NCBI GenBank assembly: GCA_000442015.1
Contig: KE560937.1
Span: 1-64,000 of the forward strand
Reading direction: 5' to 3'
Length of the DNA stretch: 64,000 bases
From: Rozella allomycis CSF55
Taxonomy: Eukaryota
Shown here piece after piece: positions 1 through 64,000 of the stretch. A program made the position numbers and the translations under genes. The notes beneath the pieces are model-generated. The model did no database searches. It saw only the letters and a program-made list of their open reading frames with translations, and was not told the DNA's origin. Every line of letters begins with the position of its first letter. Positions within the stretch are counted from its first letter, which is position 1.

Positions 1-40
1 TTACTTGAAATTTCGACTTCATAGTTGAAGTTGGCTCTTA
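1..40 (-). mobile_element. Terminal inverted repeat (1-37) plus TTA target site (38-40) of a PIF/Harbinger-like DNA element
   Basis: The reverse complement of 1-37 (GAGCCAACTTCAACTATGAAGTCGA...) matches 6931 onward (GAGCCATCTTCAACTAAAAAGTCGA...) at 22 of the first 25 nt. Both ends abut TTA. Confidence 0.7.
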
Positions 41-3000
41 TTCAACTCGCCTGCCGCTGTGATAACGCGCTTTTGGTCCTCAATCAATTGCGTCAACGTG
101 CATCAACAGTAGTCGTATCTCAACAAGCTGATGTCCCCGCACCTATGGAAATTGACGCAGTCACCCGTGCACCTGGTCCACTGACTCCGGAAGAACGCGC
201 TCACAGAATGCGCAATGGACTTTGCATTGTTTGTGGCCAAAGGGGTCACGTGCGTAACGAATGCCTGAAGTCACGCGGCCGCGGTCAATAAATTTGGAGA
301 ACTTATGGACCGTTCAAATTTCTTCTCCCCCAGAATACTTAAACAAATTAATGATTGATGGGCAGTTGCAATGGGAAAATACGAGAATTTCTGCTGCCAT
401 GTTTCTGGACAGTGGTGCGGACTCACTGTTTCTTGATGCTGAATTCGCCGCCTCACAGGGTCTCCCATTGGTTCCTTTGGCCCAGCCAGTGAGACTACAC
501 ATAGCCGATTGCACGGAATCATCATTTGGGTTAATCACCCACGAAACCATTCCGCTCCAACTCTGCATCCAAGAGAATGTTGAAACTTGCAAGTTCTTTA
601 TCACGAAGCTCCCGACGCCAATTATCTTGGGACTGCAATGGTTGAAGAAGCACAATCCTACAATCGACTGGCGATCCGAAACTCTGCGCTTCACTTCCGC
701 ATCCTGCCAAGCTGTCTGTGCTGTTGGACCTGAGCTCGTTCAGCCATCTGCGACCCCCCGACTCCGAAGGTATCACCCAAACGCCAACGGTATGTCCAAC
801 TCTGTAGCATCTCTGCCTGAACGTTTCATGCTGTTTCTAAGAAGAGCGCCAATGATGAGTTTGGTCTTGGTGGCTTTATTGGTGCTGACGCAAATGGTGA
901 AATCGTATTCCGTACAGTTGCTTCCGTTTCCAAAGAGGTGTACCCGTTTCTGTCTCCGAGAACCCCACAAACTCAAGTTGTTCCTAGTTTTATCCAAGCC
1001 GAATATAGCGTTGTCTTTTCCGCAACCAACGCTGACACACTCCCCGAGCATTGGCCATATGATTGTACAATTGAGTTAGACGCCAACGCTTAAGCTGTGT
1101 TTGACCGCGTTTACAATCTTACCGTTCCGGAAGAAGCGGCAATGAAAGAGTATTTGAAGTCACACTAGAAAAAGGGCTTTATCAGACCTAGTTCGTCTCC
1201 ATTTGGCGCGCCTTGCTTCTTTGTGAAGAAGAAAGATGGCACTTTTCGCCTCTGCGTTGATTACCGAAGACTTAATCGAATCACGAAAAAAGATCGAAAT
1301 CCACTCCCGCTCATTTCAGAACTAGTGCGAACACTGTCGCAGGGAAGAATTTTTACTGCGTTAGAACTCCGCGGGGCTTACAATTTATTACGGATTCGCA
1401 AGGGCGACGAATTTAAAACCGCATTTCTGACCAAGTTTGGTCAGTTTGAATACTTAGTAATGCCATTTGGCCTTACCAACGCACCCCCGTACTTTCAAAA
1501 GATGATGAACACGCTATTTAGTAAGTATAGCACCTTTGTGGTCTGTTATCTTGATAATATTGTGGTGTACTCTCAGAATGAAAAGGAACAATGGAAGCAC
1601 GTTCGTCAGGTTCTGGAAGTTCTCAGTGAAAATAAGTTGTATTGCAAGTTGGAGAAGTGTCAGTTTGAGTTAAAAGAGATTTCGTATTTAGGATACATTA
1701 TTTCGGCCGATGGTGTACGCATGGACCCGCTTAAAGTGCAAGCAGTTGTTGATTGGCCTGTTCCCGCCAACTGCAGATGTTTTTTGGGATTTTCAAATTT
1801 TTACCGGAGATTACTTCCGACATATGCGAAACTCACGCAACCGCTTAAGGATTTGCTCAAGAAAAATGCCGAATTTCATTTCCCAATTGATGCCTTTCAA
1901 AAGATTAAACTCGCTTTTTCTGGTGCTGGTGCCCTTGCGCACCCAAATGAATTCCAACCGTTTATCGTTGAAACCGATGCCAGTAATTTTGGAATTGGCG
2001 GTATTCTGTCTCAGTTTGATGACAATCAGGAGCTTCGGCCAGTTGCATTTTATTCCCGCCAAATGACTGCAGCGGAAAGAATCTATGAAATATATGACAA
2101 GGAGCTCCTCGGTATTAAAGCCTGCTTTGCGCATTGGCGTCACTTTCTTCAGGGTGCACGATTTCCAGTCACCGTCTACTGTGATCATAAGAGTCTTGAA
2201 TATTTTATGGAAACAAAAGAACTCACTCGACGCCAAGCGAGATGGTCCTTATTCTTTAGTGAATATGATTTCGTTGTTACTCACCGCCCCGGACTACTCA
2301 ACGGAAAACCTGATCACTTGTCACGCCGCCCGGATTACTTTGTCAAATGCGAACCCAGCAATCTTTTGCGTATCTTGGACTCGCGGCACACCAACTTAAA
2401 TTCTGTATTTTCGTCCATTGCTGCCGCTAAAATCAGTTACCAAACGGCCCATGAGCGTTTAGGACACATTGGGGATGCTGCGCTAAAAAAGCACGTTAAC
2501 CGCTGTTGATGGTCTCCACTGTTCAGAATCAAAGTCTCGCGAATTCTGTGAATCCTGTGCGCTAGGCAAATCAAAGAGATTGAACACAAAACCCTCCAGT
2601 GGCCGAGAATATGAAGTCTTAGAGGTCGTCGAGTCGGATACACAAGGCCCGTTTCCTATAACTGCTCTGCTGTAGATGGTACACGGAATAATGTAAAATT
2701 TATTGATTCTCGAACTGGTTATGTGAAATTTGAAACTATCGCAGATCGCACTGCCGCAACAATCCTGGCCGCTTTTAAGCGTTTTCAGACTCGCATGGAG
2801 CGCCGTACAGGGGGGAAAAACTCAAGCATTTACGGACCGATCAAGGTGTAAAATATATGGGAGTTTTTACTGATTACCTACGACATCTTGGCATTGTGAA
2901 ACAAATGGGAGTAGCTTACAACCATTCCCACCCAGGTAAGGGCGAAAGGATTCACCAAACAATTCTGCATCTAGCGCGCGCCATGTTGATAGACTCAAAA

Positions 3001-3699
3001 CGTCCTGCCAAATATTACTCAGAGGCTCAGAAGACCGCAGCTTACTTACATAACCGTATAGTACATGGAAAAGAAGATAAAACACCTTTCGAGTTAATTT
3101 ATTCACGCAAACCAAATCTCTCTCACTTACGACCTTTTGGCTGTGTCTGCTACGCCCATATCCCAGACGTGCATCGATCGAAATTGGACAACTCTGCTGT
3201 AAAATGTCTTTTAATTAGTTACCTGGACGATGATGATACAGAAGAGCTCAAGGGATACAAACTGATTCGGAAAGACAACGAAGCGGTGATGTTCAGGAAA
3301 TGTCCGCTTTGATGAAAATGCTCCTCGTACCCCTTTGCCAAACGCCCCGAAAAATAATGTAGACCCTTTACCTCTCTCAGAAGATAATGAGGATTATATT
3401 CCTCACTGCAGTCCAGAACATTCCCCCTCAATGGCCTCAGAAGACCCTCCTTCTCCAATCAGTGGCTCGCTCTCCAGGTCCAACATTATCGGCGATCACA
3501 ACTCCCGAACAACCCGACTCAAGAGTAAAGCTAGTATAGTCAAGTCTTCCTTTCCGGAATTTCAGAATCCAAGCCTTTAAGAAGATTTTTCCCGCGCCAG
3601 GGTCTTCACGTTTTAATAAACTCTTATTAAAACAACTCTCTTCTGGTTCTGTTAAAAGTAAAAAGCCATCTGCACAGGTTGCGCTTTTGGCACTGATAT
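41..3699 (+). mobile_element. Degenerate LTR-type retrotransposon: gag C-terminus, protease, Ty3/Gypsy RT-RNaseH, then a Copia-type integrase
   Basis: Zinc knuckle CIVCGQRGHVRNEC; protease FLDSGA; RT GFIRPSSSPFGAP, LCVDYRRLN, MPFGLTNAP, YLDN; RNaseH VETDASNFGIG, YDKELL, DHKSL. Integrase HERLGH, CESC, ESDTQGP, RTDQG, GERIH, HLRPFGC. Several frameshifts and stops. Confidence 0.92.
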
Positions 3700-3700
3700 N

Positions 3701-4397
3701 CGCCTAACGTTGGATATTCGGACATGAATAACAAATAAGCCGTACTTGGCAATCACGTGCACTGGATTGATAATATTGACTTAACTTGTAACAGCGTTTT
3801 ACTCGCCTTTAGGTTTTCGGAGATAGGAGTTAAGATATATTGAAAAAGGCTCTCATACATCAGACGCTTTATTGGAAACAAGTACTGATATATTATCTAT
3901 CGGAAATTAATATAAACAAAAAATTAGTTGGTATTACTTTAGACAATGCGTCAAACAATGTAAGGCTCATGAATCTCATTCGAAATGACAATACATTGGT
4001 TAAATATTCCAGTAATTTAATTGTGAATATATTTCAGCACTTTCCCCATTTATTGGGGACCTGAATGTTTCGCACATCCCATGCTTAGCTCATATTTTGA
4101 ACCTTATTGTAAAGGAAGGGTTACGTGTCACTGATCCGATTTTGCACAAGGTGGTTTTAATATTTAATTTTTATATTTAGTTGCGGCAAGTCATTATAAA
4201 GATAAGAAGGGGTAGCCAAAAAATTCGAAAAATTTAAGACGCACAAAAGGCTTTACAAATATCAACCGAGACTATAGTTTCGATGAATNAAATATTCCAG
4301 TAATTTAATTGTGAATATATTTCAGCACTTTCCCCATTTATTGGGGACCTGAATGTTTCGCACATCCCATGCTTAGCTCATATTTTGAACCTTATTG
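3701..4397 (+). repeat. Duplicated hAT transposase fragments bounded by gaps
   Basis: 3701-4288 is near-identical to about 4506-5093, and 4290-4397 repeats part of it again. The pieces are delimited by n at 3700, 4289 and 4398. Confidence 0.85.
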
Positions 4398-4398
4398 N

Positions 4399-5946
4399 CA
4401 TCTATATGTTCTTCCATGTCGCTAAACATTTCACATGAAGTTACCAAGGGTCTTTCCGAAACTTCCGATTTATTGAAAGATGTTTTATGTAATGTGCAAG
4501 GGTTACGCCTAACGTTGGATATTCGGACATGAATAACAAATAAGCCGTACTTGGCAATCACGTGCACTGGATTGATAATATTGACTTAACTTGTAACAGC
4601 GTTTTACTCGCCTTTAGGTTTTCGGAGATAGGAGTTAAGATATATTGAAAAAGGCTCTCATACATCAGACGCTTTATTGGAAACAAGTACTGATATATTA
4701 TCTATCGGAAATTAATATAAACAAAAAATTAGTTGGTATTACTTTAGACAATGCGTCAAACAATGTAAGGCTCATGAATCTCATTCGAAATGACAATACA
4801 TTGGTTAAATATTCCAGTAATTTAATTGTGAATATATTTCAGCACTTTCCCCATTTATTGGGGACCTGAATGTTTCGCACATCCCATGCTTAGCTCATAT
4901 TTTGAACCTTATTGTAAAGGAAGGGTTACGTGTCACTGATCCGATTTTGCACAAGGTGGTTTTAATATTTAATTTTTATATTTAGTTGCGGCAAGTCATT
5001 ATAAAGATAAGAAGGGGTAGCCAAAAAATTCGAAAAATTTAAGACGCACAAAAGGCTTTACAAATATCAACCGAGACTATAGTTTCGATGAATAATTTTA
5101 TTCACGACGTAGACACGCGTTGGAATTCTACATATTTAATGATTTAGTCAGCCGTGAAACAACAATAGGCAATTAGAGTTTATGTAATGATGCTTATGAA
5201 CTTGAAGAGAAGGAAAAAATCAAATCACATATTTTTTCGGATGAAGAGTGGCAATATTTCGATCATTTAAAAAAAATTCTGTTGGCACCCTTTTACAAAG
5301 TCACCAGAGACATGTCAGGAAAAAATACGTTACTTTAAACATGTACTCATTTTTTATGGGACACNTTATATAACCGTATAGTTCATGGAAAAGGAGATAA
5401 AACACCTTTAGAATTAATTATTCACGCAAACCAAATCTTTCTCACTGTGTCTGCTACGCCCATATCCCAGACGTGCATCGATCGAAATTGGACANTACGT
5501 TACTTTAAACATGTACTCATTTTTTATGGGACACAGTGACACCTTGGATTTGGCAAAAAAATATAAAGTTGCCGATTGTATCAAATTTTGGATGAGCTGA
5601 TTGTTGGAATAGAAACTAAATTTAGTGAATATGCAAAAAAATTGAATCCAATACGCTTATAAGAATAGCTAGTGTTCTTGATCCTCGCTTTAAACTTATT
5701 TGTTTAACAAGTGACGAAAAAATTAATATCACTGACATTATATTGAAATTAATGAAGAAGTTGAATGTAAAGCCACAAACAATCACAAAGGATAACGACG
5801 AAGAAAAAAACTCAAAAAAAAGCAATCGACCGCAAAATATGGATTATGGACTAGCATCAAAATTACGTGCCCTTCAAGCAAAGGCCCTCGAAGATAAAAC
5901 CAGACTTAACCGAAATGATGAGCTCCATGCAGATTTTGAGCGCTAT
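4399..5946 (+). mobile_element. hAT-superfamily transposase, degenerate, with short introns
   Basis: Motifs LTLD...YLAIT.HWID, GITLDNASNN, HIPCLAHILNLIVK, DVDTRWNSTYLM and ASVLDPRFK, with stops and frameshifts. Confidence 0.85.
5366..5494 (+). repeat. Second, diverged copy of the integrase fragment
   Basis: Matches about 3046-3191 with substitutions and a deletion of about 15 nt. Bounded by n at 5365 and 5495. Confidence 0.85.
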
Positions 5947-6254
5947 NACCATTAATTCGAAAAAATTAATTTTAAAAAAATATAAGTCATTTTAGAAATT
6001 TTGATTCAAACTTAGGTAAGCCGAACTTACATAAAAACGTATTAAGGACATGTTTCTCAAATTATGCAAAAAGCCTTTATAAAGTAAAATATAATCTTAC
6101 TAAAACTCTTTGTGCTAGTGCAGAGAATCAAGATCGTTTTCATAATTATCGTAATAATACAGTCACTGATAATCANCTTAATAAACTCTTATTAAATCAA
6201 CTCTCTTCTGGTTCCACGTCTGGTCTTACTCAATTTAAAACGTCAAACCACATC

Positions 6255-6930
6255 ATGTCTGAAATCTCTTCCATCGAACTCTCGCTTTCAGAACTCCAAC
6301 GTCTTATCTCTGAACATCAAGCACTCGCAAAAGAAAATCAAGATCTCAAAACCGCTGCACAGCAACTCTCCGAAACCGCAATGCGTTCTAGCTCTCGCTA
6401 TGAAGAAATATCGGCACAAAATGAACAACTCCATGGCTTACTTAACGAGAAACCTGGGAGCGTCAAAGTCAAGCTTTCGTCCTCTTTTGATGGTGAACCG
6501 TCCAACCTACGCGGTTTTCTGAACCAATTACTCATGGTTTCTAAGCTCCGTCCGTTGGAGTACTCAAGTGACGAAATACGCATCTTCACCTTAGGCACAC
6601 TTCTGACTGGTAAAGCACTGCAATGGTTTAATCCCTTTCTGGAAAAGCCTCACTTGTACAACCACGAGCTCCAAAGCTGGCAAAACTTTTCCGAAGCCTT
6701 CGTCACACAGTTTCGAGACCCGAATTTCGCCAAAAAGGCGGAAATAAAGCTCAATGCCTTAGTACAAGACACAATGTCGGTGGCGACGTACACCAGTGAG
6801 TTTAGGTGCCTTGCAGCTGACGTAGAATGGTACGAAGCTGCGCTTATGGCAAAGTTTTCCCTTGGCCGGTCCTTTGAAATCCGCAAGTTGCTCATTGGTT
6901 TTCCCAAATCCGCGACTTTAGCATCTCTTA
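6255..6930 (+). mobile_element. Ty3/Gypsy-type gag, N-terminal part, interrupted at TTA 6928-6930
   Basis: N-terminal coiled coil, FDGEPSNLRGFLNQL, LLTGKALQWF, W..F...F...F.DP. Joins in frame to position 41. Confidence 0.88.
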
Positions 6931-7031
6931 GAGCCATCTTCAACTAAAAAGTCGACTAAAAAAGTAGGTAATTTCGTAAAAAAACCCTTGCTTAAGAGTA
7001 AATTTCCTACTTTTTTGAAAAGTAGCAACCC
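6931..7031 (+). mobile_element. Other end of the PIF/Harbinger-like insertion
   Basis: Starts GAGCCATCTTCAACTA immediately after TTA; inverted match to 1-37; cut by the gap at 7032. Confidence 0.7.
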
Positions 7032-7136
7032 NGTGTTGATTAATTAAATTTTCTGAGCAGATCAAGGCAAAGATAAATCTTTTTTAACCTATTAGAAAAA
7101 TGGTAAGAATAAGCCACATATCATGATTCAAAGCTC

Positions 7137-7603
7137 GGTTGAAGAAAAGTTCGACAAGATTACACAGAAACCCATTACCGAGTACTTAGACACTATTCAG
7201 ATCAGGGACCCGTTATTAGTGTTTGAATGCAAATTGGAATAAAAATATAATTCAAATCCTGGGTAATGCACGGTAAATGATTATTACAGATATTATAGCT
7301 CATGGAGGCAAAAACCCAAAAAACAGTGGATGCTGCTTCCACTTTGAGTTAATAGGAGACCTTCAGACATGTCGGGAATGGCTCGTTGTTTCGGAAAGAA
7401 TAAGATGTTTATTCCAGTCAATCACTAATAACGGGTCCCCGATCGGAATAGTGTCCAAGTACGCCATGCGTTTCGGAAGAACACCTCAGAACTCATTTGA
7501 ATTCGATTTTTATTCCAATTTTCAGACAATCACTAATAATGGGTCCCCGATCTGAATAGTGTCCAAATACTCCATGATGGTCGAACTTTTCCAAACAACC
7601 CCC
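7137..7603. mobile_element. Foldback/MITE-like non-autonomous element
   Basis: About 7137-7257 is an imperfect inverted copy of about 7494-7603. An extra direct copy of the core lies at about 7419-7468. Confidence 0.6.
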
Positions 7604-7703
7604 TTTCTTTACTTTAAATAAAAATGGTTAAAATAAGAAAATATAATTTATCTAACTTCATCTGATTCGTGTGAACTTACAAGACTCAGCCACGTTTTCA
7701 TAA

Positions 7704-9205
7704 ATGTTAACAAATATCGTGGATTCCAGAAAAGAATGCAACGACATTTGTAAAATAATCGAATATTTTTCAAGTCTGGATGATAATCATAAGCAAAATT
7801 TCCTTTCATACCTAATCCCCAAACTTTCTATTCCCCAACTCCAACTAATAGTTTCAGAAGCATCCTCAAGATTGAAAATCGATTTTATATCTTCTCTTCC
7901 CGCGGAAATCATAATAAATTTATTACAAAGGCTTGATATCAGGTCGTTACTTAACATAAGCCAAGGAAGTCAATTATGGTACAGAACTGTTTTTGGAAAC
8001 TCGTATATATGGAGGCATTTAATCGAGAAAGACTGGAATATTAAAGCAGATAATGTCATGGATATTAATCAATGTATAAATCTGTATAGAACAAAATATA
8101 TTGTGCAAAAGAACTGGCAGAGCGGTAACGCGGTTGCTTACATGTTTGACTGTGTAACGCCTGCAGTTGTTACATGCTTGCAAATGGACGAAGAAAAAGT
8201 CGTGGCGTGCTTTGATGACAAGACAGTTCTTATGTGGGATCTCTATGGCAATTTGAAACAGTCATTTGTTGGTCATGTAGGTAAAATTAAAATGATTATT
8301 TAATAGGTGGTGTTTGGTGCATGCAATATATCGGAAATGTTCTCTCAACTGGTTCTACAGATAGAACGATTAGAATTTGGGACCTTCAAACAGGCGAATG
8401 TTCTAAGTGGCTTGTTGGTCACTCTTCTACAGTCAGGTGTCTGCAAATGTCTGAAGATGCTAGGCTTGTTGTTTCAGGTTCTAGAGATACTACTGTAAGA
8501 ATATGGGTAATCTCATTTAAATTTTGAATAATAGGACATAGAGACTGGTGAATGCTTGCATGTGCTCATGGGTCATCAAGCGTCTGTCAGATGCTTAGCA
8601 ATCAAAGATAACTATATAGTTTCTGGATCATATGGTACTTCTTTAGATTTTTTGTTATAGATAACTCGTGTAGGGTGTGGGACATTTGTTCAGGGGAATT
8701 GAAATTCCATCTTGAAGGACATGTTAGCAAAGTGTATTCACTTTGTGTTGACAATCGCTATATATATTCTGGTTCTCTAGACAGCACCATTAATGTATGG
8801 AGTCTAGCAGATGGAACTCAGATAAAGGCCATAAGAGACCACAGAAGCCTAGTGGCGCTATTGAAAAAGAATGAATATAATCAACTCATTAGCGCCAGCG
8901 CTGATGGTAGCGTTAAGGTGTGGGATGAAGATTTAAATCAATTGTATTCTCTAGATCATAACACATCCGCTATAACTTGCCTTTTCTCCAAGGGCCCTTG
9001 GTTAATCACTGGATCAGATAAATCAGTCAAGGTAAAAACATTCAGATTGGAATATCCTTAGCTTTGGAAAAATGGAACCTTTTGTAGAAACATTATGGAT
9101 AATGTAGATTCTGTTTGGCAAGTGGCCGCTACAGAAACATGTTTAATCAATGCAGTTCATATCAATGGGCATTCTTGCTTCCGTATTTATCATTTCGACA
9201 AATGA
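7704..9205 (+). CDS. CDC4: F-box/WD40 protein, Cdc4/Fbw7-like
   Basis: F-box DFISSLPAEIIINLLQRLD; multiple GH...SGS.D..V..WD repeats; 4 short GT-AG introns. Confidence 0.8.
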
Positions 9206-9370
9206 ATAAATTATGTAAAGATTTGAACATATATTATATTTAAGCCTTTATGTGTATATTTGACGGTACTTCTATGATAAAAATGAATGTTTAAAGATTA
9301 ATAATTCATGAATCCTCATCATTTAATTCATTATTGGCGACAATGCTGATTGCTGCGCCAAATAACATTA

Positions 9371-10464
9371 ATGACAAACCTAATTAGACGACTTGTTTCG
9401 AAAAAGAAAAGGCGATATAATCTTGACGGATTTGATTTAGATTTAACATGTATTTTTTTAAATAAGTTTTAACTAGACATAACTGAGAGAATAATTGCCA
9501 TGGGCTTTCCATCCGATAACCTTGAAGGAGTTTACAGAAATAAAATGGCTGACGTGGTTCGATTTTTAGATTCTCGGCACCCTGACAAATACAAAGTTTA
9601 CAACTTATGCTCAGAAAGAAACTACGACACAAGCAATTTCAACAATCGCGGTATTTTATTTTCTCGGGTTCAACATAGTATCTTCTTATCCGTTTGACGA
9701 TCACAATGCCCCAACCATGAATCTGGTTATTAATTTTTGTAGAGATGTTGACGAATGGCTTATGAAGAACCCGAAGAACGTCGTTGTAATTCATTGCAAA
9801 GCAGGGAAAGGAAGAACAGGTGTTATGATTTGTTCCTACTTAATACATTCTGGAATATGTAAAAGTTTTGAGGAATCTTTAGAGTTTTATGGGGTCGCTC
9901 GCACTCAAAATTCCAAAGTAAGTTATTTGCAAAATTATTTCAGGGTGTTACTATTCCCAGTCAAAAGCGATACGTTATGTATTATGATTTACTAATAAAA
10001 TCGAAAAAAGTGTATTATGACCGAACGGTCCTGTTAGATCGAATTAAGGTAGATTCCCCACCGAAATTGACCAATGATAACACATCTAGTACGATATAGT
10101 GCATTCTAATACAGACATATTTTTCACTATTAAAATTAGAGATAACAAAATCTTTGAGTCGGATATTCAAGTCTTGAAACTACAAAACACTTTAGACTAT
10201 GTTTTGTCAAAACAGATCCCTGTAAATGGTGATGTTAAAATAGAAATATTTCATAGGGACTCATTTGGAAAGGTATTCAACATACATGACTAACTTTAGA
10301 AAAACATTGCCCAGTTTTGGATCAATACTTTTTTTCTCGCGACGAATCCCGTAGTTTTAGAAAGGCATGAAATTGATAAAGTCGTTAAAGATAAGAAAAG
10401 GAAAATTTTTCCGGATTCTTTCAAGATTATATTTTATTGGACAAATCCATTTCAAGCTGATTGA
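9371..10464 (+). CDS. PTEN: PTEN phosphatase
   Basis: [52 protein letters not shown]2-like C-terminus. Confidence 0.95.
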
Positions 10465-10592
10465 TATCACGTGAATATGCCTAACGCATCGTAAAATATT
10501 GTTTTTATAAGTTGTACTAACACTAATAAAAATGATGTTAAATATAATTCTTGATTGTTTTTTTTCGAATTTTCATTGTCGAATTTTTATGA

Positions 10593-11287
10593 ATGATTCC
10601 TGGTTTACGCTATTTTAAAAATTTTATAACTGAAGACGAGGAAAAGTATATTTTAGACTACATTGATGGTAACCCTTGGACTGGCCGAGGTATGGGGTAA
10701 CGCAAAATTATTTTTATGTTTTCAGGGCAAACCCGCAAATGAAAAGATTGACACAACATTATGGATACACATTTTCATATCAAAATAGGTAATATTAGTA
10801 TTTCAAGAATCAATAGATGCGTTGATAATAATTCCAAGGCACTGGAGATACCAAAATTTTGTGATACTATGTTTCCACGAATGAAAGAATATGGATTGCC
10901 CCTATCTTCAGAGCCTTTTAATATGGTTATTGTCAATGAATATCTTCCAGGCCAGGGTATTATTGCAAAAATGCTATACTGTAGGAATAATGCCTCACGT
11001 AGATGCGCCGATATTCGGTAAATGTATAGCTTCATTAAGTCTTCTTTCACCATGCGTCATGAAATTTGAACGCGTTGATAAGCTTGATGATTTTAGAATT
11101 ATGCTTGGTATCTTTCTATTAATTGGTCATGACAGAACCAAGATCACTTATTGTAATGCAAGGAGATGCTAGATATATTTACAAACATTCTATATCGAAG
11201 AATTTACAAGAAAACTTTAATGGTGAAACGATTGAAAGGAAACGCCGGATCTCTCTGACTTTTAGGTCATTAAAATCCAGTGAATGA
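10593..11287 (+). CDS. AlkB-family 2OG-Fe(II) dioxygenase
   Basis: IPGLRYFKNFI, VNEYLPGQGIMPHVD, IASLSL, RRISLTFR; 3 introns. Confidence 0.88.
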
Positions 11288-11335
11288 AATTACGAGGTGA
11301 TATTTGACAAAAATAAATAATTTATTGTTTTTAGG

Positions 11336-12166
11336 TCACTTGGTCTTTGCAATTGTTTCTGCATCGTCATGTCTCTTGGTACATTTACCTTGATCTCGCA
11401 CCGCAATCAACGAATTTCTTCTCTCAGCAAGTTTTAGTGGCCTATTCTGCCCGCCGTGTGAAGCATTGTATATTCCACAAGCATTACATAAAACTTCATT
11501 TTCAGCTGACCTACGCCACATTGGAGTACTCGATGTTTTACAATTTACACATATTCTACTTGTTATTTTCGACCTCCTTCTTGTTTTTAAATCAACAGGA
11601 CCAGCTGTTTGATCGCAAGATATTCGCAACCCCAAGGAAGTACCGAAATTGTCTTGTGAAATATGAGGCTTCTTTTGAACTCTAGATTCATTCCAATTAA
11701 AAAACGAAGCATCTGGCATAGAAAATCTACGCGAACTTGAATATGATAATAATTGATGTTGATTGTAAGGTGCCTGGATCGGACTGAATCTTTGGGTAGG
11801 TGGTACATAATGAAGCTGGGGAAATGAATAGTTTTGCATCTGAAAGTTGTAATTGTTATGCATATGTGACGGTTGGGGAGTAAGGAAGTTGACGTCCAAA
11901 TGGTTTTGTGATTCTGCAGGACTGCATTTAGGAGTACTCAAATTAGCTGTCAGAAGCTCTTCATTATCTTCAAAATATTGTTCTGTTGTTGAAAATAAAG
12001 ACATGTCTTTGGAATATGACACTGGAAATAATTCCTCTCGCAGGTCCATTTCCTCCGTTATAAGTTCTTGAGGAGTCCAAGGCATGGACAGAAAAGGATC
12101 CGAACTATTTCCAGTAAGCGAAGGTCGTCTTCTTCGGTCCGAAGGATTGTCCCAGTTGTTACTCAT
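11336..12166 (-). CDS. GATA zinc-finger transcription factor
   Basis: CVNCKTSSTPMWRR...LCNACGIY. Confidence 0.93.
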   Translation of the reverse strand: MSNNWDNPSDRRRRPSLTGNSSDPFLSMPWTPQELITEEMDLREELFPVSYSKDMSLFSTTEQYFEDNEELLTANLSTPKCSPAESQNHLDVNFLTPQPSHMHNNYNFQMQNYSFPQLHYVPPTQRFSPIQAPYNQHQLLSYSSSRRFSMPDASFFNWNESRVQKKPHISQDNFGTSLGLRISCDQTAGPVDLKTRRRSKITSRICVNCKTSSTPMWRRSAENEVLCNACGIYNASHGGQNRPLKLAERRNSLIAVRDQGKCTKRHDDAETIAKTK

Positions 12167-12313
12167 TCGATCGAGTGGCGTATGTGGCTTTGAACACGTA
12201 CATTTTTGCTTAATGACTAATCATAAACATCCAAAAATAGCAATAAATAGATGACAAATAGGCTATTTGATTAATTGTATATAATTTCGGGGGCTAATTT
12301 TAATGTCATTTTA

Positions 12314-13335
12314 TTAAGACTCGTTTTCTTCTTCAATGACATTTGAGGAATCCTGCCCGTCCTAATAGCCTTATGCAAGATAATTTACCGTAGAATCGTT
12401 TGGCACTGTATTTCCTTCAGTAGGATCTCCTGGTCTTGTGGTTTTGTACTAATTCAAGTTATCGCAAATGATTACAGCTTCTAATTCTTCTTTATCTTCA
12501 TCTAACACGTTATCTTTATCAATTCTATCTAGAAAAGGAAGTCTGAAAAGTGTTTCTAGTCTGTATATCTCTTCGGTGGACATTGGGTTACCCAAGGCCA
12601 CTAAATGTTTAAGCCTTGGTAACATAGATAGCTTATCTAAAACTGAAAACTTCGAGATCTTATTTTGCCTCAAATTTAAGTATTCTAATGAAACACATGC
12701 TTCCATACCACCTAGGTTCGACAATTGATTTTCCCGCAAATGTAGGTGAGTCAATGAAGGTAATAAATTTAAATCTTTGATCTCCTGTATCTGGTTTTGA
12801 GCTAAATATAGATGAGTCAATTTTTCGGCATTAATCAATGGGGTAGATTTTAGGGAGTTTCCCCGCAAATCGACTTCCACTAAAGATTTCATTTCATCGA
12901 TTTTCACGTTAAAGATAGCATTTTTGTTTAAATTTAACATTACCAATCGTTCCATATTGCTCAGAGAGACTGATGATATGTTATTACAAGAAAAATCTAA
13001 CAATTGAAGGTATTCCAAATTTGAAATAAAGCTTGGTATTTCTTTGATTTGATTTGAGCTGCAATTTAATGTCACGAGATGCCTCATGTTTTCCAGTGCA
13101 TCAATAGATGAAATAAGGTTATTGTTCAAATCCTATATAAATAGTCTTCGCTTATTACAACATGTCTCAGGAATTTGAAGTTTTTTAGAAACGAAATATC
13201 ATTTAATGCAGCTTTGTTTAAGCAAAGCTTTGTGAAAGCGTATCCATTGCCATCAATGGTTTTTTGAACCAATGATAAACCGCTTCTAATACTATCTGAT
13301 GATAAAGGTTGCGGAGATTTTTCTATTTCTTGCAT
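12314..13335 (-). CDS. LRRC23: LRRC23-like axonemal leucine-rich repeat protein
   Basis: N-terminal GLSLVQKTIDGNGYAFTKL, SDS22-type LRRs, cap YRLETLFRLPFLDRIDKD. Confidence 0.75.
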
Positions 13336-14051
13336 AAGATAAACACCCTAATTGTGTAAACTTGTAAACAATTCTGAAAAATAGTCTTTTAAAGCAGCCG
13401 GTATCGTTAAATTTTTGGGATCACAATTAATTAAGACGCACATATAATGGAATTAAGAAATAAAGATTCTATATTCGTATTCATTTATTATCTATTCAAT
13501 ACCAAACGAACTGAATTAAGCGAGGCGCGGAGCCAAATGTATTTTGATTGTTTTGTCAATGACGGGTTAAAGTAAAAGAATGCATTATGCAACTATTTCT
13601 TTTTTTTTTAATTAGTAAAAAAATTTTATTTAAGTAAACATAGATAAATCTTCTATCTTCTTGAAAGATTGCTTGAATATGATCCAGTAATCTATGGCCG
13701 ATAGATTATCTGGATATCTATCGCGAAGGAAGTCTATCGAGTAAAGAGCAAAGGAATGGACAATCAAAACTAAATCCTTCAAATGAGCAAAGAGTGTTGA
13801 AAATTTGGATAAAAGAAGAAGATTTCTCCAGCATCGTCAGTCGATAATCCAGGGATATATATTTTAAGTAATTCATGAATTAGTTGCCAAAGTTGCCTTA
13901 TTCCAACTTGACATTCGAAAAATCTATGAAAAGGCGTGTCATTGAATTGATGACACGTTCTAATTCAAAATGAGATAATATAAACCATTTCAAAATTTAA
14001 AATTTATTGGGAAAAATATTAATTGAGCTTCTTGGAATCTGAAATTTCGAT

Positions 14052-16389
14052 ATGTTTTGGAAGTTTGGATATAACAATTATGGAGCAAGTGGGTTGGAAC
14101 AACTTTTGGATAAGAACGACTTGACCCTAGAGGAATTATTGAATGAAGATGAATTGCTTCAAGAAGCAAAAAGCCAAAACAAGAAACTTATTGACTAGTA
14201 CAATTTCCTTCATTATTTATTAGTTTATCCAAGCCTGAAGTGTTGAAAGAGTTACTTTCCCTAACTATTGCAGAAAATCTTGATGAAAATAAGCAATACA
14301 AGTATTTATATATTTGGAGTTTTTAGTCGATATCCGTATATTGCATCTGAATTGATATGTTGTGATATATGGCCAATGTATGAAAATTTGGTGACAGAAA
14401 AATACCTTTTAAAAGAGTACTGGAAGTATCTTGATAGGAAACGTCCTCTAAATCCATTGACCGCCTCCTATTTTTGTAAAGTGAATGGAATCTTGCTGCA
14501 AAAAATGACTAAAGACGTAATATTAATATCATTTTTCATATTTGATGTTTGAATTTATCAAGGAACAAGATGGTTTAGTTGGGAAAATAGTGACCCATAT
14601 GAATACATCTGCTATTGCTGAATTTTTGTTGAAGCTTGTAGATATGGAAGATAGTCTTTATGACTTTCGCATTGTTTCGGTAAAAGTTCATCAAAGTTCA
14701 CATTAGTGGTTGCAACAGCAAGGATTGATTAAGCACCTATTTAATATGTTAGACCCAAAACTAGATTCCGAGGTTTTTTTAAATTTTTTTATATATTTAG
14801 TCTCATTCAATGGCTTCACAGACCATAGTTGACTTGATTGCGATCACGTATATAAACGCTATGAACAAAGTTAATAGAGAGTGTATTTTATTTCAAGATA
14901 TAAAATCGTATTGAAATATTTACTCTATCAATAGAAAAGAATCCATGACAAAGTTGGTAGATTTCATGACTTTAGAACATGATCATTCAACGTCAACATT
15001 GATTTTCGGAATAGACATTTTGATAGAGTTGATGAGAAGGTCAATTTTGTCAAGAACAATGGATGGCATTCCTGCTGAATTGACCTGCGTAGATGAAACA
15101 ATAGAAGTTTTGTCCAAACGAATTTCCAAGTTTAATGAAATCTTCAAAAATCCAAAATCCTTAGTATATAATAACAATTGTTGTTAATTTCAGAGAGGAG
15201 AAATCAATACTACGGTTGGAAAGATGATACCACTAGGGGCTGAGAGACTAAAACTATGCGAGCTCTTTGCCGAGCTTTTTAGACTTCAAAGCAGAGAAAT
15301 AAATTTAGCCATGATAGAGAATAAGGTTTTATTCTCCTGCCTCGACTTGTTTTTTGAATTCCAGTGGAATAACTTTCTTCACTCTACTGTTTGTGATATG
15401 CTAATTAACGTCTTTGGTGGACCTCCAGAAAGTAATAAGGAGCTAATATTGTCGGTTTTCAGAGATGCGAAAATTTCCCAGAGAATAGTGTATGCACAAA
15501 AACTGAATGATGCCACAGTGTATTTATATATTATGATTTTAACATAGGGCTAAACCAAGGGGATTGCGTTTGGGTTACATGGGCCAAGTCACAATCATTG
15601 TGGATGAAATATTGAAGTTATTGGAAGAGCAACCTGAATATAAAGATCTTTTGGCGGGTACGTAAATTAAATTCTATCAATTGTAGAATACATTAAAGAT
15701 GATGATTGGCAGGAATTCATCAACAAGGCTTACCATGAAACAAAACAACGGGATAGTCAACCTCTTGGAGGACAGAAGCCTGATGTTGAGTCAAATATAC
15801 TCTCAGACCTTGGAGCTGAACAAGAACAAGTAAATATTTATATCCTCTTCCTAAAAGCTGGCCCGTTTTCTAACGCAGAAAATTACCAACGATCTGCCAG
15901 ATACATTTTTCTTCACAGATGAAATTGAAGTCATGCCAAAGTAAGTATTATGTTTACTTGTTTTTTAGTGAAATAAATCCAAACGAAATTGATTTTCTTG
16001 GATCAGGAAATGAAGACGAAAACAGTGAAGAAGAAACAGTAGACGAAACAATAGCAAGTCCAGTAGGAATTGACGAATCAGAGGACTTTTCTCCTACATG
16101 GACTGTAGACTTTGAAACGGCTTTCAAGAATACACCACAGCAAGATTTAACAATATCCACAGATCAAACTGTTTTTGCTATTTCTCCATTAGAGAGTAAT
16201 TTAAATTCATTGGTTATAAACTCTCCCATGTCTCCTAGAGATGCTGAGCACCACGTTAAAGACAGACTAATGAAAGACTCTCACCACGTGGAATTAGTAC
16301 GAGCTGTCAGTCCAAGAGTTGAACTCTCGAAGAGTGATGATGATATCATCAAGAATTTACACATCGACGAAGTGGATTTAGATAAATAA
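14052..16389 (+). CDS. SAPS-domain SIT4/PP6 regulatory subunit
   Basis: MFWKFG...LTLEELLNEDELLQEAK, PLGAERLKLCELFAEL, FQWNNFLH, RLGYMGQ; about 11 introns. Confidence 0.92.
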
Positions 16390-16412
16390 ATTTTTACCTG
16401 CGCCACTTGAAA

Positions 16413-17289
16413 ATGTCAGACTTGGAATCCGTTTCTTCTGAGGTTTCTAATATATCAAACGTAATTGTTGACTTTGATTTTAATAATCCCGAGGAAAAGG
16501 ATTATCATCCCGTGAAATCTCTTCTCACGCTTCAGTTTGGCTCCGAAGGTTCCCATGTTCCAAACCTGTCCAATATGGCCGATATCATTGTTGAGCAAGG
16601 CGGAAATATCGGTACATGCATAAATGTTGATGATATGTGCATGGCTATAAACACAATAATAGACTTGTCTGCGAGCTCGCAAGTAAAAGAAGACATTTTA
16701 AAATTTGTCACACATTCGAAGCCTTTCAAAGGAAATGATAAAATTTTAAAAGAAGTATTTAAACAAAACCATAAAATTGGGCTATTTATAAATGAAAGAG
16801 TAATGAATGTCCCTTGCGATGTTGCCCCGCCTCTTTTTCGACTACTTCACGAAAATATTGCGCAAGTAATGTTTTTACTTGAATTATAGTAGTGTTTTAA
16901 CAAAAACAAGTTTGATTATTACATATTGATTTCAAAAACCTACAAATATTCTCCATCCGGGATTGATTCTGATCGAGAAAATAATCAAACACACCTGAAA
17001 AAGAAACTGAAAAGGAATTTGGAGAATACGCAAACCCAAAATTCAGAAAATATGGTATTTCGATATATAATTTGTAAATTAGTTTGTAAATGCAGAGGAA
17101 GAGTTTTTGTTGCCATTCTCACACTCAACATTTTACATGAAATACTTCATGAGATCTTCAGATGCCAATAGAGTGTTCCAAGATGAATCTGTAGAACAAG
17201 AAAGATGTATAATGTTATTTAAAAATGACGATGACTTGCTTGACAGGATTCGTAAAGTACTGGTTCAAAAAATTGGCCCTGAATTTTAA
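16413..17289 (+). CDS. BCP1: Bcp1/BCCIP
   Basis: VDFDFNNP...DYHPVKSLL, GLFINERVMNVP.DVAPPL, FVNAEEE. Confidence 0.88.
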
Positions 17290-17494
17290 TTTACAGCAAA
17301 GGCCATATTAATAAACATAGTCTTTTAAATATGACTCTTTTTAGTTTTCGCTCTATTGAGAAATCAATTCGTCACCTACTCGTAAATCGTAATCAATGGA
17401 TATTTAAACCTAAAAATATAAGAATTTAGCTTTTTTTTCTTGGGAATCTCCTAAAATTTTCGCCGATTTCTTAGATGAGGTTCTGAATTTTCAG

Positions 17495-18482
17495 ATGGAT
17501 GAGGGAGACGACAAACTTGAGAAAAATTGTTGGATTTGCTTTGAATCTTCAGGAAAAATGATACATCCATGTAAATGTAAAGGTAGCTTAGGATACGTTC
17601 ATCAGCTTTGTTTGTTAACTTGGATAGATTTGCAAGAAGTTATAAATCCTACAGCTGATTTGGTGTGCCCAAATTGCAAAAATCAATACATTATTCTACT
17701 TGAAAAAGAAATTTTAGTCACTATTGGTGATCGTATAGTTTCCTGGTGGTAAGATGTTACATATTTGCCTTCTGAGGTTAAACACTTGTCTTCCCTTGTG
17801 CGTGATTGGTTCTTTGTTTGCATGTGTATATTCTTCTGCGTGGCTTTATGGAAAAGGTACGTCTAAAATGATTTTGGGATCTCGTGAGTATGATTTAATA
17901 ACGAGGAATGTGAAATGGTGGCATGCATATAAAATAATTGGTTTCCCATTGGTTCCTGTTTTTCTGATATCAATGAGATACAAATGGATGCTACATTATA
18001 CATCTGTTACTTTGTACACTATTCTTGCATTTGGCGATCATCCTCATAATGTTAAAAGGGAACTGTTTTATGAAGGACTACTAATTGGGACATTACCTGC
18101 GATTTCACCATTGTACTGTTTCTTAAGAAAGCATTTATTCTCGGGGTTATCGAAACTCTTCTTTAGTAGAAAACGACCGATTAAGGGTGAAGTACTTGGG
18201 AATATGAACGTGGAAGCCGTGAATGATGGGAATGATATCTTCACTGATACAGGGCCAACCTCTGAAACAGAACACTCATTTATCATTGCGACATCTCTCT
18301 TGTTGCCAATTGCGTCCTTTGTAACGGGAAGTTTGGTTTCTTATAAATTGAGGTTGAAACCGATTGCTCGAAATGTGTTAGGAGGTCTTATTTTTGTTTT
18401 GGTGAAGGACTTTGGTTCATGGTTGTATTATGAAAGAAAAAGATTAATTAAGCGAAAGAGAACAATAATCGAATATGAATAA
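17495..18482 (+). CDS. RING-CH (MARCH5-like) membrane E3 ligase
   Basis: CWICF...PCKCKGSLGYVHQLCLLTWI...CPNC followed by TM helices; one 28-nt intron. Confidence 0.85.
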
Positions 18483-18567
18483 AATAATGTTTAGGCAAGT
18501 TAATTAACAATATATACTGTATTCACATTTCAAAGACATTAAGATATTGGAGAAATTTCCAACGTTT

Positions 18568-20988
18568 ATGAGAACTAGTATACGAAGGAATTCTTCAGTG
18601 TCGTTCTCCAAATCAACATCAGTTTTATCATTTAAAACTATACCACAATTAGATATCAAAGCCTTTAACACAAATTCCTTTTCAGTTACTTCGTATATTC
18701 ATAATGCAGCATTACAGGAGCAATCTTGTGAAGATGGTTTAAGGGGACTTTACTATAATTTAAAGCAAACCAAAGATATAGTGGATTCCTCAGTTAAACT
18801 TAGTGTTTACAAGAACTACAACGAGTTTGTCATGATTGCAAAAGAGCTTTCACTTTTTGAAACAGATATGATCACATTGAAAAGCATGTTCAAAGAAAGG
18901 AAATCGCATATAGAGAGTCTTTTGGATGAAATAAATGATGTGGACCTTATCAGAAGGGGATCCTTTCTTGATGTCGAGGAATTTTCGCCAAGCTCTTGTC
19001 AGAATGAGATAAATGTTATTCCAAAATTTAAGAAAACCCTTTCTGCCGCTGCTCTCAGCAATCCATTTGATTCATTATCTCCTGAGAGAGTGAATGAACT
19101 TACAGAGTGGTTTGATGAAGTAGATGTGTGTATGTCTGAGTGTGATTACGACGGAGCCATTGAATATTTATTACAAAGTATCATTTTTTGTCTTTATTTT
19201 TAGTTCAATCCGTTGTAAATGATGAACCAGCCGAGGCTCCCAGAATAATTGACTATCAAAAGAAATTACAGCAGAGAAAAGAAAATCTTACGAAACTCAT
19301 TGGCCATGAGCTTTCTTCATTTTGGATATCCAAAAATAATGGCAAAATGCATATTGAACGCTTGATGAAATTAGGGTTAGCAGAAAAGGCGAAGGATATT
19401 TTTCTTTCTTCAAGAACAGCTTTGATTAAACAGAAGCTTGGAAATATAAGAATCACCGGTGAGATTTCAGACTACCTCTATGAGTACGGTATTATTAAGG
19501 CTACGATGATTAAAAATGCGTGCGACTGGTATAGTGCATGTTTTAATGACAAAAAAATGAGTTCGGGTAAGACTTAAAAGTTGATATGTTATTGCATTCG
19601 TTATTTGGACCAAAAGTGAATTGACAGAAATGATTTCTACAGTCAATAGGTTAATTTTCGATAATAAAAATACCAGTTTCCCAACCATTGCCGAATGCAT
19701 TAGAGGTTTAAAATCCCATATTAAGTCTGTAAATGATTGAGGGTTGTTTAAAACAGATTACTTTTGTGGGAATGGATTTTTCATATTTTGCTGACTGTGA
19801 GTTGCATGAGAAATTGAAGGAGGCCATCATTTCATATAAAAACGAATGTGAAAAGCTATTATCAAAGTATTCTGAAAAAGAAAACTTTGACTACGCTTCG
19901 GCTAAAACAAAAGCGAATCAAAGCCAAGAAAAACACGACGAACAATTCCAGTCAAGTAGATGTTTTCAACAATATTTAATAGCTAATGTAAGCGGTTGTA
20001 CAATAAAGTTTTATAAATTGATTTTAAGTTTCATGAATGATGTTAGCGGAATATTAGCTAATGATGTAACATTCAAATTGATTATGATAATAGCTACATG
20101 ATACATTTATGACGAATTGTATAGATCTTCTTACATATCACTGTAAAATCTTGATAGAGAAGATTAGAATCAATTCTAATTACTCGGATCGTCAGGTATT
20201 AATGTAAAAGAGACGAAAAAGGTATTTAATGTCTTTTATGACATAAAATTTGTTCACCAAAAGTTTTTACCAAGTATTGAACAGCAAATGAAACGTCGTT
20301 TAAATAAAGAAGTCGGTGAATATAACTTGTTAGCAAGTCAAATTGATCGTAAGTATATCATGATTTGAACCTAGAAATGTATGAAAGAGCTATGAAAAAA
20401 TATTTGGAAAAAAGGGCCTCTGATATTTACTTTGGTCTGAAATTAAATTCTGTTGATTATTCTCTAGTAAAAACATGCACCTGACTGTAAAGGATAAAAA
20501 TGTAGAAGACAATTGCAAGATTTCTCCTCCCATTATTCAAGTAGACGTTAATGTACGTTATCAAAGGCTCTTGAATTATTAAACAACATATCATCCGAGT
20601 TAGATTTATCTCTTGACCGGGATCATGTTTTAAAAGTGCTACTGGACAGTATCGCTCTCCATTTCTACTCTAAATTTTCTAATAGCAATAGCATTCTTGC
20701 GCAAATTAAGCCGTTTGGCCTTGGAGGAGTACACCAATATTTGTTGGATATACAATTTTTTATGCATGTCACCAAAGATTATCTTTCCAAAACCGCCAAG
20801 GGTATTTTTAATGAATGCTGTGAATCGTCCCTAAAGCAATTTCTAAATAATAAATTAAATTCCGATAAGCGTGCGCTCTTGAAAGTAAATCAAATACTTT
20901 CTTTGTAATATAGGATTCGAAATGGTTCGACTCTCAGATTCAGAAACAATTAAGCCAATCCTTCCAAAATTTTGGTTCTTCTTTATGA
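18568..20988 (+). CDS. EXO84: Exocyst subunit Exo84-like
   Basis: VYKNYNEFVMIAKELSLFETDM, EVDVCMSECDYDGAIEYL, LMKLGLAEKAKDIFLSSR, FGLGGVHQYLLDIQF. Confidence 0.75.
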
Positions 20989-21114
20989 AAAAATAAACTA
21001 TTACTACTGCAAATATTATATTTTCCTTCAGTTCGATGAATGGGCTCCTCCCTNTCAATTCGAAAAGAAATATAATGAAATTCAATTACTAATTTGTAAA
21101 CAATTAATTCTTCC

Positions 21115-22286
21115 ATGAACGTTCAAGTTGATGTACTACTCTTTGCCCTATTTTATTAGACACCAATAAGTGTTCCTGGAATCGGTAAAATTATCGAACA
21201 AAGAAACAACAAATTCATAAAGCGGGGGTTCGATTTTAAAATAATGGTCGTTGGTACGAAGTTATAATTGCTACTTACATAGGTGCATCCGGTCTAGGGA
21301 AAACTACATTCATGAATACCCTCTTTTCTTATCATTTGAAGGATGTGGATCATCAAAAACCGGTCCTGGAGAAGGGAAAAACTGTAGAAATCAAGGAACA
21401 TTCTTTTGGTAACATATATTCTCTTTTAAAATTGTCATGAATGATAAATATGAAACCTTCCGTTTAAATCAGGGAAAAGAGATTAAGATGCGATTGACAA
21501 TCGTTGACACACCTGGGTTTGGGGATCGGGTGAATAATGACCAATGGTACTCAGAATATATCAACTCGAAAATTAGTTGGGAGCCTATTGTTAATTACAT
21601 AAAGAAACAATATGAGGATTATTTAATTACGGAGTCAAGTGTTGATAGACCATTTCACTTTGCAGATAAAAGAGTTCACCTAGTCTTATATTTCATCGCA
21701 CCAACAGGACATTCGTAATCACAAAAAATTCGATACAAAGACTTAAACCTATAGATATTATTGCTATGAAAAACATAAGTGAACATGCGAACGTAGTACC
21801 AATTATCGCCAAGTCTGACCATCTCACAAGCGAAGAGAGGGAATCATTTAAACAAAGGGTATCCAAGTTGCTTATATCACAGTAGATTAAAAAGGAAATG
21901 GCATTCAATGAAATTAAGTTATATCCTTTTGACTTCCCCAATGAGAATTCAGTTGAAGAGCTGGCATTAAATTCTAAGATCAGAGTAAACATTGTTCGAA
22001 TTCTATTTTTTAGTCTTTCATTCCATTTGCCGTAGTGGGATCTGAACGATTTGTTCTTGGCAATGGCAACAATAAAGCAGGGCACGGAAGAAAAACAAGA
22101 TTTGGAATAATAAACATTGAGGATGAAACTCATTGTGAATTTGTACCTCTCAAAAGTTTTATAATGGAGTAAACATATTTCAAGTCTTCAAAAAGGACGC
22201 ATTTACAGGATCTGATTGACACAACATCAAAACTCCATTATGAAAATTACCGAAGACACGTTTTGTCTTCAGAAGATGTTAAATAA
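21115..22286 (+). CDS. Septin
   Basis: GASGLGKTTFMNTLF, IVDTPGFGD, DKRVH, PIIAKSD, PFAVVGS, HYENYR. Confidence 0.95.
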
Positions 22287-22506
22287 ACTTTTTTGTGCGG
22301 TTCTGAGTGGTACCCTCCATCACTTAAGTGGTATTTTCCATCAGCCACATTTATAATTTCACGCCATGGATCCGGGCGTAGAGTATTACACGCACACTTT
22401 TGTGAATTTTTTTATCTCCGTGCATCCTAGGCATAGATTAAAGAGAACAAGGAGAATTAACAAAGTTGAGTGGAATAAAGGCACACGATACGAGTGCACA
22501 TATCAT

Positions 22507-23146
22507 ATGAAAATGCACCAATCATTGTTTATGAAACCTTTAATTGTTACAATGGAACCTAAGTATGCTGTGCATTCACATATAGGTAAGTAATTCACAT
22601 GTTTATAACCTAGCTGAATTTCATTGCGCGATTACTTCAGTATTTTTCGCTGCACCCGTACTTTTAATATTTTTATTAGACTATATACCGATTCTTGTTA
22701 AATCGAGTATATTATGGTCAATATTCACTGCATTGATGTCAGCAACTTATCACGCGTTAAACTGGAACTTTTTAGGGCAACTAGATTGCATGATGGCGTC
22801 AAGTATGTCAGTTCTTGTCATGTTTGCCATAATGTCTGTTAGATTTCCAATGTACGATGACCTAATAACCACACTGGCTGTATACACAACGCTGCTTTGT
22901 ATTTCACTCTATGCTTCCTTTCCTCAAAAATCAACAATTCTTGCTTTAACTATTATCGGCTTGAATTTAATTCCTATGGCGTGGCTTCTAGTATATTTCG
23001 ATGATAAATTAACATCCACATTTGGAACACTGGCTGTGATATCGTTTTGTTTGGATAGATATCATATAACTGCTTCTCACTCCTTTTGGCATATTTTCGC
23101 AGGTATTGGTATGTTTTTAGGACTTAAAAATGCAATTATTCAATAA
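22507..23146 (+). CDS. Alkaline ceramidase-like (CREST family) membrane hydrolase
   Basis: EPKY...IAEF, SATYHA, QLD and HSFWHIF motifs, with multiple TM helices. Confidence 0.75.
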
Positions 23147-23168
23147 ATGTAATGTAAGGTTTATTGTA

Positions 23169-24244
<1,076 letters not shown>

Positions 24245-24364
24245 TCACCGGGGTTAACTCTCCCGGTTTATCTTAAAAATAAATAATACCCAATTTTGTT
24301 TTTGGTGCGCATAAAATTTTCAGAGCGTGTTGAAGATTGGAAGATTTTTTTTGAAATTTCAGAG

Positions 24365-25032
24365 ATGAATGAGTGTATCAACCATGCGATGGCTATTCAC
24401 CAAGTGACGTCTTTATTGCATAAAAAACTGGATGTGTAATTAGTATCAAGAAATAATACAGAATCACCGACACTGACCAAATGGAGAGGATTAGCCGTGA
24501 TTTGCAAATATTAGACCAGGAAATGCTAAACACGCTGGAATCATTGAGAGAATTTATGGATAAAGATAAAAAAGCGTGTGAATCGGAATGGCTTACATCT
24601 CCTTTAACTAGGTGCGTGAGAAACGTGGTGAATCAACAAAAAGACGTTTATGAAAAGAAATGCGATGCTAAATTTAACGACAAGGAAAATAATGTTTTTT
24701 ATGACAAGGAAGAGTGTTTAGAAGACTATATAGAGATGGAGATAGGTAAACTAGAGGGAATTTTCGAAACGAATGCGTCTGAGAATGATTCAAAACGATC
24801 GAGATGTACTAATAGAGAAAGAGAAGCAGTTGAATATAGATCTTTGAAAGAATCGACATTGTCATGTTCATCGTCTCAAAGCGAAAGTAGTGGGGATGAT
24901 GAATTGAGGTTGAAAATGGAGGAGCTTGAATATTCCAACTTGGCAAGGCTTGAGATTCTATTTCAAGACTTTTTAAAACGAAAGGAGTTAGATGGGAATA
25001 ACTTTTTGAAGAATAAAAAAAGAAATTGTTAG
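24365..25032 (+). CDS. Hypothetical acidic coiled-coil protein
   Basis: 183-aa ORF plus a short upstream exon through a GT-AG intron; no motif recognised. Confidence 0.55.
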
Positions 25033-25102
25033 ATAATTTAACAAGTTTAACGATACATGCTTTTTGTTTAAGAGATATTTTCTTCATTTAAGAAATATTG
25101 TT

Positions 25103-28100
25103 TTATTTGTTTTGCTTTAATAATTCCAATCTTTGTTTAAGATCTGCCAAAGTATCTTCAGCCATTTTTGTGGAACTCGAGGGTTCAGGAATTTGACTGG
25201 TCTGTACGTTTAAACTTGAATCTTTTTCAGTGTCACTTGTTTGAATGTTATAAACTTGCTTGATTTGTTCTAATTTCTTGTGGTAATCTTGAGCTGGATT
25301 GGCGACTAGAAAAAGTTAAAATGAATGATTACCGAAATTGATTGATGCTGAAGGAGCAGCAAAGGCAGGTGGAGGTTCTCTTCTTTCTAGAGCAATGTTG
25401 CATAGACCTCTTTTAATGTACCCTTGAAAGAATGAACCTGTTTTAGAGAGATGAGATTCGATTTTAGGAGTGAGTTGAGGATATTGTTTTTGAAAGTCGT
25501 ATAATTCTTCCATACCTTGTTTAGTTAATTCTTTGGAACCAATATTTTTAAAAATGACATACAATTTCGCTTGAGCTTCTTTTTCAGAAATTTCGTTATT
25601 TGGTTTTGGAATTTCTGAATTTTGAGATTGAGAAATTTCAGGAATTGGATCTGTGCGATCTGAGCGAATTTCATTCTTTTTTATAGAGTCTAGCATTAGT
25701 GATATGTAATTGAAAGCAAATGATTGTTCATAGTTATCTAATGATTGAATATCTACGAGGATGGAATCTTTGAGAGACAAGACTAGTTCATGAAGCATAG
25801 TTTTGACAGTTTTGAGGGGAGTGTCTGAGAGTGCCAATTTGTTTAAAGATCTCTTTTTCCATTCATTTGGCGGGATGTTAGTTAAGAATTGGTTGATCAA
25901 GTAAATTAAATGTTTTGAATCCAGATTGCAATCCTTGACGTCGTCTTTGATTAATCTTGTGACTTTCCAAGCGCATTTCATGACGTATTGGCAGTATTTT
26001 GCAGTTGATGAATCTTGTTCGGTGATTTTGTCTTGATGGATGAGATTTGAAGTTCTTTCTAATTCACTCAAAATAACAGAATAAAGATCATTTCTATTTG
26101 CATTGTCTAGAATTCTAACTATTAAAGCATTTAAAGCTCTATTTAGTTGATCACCCGATTCCATGGAAAGAATTTTGTCATCTAAGATTCTATCCAACAA
26201 TTCTTTGAATAATAAAAGTAAATTTTCTTTTGACACGTGTAAAGTAAAAGTTTTAGAGGTAAAGATTTGAACAAGGGCGTTTAGTATATGTTTCCTTAGT
26301 CTAGCCCCTTCCAATAGATCAGAGCTAGGTTCTAGAACAAATGCAATGTGTAGTTTGAGAGTTAAAGATTGTAAAAGTTGATTTAAATTTGAAATGATTA
26401 AATTTGGATTTGAATTTAATAAGCTTGTGAATTCTTTTAAAGCATCGATAGACTGAAGTGGAATTTCGCTTGTTATTTGAGTTGAAATTAAATCAACGAT
26501 ATAAGCTACAATTACAGGGGTCAGAATATTTTACTTGGCGAATTTCTTGATTGAATTAGAGGGGTGGCAGTAGCAAAAGTATTCATTTGAACTTTTTCAA
26601 CGAGCATTGAAGGATCAATTTTAAATGTTTTAGAAATTTGTGGCAAAGATAAAGAATCCAAACCAAGAGAGAATGGTTTCAATTTTTCAGTAATGTTTTC
26701 ACTAGAAGTATTTTCAGTTGAATTTTCTTTAATAGATTCCTTTGGAACACTTTCACTTTTATTTTCAACCTTTTCAACTTTTAATTCAGTGGAACTTTTA
26801 GAAAGACTTTCTTTGTTTATAGATCTTCTTTTTATTCTTTCATCTAACAAGAATAGAAATTTATCTTCCAATTTGAATAGAGATCTAATTGAAGGATCTA
26901 GTGAGTGAGCAATTGAAATTGTATTCAAAGCAGCGTTTCTAACACACGTGTCTCTGTCAGCAATGAAAGAAGTAATAAAGGGGATAGATTTAGGCAGAGA
27001 GGAAATAGATAAACCATATTTATCAAATAGATTTCCAATTTCTTCTAAACATTCAGATCTAGTTCTTGCATTTTTAGATTTGCAACCATCAAGTATAAAT
27101 AGGAATAGTTTACTACCAGGATATACTTTGGCTAAAGAGTGAATAATATTCTTTATTCTAGATTTAACAATTTCTTTTGAATCGCCAGTTTTCATTACAA
27201 GAAAGGGAATTAAACAATTTGCTTCATAATCATTTAAATGATAATTAATTTCATCCAACTTTTTCATTAAATATTCAATGTAATCTAAAACTTTAACTGT
27301 AATTGTTGTATTTGTATCATACAGTCTAATCGAAATATATTTAAATATCAAATCCAAAACTTTTATTTTTAAATCAAAATTATCAAACTTTTCTAATAAA
27401 TTTATTGCTTCTAAATGATCTTTAAAATTTTCACTAAACAACAAATTATGAAAATTATTTGAAAATTCAGAAATGCATTGTTCTTTAAAGAATTCAAATA
27501 AATCTCTTCTATCTGGCTCATAATTCCACTTGTATATCCCTTTATCTTTTTCCATTCTTGATTCTTTATTCCCCAAACTTGTTATTATCACTTCTTCATT
27601 CTTATTCACTAGAGTTTTCCTTGGTGAATTTAGTTTTAAACTTGATGAACTGTTTAATTTTGAACTTGAATTCATTGGTGATAAACTAGACATTTTGGAA
27701 ATTTCACTATTTGGTCTTTCTTTCTTTTGCTTGACTTCTTCTTTTTCAACTTTATCTTCACATTCTTTTTCCTTGTTTAATGTTAAAAGAAATGGAGCTA
27801 TTTGATTCAATAAAGATGGTTTGAGATCCATTGTCTTTTCTTTAATTAAATCTTGGCTTGGTTGAATCAATTCTAAAATAGATTGTGATTGTTTTCTAAT
27901 ATCTCCAGACTTGTCAAACAAACATTGAATTAAACTAGTCACCAGAAATGAATAATCTACATTCTTTTTAAATATAGATATTTTCTCTTTAAGCCACTTC
28001 AACAGATCTTTTCTTAAATTGGGATTATCTGTCATTAAAACGGTGCCAATTGGAATTATTAACACTTCCAAGCCACATGAACTAAAAATAGAATCCATAG

Positions 28101-31020
28101 ATTTTAACACTGAAGATCTAACTTGTATTTTATTATCAGTTAAACAATTCAACAAAACTATAGCTGTTTGTTTATGAAATATTTTATCAAATGATTTTAC
28201 AGATTCAGCAATCATCCCAATAATCTCACATGTTTGAACAACAATGTTCTTGTTATTATCACTCAATCTCATCTTCAATTCATTCATTAAATCTCCCAAA
28301 TTCCCTTTAATGCATTTATTAGCTCCTTCTATTATAGACATCACTACATCCAATCCCTCCTTTCTAGTCTTCCAGTTTGAATCATGCAAATCATTCATCA
28401 CTTTATTATTCAATTGATTCGATATATCAACACGCTCAATTACAGAATCAATCCCATCCTCATTACTCGTACCATCTTGCTTCCGCGTTGGCTCACTTGG
28501 AATCTTCCCCTTGACTTTATTAAACTCTGCTTCAACCAAACTCAATTGAGCCCCCGGTAGATCTTTCACAGCAACTTCAATCTGCTTCCCAAAATAAACC
28601 CTCAATGTTCCAAATGTTGATGCTCCTGCATTTCTAATTGCTACATTGGAATTCAATACAATTTGTTTCAAAAATTCAATCAAGTTTTTAACTTTAATTC
28701 CTTTCACTCCAAACTCTTCAATCGCACTTTGAATCCACAAAACTATTTCTGAAATTACTTTGGGGCTTTTTATCTTTAAAATAAATTCATAATTAAAACT
28801 CAAAACAAAATTCAAAGATATCTTTTCTGTCAAACTCTTTAATGCATCAGATGCAGCTTTTTTCTGCTTAACATCACCCAATTTCTCTATCAAATTATTC
28901 AAAACAATACTAGCCCCATTCTTATCAACACTCCAATTCTCTACCATCCATTGAATCAAATTTATTAACTTTCCAACAACTTGGAAATTAGAATCTTTAA
29001 ACCCTGGCTTATTACTAAGGAATTTCAAAAATGCTTCAGATTCAATCGTCTTGTCCAATGATTTAACTTTCTCTGTTATATCTTCGATTGCTTCCAATCT
29101 CTCCTTCCAATTTGAACTGCATAAATTATCACAAACATTCTTTGAAATATACTGAAAAACATACTCTTCCGCTTGATCATTTGAATATTTGTACATTATT
29201 GGTTCTAATTCAACCTTTGATGATGTTTTTGATGATAATGATGCTTTAGAAGAAGCTTTGGTTACACTGGGCCCTTTATTAACACTCGCCTTTGAACTTG
29301 TTCTTGATAGCACTGGTTTATTAGCCACTTCTTTCTTAACTACGGGTGGACTGTTTTCTTTCTCTTTAACATCGTTCTTTTTACTTTCTCTCTCCTTCAC
29401 TGCTTTCAATGGTTTCACTTGTGCTTTTTCTGCATAATCTTTAATCTTGGCTTGCTTCGTTGCATCTATTTTATCAAAATACAACAACAACACTCTCTCG
29501 CCAACTAATTTCATAAGCGTTCCAAATGCTTCAAATCCAGCTTCTCTAACCTCACTAACACCATCATCAATTAACTAGAATATTCAATTACATTTCTTAC
29601 CTTTAAAAACATTTCACACATCATTTTAATTTCTTCCTTTTTAGGTGCCACTTTCACCCTGGCCATTGATCTATTTAGCCACAACATACTCTCAGATCTA
29701 ACATTTGGATTCTTATGCGACGTAGCATTCTTCACATCTTCTAAAATATCACTCAATGTCACCGTTGAAGCAATTGCATCCAAAGCACTCCTAAACGATT
29801 CAACGGCTATACTCTTCTTTTCTTTTAATCTCTCAATCAAAGGCCCAACTACAATCGACTTGTAAACACTAAAGGACTTTCTAAGCGATTTGGCTATCTG
29901 GCAAATGCTATTAGATGCTGAAATCGCCAACATTAAATTAGTGTCTGCCATTCTCTTTCCCAACAATCCCATCAACTCTCCATAAGAATCTTCAGCTATC
30001 TTAGGCACTTGAAGAATTTGACTCAGTTCATCTAGAGCTTCTTTTCTAAGCTTCCAATTGCTATTCCCCTGTATGATATTCTAATATCCATCTTACAATA
30101 TTGCCCCAAAAATCTTTCGACAGTTTTGTCAATATAGGTAGAGCTTCTAAAGCCTCCAGCGCCATTTCTGCCTGTGCTTCCTCAGCTTTCAACCTTTCCT
30201 CTTCTTCATCCACCGCATCTGTCGCCTCAACAGGACTCTCTGATCTTAAATATCTCGTTTTTTCCGCCTTTTCATCTTTCACTTTTTCAAACTCGTCGGT
30301 AAGAGCCTTCAATTGAATCGCACTCATGTACGAAAAATGTACAAGTAAACCTTCTTTCATCCATTTATACAACTCCACACCAAGTCTAGTCATTTCTACC
30401 TTGGTCGCTTTATCATTCTTTTCAAAGCCTTTATTGATGCCTTTCAACAGCAACTTTAGATTCAAAGATCCAACTCCAAAAAATCTAATCAAAACCAAAA
30501 TCATGAATTACTTTATCAAATCAGCAAGTGAAGCTGCACAATTAGCGTTTACCTTGGGATTTTTATGTTCCAATCCTTTCAACAGCTCTTCTACCACATA
30601 ATCAGAATTATCAGTCTTTTCAACAAAGAGCAATATCAATTCAATCGCTTTACTTTTCATACTTGATCGATTAGCTGGCATGCCTTTTTCAATCAAAATA
30701 GGCACAAATAAACTTTTTATCCTCCTCAACATCATGCATTTTTCTTACTTTTCAGCCATATCGCCACATTGGAGAAACGCTTCAAGAGTAGCAAATCCAC
30801 CTTCCAAAGCGGCAACATTCGCTTCTTTTGAAATAAGCTTTATATAATCAAGAGATTTTTGAAAAACTGGATCGTTATCCGAGGGACTCAGTCGAAACGA
30901 CTTTTCCAAGTCCTTGTATGCAGAAAGTCGATATTTCCAGTTTTTATGACTTATACGCACATTTATCGGCTCTTGCAAATAACTAGTATCCTCAGGTTCA
31001 GTCTGCTGTTCGGAGAGCAT
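25103..31020 (-). CDS. CKAP5: XMAP215/ch-TOG/Stu2 microtubule polymerase (long multi-TOG form)
   Basis: Repeated TOG motifs HKNWKYR, SNWKLRKEAL, SSNWKERLEAI, DSNWKTRKEGL and SKNARTRSECLEE; C-terminal LADLKQRLELLK. Confidence 0.93.
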
Positions 31021-31104
31021 GCAATAACAAGGGTTAGAAATTTCAAAAATACTTTTGGAGTTTCTAAAATCACAAATTGTATCGAAAAGAATTTTATTAA
31101 TCAT

Positions 31105-31509
31105 TTAGATGGAATATTCAGCTCTGGATCTTGGCAAAGTTGAATCTAGTTTGAAAAATGGATTGTAACCATCAACCGCAGAATCATCAAGAACATACTG
31201 CTCTGGATTGATTTTAGCAACATTGTGTTGATGTCTGGCTAAATTCAAATAGTCTGAAGCCCTGACATGACGCTGTTCAAACTGTGGATCCTTGGACATT
31301 TCATGTTTTAGTAATTCAGAATCGGGTGTTTTCTGGGCAGGCTTGACATGAGATTCCGCCATACCATTTGCTACATGTGTAGCGCCCATAAAGGCTGCTT
31401 GCATTCCGAGAGTATTCATGGCTAGCTGTGATCCTTGTGACATCATTGCTGTTGGTAACGCTGATATTTCAAAGAATATCAATATCGAGGAAAGTAAAAT
31501 GTTTCTCAT
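31105..31509 (-). CDS. Small putative secreted protein
   Basis: Intronless 134-aa ORF with a signal-peptide-like N-terminus (MRNILLSSILIFFEISA-LP). Confidence 0.6.
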   Translation of the reverse strand: MRNILLSSILIFFEISALPTAMMSQGSQLAMNTLGMQAAFMGATHVANGMAESHVKPAQKTPDSELLKHEMSKDPQFEQRHVRASDYLNLARHQHNVAKINPEQYVLDDSAVDGYNPFFKLDSTLPRSRAEYSI

Positions 31510-31703
31510 AGATAATGGTATGTTGGGGTTCCGTGAACCATTCCTCTACTTAAATAGTGCTCTAGAAAATTTTCATTGGTTAGTTATGAAACATGGACCG
31601 AAAAACGGACCAATGAAATTCGGTACAAAAATAGACTTGGTCACGTTCACGTATTATGTAAACAAATAAGTGAAATAGTCATTCGTGATCATTTTTACCA
31701 TTC

Positions 31704-32867
31704 ATGAAACTAATTAGATTAATCTTTACTACATTAATCACCGCCTTTACACTTCAGTCCACAATTCCTATCTCTTCGTCTTTTCCTGATATGAGTAGCT
31801 GTTTAACTAAAACAATCACCAGCAAAGTCAAAGAAAGATTGCAAAAGTATTTTCTGGGGAAAAAGGTTATGACTGAGGAACAAGTTGCGCTGTCTTTAAA
31901 CAAGCTGTTGTCCAAGGATCCGGTCACAGACATTGAAGTCTATAATCCAGAAGGATTCTGGTCATTTTTGCCAAAGAATTTGTTAGAGCCAGAGTTATTA
32001 CATCGCATGGCATTCTATAATGGTCTAACATACTGTGCTTCAGAGTCAGAAGTACAAGGTGTCTTCAATAACGCCACATTTAGAGGGAAAAGGCACTTTG
32101 CTTCAAAGTCCAATATGCTAAATTGGATTGAGTTAGACGGATTGAAATCTATTACAAAAAACAAGGATTTGAGAGTTATGATTGCTGAAAATCCTAGGGA
32201 CAAGACTTTGGTTATTGCATTCAGGGGATCTAGTAACTTAGACGATTATATAGCAAATTTTAACTCGGAACCGGTGCAGTTTGGTGAAAATAACACGGAT
32301 ACCCGTTTTCCTTTGAAAACTTGCCCCATTCCAGTAGACGGTCATTCCAGATGGGCATTCGAGGGATTTTTGAACAAATTACCTTTAGATATTTTAAGGG
32401 AATTGTCCTTTTATTTAATTAAAGCTTTTAAAAATCATATGACTCATAAAGTAGTGATTACTGGCCATTCTTTAGGGGGTGCCTTAGCTCTCTTTTTCGC
32501 CTTATATATGAAACTAAATTATCCTGAATTCGCTGTATCTGCGATATACACTTATGGTCAGCCTGTTATTGGGTCCACGTTTTTCACGGAGTGGATGGCT
32601 AATTGCATCGGTGTGAACAAAATAGTCAGAGTAGTTTCAGAGAACGATATTGTTCCATGGGTAAGATCGAACTCACAGCAGTCACATCCGGCAAATATGC
32701 CTGAAATATATGTCCCAAACGCTAATGAAAATAAATGGATAGCCTGCAAAGGTTCTTTGGATCCAAAATGCAGCATACAAACCAAGTGCGATGCGAAAGA
32801 TTGGACGACTCACAGATTTTACGGCGGCCTTTTTGCTGGAGAGCAGCTTTGCAAAATCTTTAAATAA
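31704..32867 (+). CDS. Secreted class 3 lipase
   Basis: Signal peptide, VIAFRGS, VITGHSLGGALA, YTYGQP, NDIVP, C-terminal His; intronless. Confidence 0.92.
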   Translation: MKLIRLIFTTLITAFTLQSTIPISSSFPDMSSCLTKTITSKVKERLQKYFLGKKVMTEEQVALSLNKLLSKDPVTDIEVYNPEGFWSFLPKNLLEPELLHRMAFYNGLTYCASESEVQGVFNNATFRGKRHFASKSNMLNWIELDGLKSITKNKDLRVMIAENPRDKTLVIAFRGSSNLDDYIANFNSEPVQFGENNTDTRFPLKTCPIPVDGHSRWAFEGFLNKLPLDILRELSFYLIKAFKNHMTHKVVITGHSLGGALALFFALYMKLNYPEFAVSAIYTYGQPVIGSTFFTEWMANCIGVNKIVRVVSENDIVPWVRSNSQQSHPANMPEIYVPNANENKWIACKGSLDPKCSIQTKCDAKDWTTHRFYGGLFAGEQLCKIFK

Positions 32868-33336
32868 AACTTTTTTAAGTAATGAAAGAAGTATCTAACT
32901 ATAAATGAGCAGACAATTATCGCTTGCCATCCTAAACGCTTCCGCATGCAATGTAGGTATACGAGAACGTAAATAAGCATTCTATTAGGAGCTGGAAAGT
33001 GGTAGAAGTTGTTAGATACATTTTTTTCGACAGGGTGCACCATCACGTTGGCTTTGCTCTTTCTAGGCGCATTGGGAATTTAGTCATGACGCTTTATTTT
33101 AAATAAGAATCCCTTGGCACAGGCAAATATGGATATCGTCAAGGATAAATGTATGTATCAGGTAGGGGAACATGAAAATTCTTCTTGTCCGGTTGTCCCT
33201 ATTTTCATGAGATATATCTGTCGTATCAAACCACATAAGTAGGTCCATGACTCCATCATCACTAATGTGTCCAAAATAATCACTTTAAGCGTAAAAACGT
33301 TTGTACCATTTTTTTAGTTAGTGGCTTTTCCTTTTC

Positions 33337-33891
33337 ATGCCTGAAATATATTCTGACGTGACTTGGTCGACTTTTCTATACTTTCCTGATAGCCCAAAGG
33401 CATTTTTTGATCTTATTCGAAATGGGAATGTTAAAGCGTGTGTGCTTAATGCAAGTACTGTGCATAGCATAAAGTTATTGAATCTGGCATGTTTAAAGGC
33501 TTCCAATCTTCCAAGAAAAACAAGAACAATATTTACTGATGTGATATATTATTTGTCATTGACAAAAAGTGTACATTTTGTCATTGTTGGAAACAATAGA
33601 TTCAAGACTCGTTAAAGACATTTGGTTGGAATCCCGATTGTGGAGCTTGTTTATTATGTCTAGAACATGATATAGATCCATTCCAAGTAATAAATTTTAG
33701 TTTAATTGAAAGTGGCTCCAAGAGAATAGTTTGAAAGGTACCATGAAAGGTATTGAACATTTAAACGACTTCCAGGATCGTTGTTTGATTGACAAAGTAA
33801 TTTATTATTATTTTAAAATTATCTGATATATCAATCTAAAAATTTTGACGAAATTGTACGAAGTATAGCGATTAAAGACTTATCAAAATAA
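33337..33891 (+). CDS. CGI121: KEOPS subunit Cgi121/TPRKB
   Basis: KTRTIFTDVIYYLSLTKSIQDSLKTFG and C-terminal SIAIKD; 3 introns. Confidence 0.8.
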
Positions 33892-33935
33892 AAACGAAAT
33901 TTCCATAATTTTTGAGACAGTTTTTTCTTCACGTA

Positions 33936-34559
33936 ATGGGGAGAATTTCTATGAGAACAGAGTATAATTCAAAGGGGGTTGAAGGTTATTATCTGGAAAA
34001 TCAAGGGTCTTACAGGAACCATCATTTTCCAGAATTGAGAAGAGCCATCTCTGTGGCGATGGATCTTTGTTATCAAGATCTTTTTTCTAGCAAAAAATAT
34101 ATTAATATCATAGATATCGCATGCGGAAGTGGAGAAGCGGGTATTAGTTTGGCAGAATGGTGTATCAAAAATGATGTATCATTAAATGTTACAGGATGTG
34201 ATCCTTATACGCAAATTGCTTACGAAAATCATTTAAGGTCCTTTATTACTTGTTTACCAGAAAATTCAAAAATTTTTTTCAATGCATTTCAAAATATTTC
34301 TTTTGAAGACATTGCCCGGGGATGTATGGACAGTAATTTTGATTGTGGGATCTGCAGTTTCGCTCTTCACTTAGCATCAGAGTCAGTTTTATTCTCAGTT
34401 TTGTATGAGATATCTATGAAGATGCCTTTTTTTATTATTGTTTCACCTCACAAAAGGCCGGTGGTTAAGGATTACTCTTCTGGATTGGTTTTAATAAAAC
34501 ATTTGACAGTAGAAAGATTACACATACGAGTATTTAAATCAATAAACTATTCATTATAA
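33936..34559 (+). CDS. Class I SAM-dependent methyltransferase
   Basis: IDIACGSGE, GCDPYT, ICSFALHL, VSPHKRP; intronless. Confidence 0.8.
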   Translation: MGRISMRTEYNSKGVEGYYLENQGSYRNHHFPELRRAISVAMDLCYQDLFSSKKYINIIDIACGSGEAGISLAEWCIKNDVSLNVTGCDPYTQIAYENHLRSFITCLPENSKIFFNAFQNISFEDIARGCMDSNFDCGICSFALHLASESVLFSVLYEISMKMPFFIIVSPHKRPVVKDYSSGLVLIKHLTVERLHIRVFKSINYSL

Positions 34560-34630
34560 ATTATATTTGTCGATGGTGGCTAAGTTCGTCTATTCATATC
34601 TAGTTTTAAAACCGATACAGACATTTAGAA

Positions 34631-35964
34631 ATGGCAGATCAGCAGGCAGAAATTCATTCTAAAATTCCTCCGAATTTTGACACTGTTTCTTTAAAGCTAT
34701 ATAACAGTCAAACATTCGCAGCGGAAAATCGCGATATAGACAATGAAAAGAACGTCCGAGAATGTTACACATTAAATGAGATACCTGTTTTAAGTGAAGA
34801 GCAGCAGGCCGAACTATTTATCAAACTTGATAGATATGGATTTATTCAGGAGGAAGTTGAAGTCAATGACCCGCCTATTATGAAGAGGATTAAATTACGG
34901 AGGAATAATGCAGACTATATTGCATCTTTAGATCCTAGAAAAGAGGCCGAAAGATCTTTGAAATGGGTTAAGATGTTGAGAAAGTTAGAGAAACGGAAAC
35001 TTGAAGACTGGTCAGGGATAGGAAAAGTAACTTGATTAAAGTCCCTAGTACATAGGTAGAAAATAGAATTTTCAAGGGAATACCCGACTGCTTGCGTGGG
35101 AGAGTGTGGAATTGTGCGTTATCGAATCTTGAATTCAATTCCGAAATACCACCGATAGCAGTAATTTTGATTGATTCAATGTAGTAGAATTTATTTAGCT
35201 TCAAATCTTCTTTCGAGAATCAAATTGATTTAGACATTAACCGAACGATGAGAACGCATTTTCAATATTATTTGCGATATGGCGAAGGACAAAGGAGCCT
35301 TTTTCGAGTACTAACAGCGTATTCAAATTATGAAAAGTCGGTGGGCTATTGCCAAGTAAGTTTTATGAATAACAATCAAAGGGAATGTCTACCGTGGTTG
35401 CATTTCTCTTAACATATTTTGACGAAGAAGTAAACACAACATCAATACAATTTAGTCATCTTTTCGAAATTTAGTGAAGCTATTCGATAGGTCGAAATTG
35501 CAGCGGCTGTATACTTCCGAGTTTCCTTTACTTTTTGAATCCTTTTATTGCCTAGAGAGAATACTAAAATCATCAAGCCCCAGATTATTCAAACTGCTTG
35601 TAAATTTTTGATTTTTTTATTACAGGAAAGCAACAATATCAGTCCATCCTCGTATGCCACGAAATGGTTCATGGTCTTTTTCCTCGATTTTCCTATGCCT
35701 TTAGCGTTGCGACTATGGGATTGCTTTATTGTATTTGGCTATGATTTATTAATTTTGTTTAGCAGCGTTCTCGTATTGTACTTTGAAGACACACTTTTAT
35801 CCCTTCAACCAGATGAATGCTTGTATTATCTAAATCATTTAGAAGATCAAATTAAAATTTTTGACATTGATCCACTAATAGAACAACTCCGAATAGCTTG
35901 GAAATCAAAGCGAAATAAAATACAATCATTGCGAAAAGAGTATTCAAAAACAACAATTAAATAA
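34631..35964 (+). CDS. TBC-domain Rab GTPase-activating protein
   Basis: [39 protein letters not shown]. Confidence 0.92.
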
Positions 35965-35976
35965 AACAAATTTTAT

Positions 35977-37468
35977 TTACTTTATTTGCAACAATGAGTA
36001 TTTATTTTTGCCTAATTTTAGTAAAATCAAATTTTCATCCAAAACGTCAACCTCGGAAAAAGAATGGTTGGAATTTATCTTTTTTCCATTAATCGAGACG
36101 CCGCCCATATCAATTAGTTTTTTTGCAGAATCAATCAAATAATTTAAATTGTTTTACTTTTGGATTTGCATATTCCCACTAATGCTAAAATGTCGGCAAC
36201 TTTTGATTTTCCACAATTTGATTGATTGATAGAATGGAAATTCGATGATCCAACAAATGCATCCATTAGAGAAGATGAACTTGGGAAAGAATCTTTGGAA
36301 CCAAAGCATAATTGTGTCATCGTGTGCGCCTTTTTTAAACCTATTTCTATTTATAACTTAAATCGAAAGGTTACTCCCATGAAACAATTCAGTGACATGA
36401 CTAGCAAGTTCAATTTGTCCGATTCTTTTTTCGGGATTTTTCTATCTAAATTTTACATACTTTCAATATACCTCATGTTCATTCAGTATTTCTGCGATTT
36501 CGGCAGCATCCAAGAAAGTAAATGAAAAAAGTAGTCTTTCCAACAGAGAATCTGTGCTGTTTAAGAAAAACTTTAACAAATCCCAAAAATATATTTACTT
36601 GATAAAAGTCAAAAGGGGAGCAAAGTGTTTCGTCGAGCCAGATTGCATTACCTTCGCTCTTCCCATATTTTTTACCTTGATCATTTGTTAGTAAAGGTAA
36701 AGTCGCTGCGAAAACCGGCGAATCAAATCTTTCTACTCTGTGAATAAGGTCTATGCCGGCAATCATGTTTCCTAGTTGGTCACTGCCCCCGATCTAAATT
36801 AGTACCCCTATTCTATTACTTGAAGTGTGCAATTGTAATTCTTATACAAGTAATGATAATCGTATCCTTGAAGTAATTGATATGTAAATTCTGTATATGA
36901 AATTGACTCTTCTCTTTCCATTCTCTTTTTAACACACTCTCTTTGAAGCATAATGCTAACCTTTGAATGCTTTCCCACTCTCTTTATTAACAATTGAGTC
37001 ACATTAAACCTTTAAAAAATCAATAAAAGATATTTTGCCGAGCCAGTCTGCATTGTTCAATATTAATTCCTTTCCCGGAGTATTGATTCCTCTCATTGAA
37101 GAAAATTCTTTTGCGTTATGTATCCATTGTTTAATTTGATTCATAATATATTTAGTATTCTCGTAAACATTTTCAATCGAAAGTTCGGGCCTCTCTTTAT
37201 CCTTAAATGAAGGATCCCCAATTAAACCGGTCGCACCACCAACTAAGTATATAGAATTCAAACCATGGATTTGACCCCTAAATAATGCCATCAATAACAA
37301 GGCATTTCCAACGTGTAATGATTTTGCCGTAGGATCGAACCCACCGTAAATTGTGGTAATGTCATTAGGAATTATACTTCTGTAATAAGAAAAAGGAATA
37401 AAAATATACTTGAATGTACTTTGGTGCAACAAATTTCTATTTTTTAAACTCTGTATGAAATTGTTCAT
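35977..37468 (-). CDS. MSY1: Mitochondrial (bacterial-type) tyrosyl-tRNA synthetase
   Basis: [49 protein letters not shown]-terminal S4-like domain. Confidence 0.95.
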
Positions 37469-37677
37469 TAAGAGGCGAAGCAAATAAGATGGGAATTAAT
37501 TTTTGAAAAGGTTCAATTATCACTATCGTTCTGGGAGCGAGTAGCACATTATACCGCTCTTCTGCCTTTGGTTTCTCGATCTCGCAAGAAGCAAATATCG
37601 TTGTGACTTGTGGTGTACACCATTGTCGTACAGTAACAAAACTAACAAAAACTTTCTTAATTTTATTGATTATCATA

Positions 37678-39719
37678 TTAAGAATCATATTTCAAATAGT
37701 CATGAAACCTTTCAATATTCACTTCAAGTTTCCGTTCCTCATCAATGATTTGTTCAACGTTGGCTGAGATATGATCCTCAAATGGGTCTTGAAACGTAAT
37801 TCTAGGCCTTAAGTAGTGAAGCGAAGCTGTAATGATATCCATGTTTGCTAGTATTTCAGCCTTCATGTCTTACCGACTTTAAAACGTTTCCCGAAATGCA
37901 TATATTGAGTAGAAATGACTTTGAGTGTATATTTTTGAATAAATGGATGGTCAAACTCTAATAGTTTCTTTAATATGTTCTTTATACACATATTGATCTA
38001 TTCTTACCAAACTCTTAAGTTGAAATAACATGTAGCTTCTTTGCCAATGATATTTTACTATCTTGTTCAAAACCCTTAGTATATTAATGTAAGATATGAG
38101 GCTGCATTTGGTAAATACATCAGAGAATTCTAAGTTAGAAGCATTCGAAATTCTTTTGTGCAGTTCGGAATCAGCAACATTAATCAAGGCCACAAAACTA
38201 AATTTATATCTAGATATAAAAATACTTTAGTTGCTTCATTTTTATATCGAAAATTGGTTTTCTGAAAATACCATGACATTTATCTAGCAACTTTAAAGCT
38301 ACCAATAGTCCATTAGAATCAAGAATGCTTTTAGCTACTTTCTCAAAACAAAGTGGATCTTTTTATGGAGAAAAAAAAACCTACGTATCAGTCTCGTGAA
38401 CTGCAACATGTGAAGAAGAATGGAGGAGCTAGAATGTAAAAGAGTTTCACGTTCGTTGAATTCTTTCAGTTTGTTTAAGTAATCAGATTCTAAATCTTTT
38501 AATTGTATAAAATCATACCATACCTTTTTGGATGTTTACAATGAAATTAGCCGTATTTTCACCAGCTGAATACATCATAGTTTTAAGAACAACCGTAATA
38601 AATTGTTTTAAATAAGGCAGTATACTTTCATTAGAATTCACTATATTTACTTTTTATAGACAGACTTTAAATCGGAATCAACGCAATCGTAGTTAGCAAA
38701 GTCATGAGATAGTGGCTCATATATATTATTTTCATAGCTTAAAATGCTTTCTTGAATAGGCTTTGGCAAATGCATCTTTGATTCATCAATATATTTTTTT
38801 GTTCCAAGAAAATAGGGATATTTATTTCGAAGGTGATCAAAATAGGAACTTAGTGATTCTTTAGAGCATTTTAGATTCATATTTTCTTTTTAATGGTGAA
38901 TTTATATCATACCAAAATCAACTCTGGAAAGACCATTTCTATTTCTTAGTTCATTCTTCAGAAAATTGTATTTCGATTTTGGTTCAATAAATAGGTAAAG
39001 TAAAGCCTTAATTATCAAGAGCATCTTTTTTAAGGGGAATAAAATTGCATCTCCCCTATCTTTACCGAATAAGGCAATCATTTTCATGAATATAGGCAAA
39101 TCAAATATCTCCACTTCACCATTTAGAGTGAATTTTTCCAGCAAAAGCACGACATAGTATAAGTTTAATTCAAGTTCAAGATCATACATTTCTTTAGTCC
39201 AATTCGGCCCATTTGGATTTGGATCTATGTTTTTATGGTTACAAAACTTAATTAAATGCATAGATTGTTTGTACAAGGTCAATTCTTAAATGAATCCATT
39301 TCAGTAAAGCTTGGCGAATCTGGAACGCTTCAAAGGAAATGTTGTTTAATTGACACGTCTCATCGATGCTAGTTTCTTTATGATTAACAAGAATGTCCGT
39401 ATAAAAAAAGGTCAAGTATTTTATCACTGTATGCCTTTTGAATCTGTTCTTAATGTACAGCATTTCAATGATATCCTTTCTTGATAGAAATTCTAACTCT
39501 TGGCCTCCTTCATGAATTAGTATTAAACATACGATGTAAATTATAGTCCGAAGTCAAAAACAAATCAGACATTGAAAAAAAACTGTCTAGGAAGTCAGAA
39601 ACATAATAAATCTCCTTGTATGGCACATCTAAATGTATTTTTTCTCGTTTTCTTTCTGGGCCTTTCTTGAGAAACATTCGAATTTGCTCTATCGTGAGAG
39701 GATTTCTATCATCACTCAT
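37678..39719 (-). CDS. FAR11: Far11/STRIP (STRIPAK complex) protein, divergent
   Basis: FPLKKMLLI, LPKPIQESI, ILDSNGLLVALKLL, INILRVLNKIVK...LFQLKS, ANMDIITA..HYLRP. Confidence 0.8.
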
Positions 39720-39989
39720 TTTGAATTTCCAGAATGACAAAAATGTAAAAATCGAACAAACGCCGTAATTAACGTGCGTGCTTTAATTTTTAAAATACTT
39801 TTCATAAACTTAGGACTCCTAAAAACCCACACAATACATTTTACAATGAATAATGAAGTCAAAGTTCGAAAATTACTGGTACCTATTTCCAAGAATAAAC
39901 ATTTATTCGTTAGCAGATATGAATATTTTTACTTCAAAACAATCCTGACTGTGTGGCTGAGACTTAGTCCCGAAATAGGTTTTCCATCA

Positions 39990-41937
39990 ATGAACAATGA
40001 ATCAAGAAATTTACGCCAAAGAAAGAAAGACTTTGTTGCTGAAGATAGTGAAGCTGTTGTTAATAGTCCCATGCCTTTCCGAGAAAAAGTGAAGTATTTG
40101 ACAACAGAAATCACGACAACAAGGCCAAGCAGTTCGAAGTACTTTAAACGAAAACTGTTTTGTCGATTTGCCTTGGGGCCACTTTTAGGTGTCTTATTTA
40201 CTTTATTTTTTCTAAAGTCGTTTTTGGATTCTGATAGAGTAGAATTTTTGAAGTTGATATTCGACAATGATCTATTGAAAATTTTACCGAATTCATTAGC
40301 TAACGATATTGTAGCTAATATTACCAATATTTTTAGACAACAAGAACCGTCTTTAGAGGATTTAATTCCGGGCAAATCTCTTAATGCCCTAGGTGCGAGT
40401 GCCAAGTTTCCCGTCTTCATTATACCTGGAATCACATCGTCTGGATTAGAACTTTGGAAAGGTCAAGAATGTGCCGAGCCTTATTTTAGAAAAAGGCTAT
40501 GGGGAACGACGTCAATGATTAGACTAATACTGACGGATAAACAATGCTGGTTAAATCACATGAAATTAAATATTACTGATGGGCTAGATCCTGCTGACAT
40601 AAAGCTTAGAGCGTAAGAAAAAATATATTTTTAATAAAGTGCCCAAGGCCTAGAAGCGGCAGATTTCTTGATCCCGGGGTATTGGGTGTGGGCAAAAATC
40701 ATAGAAAATCTTGCTGAAGTTGGTTATGATCATTCAAGTTTATTTCTAGCGTCTTATGACTGGAGACTAGCATTTGAGGACTTGGAGATTAGAGATCAAT
40801 ATTTCAGTCGTTTAAAAGCTCAAATTGAATTTCACCATAAAGTTTTTAATGAAAAAATTGTTTTATTGTCTCATTCAATGGGATCGAATTTAGTATTTTA
40901 CTTTATGAAGTGGGTGGAGAGTTCAAAAGGAGGAAAGGGCGGTTCCAAATGGATAGAAAAACATATTGAACACTTTATAAATATTGCGGGTACTATATTC
41001 GATGATTTAATAAAGGTCCTTTGTTGGGAGCACCAAAATCTCTTAGTGCTGCCCTTTCTGGAGAGACAAGAGACACGGCACAACTTGGTCAAGTAGAGTC
41101 TGCAGTGCTTGAATTCTTCTTTTCAAGAGAAGAAAGGGCGGAAGTTTTTCGAATGTATGGAGGAATTTTGGGTTTATTACCTAAAGGTGGTAACCTACTG
41201 TGGGGTAATTAGTTCTGCACTTTGGAATAAAAGGTGATGGGAAAAGTTCCGTTGACGAAAGCATACCGCATATGATTATTTTGAACGAAGAAACGAATCG
41301 ACAGAATCTGACAACAGAACAAGCTTTGAATCTAACCTTGTCCTGCCTACCAAAACCCTCTTATGATCGGTTTAATCGCCAATTCAGCATGGGATATGAT
41401 CCTTATGCACCAGATGAGCCTAAATACTGGACTAATCCACTTGAATCAAAATTGCCGCTCGCTCCTTCCATGAAAATATCATGTTTTTATGGAGTTAATA
41501 AACCTACAGAGAGAGCCTTCATATATCAGCCGAATGAACCTCAGAATGGAAAAAATAACATTTCGATACCTTTCATTGTATCTAAATCATTTGAAAGCGA
41601 TAACAATAACCCATTGAAATATGCATCAGGGGTGTTTTTAGAAGACGGGGACGGAACTGTTCCAGTTCTTTCAAACGGTTTTATGTGTCGCCATGGGTGG
41701 AAAAGTAAATTATTTAATCCTTCCGGAGTTTCCATACACACAAGAGAATATGTTCATGAACCTGTTTCTTTAGTTTCAGACATAAGAGGTGGCCCTAAAA
41801 CTTCAGATCACGTTGACATTCTTGGGAACCATCATCTTATCACGGATATTTTGAAAATAGTAACAGGATATGAAATACCAGATGATAAAATTCATTCAAA
41901 AATTGATACCTTCAATTCGACCTTTCTCCATAAATAA
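39990..41937 (+). CDS. LRO1: Phospholipid:diacylglycerol acyltransferase
   Basis: IIPGITSSGLELW, FRKRLWG, YDWRL, SHSMG, DGDGTVP, HVDILGN. Confidence 0.95.
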
Positions 41938-41989
41938 GACGTTTAATAAAGCATTTTTATTATTATTACATTGAAAAATCCATAAAAGG

Positions 41990-43891
41990 TCACACCACTG
42001 CACTTTTAGGGGGATCGAAGGTTACGTTGTACGTTTTCTTGAGAAGGGAATTACTGTATGATTCATCCTTTCCATAATAACCTGGCGCGGGAAAATTATT
42101 TACTTTCGCCTGAAATCTTTCATCCTGTAATCATTTAAAGAATATTGTACAATAGTTGTGTGCTTATAGATGTCAACATCAATCTGCTGTTTATCTAACA
42201 AACGAGGATTGTAAGATGAAGGACCAGGTATATCAATGTTTCTATTTTGAAAGATTTCTCTTTTAGTGCCAGATGCCAACAAAGAGTGATTCAACCACCA
42301 TAAACCCTTTTCTGTTACGGTCTTGTACGACCTATCCAATTCGTAGTCCCCTGGGGCAGGTTGGCCTTTCCTGGACTATCAATAAATTTACTTTCTTCAT
42401 TTTTATTAAACCTGTCGGCACTTGACTGAAAAGGGGCGCAATATTTATTTTTCTTATTCACACGATTTTCTTGGAATTCACACGGTCCAGGTGTTGGCTA
42501 TTTCATTTGGAATAAAGGAATACCGGTGGTTGTTTGTAATTGAATCTCAAAGATGAAACATTAAATGGTTTGCCTGACCCTTTATTCTTATTCTTCATTA
42601 GACTTGACCCCAAAGATGTTTTCTATTGATGAGAATAGAAACTATTTACTGATTCGATATCGTAACTTCCTGGCCCAGTTTCAGGATTACACTGCGCTAA
42701 ATAGGAATATCTCGACTGGATTGCGTTTCTACTAGTGCTTCCAGCAATTTTCGCTGGGGCGGTCTTTGGTGGTTTTGGATAGTACGCTGACGGTCCTGGG
42801 AACTCGTTGTTTAATTGGACTCCTAAATATATGCCGTTGGTCACCTCGTGCCCTTTTGACTTCACTATGGGTCAGAAATCTTAAGTCTTACAAAATGCAA
42901 ACTTTTTTTCATTATTTTTTGACTTTTTTTCTGGTTTATACGCTCCCGGGCCAGGTAAATTCAGTTATTGTGATACATGGGATGTTACCTGTTTGTTAGC
43001 CTGTTTGCTGACCATTTCTGTAAACCTAAGAGAATTCACGTTTGCGTCATTCAAAAGCTGGTTCATACATTCTTTCGATATGTTTTTCTTAGTTTTCTTT
43101 TCCTTATTGTCGACAAAAGCTTTGGCTTTGTGATATTGTCCTCAAGTGAAGTATTATGTATAATTACCAGGAGATGGCCCATCTTTGATGGTGAAAATTT
43201 TACCTTTTGGTGTTCTTGAATTTCCGAAACTTGTTCCTTTATGATGTGTTTTATCTTCTTCTACAAATCCTCTCAATTCACTAACAAAAGAAATTGATAT
43301 CCATTACGGACATGAGTATTTAAATCGATTCGACGTCCGCCTTCTTAAAGATCCATCTAAAATTTTAAATACAAAATATAATGACTTTCATGTATATCAT
43401 ACCCCTCGGCATAGTCGCCATAAGGTATTGAAGGAGGCAACTCTTTTCTTGTCCAATGAATTTGACATCTCTCCGATTCTGATTTTTCAAGGTCTGGGAC
43501 TAACAAGCTTGCATTTATGCATTTTCTCATGTATGCGGTAAGCGGCGGTTTTCCTTGCGCGAGTATTTGAGATTTCGGATAGTACGCTGTCGGAGCAGGC
43601 GTTGAATTCTCATCTTTAATAAACCGCTATAACTATTATCGATCATAATATGATTACTTTTGATCTACCGAAAATAGAAGATCTGTCGCTAAACGTACAA
43701 GTGTTGATGTCATAGTTAGCAGGAGCAGGTCCTTCTTGCGCGTATTCATCGAAAATTGATTCTTTTTTTGATAAGTTAGAAAACGGGGCGTAACTAAATT
43801 ACTTTCTTACGTCTTGATTACCTCTTTTTGATTTTCGATTCTCCATTTTCGTATACGCCAGGAGCAAGATTAGGATATTTTGCGGTCTCAT
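41990..43891 (-). CDS. SHIPPO/PG-rich repeat ciliary protein (STPG2-like)
   Basis: Many PGPGxY-type repeats (GPAPANY, PGPSAYYP, TGPGSYD, PGPSSYNP, PAPGY); ends LLKKTYNVT. Confidence 0.8.
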
Positions 43892-44095
43892 GACAATGAA
43901 ATGTGGTTATTCTTTCAGTTCGAGAATACATGATTCCTCAATCCTGTTTCCTTGGGGACTTTCGATCAATTTTCCTAAAAACACCTGTTTTCAATTTTTG
44001 TAGCATCAGTTATTATATGTTTTAAATATAAATAATATGTATGGTTCCATTGATTAGAAAATATCGCGTTGCGGCGTTGGTAAACAACAACAAAG

Positions 44096-46721
44096 ATGCT
44101 CAAAACACTCAGCTTGATCTTTTTGGCTTCATGGATATCTTTGGTCGTGAATATTAATAGATATGGAGAAAATACCGTTTTCGATAGAAAAGTTGGAGTG
44201 TTTACAAGGAAGCAAAATGAATTTTCAATCGGGGCATTAATTCCTGTAACTATTCTAGAATCTAGGAAGAACAGATACCCAAATCAAGTAGGATTTTATA
44301 GAGCAGAAAGTTTTCGATGCAGCATAGAGAAATTTAATTCCTTGCGGGCCATTAGAGGCGCGACAGTTTACTACAACATTCAAGACACAGGAAACAGCAA
44401 TCTTAATACATTCTATTCTACAATGTCCTTCACTACAGGTGGTGATGGGGAATCTCAGGTGGTGATTGGACTTGATACATCCGACGCAGCTGATTTCATA
44501 GGTCGCTATTTCAACGATCTCAAATTCCCTGTAATAGCTTATGGAGCAACTTCTCTCGCTTTAAATGATACCAAAGTGTTTTCGACAATATCTAGAGTTG
44601 TTCCAAGTCGAAAATACACCATTGATGCCATGTTGAAGACCGCCGTAGCGTTGAAATGGAGGGTACTTTCGGGTATATTTCCAAATGATGTCCATGGACT
44701 TTCAAGTATGAACTATTTTTTGAAAAAGGCCCGCGAGCTAAATATATTGACTCTTTGCACGACAACTATGCTGGACTTTGATGATAGTAGCACAGATTTG
44801 ACAGATTTTATAAATTGCGTTCAAAGAAAAGGTGTCAAGGGAATAGCCACCTTTAGTAAACTACTGACTTGCATCATATAGTGTCTCAGTTCATAACTCT
44901 CTCCATTATGAATAAAACGAAAGAAAATACTTTTTACAAAGATGTAGTTTATTTTACGACAGAAGATTTTCAGATATTTTCTCCCTGGGTTGTTAATTCG
45001 TCTGGGCTGACTAAAATATCTTATCTCGAGGGGATCTTCTGTTTTACACCAAAATTAGGTGATGTTGACGATATTCATGAATGTGTGCTCAAAAGAAAGC
45101 CGAAATTTATCTTGGATAGCAAAGAAATTATCTTCAATAGCTACTGGGATAATCAATTTCGTTGCAAGTCAAAACCTTTACCGGGCACTGATAATGTTAC
45201 ATCGTGGGAATCGTTACCACTCTGCGACGATGACTACGAGAGAAGAAGTATTAATGGATCGTGCAGGTGTACTGGAAAAGAGCATTTAATATGGCCAAAA
45301 GACTTTCTTATGGGATACATTCACGATGCGGCACTAGTCGCAGTGAAGGCGATTGATAAAATAATAAACAATTGCGAATCACTTAAAAATGAAACTTTTT
45401 GTAAGAAAATCGAGTACAGCGCTGAAGACGTTGGTTGGGTAGTTAAACAAATAACTGTCCAAGGGGCGACAGGAGAGATATCATTTAACGGTATTGATAG
45501 AATTAGTAACCTTAGTATGGAAAATACAAATAGAAAATGATATTGACATAAATCAGTATTTGAAGAATGGAAGTACAATACTCGCTGGAAATTATTCTAA
45601 CGAGGTGCTCTACTTACCCATCGCAAAGAAATTGATTTGGAAAAACGGAATTGTACAGGTTTCCTCGGTAAAACCCGTTTTCCTTAAAACTTGGGATACT
45701 ATGGTTGTAATTCTTAATGTATTAGCTGGTGTTGGAATAGCGGCGTCTATTTTTCTTATTCTCTATTTTTGGAACCAAAGGGAGCATGCTGTAATTAAAA
45801 GAAGTAGCCCTATTTTTTGCACGTTTATACTAATTGGATGTCTTCTCATTTATTTATCAATGATTGTTTGGAGTTTGCGTCCGTCCAAAGCGGTGTGTAT
45901 TTTGCAAGTTTGGATACCTGTGATAGGCTATGGCACTATAATGAGGTATGCATTTTTCCTATTTAATAAAAGTAATCTGTTGGCTAAAACTTATAGGATT
46001 TGGAAAATATTCAATAACGTCCAGTTATTGTTAAATGCAATTCGAGATAAGGATCTGTTTATCATAACATTTGTATTTCAAGTTTTGGAAGTTGTTTTCT
46101 TATTAGCATGGATGCTATCGAGTGGGTTGCCTTCAGATACAATGGTTGTTAGTGAAAAAACGGATGAAATGCTTTTAGTATGCTCTTCTATCGATACCAC
46201 TTATCGAAAAGCATTCGCCGCCGTGCTTTTGTTGATAAATTCTTTGATGGCGATATTGGGGAGTATAATGGCCTATCTAACCAGAAAGGTGGATTCTGCA
46301 TTCAATGAATCCAAGTTTATATCTTTTTCAGTAATGAATTCAATCAATTCTAAGCCAGATGTACAACATGGTTCTAGTTCTTATAATGGTCACACCTGTG
46401 TATCTTCTATCCGGCGAGGATTTAGATGCTATGAAGCAAAAATATGTTGTTCTTTCATTAGGATTTTGGTTTATGAATACTTTTACTATGATATCTTTGT
46501 TTGTTCCAAAGTTATTAGAGATCATTAAACGTGAAAAATTGCAAAACATGGATACTGGAAATCCTATGGCTAGTTTGAAATCACCATTACATCCCAAAGT
46601 TGGCTATGCAAATTTCCCGAGTGAAGGAGGTCTAAGAAGCCGAAAAACTACCAAGGTACCATTCTCAAAGTCTAGTGCTCCTCAAATAGTAATTGGGGAT
46701 TCCAGTGAAGAAGACGAATAA
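44096..46721 (+). CDS. Class C GPCR (Venus-flytrap ectodomain plus 7tm_3)
   Basis: Signal peptide; PVIAYGATS..LND...F.TISRVVPS; GATGEISF; VIKRSSPIF, LLAKTYRI..IF, AFNESKFI, LFVPK. Confidence 0.9.
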
Positions 46722-46751
46722 AATTTTGTCCTATTTTGTAATTTATTAAAG

Positions 46752-47313
<562 letters not shown>

Positions 47314-47481
47314 GCTCTTCTTGCAAGGGTAGTATTCCAGAAAAATCTAAAAGAATATCATTAATTGAAAATGGTTAAAGGGAAAAATGTGCCTAATAAA
47401 TATTTTATTGCACATATTGATAAAACATTAGAAGGACAATGTATCTTTACTTTATCCGGTCGGATTTTATGAAAATTCGGG

Positions 47482-50400
47482 AATGAGTGCTATCAAGGTG
47501 CAATGGCATAGTCAACCGCCCACAAGTATTGAGCAAGATGATAAAAATTCCGAAGGGAACATAATATATAACCATCGTGAAGAAGAAAATAAAAACGCTT
47601 TTAATGCTGAGGATATAGATCAAGTAATTAGATCGGATCATTAGAAAAAGCAAACAAAGAGAATGCAGGAGATTCAAGAAAGATTGAATTATATGAATGA
47701 GCAAATGTTGAAGTATCAAGAAAGTTTGTTAAGACAGCATCAAGAGATGCAAGAGAAACAAGCAAAGCACCTAGATATGATAGATAGAACCTTTAAAAAT
47801 GAGTCAGAGAAAGTAATATATTAGTATTAATAGTATAAAGATGTTCCAGATGAGAAGGGTGCTTCAAGATACAGAGAAGACAATGCTAAATCAATTGAAT
47901 TATGAAATGGAGACCAAATTTTCGTCTGTTCAAAATGAATTTAGGGGATTTTTGAATGATTTAGAAGATATGAAGAGAACAATATTCAGCACGAAAGATG
48001 TAGCTAAAAAGCAAATAGAGGTAAGAATGTGTGAAAGGAAACAAAGGAACTCATGGTCCAAGTAACAAAGGCAGGAAGAGATTATCAAGATATGTATTCA
48101 ATGCTACAATATTCACCGATTGATAGTTTATTAAATAAAAACAAAGATGAGGATCATGGAAAAATTGCAGAAAAGATATTGGAGCAAGTTAACAAGCAAA
48201 AATATACAGCGTTTGATTATTCTGAAATTACAGAGTCATTGACATCAGCGAAAAATATTTTGAAAGATTTGCAGCAATCTGTAAATTCGGTTGAAGAAGC
48301 TGGCGAAGTGGAAATTTGTTTGCGGGAGATGCAAAGAGATTCAGCGTATTCATCGCCAGAAATAGCAAAGGCGACTGTTGAAGTTGCTTTTATGAAAGCT
48401 TTGAGAGATTCGAAAACTAAAAAAGAAGACAAAGAAGTTAAAGCAAAAGTCAAAGTGAAGCCCAAGGCTAAACTTGAAGCACCAAAGGAGAAGAAAAAGG
48501 CACAGAAGGAATCCATTTTTAAGAAAATAGTTGAGGAAATACGATTAGAATCAGAGCCGGATTCTGGGATAGAGCCAAAGATTAGAAAACCCAATAAGAT
48601 GAAGATGAAGAGAGATGCTTCTAAAGAAATGCCTACAAGAGTAGATCTAAAAGAAATACCAGAAAAAAAGAAGAGAGGGACACCCTCAAACTCGGTAAGA
48701 GATCCATGTTATGATGAGAGGTGCCATCCAGTCCACCAAAGCCACCATTCCCTTACAATGTGCAATCAGTTGATAGGCCAGTATTTTTGAAAAGATCAAC
48801 CATTCGCCCAGTGACATTAAAATTTCTTGAATCTCCCAGGGTTGTAATAAAGCCGAACAAAGCAGTTGAACAAAAGAAACAGCACCACGTGGAGGCAAAA
48901 GTTGTCGCAAGAAAGCCTATTGAAGAAGAAATTGTAAAAAAAGAAAATATTAAAGCTGATAGTCCCTTGAACATTTTCAAACCAATTGAAATTGAAATTT
49001 CAGCTAGAAATATAGCGACAAGAAATGTTTTAATTCAACATTCAGAAATGAAAGATGAATGTGTTGATGTTCAAATGGGATTGAATTCAGCGAGTCAAAC
49101 TGTATTGAAAGTGAGAGACAAGAAGAAGAAGAGAAATGTTAAACTTCAAGTTAATTTGCCATTTGAAGAGGACAATTTTAGAGAAGTGAAAAGTATTGGC
49201 GTTGGTTATCATGTTTATAAACAAAAAGGAACAGTTGGAATCCAAGTCCAACCAAAACAAAAAGAGACTAGCGTTGAAACCAATGAAATATTTAAAGACA
49301 ATAAATTAATTTCTGTTTTCCCGATTGTTAATGAAAGAGGGTGCCAAACTTTGGAAATACCTAAGGCTCTCATTGACGTTGCTGGAATCCAAACTGAAGA
49401 AAATAAAGTAAAAGAGAAAACCATCCAAACAATATATGAAAATGAAGCAAAAGAAATTCAAACATTTATTCAGATTGAAGGTAAAGAAATTCAGACGTTA
49501 AATGATCAAACCACTAGACAAGTCCAAACCTGGAACAATCAAACGTTCAAAAATGTCCAGACTGTTAATGATGTCAGTGTAAAGCAAATGCAAACTGTTA
49601 ATGATGAAATTCAATCCAATAATAATTTTGTTCAGACGGAGGATAAGAAAATTATCACAAGAGAAGAATTTACCGATGCAAGACCCATGTATATTCAAGT
49701 TGAAGATATAAACATTTACGATAAGGAAACTCAGATTGATAATCCATTTTTAGATGATATGATTGACTTTGTTTTAGACGAATTACTTTTATCTGTTCTC
49801 ATTCATGTTGTTTCCAGTGTCCTAGATGCCGAGCAAGTTGTCATTAAAGAAAACATTGGAATAAAAGAAGAGAAAAAGCTCGTTATAGAAGAAATTCATG
49901 GCATTGAAGAATTACAGGAAACTATTCCATCACTTTCAACACAGAAATCATTTTCAAATAAAAGTGTTCAAAATCTCGTGACATTTAATAGCAATGGAAT
50001 TCAAACTAATCCTTCTTCTCCAACAAAAGATTCTTACATGCAAACTGCTGCTTCAATTTCAGAAAAATCTCAAGAAACAATAAAGAGTAGTAAAAGAAGT
50101 GTTTTATCAGAGTAATCACATCAATTTATTCTAAAAGATTAAACATCCAAAAACTTTCATCAAACGAAGAACTTCCTTTCAGCCCAATCCAAAAAAATCA
50201 ATCCCTTGGAGACCAAATAATCTTCTCTTCGCCTCCACCAAGGCCAGTCACAGCCAAGAGAAGCATTTCTATTCAAAACTCTCCAGAAAATTCAACTCCC
50301 AAAAGTTCATCTCACAATTCAAGCTCTGCTCTCTCCACTTCATATTCAGACGGTCAACTATTATCTCAATTCAAAAGGTATGCCATTTCGATAATTCATA

Positions 50401-50665
50401 TAGTGATGGAGAACTCGTTGAAATTGTAGATAGTAGCGTCATCGAAATAGCTCAAAAGTTATGGAAAGATCTCTACCATCCATCAAAACCCAACGCTTCT
50501 TCCTCTTCAGATCCCGCCACAACTATCGACGACGATGCAATACTGTCGATGGGTGAATTTGATCCTGATTCTCCATCTTCTAAATCCAATGGTCAACTAT
50601 CATTCAAGTCATCTTTCAGCGAATCAAATCACTATTTTGCATTCCCAAATCTTAATAAACCTTAA
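47482..50665 (+). CDS. Large coiled-coil/low-complexity protein with a QT-motif array (possibly TALPID3-like); 5' end uncertain
   Basis: Spliced ORFs: N-terminal coiled coil, Lys-rich middle, xxQT repeats, C-terminal SDGQ/SDGE/SMGE motifs. Confidence 0.6.
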
Positions 50666-50732
50666 ATTGGATTTTGATTTATCAGTGACTTGCTTTTCAT
50701 AATTTAAAATAAATCGATAACCTTTAAACCGA

Positions 50733-51245
50733 ATGGTATATCAAGAAAGGAGGCAACATTACAGCAACAACTACAACAATAATTACAACGACCGCCCAAA
50801 GTACAATCAATCTCAACCAAGATATAATAATCCTCATTCTTTCAAGCGAGAAAATGATCGCTATCCAACGAAAGATTACAACAGAGACACGCATAAAGAA
50901 CGAACCCCCTCACCTCGTGATCAGCGCTCAAATGAAAGACTTATTAAAGATGGTATGTCCAGCACGGATATACTAAATGGTATTTTCGTTTTTTATTTTT
51001 GACTAGTCTTATTGAAAGAACAACGGAAAGGAAACCTGGTACCAGTGCCGGTTTTCTTCATGCCTGTGCCAGAAAGTAAAATCAAAAATTATTCATCCAA
51101 AATGGTCGCAAACCTTGTTGTCGACTTTAGCCAGATCAATTGGGCGGATGCCGCAGATGCAAAATCAGATAATGAAACAGATAATGGCAATAATGGAAAA
51201 GGCTCGACAGACGATGCCTGTGATTCAGACAATGAATCTGAATAA
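50733..51245 (+). CDS. Hypothetical low-complexity protein
   Basis: Two ORFs joined by a GT-AG intron at about 50980-51006. Confidence 0.55.
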
Positions 51246-51263
51246 ACTATTTATTGCGCGTGT

Positions 51264-52167
51264 TTATATAATTAACGCATTCAAAGCTTCATACGATTTC
51301 TTGAAAAAGTTCAGCTGCGCTTCAATCATATCATTTAACTGTTTTAACAGGTCAGGCTAAATTGAATACACAAAATCATTTTACATTCTCTGTGACTGCT
51401 TTCATGTGTAATATTGCGTCTTCTACATTAAGATTGAATTGCTCCTCGGCAAGTTTCAATTCTTGTGAGAGCTTATAGATTCGAATATTAAAAATTTACC
51501 ATTTCAATTTTATCATTAGATGATTGTCTTAATCTTGATTTTACTGTATCAAGCTCCAACCTGGCCTTTTGTGCCGCTTTCCGTGCCTTGGCTGCAATTT
51601 GAAAAGTTCCATCCAAAGTATTCATAAAAGGCGCTAAAAATTTCAAAGCAATTTGATCGTCCTAGCAAAGGTAGTGAAGCATACGTACCATTTCATCACG
51701 AGCTGATGATACCTTTTCAAGAGCAAAAGCATAATTTTTCAATGCCTCGCCAAAGATTTCATTTTCCGGTAACATCTCACCACATTGCATAGTTGTGGTC
51801 GCCATCATCATATGGAGAGTTCTGTCACTATTCTTGTCTCCCGTCGACACCGAATTTCTCTTTGTTATGCTTTCATTCACTTTGCTGACTACATTCATGA
51901 CCGATTCCTGGATAGCAGGTTCATAGTTATTCGAATAAATAAACTTTTGAGCCACTTTGCACATCCCTTCATAAGCCGATTTATATTTCTCCATTTTTGA
52001 CTCCAACTCTACGTATTCTTGAGGGAATGGTGTGATTTCGTCAGCTTTTCCCATTTTTTCATTGGCAATCAATATTTAATTCATTAAGTACTTACTTGAA
52101 CAACTTGCTCAAATCCTTTTGATATTTTTTGCGCAAAGGGGTTAATCTTATCTCGTAATGATTCCAT
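51264..52167 (-). CDS. GVP36: Gvp36-like BAR-domain protein
   Basis: EKMGKADEITPFPQEYVELE, ARKAAQKARLELD, AEEQF. Confidence 0.82.
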
Positions 52168-52280
52168 TCAGCCACCAAACAAATGGGAAGCAAATTATAG
52201 ATTAGCATATTGTTAAATTGAAGAAAATAGTTAAAATTGTTATTAAATTATAAATATTCTTTAAGATCAATTAAATAAGT

Positions 52281-53248
52281 TTATAAAATTTGATTTAGTA
52301 TTCCCGCCAGTCGCACTCCAGCGAGAATAATGAATCTTTCTATAGCTTCTATATGTCTATCATAATAATCCAAAGAAAGGTCTTCTCCTTGCGTAAAGTT
52401 TAATGTTCCATCAGTACAATGATATTGATTAACCTCATAAGCCCACTTAAAAGGGCATATGTAGTTGTGCGAGAACATGTATCGAAAGTATTGCTTTAAA
52501 TAATCCGTGAAACACGCTAAAAGTGAGGTCTTTGTATCAGTTATTAAAGCATGGACTGCGTTGTCTTCAGGTGCACATGTGGCAGCGTAACTTAATTCAA
52601 TAGCTATTTTTGATTTCAGAACATCGAGGTAGTCTGATTTTCCTATGAGCTTTAATCTTTTGTCTAGTAGCATAGTGTCCCATATTTGATGCATGCTGAA
52701 CTTATTCCCACCAAACGTCCCCTTCACTGAATTTCCTCCTTCACCTAGACCAAGGACTTTATTGAAAAATCTATTTTATATACCGTGAAAAGGTTGATGA
52801 AGATCACCTACTATATGGATAAGCATGAGCAAGGATTCTTGCCGTCTCAATTTTGTCTCCTTGGAATTAGACAAAATATCAGTTGCGTTGATGATTGCTT
52901 TTATGGCACAATTTTGGGTGCAATCAGTAGAAAAATCAACATTGCAATATCTTGGCGGGTCATCATTCGTGTTGATGTAGTGGAGAGGTTGTGACCATTT
53001 GTACGCCTGCTTGGACTTGACTCGATCAGCCCACGTGGCGGCCTTAGATAGAGGTCTTTCATTTACTGGAAGTAAATTCATGACAGTTTCGAGTGTGGAT
53101 GGTAACAACAGTTCCTGCGCTAAAGCACCGACTAATTCATGCCCTTATTTTAAACAAAGAATTATTCATTACCAATAAAACCCCATGCAGTGACACAATA
53201 TATTCTTAAAATTAGAAAAAACACCACCCTTGAAACGTCAATTTTCAT
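52281..53248 (-). CDS. Secreted S1/P1 nuclease
   Basis: Signal peptide, WGFIGH, ATWAD, LHY, HIVGDLHQPFH, MHQIWD, AGVRLA. Confidence 0.94.
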
Positions 53249-53413
53249 TATGCCGATTAAAAATATCACGTGGACTGGTATGCCGGGGTGAAAGGAAACA
53301 ATTTGCTACTTGCATTCAGAAATATCCAAATTCAAGATTAAGATATTCAAATTATAATTCATTTTCAGCGTTTTCGTCTTATCTCCCGTTTGTCATTTCT
53401 GGAATTTTTGAAT

Positions 53414-53713
53414 ATGGAAGACATTTACTATAAAACCTTTAAGGGTGGAATGAGAGCCGTACCATTCATGATTCTTGGCGTTTTCACAGGCACAAAGTTG
53501 TTCACATTAAGGGTAATTCGTTATATATTTTAAGGAGCAGAATGAAGATAAAATAAAGAAATATCAACAAGCCATGGAAAATAGAATGAAAAATAAGGTA
53601 GAGATAGAATCAGAGACGGAAGCAGTATGCACTGAAAATAATACGTCGAATGGAATTGAGCAGCCAGAGCAGGTATGAAATAAATAATCAGTCCGTGGCT
53701 ATTAGGTCATTTG
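53414..53713 (+). CDS. Small hypothetical single-TM protein
   Basis: Continuous frame through two short GT-AG introns; hydrophobic segment VPFMILGVFTG. Confidence 0.45.
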
Positions 53714-53739
53714 AAAAATATAAATAGAATAAACGACGT

Positions 53740-55338
53740 TTATGAAAAAGATTTAGCCTTGTATATCAATAAATACGCTGTGTGCCAGTCACCTCCGCCG
53801 TCAAGTTTGAGAATGTCATCGGATGTTGCTGGGCTCACTTTGTCGTCATCAAACTTCCACCATTTATCTATGAATGTCGAGTTTTTAAAATTACCTGAAG
53901 ATTGGTCCTTAGTCCAACCAATGTAATGTCCAGAATCCGCACTCCTTCCAATGTGGGTTAATACGGCTGTCAATTCATAAAAACCAGTAGTATTGGATCC
54001 AACGTCTATAAAACATAATAATTTTTTTCACGTACCATCAAATTCTGAAAGTTCTAACTTCAAATCAGAAACGTCAGCATTTTTCTAAGTTTAAAAGGCA
54101 AGATACATTTACCCCTCTGAGTTTAACTTCATTTTCATATTTTCTTATAGCTTCACGATTTGGCTCCATTTTCATTTTTAAAGCATCGGTACAATATTCG
54201 TACATATCCAACACGAGTGGAAATTTGACTTTTCTAAGAATTTTTGCCTTTACTCTCTCCGCAGGTTTCCAATAAAATCTAAGCATGTTAAGCGTCAAAT
54301 ATTTTGGCAATCTATTGATTAAAGTCTTTTTAGAATAACTGCATTGCCTTCCAAGGGAGGGCGAGGTTTTCTCGATAACTTCAATCATGGACTGCAACAC
54401 ACATAAATGTCTTAATTACCTCGTTCAACCCATCATTAATGTAGTTAACATTTCCAGAAATGTGGCAATTTAATTTATCTACAACTTCATTAGTTGTTGT
54501 GGGTGCCTCGTCAGCATTTTCCTGATTTGTTAAACTAGTAAAAAATGAAGTAAAAAAATACGTTGAAACTAATTCTAACGACATATGTCTATTCACAAAG
54601 TTGGTTTCTCCACTCTTTAAGTATTCTTTCAAAACATTAACAATGCAACTCCAACACTCTTCTGCATCCTGTTGCATAAACTGACCTCGGCTTTGTTGAG
54701 AAAATTGAGGATTAACAAGTCTTAAGACATTTAAAAATATCAGCGGATTCGAACTTTCAACTGTCTTAGACAAATTATTGAACAAGTCCCTCAAGGAAAC
54801 AGTTAATGTTTTTCTAACATCAGCATCGATTTGGGAATTAAAATTAAAACTATTATATTACATCTTTTAGCAATTACTTTATAAGCGCATTGGATAATTC
54901 AGGAATAGCCTTTAAGCACTGCAACGAAGCATTCATGTAACAGGTGTTGCCTAGGTTGACTAGTCCTCCAGGAATGTTTGTTGCTTCTGCAAGTTGTTCA
55001 TCAGTCATATCTTCCAGAAACACAGGCTTCTGTACTGGCTCTTTTGGTAATTCCTCTGCAGTGCCCATCATCATAAACGTATGTCCCTCCGAAATCCCAA
55101 GTTTTGATAGGTCAGTTTCATCCTATCTTTAATATTTATTTTATTTTACTTTTAATATTCCTCCTTTAACCATAATCTTCTGTCTTTCAGGCAACACCTC
55201 AGTTAGAGAATACAATTGCATTTTGAATGTTAAACCAGTCTCCTTCAGGTCCAAAGGAATATTTTCAAACTTCTTTCCGCTCCATCTAACATTAACAGTT
55301 TGCAAAAGACGATATGCCTTACCGTTCACAACGCTCAT
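53740..55338 (-). CDS. UBP6: Ubp6/USP14 deubiquitinase
   Basis: UBL domain PERQKIMVKGG, GLVNLGNTCYMNA, QQDAEE, SGHY, GGGDWH. Confidence 0.96.
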
Positions 55339-55599
55339 TAAGATTTCTCGAAATTTCCAATTAGTTTTAGGATAACTTTATGTGCGATTGAGATAATATA
55401 TCCGTTTTTTATGGGTGTGCAACGTGCAATTAACAGCATACATTTATAATAGACTAAATAGTGGTTGTATCGATCATAAGTTAAATCGTCAAAGAAAAAC
55501 AAATACTGAAATACAATCAATGGATTTGGTTTATTGTAACAGCGTTACAGCGAAAGGCTGCGGATTTCAATAATCAAAATCGTGGCGAAGTCAGAAAAA

Positions 55600-56194
55600 A
55601 TGAAGAAAGAAAAGAACGACTTAAATCACATTCCATTTGCTTTTCGGAATGCAATGAAGAAGGTAATGGAATTTTTTTCACTTGAAAGATGAACGGTAAA
55701 TCACATCTTTCTTCTAGAACTCAACAAAATGATCAGAAAAATAAGAAAAAGAAGAAAGGACAAGAAGAAAAATTATTAATTAAACCAACAGAAACACTTC
55801 ATCAATTTAACGAACGTGTTGAAATACAGATGCAATCTAAAATAGCCACGGCTGCAAAAAGCTGCCGTAAAATATCCGAGTCAAGAAAAGCATTTTTAAA
55901 GAAAAGATCTATGAAAAAAAGTAAAGAAGAAGTTGAAATCCCCAAGTTCATAAAACTGGAGTCTGAGCTAGAAAGAAAGGGTCAAGTCAAGTTCGGGGAT
56001 GTTGCACAAGAACCACCAACTATAACCATTGTTCCCAAAGAAGTAATAACTTTCAATTATATATAAAGAAATTATCACTAGGCAAACAACGAATTTTAAA
56101 TGAGGAGAGGCAGAGAGTAGTTGATTTGTATAGAAAACAAAAAGCGTTAAAAATTTCGAGGGCGTCTTTAAGACATAATGAAAGAGAAAATTGA
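55600..56194 (+). CDS. CCDC137-like basic protein
   Basis: IPFAFR, VKFGDVAQEPPTI, ERQRVVDLYRKQK. Confidence 0.65.
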
Positions 56195-56809
56195 AAAAAA
56201 GCCCAAATAAACAATTTATCGTCAATAGTTTATTGTTTATCAAAATAATCACTTATAATATGACTGGGAATAACCTGATGGTAGACGCATACATTTGAAG
56301 TTCCCTGTTCAATTCATAATTGATAATTATAATATAAAGGAAAGAAATCGTTCAATCGCATTTTTCTTATTTTTTGAATTCTGCGATAATTTTTGTAACT
56401 TTGTTACTCGCTGTTTGAAATTTCATGAACGTGAAATCATATTCTTTTCAAACAGATGGTATTTCTATGAACGTTACTTTATTTGAAAACAGATTAGTGA
56501 TATACGTTATAGACGATGATGCTAAAGGCATTCAAAGTGTGGTAGCAACATGTGTTTTTTGGATATAGATTAATATTGATGAAGCGAAACAACATCAACT
56601 ATTAGGCAAAAACGATACACATATTTTAGTCGCCGAAGAATTATATAAGTCATTAAAGTCTCTACGTTCTTCGGCCATTTTCTTTATGTCTCTGCAAAAA
56701 TCTGCCAATGTCAGATTATTCCTTGAAAATGTGGAAATTCAATGTAATAACGTACTATTTAATTAATAAATATATTCGGTAAAACTTCTAGTTTATTATT
56801 ATCAAAGAC

Positions 56810-57791
56810 TCATGTATCTACTTCTAGCGCAAACGATATTCTAGGGGAACGATTTTCTGTACTGACTCCGACTTTGTACGTACATGGACCCATTGGTTTT
56901 TGGTATAGTGCACTGAATCCCTTGTTTAAAGTTTCGTAACGTCATACTGATTTTTCCTCAATTTTAAATTGTATCCACTCGGTGTCTTTGAGAGGAGACA
57001 CAAACCTGAATCCTAACGCTAGCATAGAATCAAAACTGAAAAGATTAAACTCAAATCTGCATGATGCCTCCAGTAAACGTGATATATACAAAGTATAGGT
57101 TGATGATATATGGCCCATCACGGGATTTAACGTTATCGTAGTGTCACGTTCTTTGCCTCTAAAATCTCTGGTTGTCCACCTAGTTCCTAGCGATACTAAA
57201 AAGAAGTTTTCACTACGCATTTACGACCGCCCGTCTTTTCAAGAGCCTTAAAATATAACTCGCCGCCAACCGCAAAATCAAATATACTAAATTTTTTGGC
57301 GAACATGTGCCTGAATCCAAACATATAATCTTCTGTGCTGAAACTGATATCACTAGATGCCACGTTTGTGAGATGCTTTATGGTAAGGCCCACCTTTTAT
57401 AAAGGCGACATTCAATTTACAACATTATGATTCAAAAGTTTGTTATTACAAGGACTTTCGAAGGATGTGGTTAATATTAATGAATCACCAAACTTTTTTG
57501 ATAGCAGTCCTTCAACCTGCCCATCTTCATGGCAAGATGCAAAAAATAGCTCTTGGCGTTCTACGTCACGAGTTAATACACATTACCAGCATCCGAAAAT
57601 ATTGTAGAAAAATGAAAATGCGGGCTTCCGACTGATAAATAGTTGACGAATCGCTCGTTTATTTTACACTGGAAATTCACCGCTATAAACTCTTTGGGAA
57701 TTTCAAAATCAATTAAATTTTCGGATCTATCACAAAGCTTGGCAAATGACAATTTCCTATTTGAATAATACTTGTTCAATATTTCATTCAT
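56810..57791 (-). CDS. MDM10: ERMES beta-barrel protein Mdm10
   Basis: LIDFEIP, VGGELYF, TLNPVMGHISSTY, RFEFNLFSFDS. Confidence 0.85.
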
Positions 57792-57813
57792 CCTTGGATG
57801 TGGCAGAGTCGCT

Positions 57814-58294
57814 ATGGTTCAAGAATTTTGTGATTTCGTAGAATGCGCTCGTTTCAATGAACTAGAAGAAATGAAAGCTATGTATGTAAATCCTATTGAA
57901 GCAAAAGATAATCGTGGAAATACCGCACTTCATATGGCCGCGGCTAACGGACACATAGGTAAATCACGAGTACACAAATAAAATAGAAATAATAAAGTAC
58001 CTGCTGGAGCTTAACTCGACAAAACAATTTTTAGATGCCCAAAATGATAACTTAAATACAGCCTTACACTGGGCAACGTTAAATGGTCATGTCGATGTCG
58101 TTTCAAGACTTCTGAAAGCTGGAGCAAGCGTTTTGGTAATAATGTGTAATTTTGTTTAGCAGATAAAAAATGATCAAGAAAAAACGCCTTTTTATGAAGC
58201 TGAAAATCGAGGATTTGCAGAGATCGTTTCATTAATGGAAGAAATGGTCCCAGAAAATGAAGCAGAAGAAGAGCTTCAAAAACTGGGTATATAA
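57814..58294 (+). CDS. Yar1-like ankyrin-repeat protein
   Basis: ECARFNELEE, GNTALHMAAANGH, NTALHWATLNGH. Confidence 0.8.
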
Positions 58295-58397
58295 TGTATT
58301 CAAATACAATTTTCACATTACATAAATAAATCGTAATTTCCAAGTCGTGTTTTGTTTTTGTTATCAAATTCTACCAAAACAAAACAAAATCGCAAAT

Positions 58398-61300
58398 ATG
58401 AATTCAAAGATGAATGAAATCATCTACTTTATTGACAATAGGGGATCAAAATTGGAATTGGATAGAATACAGCGAGTATCAAGGCATTCGTCACAAAGGA
58501 TCTCTAGACATGATAGCTATAAACAGTTGAGGCGTAGAAGCATAAGTTTAGACTCTTACGAAAGAAAGCTTTTATATGATAAAGACAAGCAAAGAATTGA
58601 AGAAATCCGGAACTCAGCTTTGGCGGTAACTAACCCAGGTCCTGCAAGTCTTTGTCATGAACCTCAGCCGAATGCAGATCTGATAAATATGTTAGCTTTG
58701 AATAGTGCGAACAAATACAAACGAAAAAAGAGTTTTTCCCATGGTAGGTCACACAGAAGAAGCCAAAGCGCCTTAACTGGAACCAACAATCCACCTCCCA
58801 CCATATCAAATTATAGTATATTTAAGCCAATCGTGGTTGAAGAAGAAAGCTTAATAGAGCCAATACCCGAAAACCTTGAAAAATCTCATTTAACTCATAG
58901 TTCTACTTTCTCCACTATTGAAATCGTTGACACCGACAAAGAAGATTGTAAAAATTTTAGGAAACTTTCTAAAGTGCATGATACAGATGAATACAAGCAC
59001 AATAATGATTACGAAGGGACAAGTTTGTTGCCGCTCAGATTATTTTCATTGCGTAATGTCATCGCCATATCTAACATAATTATTAATTTTATTGCAATTT
59101 TTGTAATATCTCTGGTTGCATACTTTGCCTCTTTTGAGTCTACTAATTCTGCTGTGTCAATAATGGCACAATTAACAGTAAGAGATATAAAATTGAAGCT
59201 TGAAAATTCTTTGGCGAGTGCAGAACAATATAATATATTCACAGAAGACAACTTTAAGCTTAATTCTATCCCAATGAATGAGACTGATTCAGCATTGCGA
59301 CACTTGCTTTTTACTTTTTCACAGCATAAAGTTTCTGACATTGATCAAATTTACATAGTTTCTCCAGATAATTTATATAACGGAGTAGGTAGAATTAAAT
59401 CAAGAACAACAATTTCTCCGAATTTGGTAATCAAATTTATTAATTCCACGGACAAACCATTTCGCGAGCAATATATCATTAATGAACCATGCGGTGAAGA
59501 AAATTACTATTGCTCCAAAAGGACTCCCAGAACTTTTTTAAGCAATTCATCCTATATTGTTAATTCAAGGCCATACTTCAAAAAAGCAGTTCTTTCGAAA
59601 AAGCCAGGGTGGACGGATATATACTCCTTTGCATCTTTTGGAGTTCTGGGTTTTACTTCTGTTCGTCCAATATACGAAGACTTGGAGAAAAATCGTTTGC
59701 AATTCGTTGCTGCTGTAGACATCACACTATCATCCTTGTCACTATTTTTGCAAAACGTGACTAGATCAATATCTGAAAATCGTCCAAACAATGAGGGTTT
59801 ACTATTATGGATTATTGAACGCAAAACCGGATTTTTAGTTGCTACATCTGAACCCGGGTCAATAAAGTTGTACAATCGTCAGTTATCTGAGACTTCCGAT
59901 GTGATAAGGATCAGGGCTACAGATTCGGAAAATCAAGTTTTGAAGAGTGCGATGGAAAGTGTCTCACTGAATATGAAACAAGAATTTAAGGAACAAGACT
60001 CTATGAATGTGTATAGAAACGGTAGAAATTTAATAGTGGCAAGCAAATATTCTTCATTTTCTGATGATATTGATTGGGTTATAATAATGAATATTCCTAT
60101 CGAAATATTTCAGTACCAACTTAATCGAACTTATTTGACAAATATTCCTTTAGTGACCTCGATTGTGTTTCTTGCTTCCATCATGATGTCTGTTATTGTA
60201 ACAAGGTACATAGGGAAGCCCTTAAAAGCTATTACAGAACAAATGCTTCAAGTAGCGAATCTAGACTTTAATCTTGACTCCGATTCGCCCGAACCAGACG
60301 AAGAAAATCAAATAGATGAAATGCTCAAAATAACCATTGACGGTGTCACCAAGAATTATTCATTTAATGAATTAGAAGAAAAGGGGAAAAAGAAGGAAAA
60401 CTCGCAGGCCAAAGAAAAGCAAAAGAAGTCGCTAAAATTAAAAGAAGTTCGATACCTAGAATCGGCTATGTCGTCAATGACAAGCGCACTGAGGAGCTTT
60501 TCTAGATACGTTCCTGTTGACGTTGTCACTCTCTTGGTTCAGCTCAAACGGGAGGCTGTGCTAGGTGTTGATAACAATGACCTCACAGTAAGAATAATCA
60601 TTAACTTGAATAGATTATGTTTACCGATATCGCCAATTTCACGAGTATTACCGAAAAGATCTCTCCAAACCAATTGGTAGTTTTAATGGGGTAATCAATT
60701 GTATGCAACATCAGTTTAGCGAATACTTTTCTGAAATATCGGGCATAATCTTGGAAAGTCAAGGAATAGTAGACAAATATATCGGTGATGCAGTCATGGC
60801 ATTTTGGAACGCTCCCTTGTCTCTAGAAAACCATCCGGTAATCGCTTGCCACGCTGCCCTTCAATGTCAAAAACGCCTCCATGAACTTCAAAAACGTAAT
60901 TTAGTGTATTAATCAGAATTATAGGCTGGTTGAAACAGGGATTTCCCTTGATCGAAACGAGAATCGGGATAAATACTGGAAACGCTTTGGTGGGTAATTT
61001 TGGGGCACCTAATAGACTGAATTACACATGCATAGGCGATTCAGTAAACTTGGCCTCCAGATTGGAAGGATTAAATAAGCTATACGGAACAAAAATAATT
61101 ATCAGTGAGTTTACCTATGAAAGAGTTAGACCTTATTTTGTGTGCAGACCGCTTGATCGAGTAGCAGTCAAGGGTAAAACAAAAGCTGTCCTCGTGTATG
61201 AATTAATCGACTTTGTAGATAATATTTCAAGCTTCTCTGTAAAGCAATTAGGGATTTACAACTACGGGTTTAAACTATACCAAGATGGAAAATATGATTT

Positions 61301-61439
61301 GGCAAAAGAAGCTTTTGAAAAGTATTTAAAGTCATCAATTGAAGATACGGTTACTAAGCGCCATATTGAAAATTGCCAAAAAATGACCCAATCAATGTCA
61401 CAACCATGGGATAGAATTGTAGTTCTCGATACAAAGTAG
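58398..61439 (+). CDS. Membrane class III adenylate cyclase with a Cache-like sensor domain
   Basis: TM, then RPYF...WTDIY...VAAVDITLSSLS, then TM and a HAMP-like region. Catalytic FTDIANFT, DKYIGDAVM, RLNYTCIGDSVNLASRLE. Confidence 0.92.
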
Positions 61440-61706
61440 TTAAAAGCTAATGGCCATGAAATTGAACATAACTGATTGCAAATTATTTTTTGTAAATAAA
61501 CTTTTTAGATTGTATTTTAAAGTAGTTTCGTGGCTTGAAATGAAATGAAATTTATTTAACGAGGGGATTCCGGTTACATCGATTTTGTAGCTGTAAGCTA
61601 CCATCGTGTAAACAAGACCATGGCAAGGGGTTAAGCTTGTCGTTTCCTTTGGGCCGTCTCGGTCGCGAAAAGAATTTCTTCCAGTCGCATTCGTGGCTAA
61701 GTCGTA

Positions 61707-63098
61707 ATGAAAATCCCTTTCGAAATTCTCTACAAAATAATTCTTTCCACGAAAAGAAAACATCTAAGAAATGTAGCTTTATTAAATAGAACGATATTGG
61801 ATTTAGTCATTAAAAGATTAAATGATATACAATCAATTGTCGATCCTCTCCACTCTTGTAGTATAGTTGAAATAGAGACGCTTTCAAATATAAGAATACA
61901 TGCTTATGGTATTGAATTTAAGGAACTCGGTGATTACTTAATTGAGAGGATCAAAAATCTGAATCCTGGAATATCTGTTTCCATTCTCATGGCATCTCCT
62001 AGCGAAACAAAAGAATATGTAATGTTTTTAAAAAATAACGAACTTTCTCCAAGGATGTCGAAGATAAAATCTCTAGCGTTGGCAAATGTAAAAGAAAATT
62101 TCACGGTGGACAATCTGAATGATTTATTACGCCTTGGACTTGAGGAATTAATTTTATTGGAAAATTATTCAAATATATCAACACTTTTAAATTGTCAAGA
62201 AATTCATCGCCTTAAATCTCTATTTGCTGATGCGGACTCTGTTCTCCACTTAATGCGTCGAGGTCCAACATTGCCAGCAAATTTGAGACGCTTAGGAATT
62301 AAAATAGATACAAACGATACAATTGGTTCAATTAACAATGATACAATTTTTGATTTTTGCCTTTTTCCAAACTTGACATATTTAGATTTCTTTTGTGGCC
62401 ATGCAAGTGTCCTATTTAGTGCGCACAAATTCCCAAATCTTAAAACTTTGATTGTACATAATTCTATAGTGTGTAAACAAATTTTGCAAGATCATTACAA
62501 CATCGAATGTATCAAGCTTTACGATGTTCTTGCAACATTTATATCAGAATTCGTTTTTCCAGATACTCTCTTGGAGCTATCGCTTGTTGACTTTCAGTGT
62601 GCCAAACCAAAAATATTCGTGGACGCTATAATAAAATCAAACATTATATCACTTACAATGAATAATGTTGATGAATATATTCTGAATTATCTTAGTGAAA
62701 AGATAATGCTGAAAAGACTATCAAAACTGCGGCTTCATTTGAATTCTGAACAAGGATCGTTCTTAGTTGAATTTATATTAGATCCAATAATGCTGGAAAA
62801 TTTGGAAGAGTTGGTATTAGATTGTGAATCGATTAACCATTCAGATTTGAGAATCTTGACAGAAAAATTCGAGGGTGCGAAAAAATTAAAGTGCTTGAAA
62901 CTTTTAAGCATCCAATCTGGAATTGGGCGTCGAGGTGTAAATTACTGGAAGAAATGGCCTGTTATCCTTACTGAAACAACAAAAATTGTTTTGGAGGTTC
63001 GAGAAAAGGAAACAAGAAACCTAGCTTTGAGAGTCTTGTGCCCCCAGTATCAATTCAGGAGGGCACCTGGTTCCTATATTTTTGAATATCGTCGTTAA
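61707..63098 (+). CDS. F-box-like/leucine-rich repeat protein
   Basis: N-terminal IPFEILYKII and repeated LxxLxL units; intronless 463 aa. Confidence 0.65.
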   Translation: MKIPFEILYKIILSTKRKHLRNVALLNRTILDLVIKRLNDIQSIVDPLHSCSIVEIETLSNIRIHAYGIEFKELGDYLIERIKNLNPGISVSILMASPSETKEYVMFLKNNELSPRMSKIKSLALANVKENFTVDNLNDLLRLGLEELILLENYSNISTLLNCQEIHRLKSLFADADSVLHLMRRGPTLPANLRRLGIKIDTNDTIGSINNDTIFDFCLFPNLTYLDFFCGHASVLFSAHKFPNLKTLIVHNSIVCKQILQDHYNIECIKLYDVLATFISEFVFPDTLLELSLVDFQCAKPKIFVDAIIKSNIISLTMNNVDEYILNYLSEKIMLKRLSKLRLHLNSEQGSFLVEFILDPIMLENLEELVLDCESINHSDLRILTEKFEGAKKLKCLKLLSIQSGIGRRGVNYWKKWPVILTETTKIVLEVREKETRNLALRVLCPQYQFRRAPGSYIFEYRR

Positions 63099-63191
63099 TC
63101 TGACAGAAAACTTAAAAATGAAAATTGAATGTCCCAATTACTTTGAATTAATAAATCAAAGGAATTTTATATTTTATATTTCAAAAACTTT

Positions 63192-64000
63192 TTATTCATT
63201 GAGTTGACAGAGCAATGCAACGCCCCTGGAGATCCAATATTCCGAAGGCTTGTCAGAATTGAGAAATGCCGCTAGAACATAATTTGTAGATTGACCTGAA
63301 ATAAACATGAAATAATTTCAATACCAGTAGTTGACAAGGTGCCCGCTCTAGCAGATGTCTTGTACAGAGGACATTCATATAATTTTGAGTTTGGCGTGTA
63401 CTGGGGTGTTGGAATAAACTTTATGACGGGCATTGGACAGTACATTTGCATTGGCAGTGAATCTTGCAACAATTTCTTTTCGTTATCCCAACGAGCACCT
63501 TCGAGGTAGAGCCCATGCACAAGAGTTCCATCGTCATCGATATCCAAATCTGAAATTTCGTTTGCATCTTTTGATAGAACGGAAAATGAGAATGATAATT
63601 CGTCAATAGCAATTTTGTTTTTTCTTGCATAATTTTGAAGAATTCCCGTAAGAAAGCCTTTTATTAAGAAATCATGTTATTACCTTGAGGATAAAAGAAG
63701 CCAGAAAGCCAAAATGATTTGGGCTGCCCCTTTTCAATCCAATCAGCCATGAATTGAACTCTTTTCTGTAAATCTTTGAACCAAGATGCCAAAGGCTTTA
63801 ATGACGGGTAAGCAGCGTTTGACCAGATGAGCGGCACTTGATTGTTTAATAGACTGTAAAAGACCAAATCAAGTTCAGACGACATGACCACGAGCCCTTT
63901 GACTGCTTTTATTAAATTCTCCAAAGACGCGACGATAATTTGAAGTAGTTTATTAAAACGATGTGATTCATGAATAAGAACGGTCAATAAACAATTTTCT
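63192..64000 (-). CDS. Axonemal dynein heavy chain, 3' end (inner-arm, DNAH6-like)
   Basis: [60 protein letters not shown]. Confidence 0.95.

Follow-up and report, generated by a model that had tools for sequence, protein, structure and literature searches.

A Gypsy-order LTR retrotransposon with a Copia-type integrase in Rozella allomycis

The start of a 64,000-nucleotide stretch of Rozella allomycis CSF55 (contig KE560937.1, positions 1 to 64,000; hereafter the window) very probably holds a dead, 5'-truncated and degenerate copy of a compact LTR retrotransposon (35-3649, forward strand, as are all features below), in which gag, protease (PR), reverse transcriptase (RT) and RNase H (RH) of Gypsy type are combined with an integrase (IN) of Copia type. 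The domains follow one another as a Ty3-type gag with a CCHC motif, a Gypsy-type protease, RVT_1, Gypsy RNase H, the integrase and then a short LTR, and intact relatives share this architecture. By a small measure, we favor the reading that the family is an undescribed, long-lived lineage produced by recombination between superfamilies, which unites a Metaviridae-type particle and replicase with a Pseudoviridae-type integrase in Rozella and other uncultured microbial eukaryotes, and whose integrase modules may still pass to and from a sister Copia lineage. A full-text literature search, which included excerpts of PMC3248453, PMC5718144 and PMC2774666 and did not extend to curated repeat databases, returned no description of a Gypsy RT joined to a Copia integrase; as far as this search reached, the lineage is possibly undescribed.

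Structure of the window copy

The copy is cut at its 5' side at about base 35, from which contigs of other copies match and before which they diverge. It opens in frame 1 with the C-terminal part of gag and its CCHC zinc knuckle (35-291; weak zf-CCHC matches on 25-291), 31.7% identical to the end of the gag of L001, an intact metagenome relative. An aspartyl protease of Gypsy/retroviral type follows in frame 3 (258-1079; gag-asp_proteas, E 3e-05; RVP_2, E 0.0076), where residues 5-128 of P0010 align to 384-755 at 52%. After a frame change at about 755-870, the Gypsy-type RT, RNase H and post-RNase H linker occupy frame 2 (866-2380), with RVT_1 at about 1223-1702 and RNase H at about 1889-2266 (RVT_1, RT_RNaseH_2 and RT_RNaseH, E 4e-30 to 2e-34). 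In-frame stops are present at 1091-1093 and 1166-1168. The stop-to-stop ORF that comes next (1169-2509, 446 aa) is unbroken from RVT_1 (aa 19-178, E 4e-30) and RT_RNaseH (aa 263-366, E 2e-34) into '...HRPG...DHLSRRPDY...ISYQTAHERLGHIGDAALKKH', which bears out the first-pass annotation in its claim that a Gypsy RNase H frame runs directly into Copia-type motifs. The intact relative P0008 is colinear with the window over 866-3370 in tblastn (53-59% identity).

Beyond a variable linker at the junction (2380-2440), the integrase (2420-3294) is distributed over four frame pieces (2420-2494, 2496-2666, 2672-2815 and 2818-3294). The first lies in the ORF, in frame 2; the others encode FCESCALGKSKR...ESDTQGPF in frame 3, VDGTRNN...MERRTGG in frame 2 and KLKHLRTDQG...GERIHQT...HLRPFGCVCYAHIP...KLDNSAVKC in frame 1. 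The C-terminal tail of pol (3299-3580) then returns to frame 2, with coding sequence at 3299-3577 and a stop at 3578-3580; it ends in '...NIIGDHNSRTTR...' and overlaps the LTR by its last 40 bases. The remaining integrase strings quoted at first sight across frameshifts are thus all present, in frames 3, 2 and 1 and the frame 2 tail. The pol tails of P0008, P0009, P0013 and others end in a motif of the same kind. Where the integrase frame breaks in the window, other copies in the public runs show indels of 5, 2 and 2 bases; the breaks are therefore confined to the window copy or shared by only some of the copies.

The 3' LTR spans about 112 bases (3538-3649, ends uncertain by a few bases). Contigs from X1 and X6 carry unrelated letters before 3538, which places its start there, and past 3649 the sequence of the contigs is identical to window positions 6215-6244. 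One X6 contig links 3554-3649 through 714 letters to 35-382, leading from integrase tail to LTR to gag and protease. In the window, 3649 is followed by unrelated sequence with an N at 3700. The LTR is unusually short, its mapped ends are not the usual TG...CA, and a purine-rich run stands just before it. A 37-base match joins its end (3613-3649) to positions 6178-6214, in the 5' part of a second element of the same family (6177-6947). This part consists of an LTR end (6177-6214), a leader (6215-6254) and the N-terminal 230 residues of a Ty3-type gag (6255-6944, stop 6945-6947; Retrotrans_gag, E 3e-13; Ty3_capsid, E 2e-09), 33.5% identical to the L001 gag, which matches the same two profiles. 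Nothing stands out in the fold of 6177-6260 (z -2.15). Inspection by eye for Tf1-like self-priming or a tRNA 3'-end primer site gave no convincing match, and the 64-kb window contains no tRNA gene. An isolated 129-base fragment of another integrase copy (5366-5494, between two Ns; tblastn) is 85% identical to 3046-3190.

Full-length copies of the family would measure about 4.4 kb. Among the contigs of the four runs and L001, no copy with both LTRs and target-site duplications is seen; L001 has no terminal direct repeat, and its two ends do not overlap. As regards the surroundings of the copy, single Ns at 3700, 4289, 4398, 5365, 5495, 5947, 6176 and 7032 fall on repeat boundaries. The repeats between 3834 and 5946 match no Pfam family, and a PRMT fragment retrieves only broad eukaryote clusters in the Protein Atlas. 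The product of a host gene nearby matches a Rozella allomycis protein at 100% identity.

Affinities of the two halves and their junction

In the RT tree, the RT/RNase H of 13 chimeric rows falls inside a 39-row clade (99*), whose remaining 26 rows are Gypsy elements, including those of Batrachochytrium and Amoeboaphelidium; many of these carry Integrase_H2C2 and rve. The chimeric proteins P0121, P0124 and P0138, with incomplete RT, were left out of this tree, and its Gypsy rows were thinned by removing every second one. When three Copia polyproteins are searched against the 64-kb window (tblastn), only their integrase parts match; no Copia gag, protease or RT is found there, in agreement with the initial statement that no Copia RT follows, and RVT_2 occurs in none of the five chimeric proteins scanned. 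The lack of a Copia RT after the integrase is not due to missing sequence: the tail of the integrase is followed by the LTR.

Judged by its sequence, the integrase of the family is Copia-type throughout, from zinc finger and DDE core to SH3-like domain and tail. In the window it matches SH3_retrovirus over 2779-3312 (E 6e-17) and, weakly, gag_pre-integrs, in a match split across the first frameshift (profile 9-45 and 48-67); the Pfam profile Integrase_H2C2 gives no match. The HHCC residues are at 2450, 2465, 2547 and 2556, and the predicted catalytic residues (D 2637, D 2839 and E 2944) precede the SH3-like domain. HHCC and D,D35E are invariant in all 31 integrase rows, the window among them. 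Identity is 56-58% to the Copia polyproteins P0122, P0123 and P0129, which carry RVT_2; P0122 and P0123 have the domain order Pol_BBD, gag_pre-integrs, SH3_retrovirus and RVT_2. The chimeric relatives behave alike: SH3_retrovirus scores 41-68 bits in the five proteins scanned, well above cut-off, gag_pre-integrs 25-27 bits in four of them, just below cut-off, and the rve core 18-23 bits in three, under the Pfam cut-off, while Integrase_H2C2 is found in none. The P0008 integrase has 45 matches (11 chimeric, 29 with RVT_2, five without RT and none with Integrase_H2C2), its closest RVT_2 proteins being 46-55% identical.

A divergent Gypsy integrase that resembles Copia merely in a few short motifs is scarcely credible as an explanation. 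HHCC, DDE and an SH3-like C-terminal domain are indeed common to all LTR-element integrases, and the gag_pre-integrs and rve scores stay under the Pfam cut-offs. However, identity to integrases located upstream of RVT_2 reaches 46-58% over about 160-330 residues, and SH3_retrovirus clears its cut-off in the absence of Integrase_H2C2. Against 157 proteins (phmmer), the P0008 integrase scores 39-394 bits with the remaining chimeric and the Copia integrases, and no Gypsy protein exceeds 13.6 bits. In the integrase tree, from which three partial integrases (P0139, P0151 and P0153) were left out, the window falls in a clade of 31 rows with 100/100 support, 16 of them chimeric and 15 of Copia order, and the outgroup of 14 Gypsy integrases is separated at 100/99. 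Domains, trees and relatives therefore support a Gypsy-order element with a swapped-in Copia integrase, as the first-pass annotation had proposed; the trees of RT/RNase H and of integrase both fall on that side.

The junction separates a Gypsy-derived 'RRPDY..E.SN..IL' stretch from a Copia-derived 'H.RLGH' zinc finger. In a comparison of 13 chimeric proteins, three Gypsy and 14 Copia relatives, the linker that precedes it is found in the Gypsy relatives as well, and the sequence that follows it recurs in the Copia ones; two of the 15 chimeric proteins did not fit the search pattern, and the breakpoint lies at the same place in the other 13. The interval 2330-2480 is bridged by contigs in all four public runs compared (three studies, two organism labels). 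An X1 contig bridges it without differences (1967-2627), X3 covers the same range, and diverged copies do so in X2 (1570-3050, 11 differences) and X6 (1682-3603, 70 differences). These bridges are read from assembled contigs, not from reads, and contig depths are no measure of copy number.

A one-off juxtaposition, in which a Copia fragment inserted or recombined beside a Gypsy fragment, or the two were misassembled, and the frame stayed open by chance, is very improbable on this evidence. The region is repeat debris with Ns at repeat boundaries, and fused Gypsy-plus-Copia gene models exist elsewhere (five long proteins of one pseudoscorpion genome). The bridging in four of four runs, with copies at 11 and 70 differences, nevertheless argues against such an accident, as does the same joint in at least 15 metagenome proteins at 45-62% identity, with sub-clades that agree between the RT and integrase trees ({P0064,P0092}, {P0018,P0031,P0042} and {P0013,P0016}). 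The junction is thus neither single-copy nor unsupported, two of the outcomes that the first-pass annotation had set against its own reading. Also against an accident are the uninterrupted 1200-aa pol of L001, the position of the LTR directly after the integrase and the lack of Copia gag, protease and RT in the window.

Relatives and the number of exchanges

At least 15 polyproteins, all of metagenome source, share the domain order across the junction. Twelve of them are 49-62% identical over the RT-to-junction ORF, and identity among the chimeric proteins in general, or between them and the window, is no more than 45-62%. Their metagenome contigs measure 2.4-7.7 kb, mostly 4.2-4.7 kb. L001, a 4.7-kb contig, carries an intact gag of 323 aa (115-1086) overlapping the uninterrupted pol (999-4601), in the same frame 1 to frame 3 relation as gag and protease in the window. 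A scan of metagenome DNA with a piece of the window integrase gave 83 matching stretches and nine confirmed loci: one chimeric (L001), five with Copia RT downstream (L002, L004, L005, L006 and L008) and three (L003, L007 and L009) too short to class as chimeric or Copia. Among the best 150 representatives, three are recognisably chimeric, versus 64 of Copia order and 78 fragments. The Protein Atlas, queried with residues 360-835 of P0008, returned scores of at most 0.81, which serve as leads only, and no large cluster of the chimeric architecture. The five pseudoscorpion proteins, in which an integrase occurs along with both a Gypsy and a Copia RT, were considered as intermediates and dropped, since they come from one genome and are probably fused gene models.

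Whether the family goes back to one swap is less clear-cut. Within the 31-row clade, chimeric integrases branch interleaved with Copia ones, and of 200 bootstrap trees, which need four to six changes, none unites the chimeric rows; P0064 and P0092 split from the other 29 rows (84/89), and the free RT tree places the chimeric rows in three groups. These patterns are what repeated integrase exchange between co-resident Copia elements and a Gypsy group would leave, the 'lineage' then being a set of independent chimeras. Even so, this reading appears unlikely. Trees in which the chimeric rows are held together are likelier than the free quick trees, for RT by 11.2 (p-AU 0.66) and for integrase by 8.4 (p-AU 0.65), the breakpoint position is identical in 13 of the 15 chimeric proteins, and the inner branches are short and mostly without support. 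Because of the interleaving and the bootstrap result, a single swap is not shown, although the AU tests do not reject it.

As to origin, the ancestor would have been a Gypsy element akin to those of chytrids and aphelids that lost its own integrase, with its N-terminal extension, H2C2 finger and rve core, to which some relatives add a chromodomain. An integrase module from a co-resident Copia lineage may have taken its place, through recombination or template switching. The left breakpoint would lie in the linker, 10-25 residues ahead of the first zinc-finger histidine, and the right one ahead of the Copia RT; the chimeric product would then have diversified as a unit. By analogy with how such elements work, transcription of working copies would start in the LTR, and gag would be translated alone or, via a -1 frame change, as gag-pol. 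A Ty3-type capsid would assemble, the RNA would be reverse-transcribed, and the Copia-type integrase would insert the DNA. We infer both this activity and any change of target choice.

Implications and known systems

The classification of LTR retrotransposons and their virus families rests on RT phylogeny and domain order, on the assumption that the integrase moves with them. The window family crosses this main dividing line: a Gypsy particle, replicase and order with a Copia integrase indicate that a complete catalytic module can pass from one superfamily to the other, and that the resulting element can persist and diversify. Because insertion sites are chosen by the integrase and its tail, the family offers a natural experiment on the contribution of the integrase alone, and on its tolerance of foreign LTR ends and capsids. 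If integrase modules do still pass to and from a sister Copia lineage, classification by RT and target choice by integrase are uncoupled in nature. Loci of this kind will be misread by annotation pipelines that label them 'nested Gypsy plus Copia' or 'Gypsy'. The host is an early-diverging, fungus-related parasite, and the mobile elements of its group have received little attention.

The Ty3/Gypsy elements (Metaviridae) of chytrids and aphelids, which are Tf1/Tf2-like, share with the window family the gag (Retrotrans_gag, Ty3_capsid), protease, RVT_1, RNase H, the order PR-RT-RH-IN and the linker after RNase H; the RT/RNase H of the family is 55-63% identical to theirs and nested among them. 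By contrast, their integrase matches Integrase_H2C2 and, above cut-off, rve; it is extended N-terminally ('DWPL.IADYL...') and frequently bears a chromodomain. All of these are replaced in the window family. Ty1/Copia elements (Pseudoviridae; P0122, P0123 and P0129-P0137) have an integrase 46-58% identical to that of the family, in one 100/100 clade, and downstream of the SH3-like domain both have the motifs 'DDDD.EE.KGYK' and 'LFGDP.Y'. However, these elements carry Copia gag and protease (Retrotran_gag_2, Pol_BBD), an integrase before RT, and RVT_2, none of which is present in the window. The family thus combines the RT/RNase H, gag-PR-RT-RH-IN order and Ty3-type gag of Ty3/Gypsy, without a Gypsy-type integrase, with the integrase of Ty1/Copia, without RVT_2 or the gag-PR-IN-RT-RH order.

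Gmr1/REM1-like Gypsy elements likewise bridge the two superfamilies and are named a 'shortcut' between Ty3/Gypsy and Ty1/Copia in an excerpt of PMC2774666, which describes Gmr1 as having Gypsy-type domains in Copia domain order. They represent the converse case, with IN before RT, whereas the window family retains the order RT-RH-IN and the integrase itself is Copia-type. The same excerpt presents CoDi-A Copia elements with a chromodomain as a combination of modules across superfamilies (PMC2774666). There, a chromodomain is added to a Copia element, whereas in the window family the catalytic integrase is replaced.

Reading frames and condition of the window copy

The reverse transcriptase (RT) and RNase H of the element lie in a stop-to-stop ORF of 446 aa on the forward strand (1169-2509), in which Pfam detects RVT_1 (E 4e-30), RT_RNaseH_2 (E 4e-30) and RT_RNaseH (E 2e-34). 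The ORF runs unbroken into the start of the integrase, reaching '...DHLSRRPDYFVKCEPSNLLRILDSRHTNLNSVFSSIAAAKISYQTAHERLGHIGDAALKKH' without an intervening stop. The integrase continues on the same strand in two pieces of shifted frame, 2496-2666 (CxxC and first catalytic D) and 2672-2815, and in a third, 2818-3294, with the second D, an E 35 residues further and an SH3-like domain. The pol tail (3299-3577, +, frame again shifted) ends at a stop at 3578-3580. SH3_retrovirus is matched on 2779-3312 (E 6e-17) and gag_pre-integrs weakly, its halves flanking the first frameshift. Upstream of the RT, Pfam places a CCHC knuckle (25-291, +) and a protease (258-1079, +). The frames and motifs quoted in the first-pass annotation are all present by translation and Pfam, and no Copia RT follows the integrase, as it had stated: three Copia polyproteins match the 64 kb in their integrase parts alone (tblastn).

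This copy of the element is dead debris. It is colinear with P0008, an intact chimeric relative, across 866-3370 (53-59% identity), and this alignment exposes in-frame stops at 1091-1093 and 1166-1168. The reading frame changes from protease to RT, and in the integrase and tail at about 2495, 2668, 2816 and 3297; other copies have indels exactly at the integrase frame breaks (5 bases at 2662, 2 at 2812/2814 and 2 at 3299). The step from gag in frame 1 to protease in frame 3 is probably the normal -1 arrangement and not damage, because the relation is identical in L001, the 4689-base metagenome contig encoding P0008. Contigs of other copies match the window from base 35 onward only, and the copy is therefore cut at its 5' end. 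Bases 1-34 are a different repeat abutting this end; contigs of public runs X1 and X2 part from the window sequence at 38-40.

The junction and its relatives

Nine public runs contain part of 1900-3000, and Logan contigs from four of them (three studies, two organism labels) were aligned to window 1-3699 at a likeness of at least 85%. The junction, which had been placed at 2330-2480, is bridged in all four: by contigs covering 1967-2627 with 0 differences in X1 and in X3, 1570-3050 in X2 (11 differences, 2 gaps) and 1682-3603 in X6 (70 differences, 35 gap letters). X1 is possibly the source sample of the window, and its support is not independent; X1 and X3 each contain several variant contigs in parallel. 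The junction from RNase H into a Copia-type integrase is real.

Nor is it single-copy, at least 12 chimeric proteins being recovered by ORF search and three more by integrase search. ORF 1169-2509 was searched against longer proteins (7999 scored, 4304 matches); among the 120 matches listed, at least 11 are chimeric, with RVT_1, RNase H and SH3_retrovirus and without Integrase_H2C2, and span 95-100% of the query, junction included. P0051, with the same domains on scanning, is the twelfth. Ordinary Gypsy matches (Batrachochytrium, Amoeboaphelidium, metagenomes) mostly cover 85-96% of the query and carry Integrase_H2C2 and rve. The P0008 integrase has 45 matches, none with Integrase_H2C2: 29 contain RVT_2, 5 are RT-less and 11 are chimeric, including three that the ORF search had not recovered. 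The closest RVT_2 proteins resemble it (46-55% identity) no less than chimeric proteins resemble one another (51-59%). The Copia polyproteins P0122 and P0123 show the full Copia domain order, unlike the chimeric elements.

In L001, a 323-aa gag with a CCHC knuckle at its end overlaps an uninterrupted 1200-aa pol. Between protease and RT (L001:1581-1844), six tandem 33-base units within the open pol frame encode a proline-rich repeat (LPSLPIPDSP...), and a similar repeat, rich in serine and proline, occupies the corresponding position in the relative P0016.

A census of window 2818-3294 against 1.84 billion protein representatives gave 57 matches at E <=1e-30; the best 150 comprise 3 chimeric proteins, 64 of Copia order, 78 fragments and 5 long proteins with both RT types. 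These five (P0169, P0174, P0237, P0260, P0287; 1582-2618 aa) combine Gypsy RT, Copia-type integrase and Copia RT. All five belong to the annotation of a single pseudoscorpion genome and are probably products of gene-model fusion across nested elements. They exemplify a fusion artefact from which the chimeric lineage described here differs.

Breakpoints and phylogeny

After RNase H, 'LSRRPDY..E..NF..LL.P' is common to the chimeric proteins and their closest Gypsy relatives. The latter continue with 'DWPL.IADYL...' and about 70 further residues before their own finger, whereas chimeric proteins have 10-25 variable residues and then '..H.RLGHIG..L.KTL.AV.G', common to Copia relatives. On the right side, the SH3-like domain, 'DDDD.EE.KGYK' and 'LFGDP.Y' are common to chimeric and Copia proteins; RVT_2 follows in Copia proteins, whereas chimeric proteins stop within some 100-180 residues of 'LRPFG'.

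Of the 61 rows in the integrase tree, 16 are chimeric (among them the window integrase, read through its frameshifts with X), 31 are Copia-order or RT-less and 14 are Gypsy. The integrase does not group with Gypsy, whose 14 rows split off at 100/99 (LG+G4). All 16 chimeric rows and 15 Copia rows are united in a single clade (100/100 under LG+G4; same in a quick mixture tree), in which HHCC and D,D35E are invariant (31/31) and the two kinds interleave with little support. Chimeric integrases are monophyletic in 0/200 bootstrap trees; constraining them together gives +8.4 likelihood over the free quick tree (p-AU 0.65). In the RT/RNase H tree (65 rows), the 13 chimeric rows fall within a 39-row Gypsy clade (99) as three groups, and constraining them together gives +11.2 log-likelihood (p-AU 0.66). 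Three sub-clades are common to both trees.

Element ends, surroundings and known bridging elements

Upstream of 3538, X1 and X6 contigs hold unrelated letters; the thirty letters that X1 and X3 contigs carry past 3649 are exactly those of window 6215-6244, the leader ahead of a gag ORF. One X6 contig links 3554-3649 via 714 letters to 35-382, and 3613-3649 matches 6178-6214 within the window. Together these observations place an LTR of roughly 112 bases at about 3538-3649, overlapping the pol end. A fragment of the family's 5' end (6177-6947, +) contains LTR end, leader and Ty3-type gag (Retrotrans_gag E 3e-13, Ty3_capsid E 2e-09), and an element of full length would measure about 112 + 714 + 3615 = 4.4 kb. 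The LTR is short and has unusual ends: those mapped (3538-3651, 6177-6260) differ from TG...CA, and CA stands before '..TCTGGTCTTACTCAA' in three 5'-context variants, with TG at the same spot in the window 3' LTR. The same two intervals show no obvious primer-binding match to tRNA 3' ends. X1 and X3 contigs omit about 281-283 bases in 3339-3623, so most of the integrase tail, together with the initial stretch of the LTR, is missing from some family copies. Summed contig word depth in X1 and X3 is several-fold higher in 1-124 and 3473-3699 than in the rest of the element.

Host genes in the window encode an F-box protein (7704-8303), a PRMT1 fragment (23169-23909, -; 100% identical across 95% of its length to a Rozella allomycis CSF55 protein, next match 66%), a TOG-domain XMAP215-like protein (26521-29574, -), a class C 7TM receptor (45455-46528) and a guanylate/adenylate cyclase domain (60900-61439). 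Ahead of this domain lies a 784-aa ORF (58326-60680) in which Pfam recognises no family. These genes, and a G+C content of 33-36% in the surroundings versus 43-46% in the element, are consistent with a host locus carrying an inserted repeat. Single Ns occur at 3700, 4289, 4398, 5365, 5495, 5947, 6176, 7032 and 21054, most of them exactly on repeat-fragment boundaries: for instance, one flanks each side of a 129-base fragment of integrase and another marks where the gag-leader fragment begins. The 3.7-7.0 kb region therefore resembles a chain of small contigs whose arrangement may be artificial. An AT-rich direct duplication (3753-4180 and 4558-4985, spacing 805 bases) repeats three ORF translations letter for letter, and no Pfam family was found in its tested ORFs.

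Domains, junction contigs, relatives and trees support the proposed reading as a Gypsy-order element with a Copia integrase. The significance lies in the lineage revealed by the window copy rather than in the dead copy itself. In the freely accessible full texts that were searched, no description was found of an element pairing Gypsy RT/RNase H with an integrase of the Copia type. PMC2774666 names two known bridges between the superfamilies: Gmr1, which belongs to a Gypsy lineage but has the Copia order, and the chromodomain-bearing Copia element CoDi-A.

Follow-up and report, generated by a model that had tools for sequence, protein, structure and literature searches.

Evidence from DNA and homology supports a recurrent class of introns that begin with GTAA and end with TG in four to five genes of a 64,000-nucleotide stretch of DNA (the window). 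We consider it probable that these ultrashort introns are spliced at UG as their sole 3' splice site, at the usual distance from the donor and where no AG lies within reach; the splicing itself is deduced from the genes and their homologs. A broader reading, towards which we lean by a little, is that the major spliceosome of Rozella allomycis uses UG as a constitutive 3' site in about 1 in 20 introns, the intron end being measured off from the 5' site at about 26-29 nt and strict reading being confined to the terminal G.

Canonical mini-introns of the window

The exons of the public septin model P0002 are 100% identical to the window, which identifies its source as R. allomycis CSF55. Gene models were generated with an ad hoc exon-chaining script that was trained on the window only and accepted AG acceptors alone. 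From 7.6 to 64 kb, this yielded 138 AG-ending introns across 32 gene models, and A was present at donor position +3 in 97% of them. Lengths were narrowly distributed, with 128 of the 138 introns measuring 24-32 nt and 121 measuring 26-29 nt, in agreement with the roughly one hundred introns of 25-30 nt traced by eye in an initial annotation of this DNA. The donors of 128 canonical introns began with GTA in 125 cases and with GTAA in 82, a pyrimidine was found at position -3 in 89, and the acceptor used was the first AG at least 25 nt past the donor in 125. No branch or polypyrimidine motif stood out in these 128 introns, in which TTAA/TAAT was slightly enriched 8-10 nt before the 3' end. Mean GC content was 0.257 in introns and 0.355 in exons. 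The chaining also produced five other atypical 'introns', of 41, 50, 58, 67 and 70 nt, for which the reading proposed here does not account.

Two canonical introns served as controls:

21547..21576, forward strand: GT-AG intron of the septin gene, 30 nt, in frame and free of stop codons
36442..36471, reverse strand: intron of the gene for a mitochondrial-type tyrosyl-tRNA synthetase (TyrRS), 30 nt, skipping an out-of-phase AG at 26 nt

The septin intron is identical to that in P0002, and its removal adds about 18-19 bits against a septin HMM. In-frame, stop-free introns therefore exist here, and the chaining model misses them. In the TyrRS intron, the flanking frames demand a length divisible by 3. 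Its bypassing of the AG at 26 nt in favour of that at 30 nt argues against a strict rule of the first AG past a fixed distance, that is, against a pure ruler.

Introns predicted to end in TG

The following elements were considered:

14517..14544, forward strand: predicted intron of a SAPS (SIT4-associated protein) gene, GTAA...TTG, 28 nt, phase 0
19567..19594, forward strand: predicted intron of the Exo84 gene, GTAA...TTG, 28 nt, phase 1
21409..21434, forward strand: candidate intron of the septin gene, GTAA...TTG, 26 nt, phase 1; the alternative is a 71-nt AG intron, 21409-21479
33797..33825, forward strand: candidate intron of the Cgi121 gene, GTAA...CTG, 29 nt, phase 0, before a last exon of 21 codons
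36132..36157, reverse strand: predicted intron of the TyrRS gene, GTAA...TTG, 26 nt, phase 1
42962..42988, reverse strand: predicted intron of a sperm-tail PG-rich repeat (SHIPPO/STPGR) gene, GTAA...CTG, 27 nt, phase 0
52070..52095, reverse strand: predicted intron of a Gvp36-like BAR-domain gene, GTAAGT...TTG, 26 nt, phase 0, after a first exon of 24 codons
55296..55322, reverse strand: element of the Ubp6/USP14 gene, GTAAGG...CTG, 27 nt, near the gene start

Seven of these had been listed in the initial annotation, and each was found in its place, with GTAA at the start, TTG or CTG at the end and a length of 26-29 nt. The SHIPPO-gene element was absent from that list and was chosen by the chaining model once non-AG ends were permitted. 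All eight begin with GTAA, the usual donor context of a major-spliceosome intron, and all end in TTG or CTG rather than in the AG of a U2-type intron. U12-type (minor) introns have an extended donor, (A/G)TATCCTT, and a TCCTTAAC-like branch site. We rejected this assignment, as the donors here consist of GTAA followed by variable bases and not of the extended U12 consensus.

The Exo84 intron has strong support from comparison with homologs. The TG model scored 454.0 bits against an HMM of 59 homologs, compared to 415.5 bits for a model with a 76-nt AG intron, a gain of 38.5 bits, and the predicted junction was gapless ('MSS-A-FVIW', consensus 'maS-g-fvkW'). A phase-1 GT-AG intron of 58-79 nt was found at the same codon in 8 of 12 metagenome Exo84 loci, and no intron was present there in the other 4. 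Support for the SAPS intron is likewise strong: the exon following the TG scored 32.3 bits against the Pfam SAPS profile (positions 12-48), and use of the next AG, 46 nt from the donor, reduced this to 21.7 bits (positions 19-48), so that the TG end gains 10.6 bits.

In the TyrRS gene a stop interrupts the upstream frame 4 codons inside the element. In a different frame, the 50 codons that follow the element matched positions 37-83 of the 83 in Pfam SYY_C-terminal (E 1.3e-6) and residues 391-436 of the solved TyrRS structure 6n0w_A (E 0.004), and the first AG after the donor, at 79 nt, is out of phase; these matches argue strongly for the TG intron. The SHIPPO-repeat gene is also strongly supported by its profile match. 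Read-through meets a TAA, the 26 codons directly after the TG matched Pfam SHIPPO-rpt with 23.2 bits (cutoff 20; E 1.4e-4), and a 66-nt AG alternative would delete the repeat core 'NLPGPGAY'. Removal of the element restores a conserved reading frame in Exo84, SAPS, SHIPPO and TyrRS.

For the Gvp36-like BAR gene the support is moderate, with the first exon predicted from the frame. A 24-codon frame from an ATG runs exactly to GTAAGT, and the Pfam BAR_2 match begins, at profile position 14, with the third residue of the next exon, upstream of the internal Met at which the public model P0270 starts.

The remaining three elements are less secure. The septin gene scored 364.7 bits with the TG intron and 366.7 bits with the 71-nt AG intron (HMM of 60 septins); the latter is the intron taken in P0002, and its length lies far beyond the 26-29 nt class. 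Exon 1 of Cgi121 matched positions 17-70 of the 159 in Pfam CGI-121 (E 2.5e-5; 24.8 bits, cutoff 25). The TG model gives a 156-residue protein ending at a stop, the alternative being read-through to a TGA after 9 codons, and the putative last exon had no match in Pfam or PDB. The Ubp6 element is in frame without a stop, so that an intron is not required there. Its GC content is 0.41, the Pfam ubiquitin domain begins just past it in either model, and the same pattern of GTAA with TG at 27 nt occurs at 8 of 103 exonic GTAA sites; it is probably plain coding sequence. The six to seven cases initially proposed thus become about five that are solid or likely, one of them new, with septin and Cgi121 as candidates only and Ubp6 doubtful. 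The need for an intron is clear in SAPS, Exo84 and TyrRS, likely in Gvp36 and possible in septin and Cgi121, and does not emerge for Ubp6.

Statistics were performed on seven sites, namely the six of the initial annotation left after omitting Ubp6, plus 42962-42988(-). All seven measure 26-29 nt, with a GTAA donor and a pyrimidine at position -3; GC content is 0.10-0.25 in six and 0.37 in one. They account for about 5% of the window's introns (about 7 of about 135). With the 15 non-AG dinucleotides admitted one at a time as a second acceptor at equal penalty, the largest gain came from TG (35.7 bits), followed by TT (23.1 bits). All 6 TG introns picked by the chaining fall in real genes. Five other dinucleotides (TT, AT, AA, GA and CA) gave 22 picks inside genes, 8 of which were displaced by a few bases from four of these same junctions; several of their other picks were run-offs beyond gene ends. 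Given an intron-interior TG frequency of 0.067, the probability that all 7 junctions carry an in-phase TG at 26-29 nt is ~8e-8; taking all 12 atypical junctions as the denominator (7/12), p is ~3e-4. The elements are not copies of one family: the mean pair score of the 7 interiors was -1.76, and canonical introns drawn at random in sets of 7 gave -2.86 +/- 1.05.

Alternative explanations for the TG ends

An error of sequencing or assembly would mean that the true letters are AG. Between the window and all four read sets there are indeed differences, of 5 letters at 16905-16928 and of 9 nt at 31056. We compared genomic contigs over 14400-34000, a stretch that includes four of the seven initially listed sites (SAPS, Exo84, septin and Cgi121), the ends in TyrRS, Gvp36, SHIPPO and Ubp6 lying outside it. 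At the four covered TG ends no other letter was seen in contigs of 2-4 read sets each (X1 and X2 for SAPS; X1, X2, X6 and X7 for Exo84; X1, X2 and X6 for septin and Cgi121). X1 and X2 may have supplied the assembly itself and are then not independent; two of the runs come from other studies. Error is largely refuted for these four sites, and overall we regard it as extremely improbable. Hardly conceivable, too, is that the elements are not spliced and that ribosomal frameshifting or bypassing connects the frames; the frame changes themselves, and nothing more, speak for it, whereas every element combines a perfect GTAA donor with the commonest intron length and an AT content like that of introns, and that of Exo84 lies exactly at the intron position of other fungi. 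Rozella is an obligate intracellular parasite, and with such a lifestyle the TG ends might be acceptors broken by A-to-T changes under relaxed selection, in mis-spliced genes or incipient pseudogenes. We find decay of this kind very unlikely, since the genes are housekeeping genes, the frames downstream are still open and conserved, and the donors are above average in strength. Random decay of AG would, moreover, be expected to yield all six single-base variants, and TG alone was seen.

More weight attaches to readings in which a downstream AG is used. Splicing at AG only, as in the public annotation, would render the TG-to-AG stretches intronic, start the BAR gene at its internal Met and end TyrRS early. 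P0002 (septin) and P0270 (BAR) are built in this manner, and septin scores alike in both models. Against this, AG-only splicing costs Exo84 38.5 bits and SAPS 10.6 bits, deletes one SHIPPO repeat, leaves the C-terminal domain of TyrRS, intact in another frame, without translation and requires five introns of 46-76 nt, each with an in-phase TG at 26-29 nt by chance, and is quite unlikely. A tandem arrangement as in humans, where the downstream AG defines the intron and UG is an alternative second-step site, would allow both mRNA forms to exist without the TG form having to dominate. We consider this unlikely. For the human TG 3' sites, Szafranski et al. (2007; PMC2374985) describe an AG no more than 28 nt away in every case, and an AG does lie within that distance of the TG at four of the seven sites (SAPS, 18 nt; Exo84, 22 nt; Gvp36, 25 nt; SHIPPO, 19 nt); at septin, Cgi121 and TyrRS, however, the nearest is 38, 38 and 53 nt off. 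Introns defined by these AGs would measure 46-79 nt, where 121 of 138 introns here measure 26-29 nt. The first AG is out of phase in Exo84, septin, Cgi121, TyrRS, Gvp36 and SHIPPO, and although it is in phase in SAPS, its use removes residues matched by the family profile. The initial annotation had stated that four of its genes lack a nearby in-phase AG, and this is borne out: there is none within 90 nt in Cgi121, TyrRS and Ubp6, and in Gvp36 such AGs occur only at 5 and 89 nt, with none between. To judge by homology, splicing at AG would give defective products at 4-5 sites.

Proposed mechanism and comparison with known systems

Under the preferred reading of UG as sole acceptor, the elements would be ordinary major-spliceosome mini-introns whose 3' end is YUG instead of YAG. 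A Rozella intron may consist of little else than GUA(A/U) and a length of 26-29 nt, the acceptor normally being the first AG at a distance of about 25 nt or greater from the donor. If there is none within reach, a UG at equal distance would be ligated instead, with the terminal G retained and U at position -2 presumably tolerated. The earlier suggestion that the 3' site is chosen by distance, with U tolerated in place of A, fits these data. In its favour are the near-constant use of the first AG at 25 nt or beyond, the lack of a prominent branch or polypyrimidine motif, and the position of the TG ends at the same 26-29 nt, with every AG, whatever its phase, missing from about 15 to 45 nt past the donor in all seven cases. 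The sequence, the frames, homology across the junctions of four genes, the preference for TG and the common length and donor are shown by the data. That the RNA is cut at UG, that this use is constitutive, and the structural basis on which U is tolerated are points that we infer.

If RNA confirms these junctions, the rule of a terminal AG has exceptions in the major spliceosome. UG would serve as sole acceptor in a lineage that lies at the base of fungi and microsporidia, Rozella would be the first known organism whose housekeeping genes carry sole non-AG acceptors at a percent level, and reading of position -2 in the second step could be tested on natural substrates. There would also be practical consequences. 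The Rozella proteome is widely used for rooting fungal and microsporidian phylogenies, and about 5% of introns in the public gene models may be wrong. As anticipated for AG-only predictors, the predicted TG intron was missed in both public models that we compared (P0002 and P0270), the BAR protein being truncated in P0270, and our own AG-only models lost conserved residues in Exo84 and SAPS and dropped the TyrRS C-terminal domain. Predictors for genomes with ultrashort introns should then permit TG ends.

Ultrashort introns are found in Paramecium (~25 nt), Stentor (15-16 nt) and chlorarachniophyte nucleomorphs (18-21 nt). With those of Rozella they share a very narrow spread of lengths and weak internal signals, suggesting that the intron is recognized as a unit; to our knowledge, they have been described as GT-AG throughout. 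In the yeast P complex, as described by Wilkinson et al. (2017; bioRxiv 10.1101/212811), G(-1) pairs with G(+1) of the 5' splice site and A(-2) with the branch adenosine. Such separate reading of the two positions is compatible with the retained G and variable -2 position in Rozella; the yeast structure accounts for strict AG, and U at -2 would be an extension of it.

A TG-ending intron class in a microbial eukaryote has a counterpart in the Micromonas introner elements IE-B and IE-D, which are reported as repeated, mobile, 100-6,494 nt long and bounded by GT and TG (PMC3879977). The Rozella elements differ from these introners in measuring 26-29 nt and in being no more alike than random canonical introns, and the Exo84 intron lies at an old, shared position. 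With the TG-AG tandem 3' sites of human U2-type introns they have in common a GT donor of major-spliceosome type, a TG end and a preference for a pyrimidine at -3 (PMC2374985). In the human introns of that study, TG was never the sole site, and AG>TG mutations activated other AGs with no splicing at TG (PMC2374985). There, an AG within 28 nt always accompanies the TG, which acts as its alternative (PMC2374985), whereas the nearest AG is 38-53 nt away at 3 of the 7 Rozella sites; since the AG alternatives here mostly break the frame or delete conserved residues, TG appears, unlike human TG, to be the sole productive site. The two systems differ also in frequency, such tandem sites being found in 0.02% of human introns and TG ends in about 5% of those in the Rozella window (Szafranski et al., 2007; PMC2374985).

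Short introns and TG-ended elements

Outside its first 7.6 kb, the window has a G+C content of 34-35%. Its septin exons are 100% identical to a public R. allomycis CSF55 model (P0002), and its BAR-domain gene matches a second public Rozella model (P0270). Genes were modelled with an exon-chaining program. It scored codons by log-odds derived from 20 open frames, each 220 codons or longer, with GT as donor, weights by position and a term for length that was trained on the window itself. With acceptors limited to AG, chaining placed 138 introns in 32 gene models, all within the 7.6-64 kb part of the window; 128 were 24-32 nt long, and 121 were 26-29 nt. Within this short class of 128, the donor was GTA in 125 and GTAA in 82, the base at -3 was mostly T (73), followed by A (34), C (16) and G (5), and the acceptor was the first AG at least 25 nt past the donor in 125. 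Mean GC in these models was 0.257 for introns and 0.355 for exons. A k-mer and position search of the 128 introns revealed no strong branch-site or polypyrimidine motif, and Rfam and tRNA scans over the window gave no matches. In-frame introns lacking a stop escape the program, as does the annotated 30-nt septin intron 21547-21576, excision of which adds ~18-19 bits against the septin HMM.

G+C is higher over positions 1-7600, at 0.44 for the first 4 kb. Single N letters occur eight times in this part, and an intron-like 26-nt element is present twice, at 4012 and 4817. Rozella is a parasite, and other features of the window include the following.

1169-2509, Ty3/gypsy-type retrotransposon piece, RVT_1 and RNase H
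5976-6947, Ty3/gypsy-type retrotransposon piece, gag/Ty3 capsid
11336-12220, minus strand, GATA factor
31689-32867, class 3 lipase
45455-46528, plus strand, class C (7tm_3) G-protein-coupled receptor gene (Pfam E 5.7e-39)

Ten AG-ended 'introns' (41, 46, 50, 58, 66, 67, 70, 71, 72 and 76 nt) fell outside the short class. The initial annotation had proposed TG acceptors in 6-7 genes, and all seven elements were found at its coordinates as GTAA...TTG or CTG, 26-29 nt in length; an eighth site lies in a SHIPPO-repeat gene. Half of the ten outliers share their donor with a TG candidate: SAPS (46), Exo84 (76), septin (71), Cgi121 (72) and SHIPPO (66). The AG-only model cut the TyrRS and BAR genes off early.

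Elements with a GTAA donor and a TG end. First AG, distance in nt from the donor to the first AG past the TG; contigs, read sets whose contigs cover the TG end
14517-14544, plus strand, SAPS; first AG 46; contigs X1, X2
19567-19594, plus strand, Exo84; first AG 50; contigs X1, X2, X6, X7
21409-21434, plus strand, septin; first AG 64; contigs X1, X2, X6
33797-33825, plus strand, Cgi121; first AG 67; contigs X1, X2, X6
36132-36157, minus strand, TyrRS; first AG 79
42962-42988, minus strand, SHIPPO-repeat gene; first AG 46
52070-52095, minus strand, Gvp36-like BAR gene; first AG 51
55296-55322, minus strand, Ubp6

At the seven sites other than Ubp6, there is no AG in any phase between ~15 and 45 nt past the donor. 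An in-phase TG at 26-29 nt was absent from four further outliers, which could be mini-exons, introns with other non-canonical ends, or truly longer introns.

17252-17301, 50 nt
17389-17429, 41 nt
31651-31717, 67 nt
58287-58344, 58 nt

DNA reads at the TG ends

We compared contigs from four sequencing runs with window positions 14400-34000, a span that holds the SAPS, Exo84, septin and Cgi121 sites. The assembly may have been built from X1 and X2, and X6 and X7 are runs from other studies. The TG letters were present in the contigs at these four sites; other letters occurred at 18 places, none of them at a TG end. The listed X7 pieces stop short of the septin site and end before the Cgi121 acceptor, and neither X6 nor X7 includes the SAPS site. 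No joints skipping an intron were seen in the contigs of the four runs, which are genomic, and no RNA run was among those found to contain 14400-24000. The window differed from all four runs at two places: five substitutions fall within 24 nt at 16905-16928, and at 31056, inside a large TOG-domain gene (25103-31104, minus strand), the window has 9 nt that the reads lack. Both are probably local mistakes in the reference assembly, indicating that the contig check was able to detect such errors.

At position 21054, an N, the X1, X2 and X6 contigs all break off (after 21053) and resume (at 21055), leaving 8-97 loose letters without a fit in the window; this one N thus conceals an unsized gap that separates the Exo84 gene from the septin gene. 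Second alleles at about one-third depth (e.g. 85.9 of 289.8) were seen in X1 and/or X2 at 15533-15587, 22379-22428, 23541 and 31672-31723, which hints at 2:1 heterozygosity or more than two genome copies.

Homology across the individual junctions

The Exo84 junction was studied with an exhaustive HMMER search using the upstream exon, which gave 177 relatives, and an HMM was built from the 59 of at least 550 aa. The TG model scored 454.0 bits vs 415.5 bits for the 76-nt AG model, and the alignment over the TG junction was gapless ('MSS-A-FVIWTKSEL' against the consensus 'maS-g-fvkWakeei'). Scanning with a 4-sequence alignment yielded 12 metagenome loci with Exo84 relatives. In eight of these (L004-L011), a GT-AG intron in phase 1, 58-79 nt long, lies at exactly the Rozella codon, whereas the other four (L001-L003, L012) are intronless there and read continuously through S-[Y/N/G]-[F/L]-[V/I]-x-W. 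The Rozella element therefore occupies an old intron position, and the conserved text is restored only by a cut after TTG. A word-based search for homologs of the Exo84 exon, Pfam on the downstream exon alone, and a metagenome scan with the Exo84 relative P0120 as query (no contig) gave no matches. P0120 (JGI/IMG, 448 aa, on an 11,493-nt contig; 53% identity) was called as a single open frame and stops 7 codons past the residues found just before the TG intron in Rozella ('...RMTS|GLALSLR'); this uncultured relative thus probably carries an intron at the same position.

For SAPS, the exon starting directly after TG matched Pfam SAPS positions 12-48 with 32.3 bits, vs positions 19-48 with 21.7 bits for the exon that the 46-nt AG model predicts; the upstream exon alone had no Pfam match. 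Reading through the SHIPPO site leads to a TAA, and the 66-nt AG model loses the 'PGPGAY' core of the repeat; the 26 codons past TG match Pfam SHIPPO-rpt at 23.2 bits (cutoff 20). The upstream TyrRS frame meets a stop four codons into the element, and the next 50 codons lie in a different frame and match both positions 37-83 of SYY_C-terminal and a solved TyrRS structure. The upstream TyrRS exon found no match in PDB or Pfam. An ATG-started frame of 24 codons in the BAR gene runs to GTAAGT, with the BAR_2 match starting at residue 3 of the following exon, upstream of the Met used in P0270, which lacks the first 24+5 residues of the structure favoured here (51089-52167). BAR exon 1 alone had no Pfam match, and a word-based homolog search with the BAR exon returned Rozella's own model as the sole match.

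The remaining sites are less firm. For septin (gene 21115-22286), the HMM score of the TG model was 364.7 bits vs 366.7 bits for the model with a 71-nt AG-ended intron, as in P0002. Exon 1 of Cgi121 matches CGI-121 at borderline strength, and neither exons 2-4 against Pfam nor exon 1 and the 21-codon last exon against PDB gave a match; translation running on for nine codons to a stop is a plausible alternative. The 27-nt Ubp6 element is in frame, stop-free and GC-rich for an intron, its pattern recurs at 8 of 103 exonic GTAA sites, and it is probably coding sequence. The pattern of recurrent TG ends described in the initial annotation is real and exceeds chance expectation in about five genes, the newly found SHIPPO-repeat gene included; septin and Cgi121 are candidates only, and Ubp6 is doubtful. 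Judged from DNA and homology, TG splicing is the best available interpretation.

Specificity of TG, a possible mechanism and known systems

Chaining was rerun 15 times, each time permitting AG and one other dinucleotide at an equal 5-bit penalty. TG gave the largest gain in score (35.7 bits), followed by TT (23.1 bits), although TT is twice as common. All six introns chosen in the TG run lay inside real genes. The TT, AT, AA, GA and CA runs made 22 picks in genes, eight of which were at the Exo84, septin, TyrRS and BAR junctions with a shift of a few bases, and several more were run-offs beyond gene ends; the other nine dinucleotides had 0-2 introns each chosen in genes. With all non-AG ends permitted at an 8-bit penalty, TG ended 5 of 11 non-AG introns. 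The probability that all seven junctions (SHIPPO included, Ubp6 excluded) would have an in-phase TG at 26-29 nt was ~8e-8, given an intron-interior TG frequency of 0.067, and ~3e-4 for seven of all 12 atypical junctions. Enrichments for a GTAA donor (7/7, p ~0.04) and a pyrimidine at -3 (7/7, p ~0.08) were modest. Compared with each other, the seven introns were not copies of one element. Depletion of TG just upstream of canonical acceptors was dropped as evidence, being confounded by a general scarcity of G there.

The data fit a model in which donor and length together define an intron, the acceptor being the first suitable site ~25-30 nt downstream of the donor, usually AG, and YUG where no AG is in reach. 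In the yeast P complex, as described in bioRxiv 10.1101/212811, G(-1) pairs with G(+1) of the 5' splice site and A(-2) with the branch adenosine, so that keeping G and varying the base at -2 would be the least disruptive deviation. In Rozella, U may be able to replace A at -2. A pure ruler is disfavoured, since TyrRS intron 36442-36471 (minus strand) must pass over an AG that lies at 26 nt out of phase, and several AG 'introns' of greater length are left unexplained.

Among non-AG acceptors of U2-type introns, TG is the best documented. Published GT-TG (GU-UG) introns include those of humans and Micromonas, along with other scattered cases. In the literature searched on Rozella introns and splicing, TG acceptors are not reported; an earlier mention may exist in the genome paper (Curr Biol 2013) or in supplements. 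Rozella S23 introns are ~30 nt and without Encephalitozoon motifs (PMC6349667), and the Micromonas GT-TG introner elements described in PMC3879977 are 100-6,494 nt. In the human data presented in PMC2374985, TG acceptors make up 0.02% of introns, always serve as alternatives to an AG no more than 28 nt away, never as the sole site, and the AG>TG mutants described show no splicing at TG. In Rozella, by contrast, TG would end ~7 of ~135 introns in the window, at three of the seven sites the nearest AG is more than 28 nt away, and the AG alternatives are mostly predicted to break the frame or remove conserved residues.
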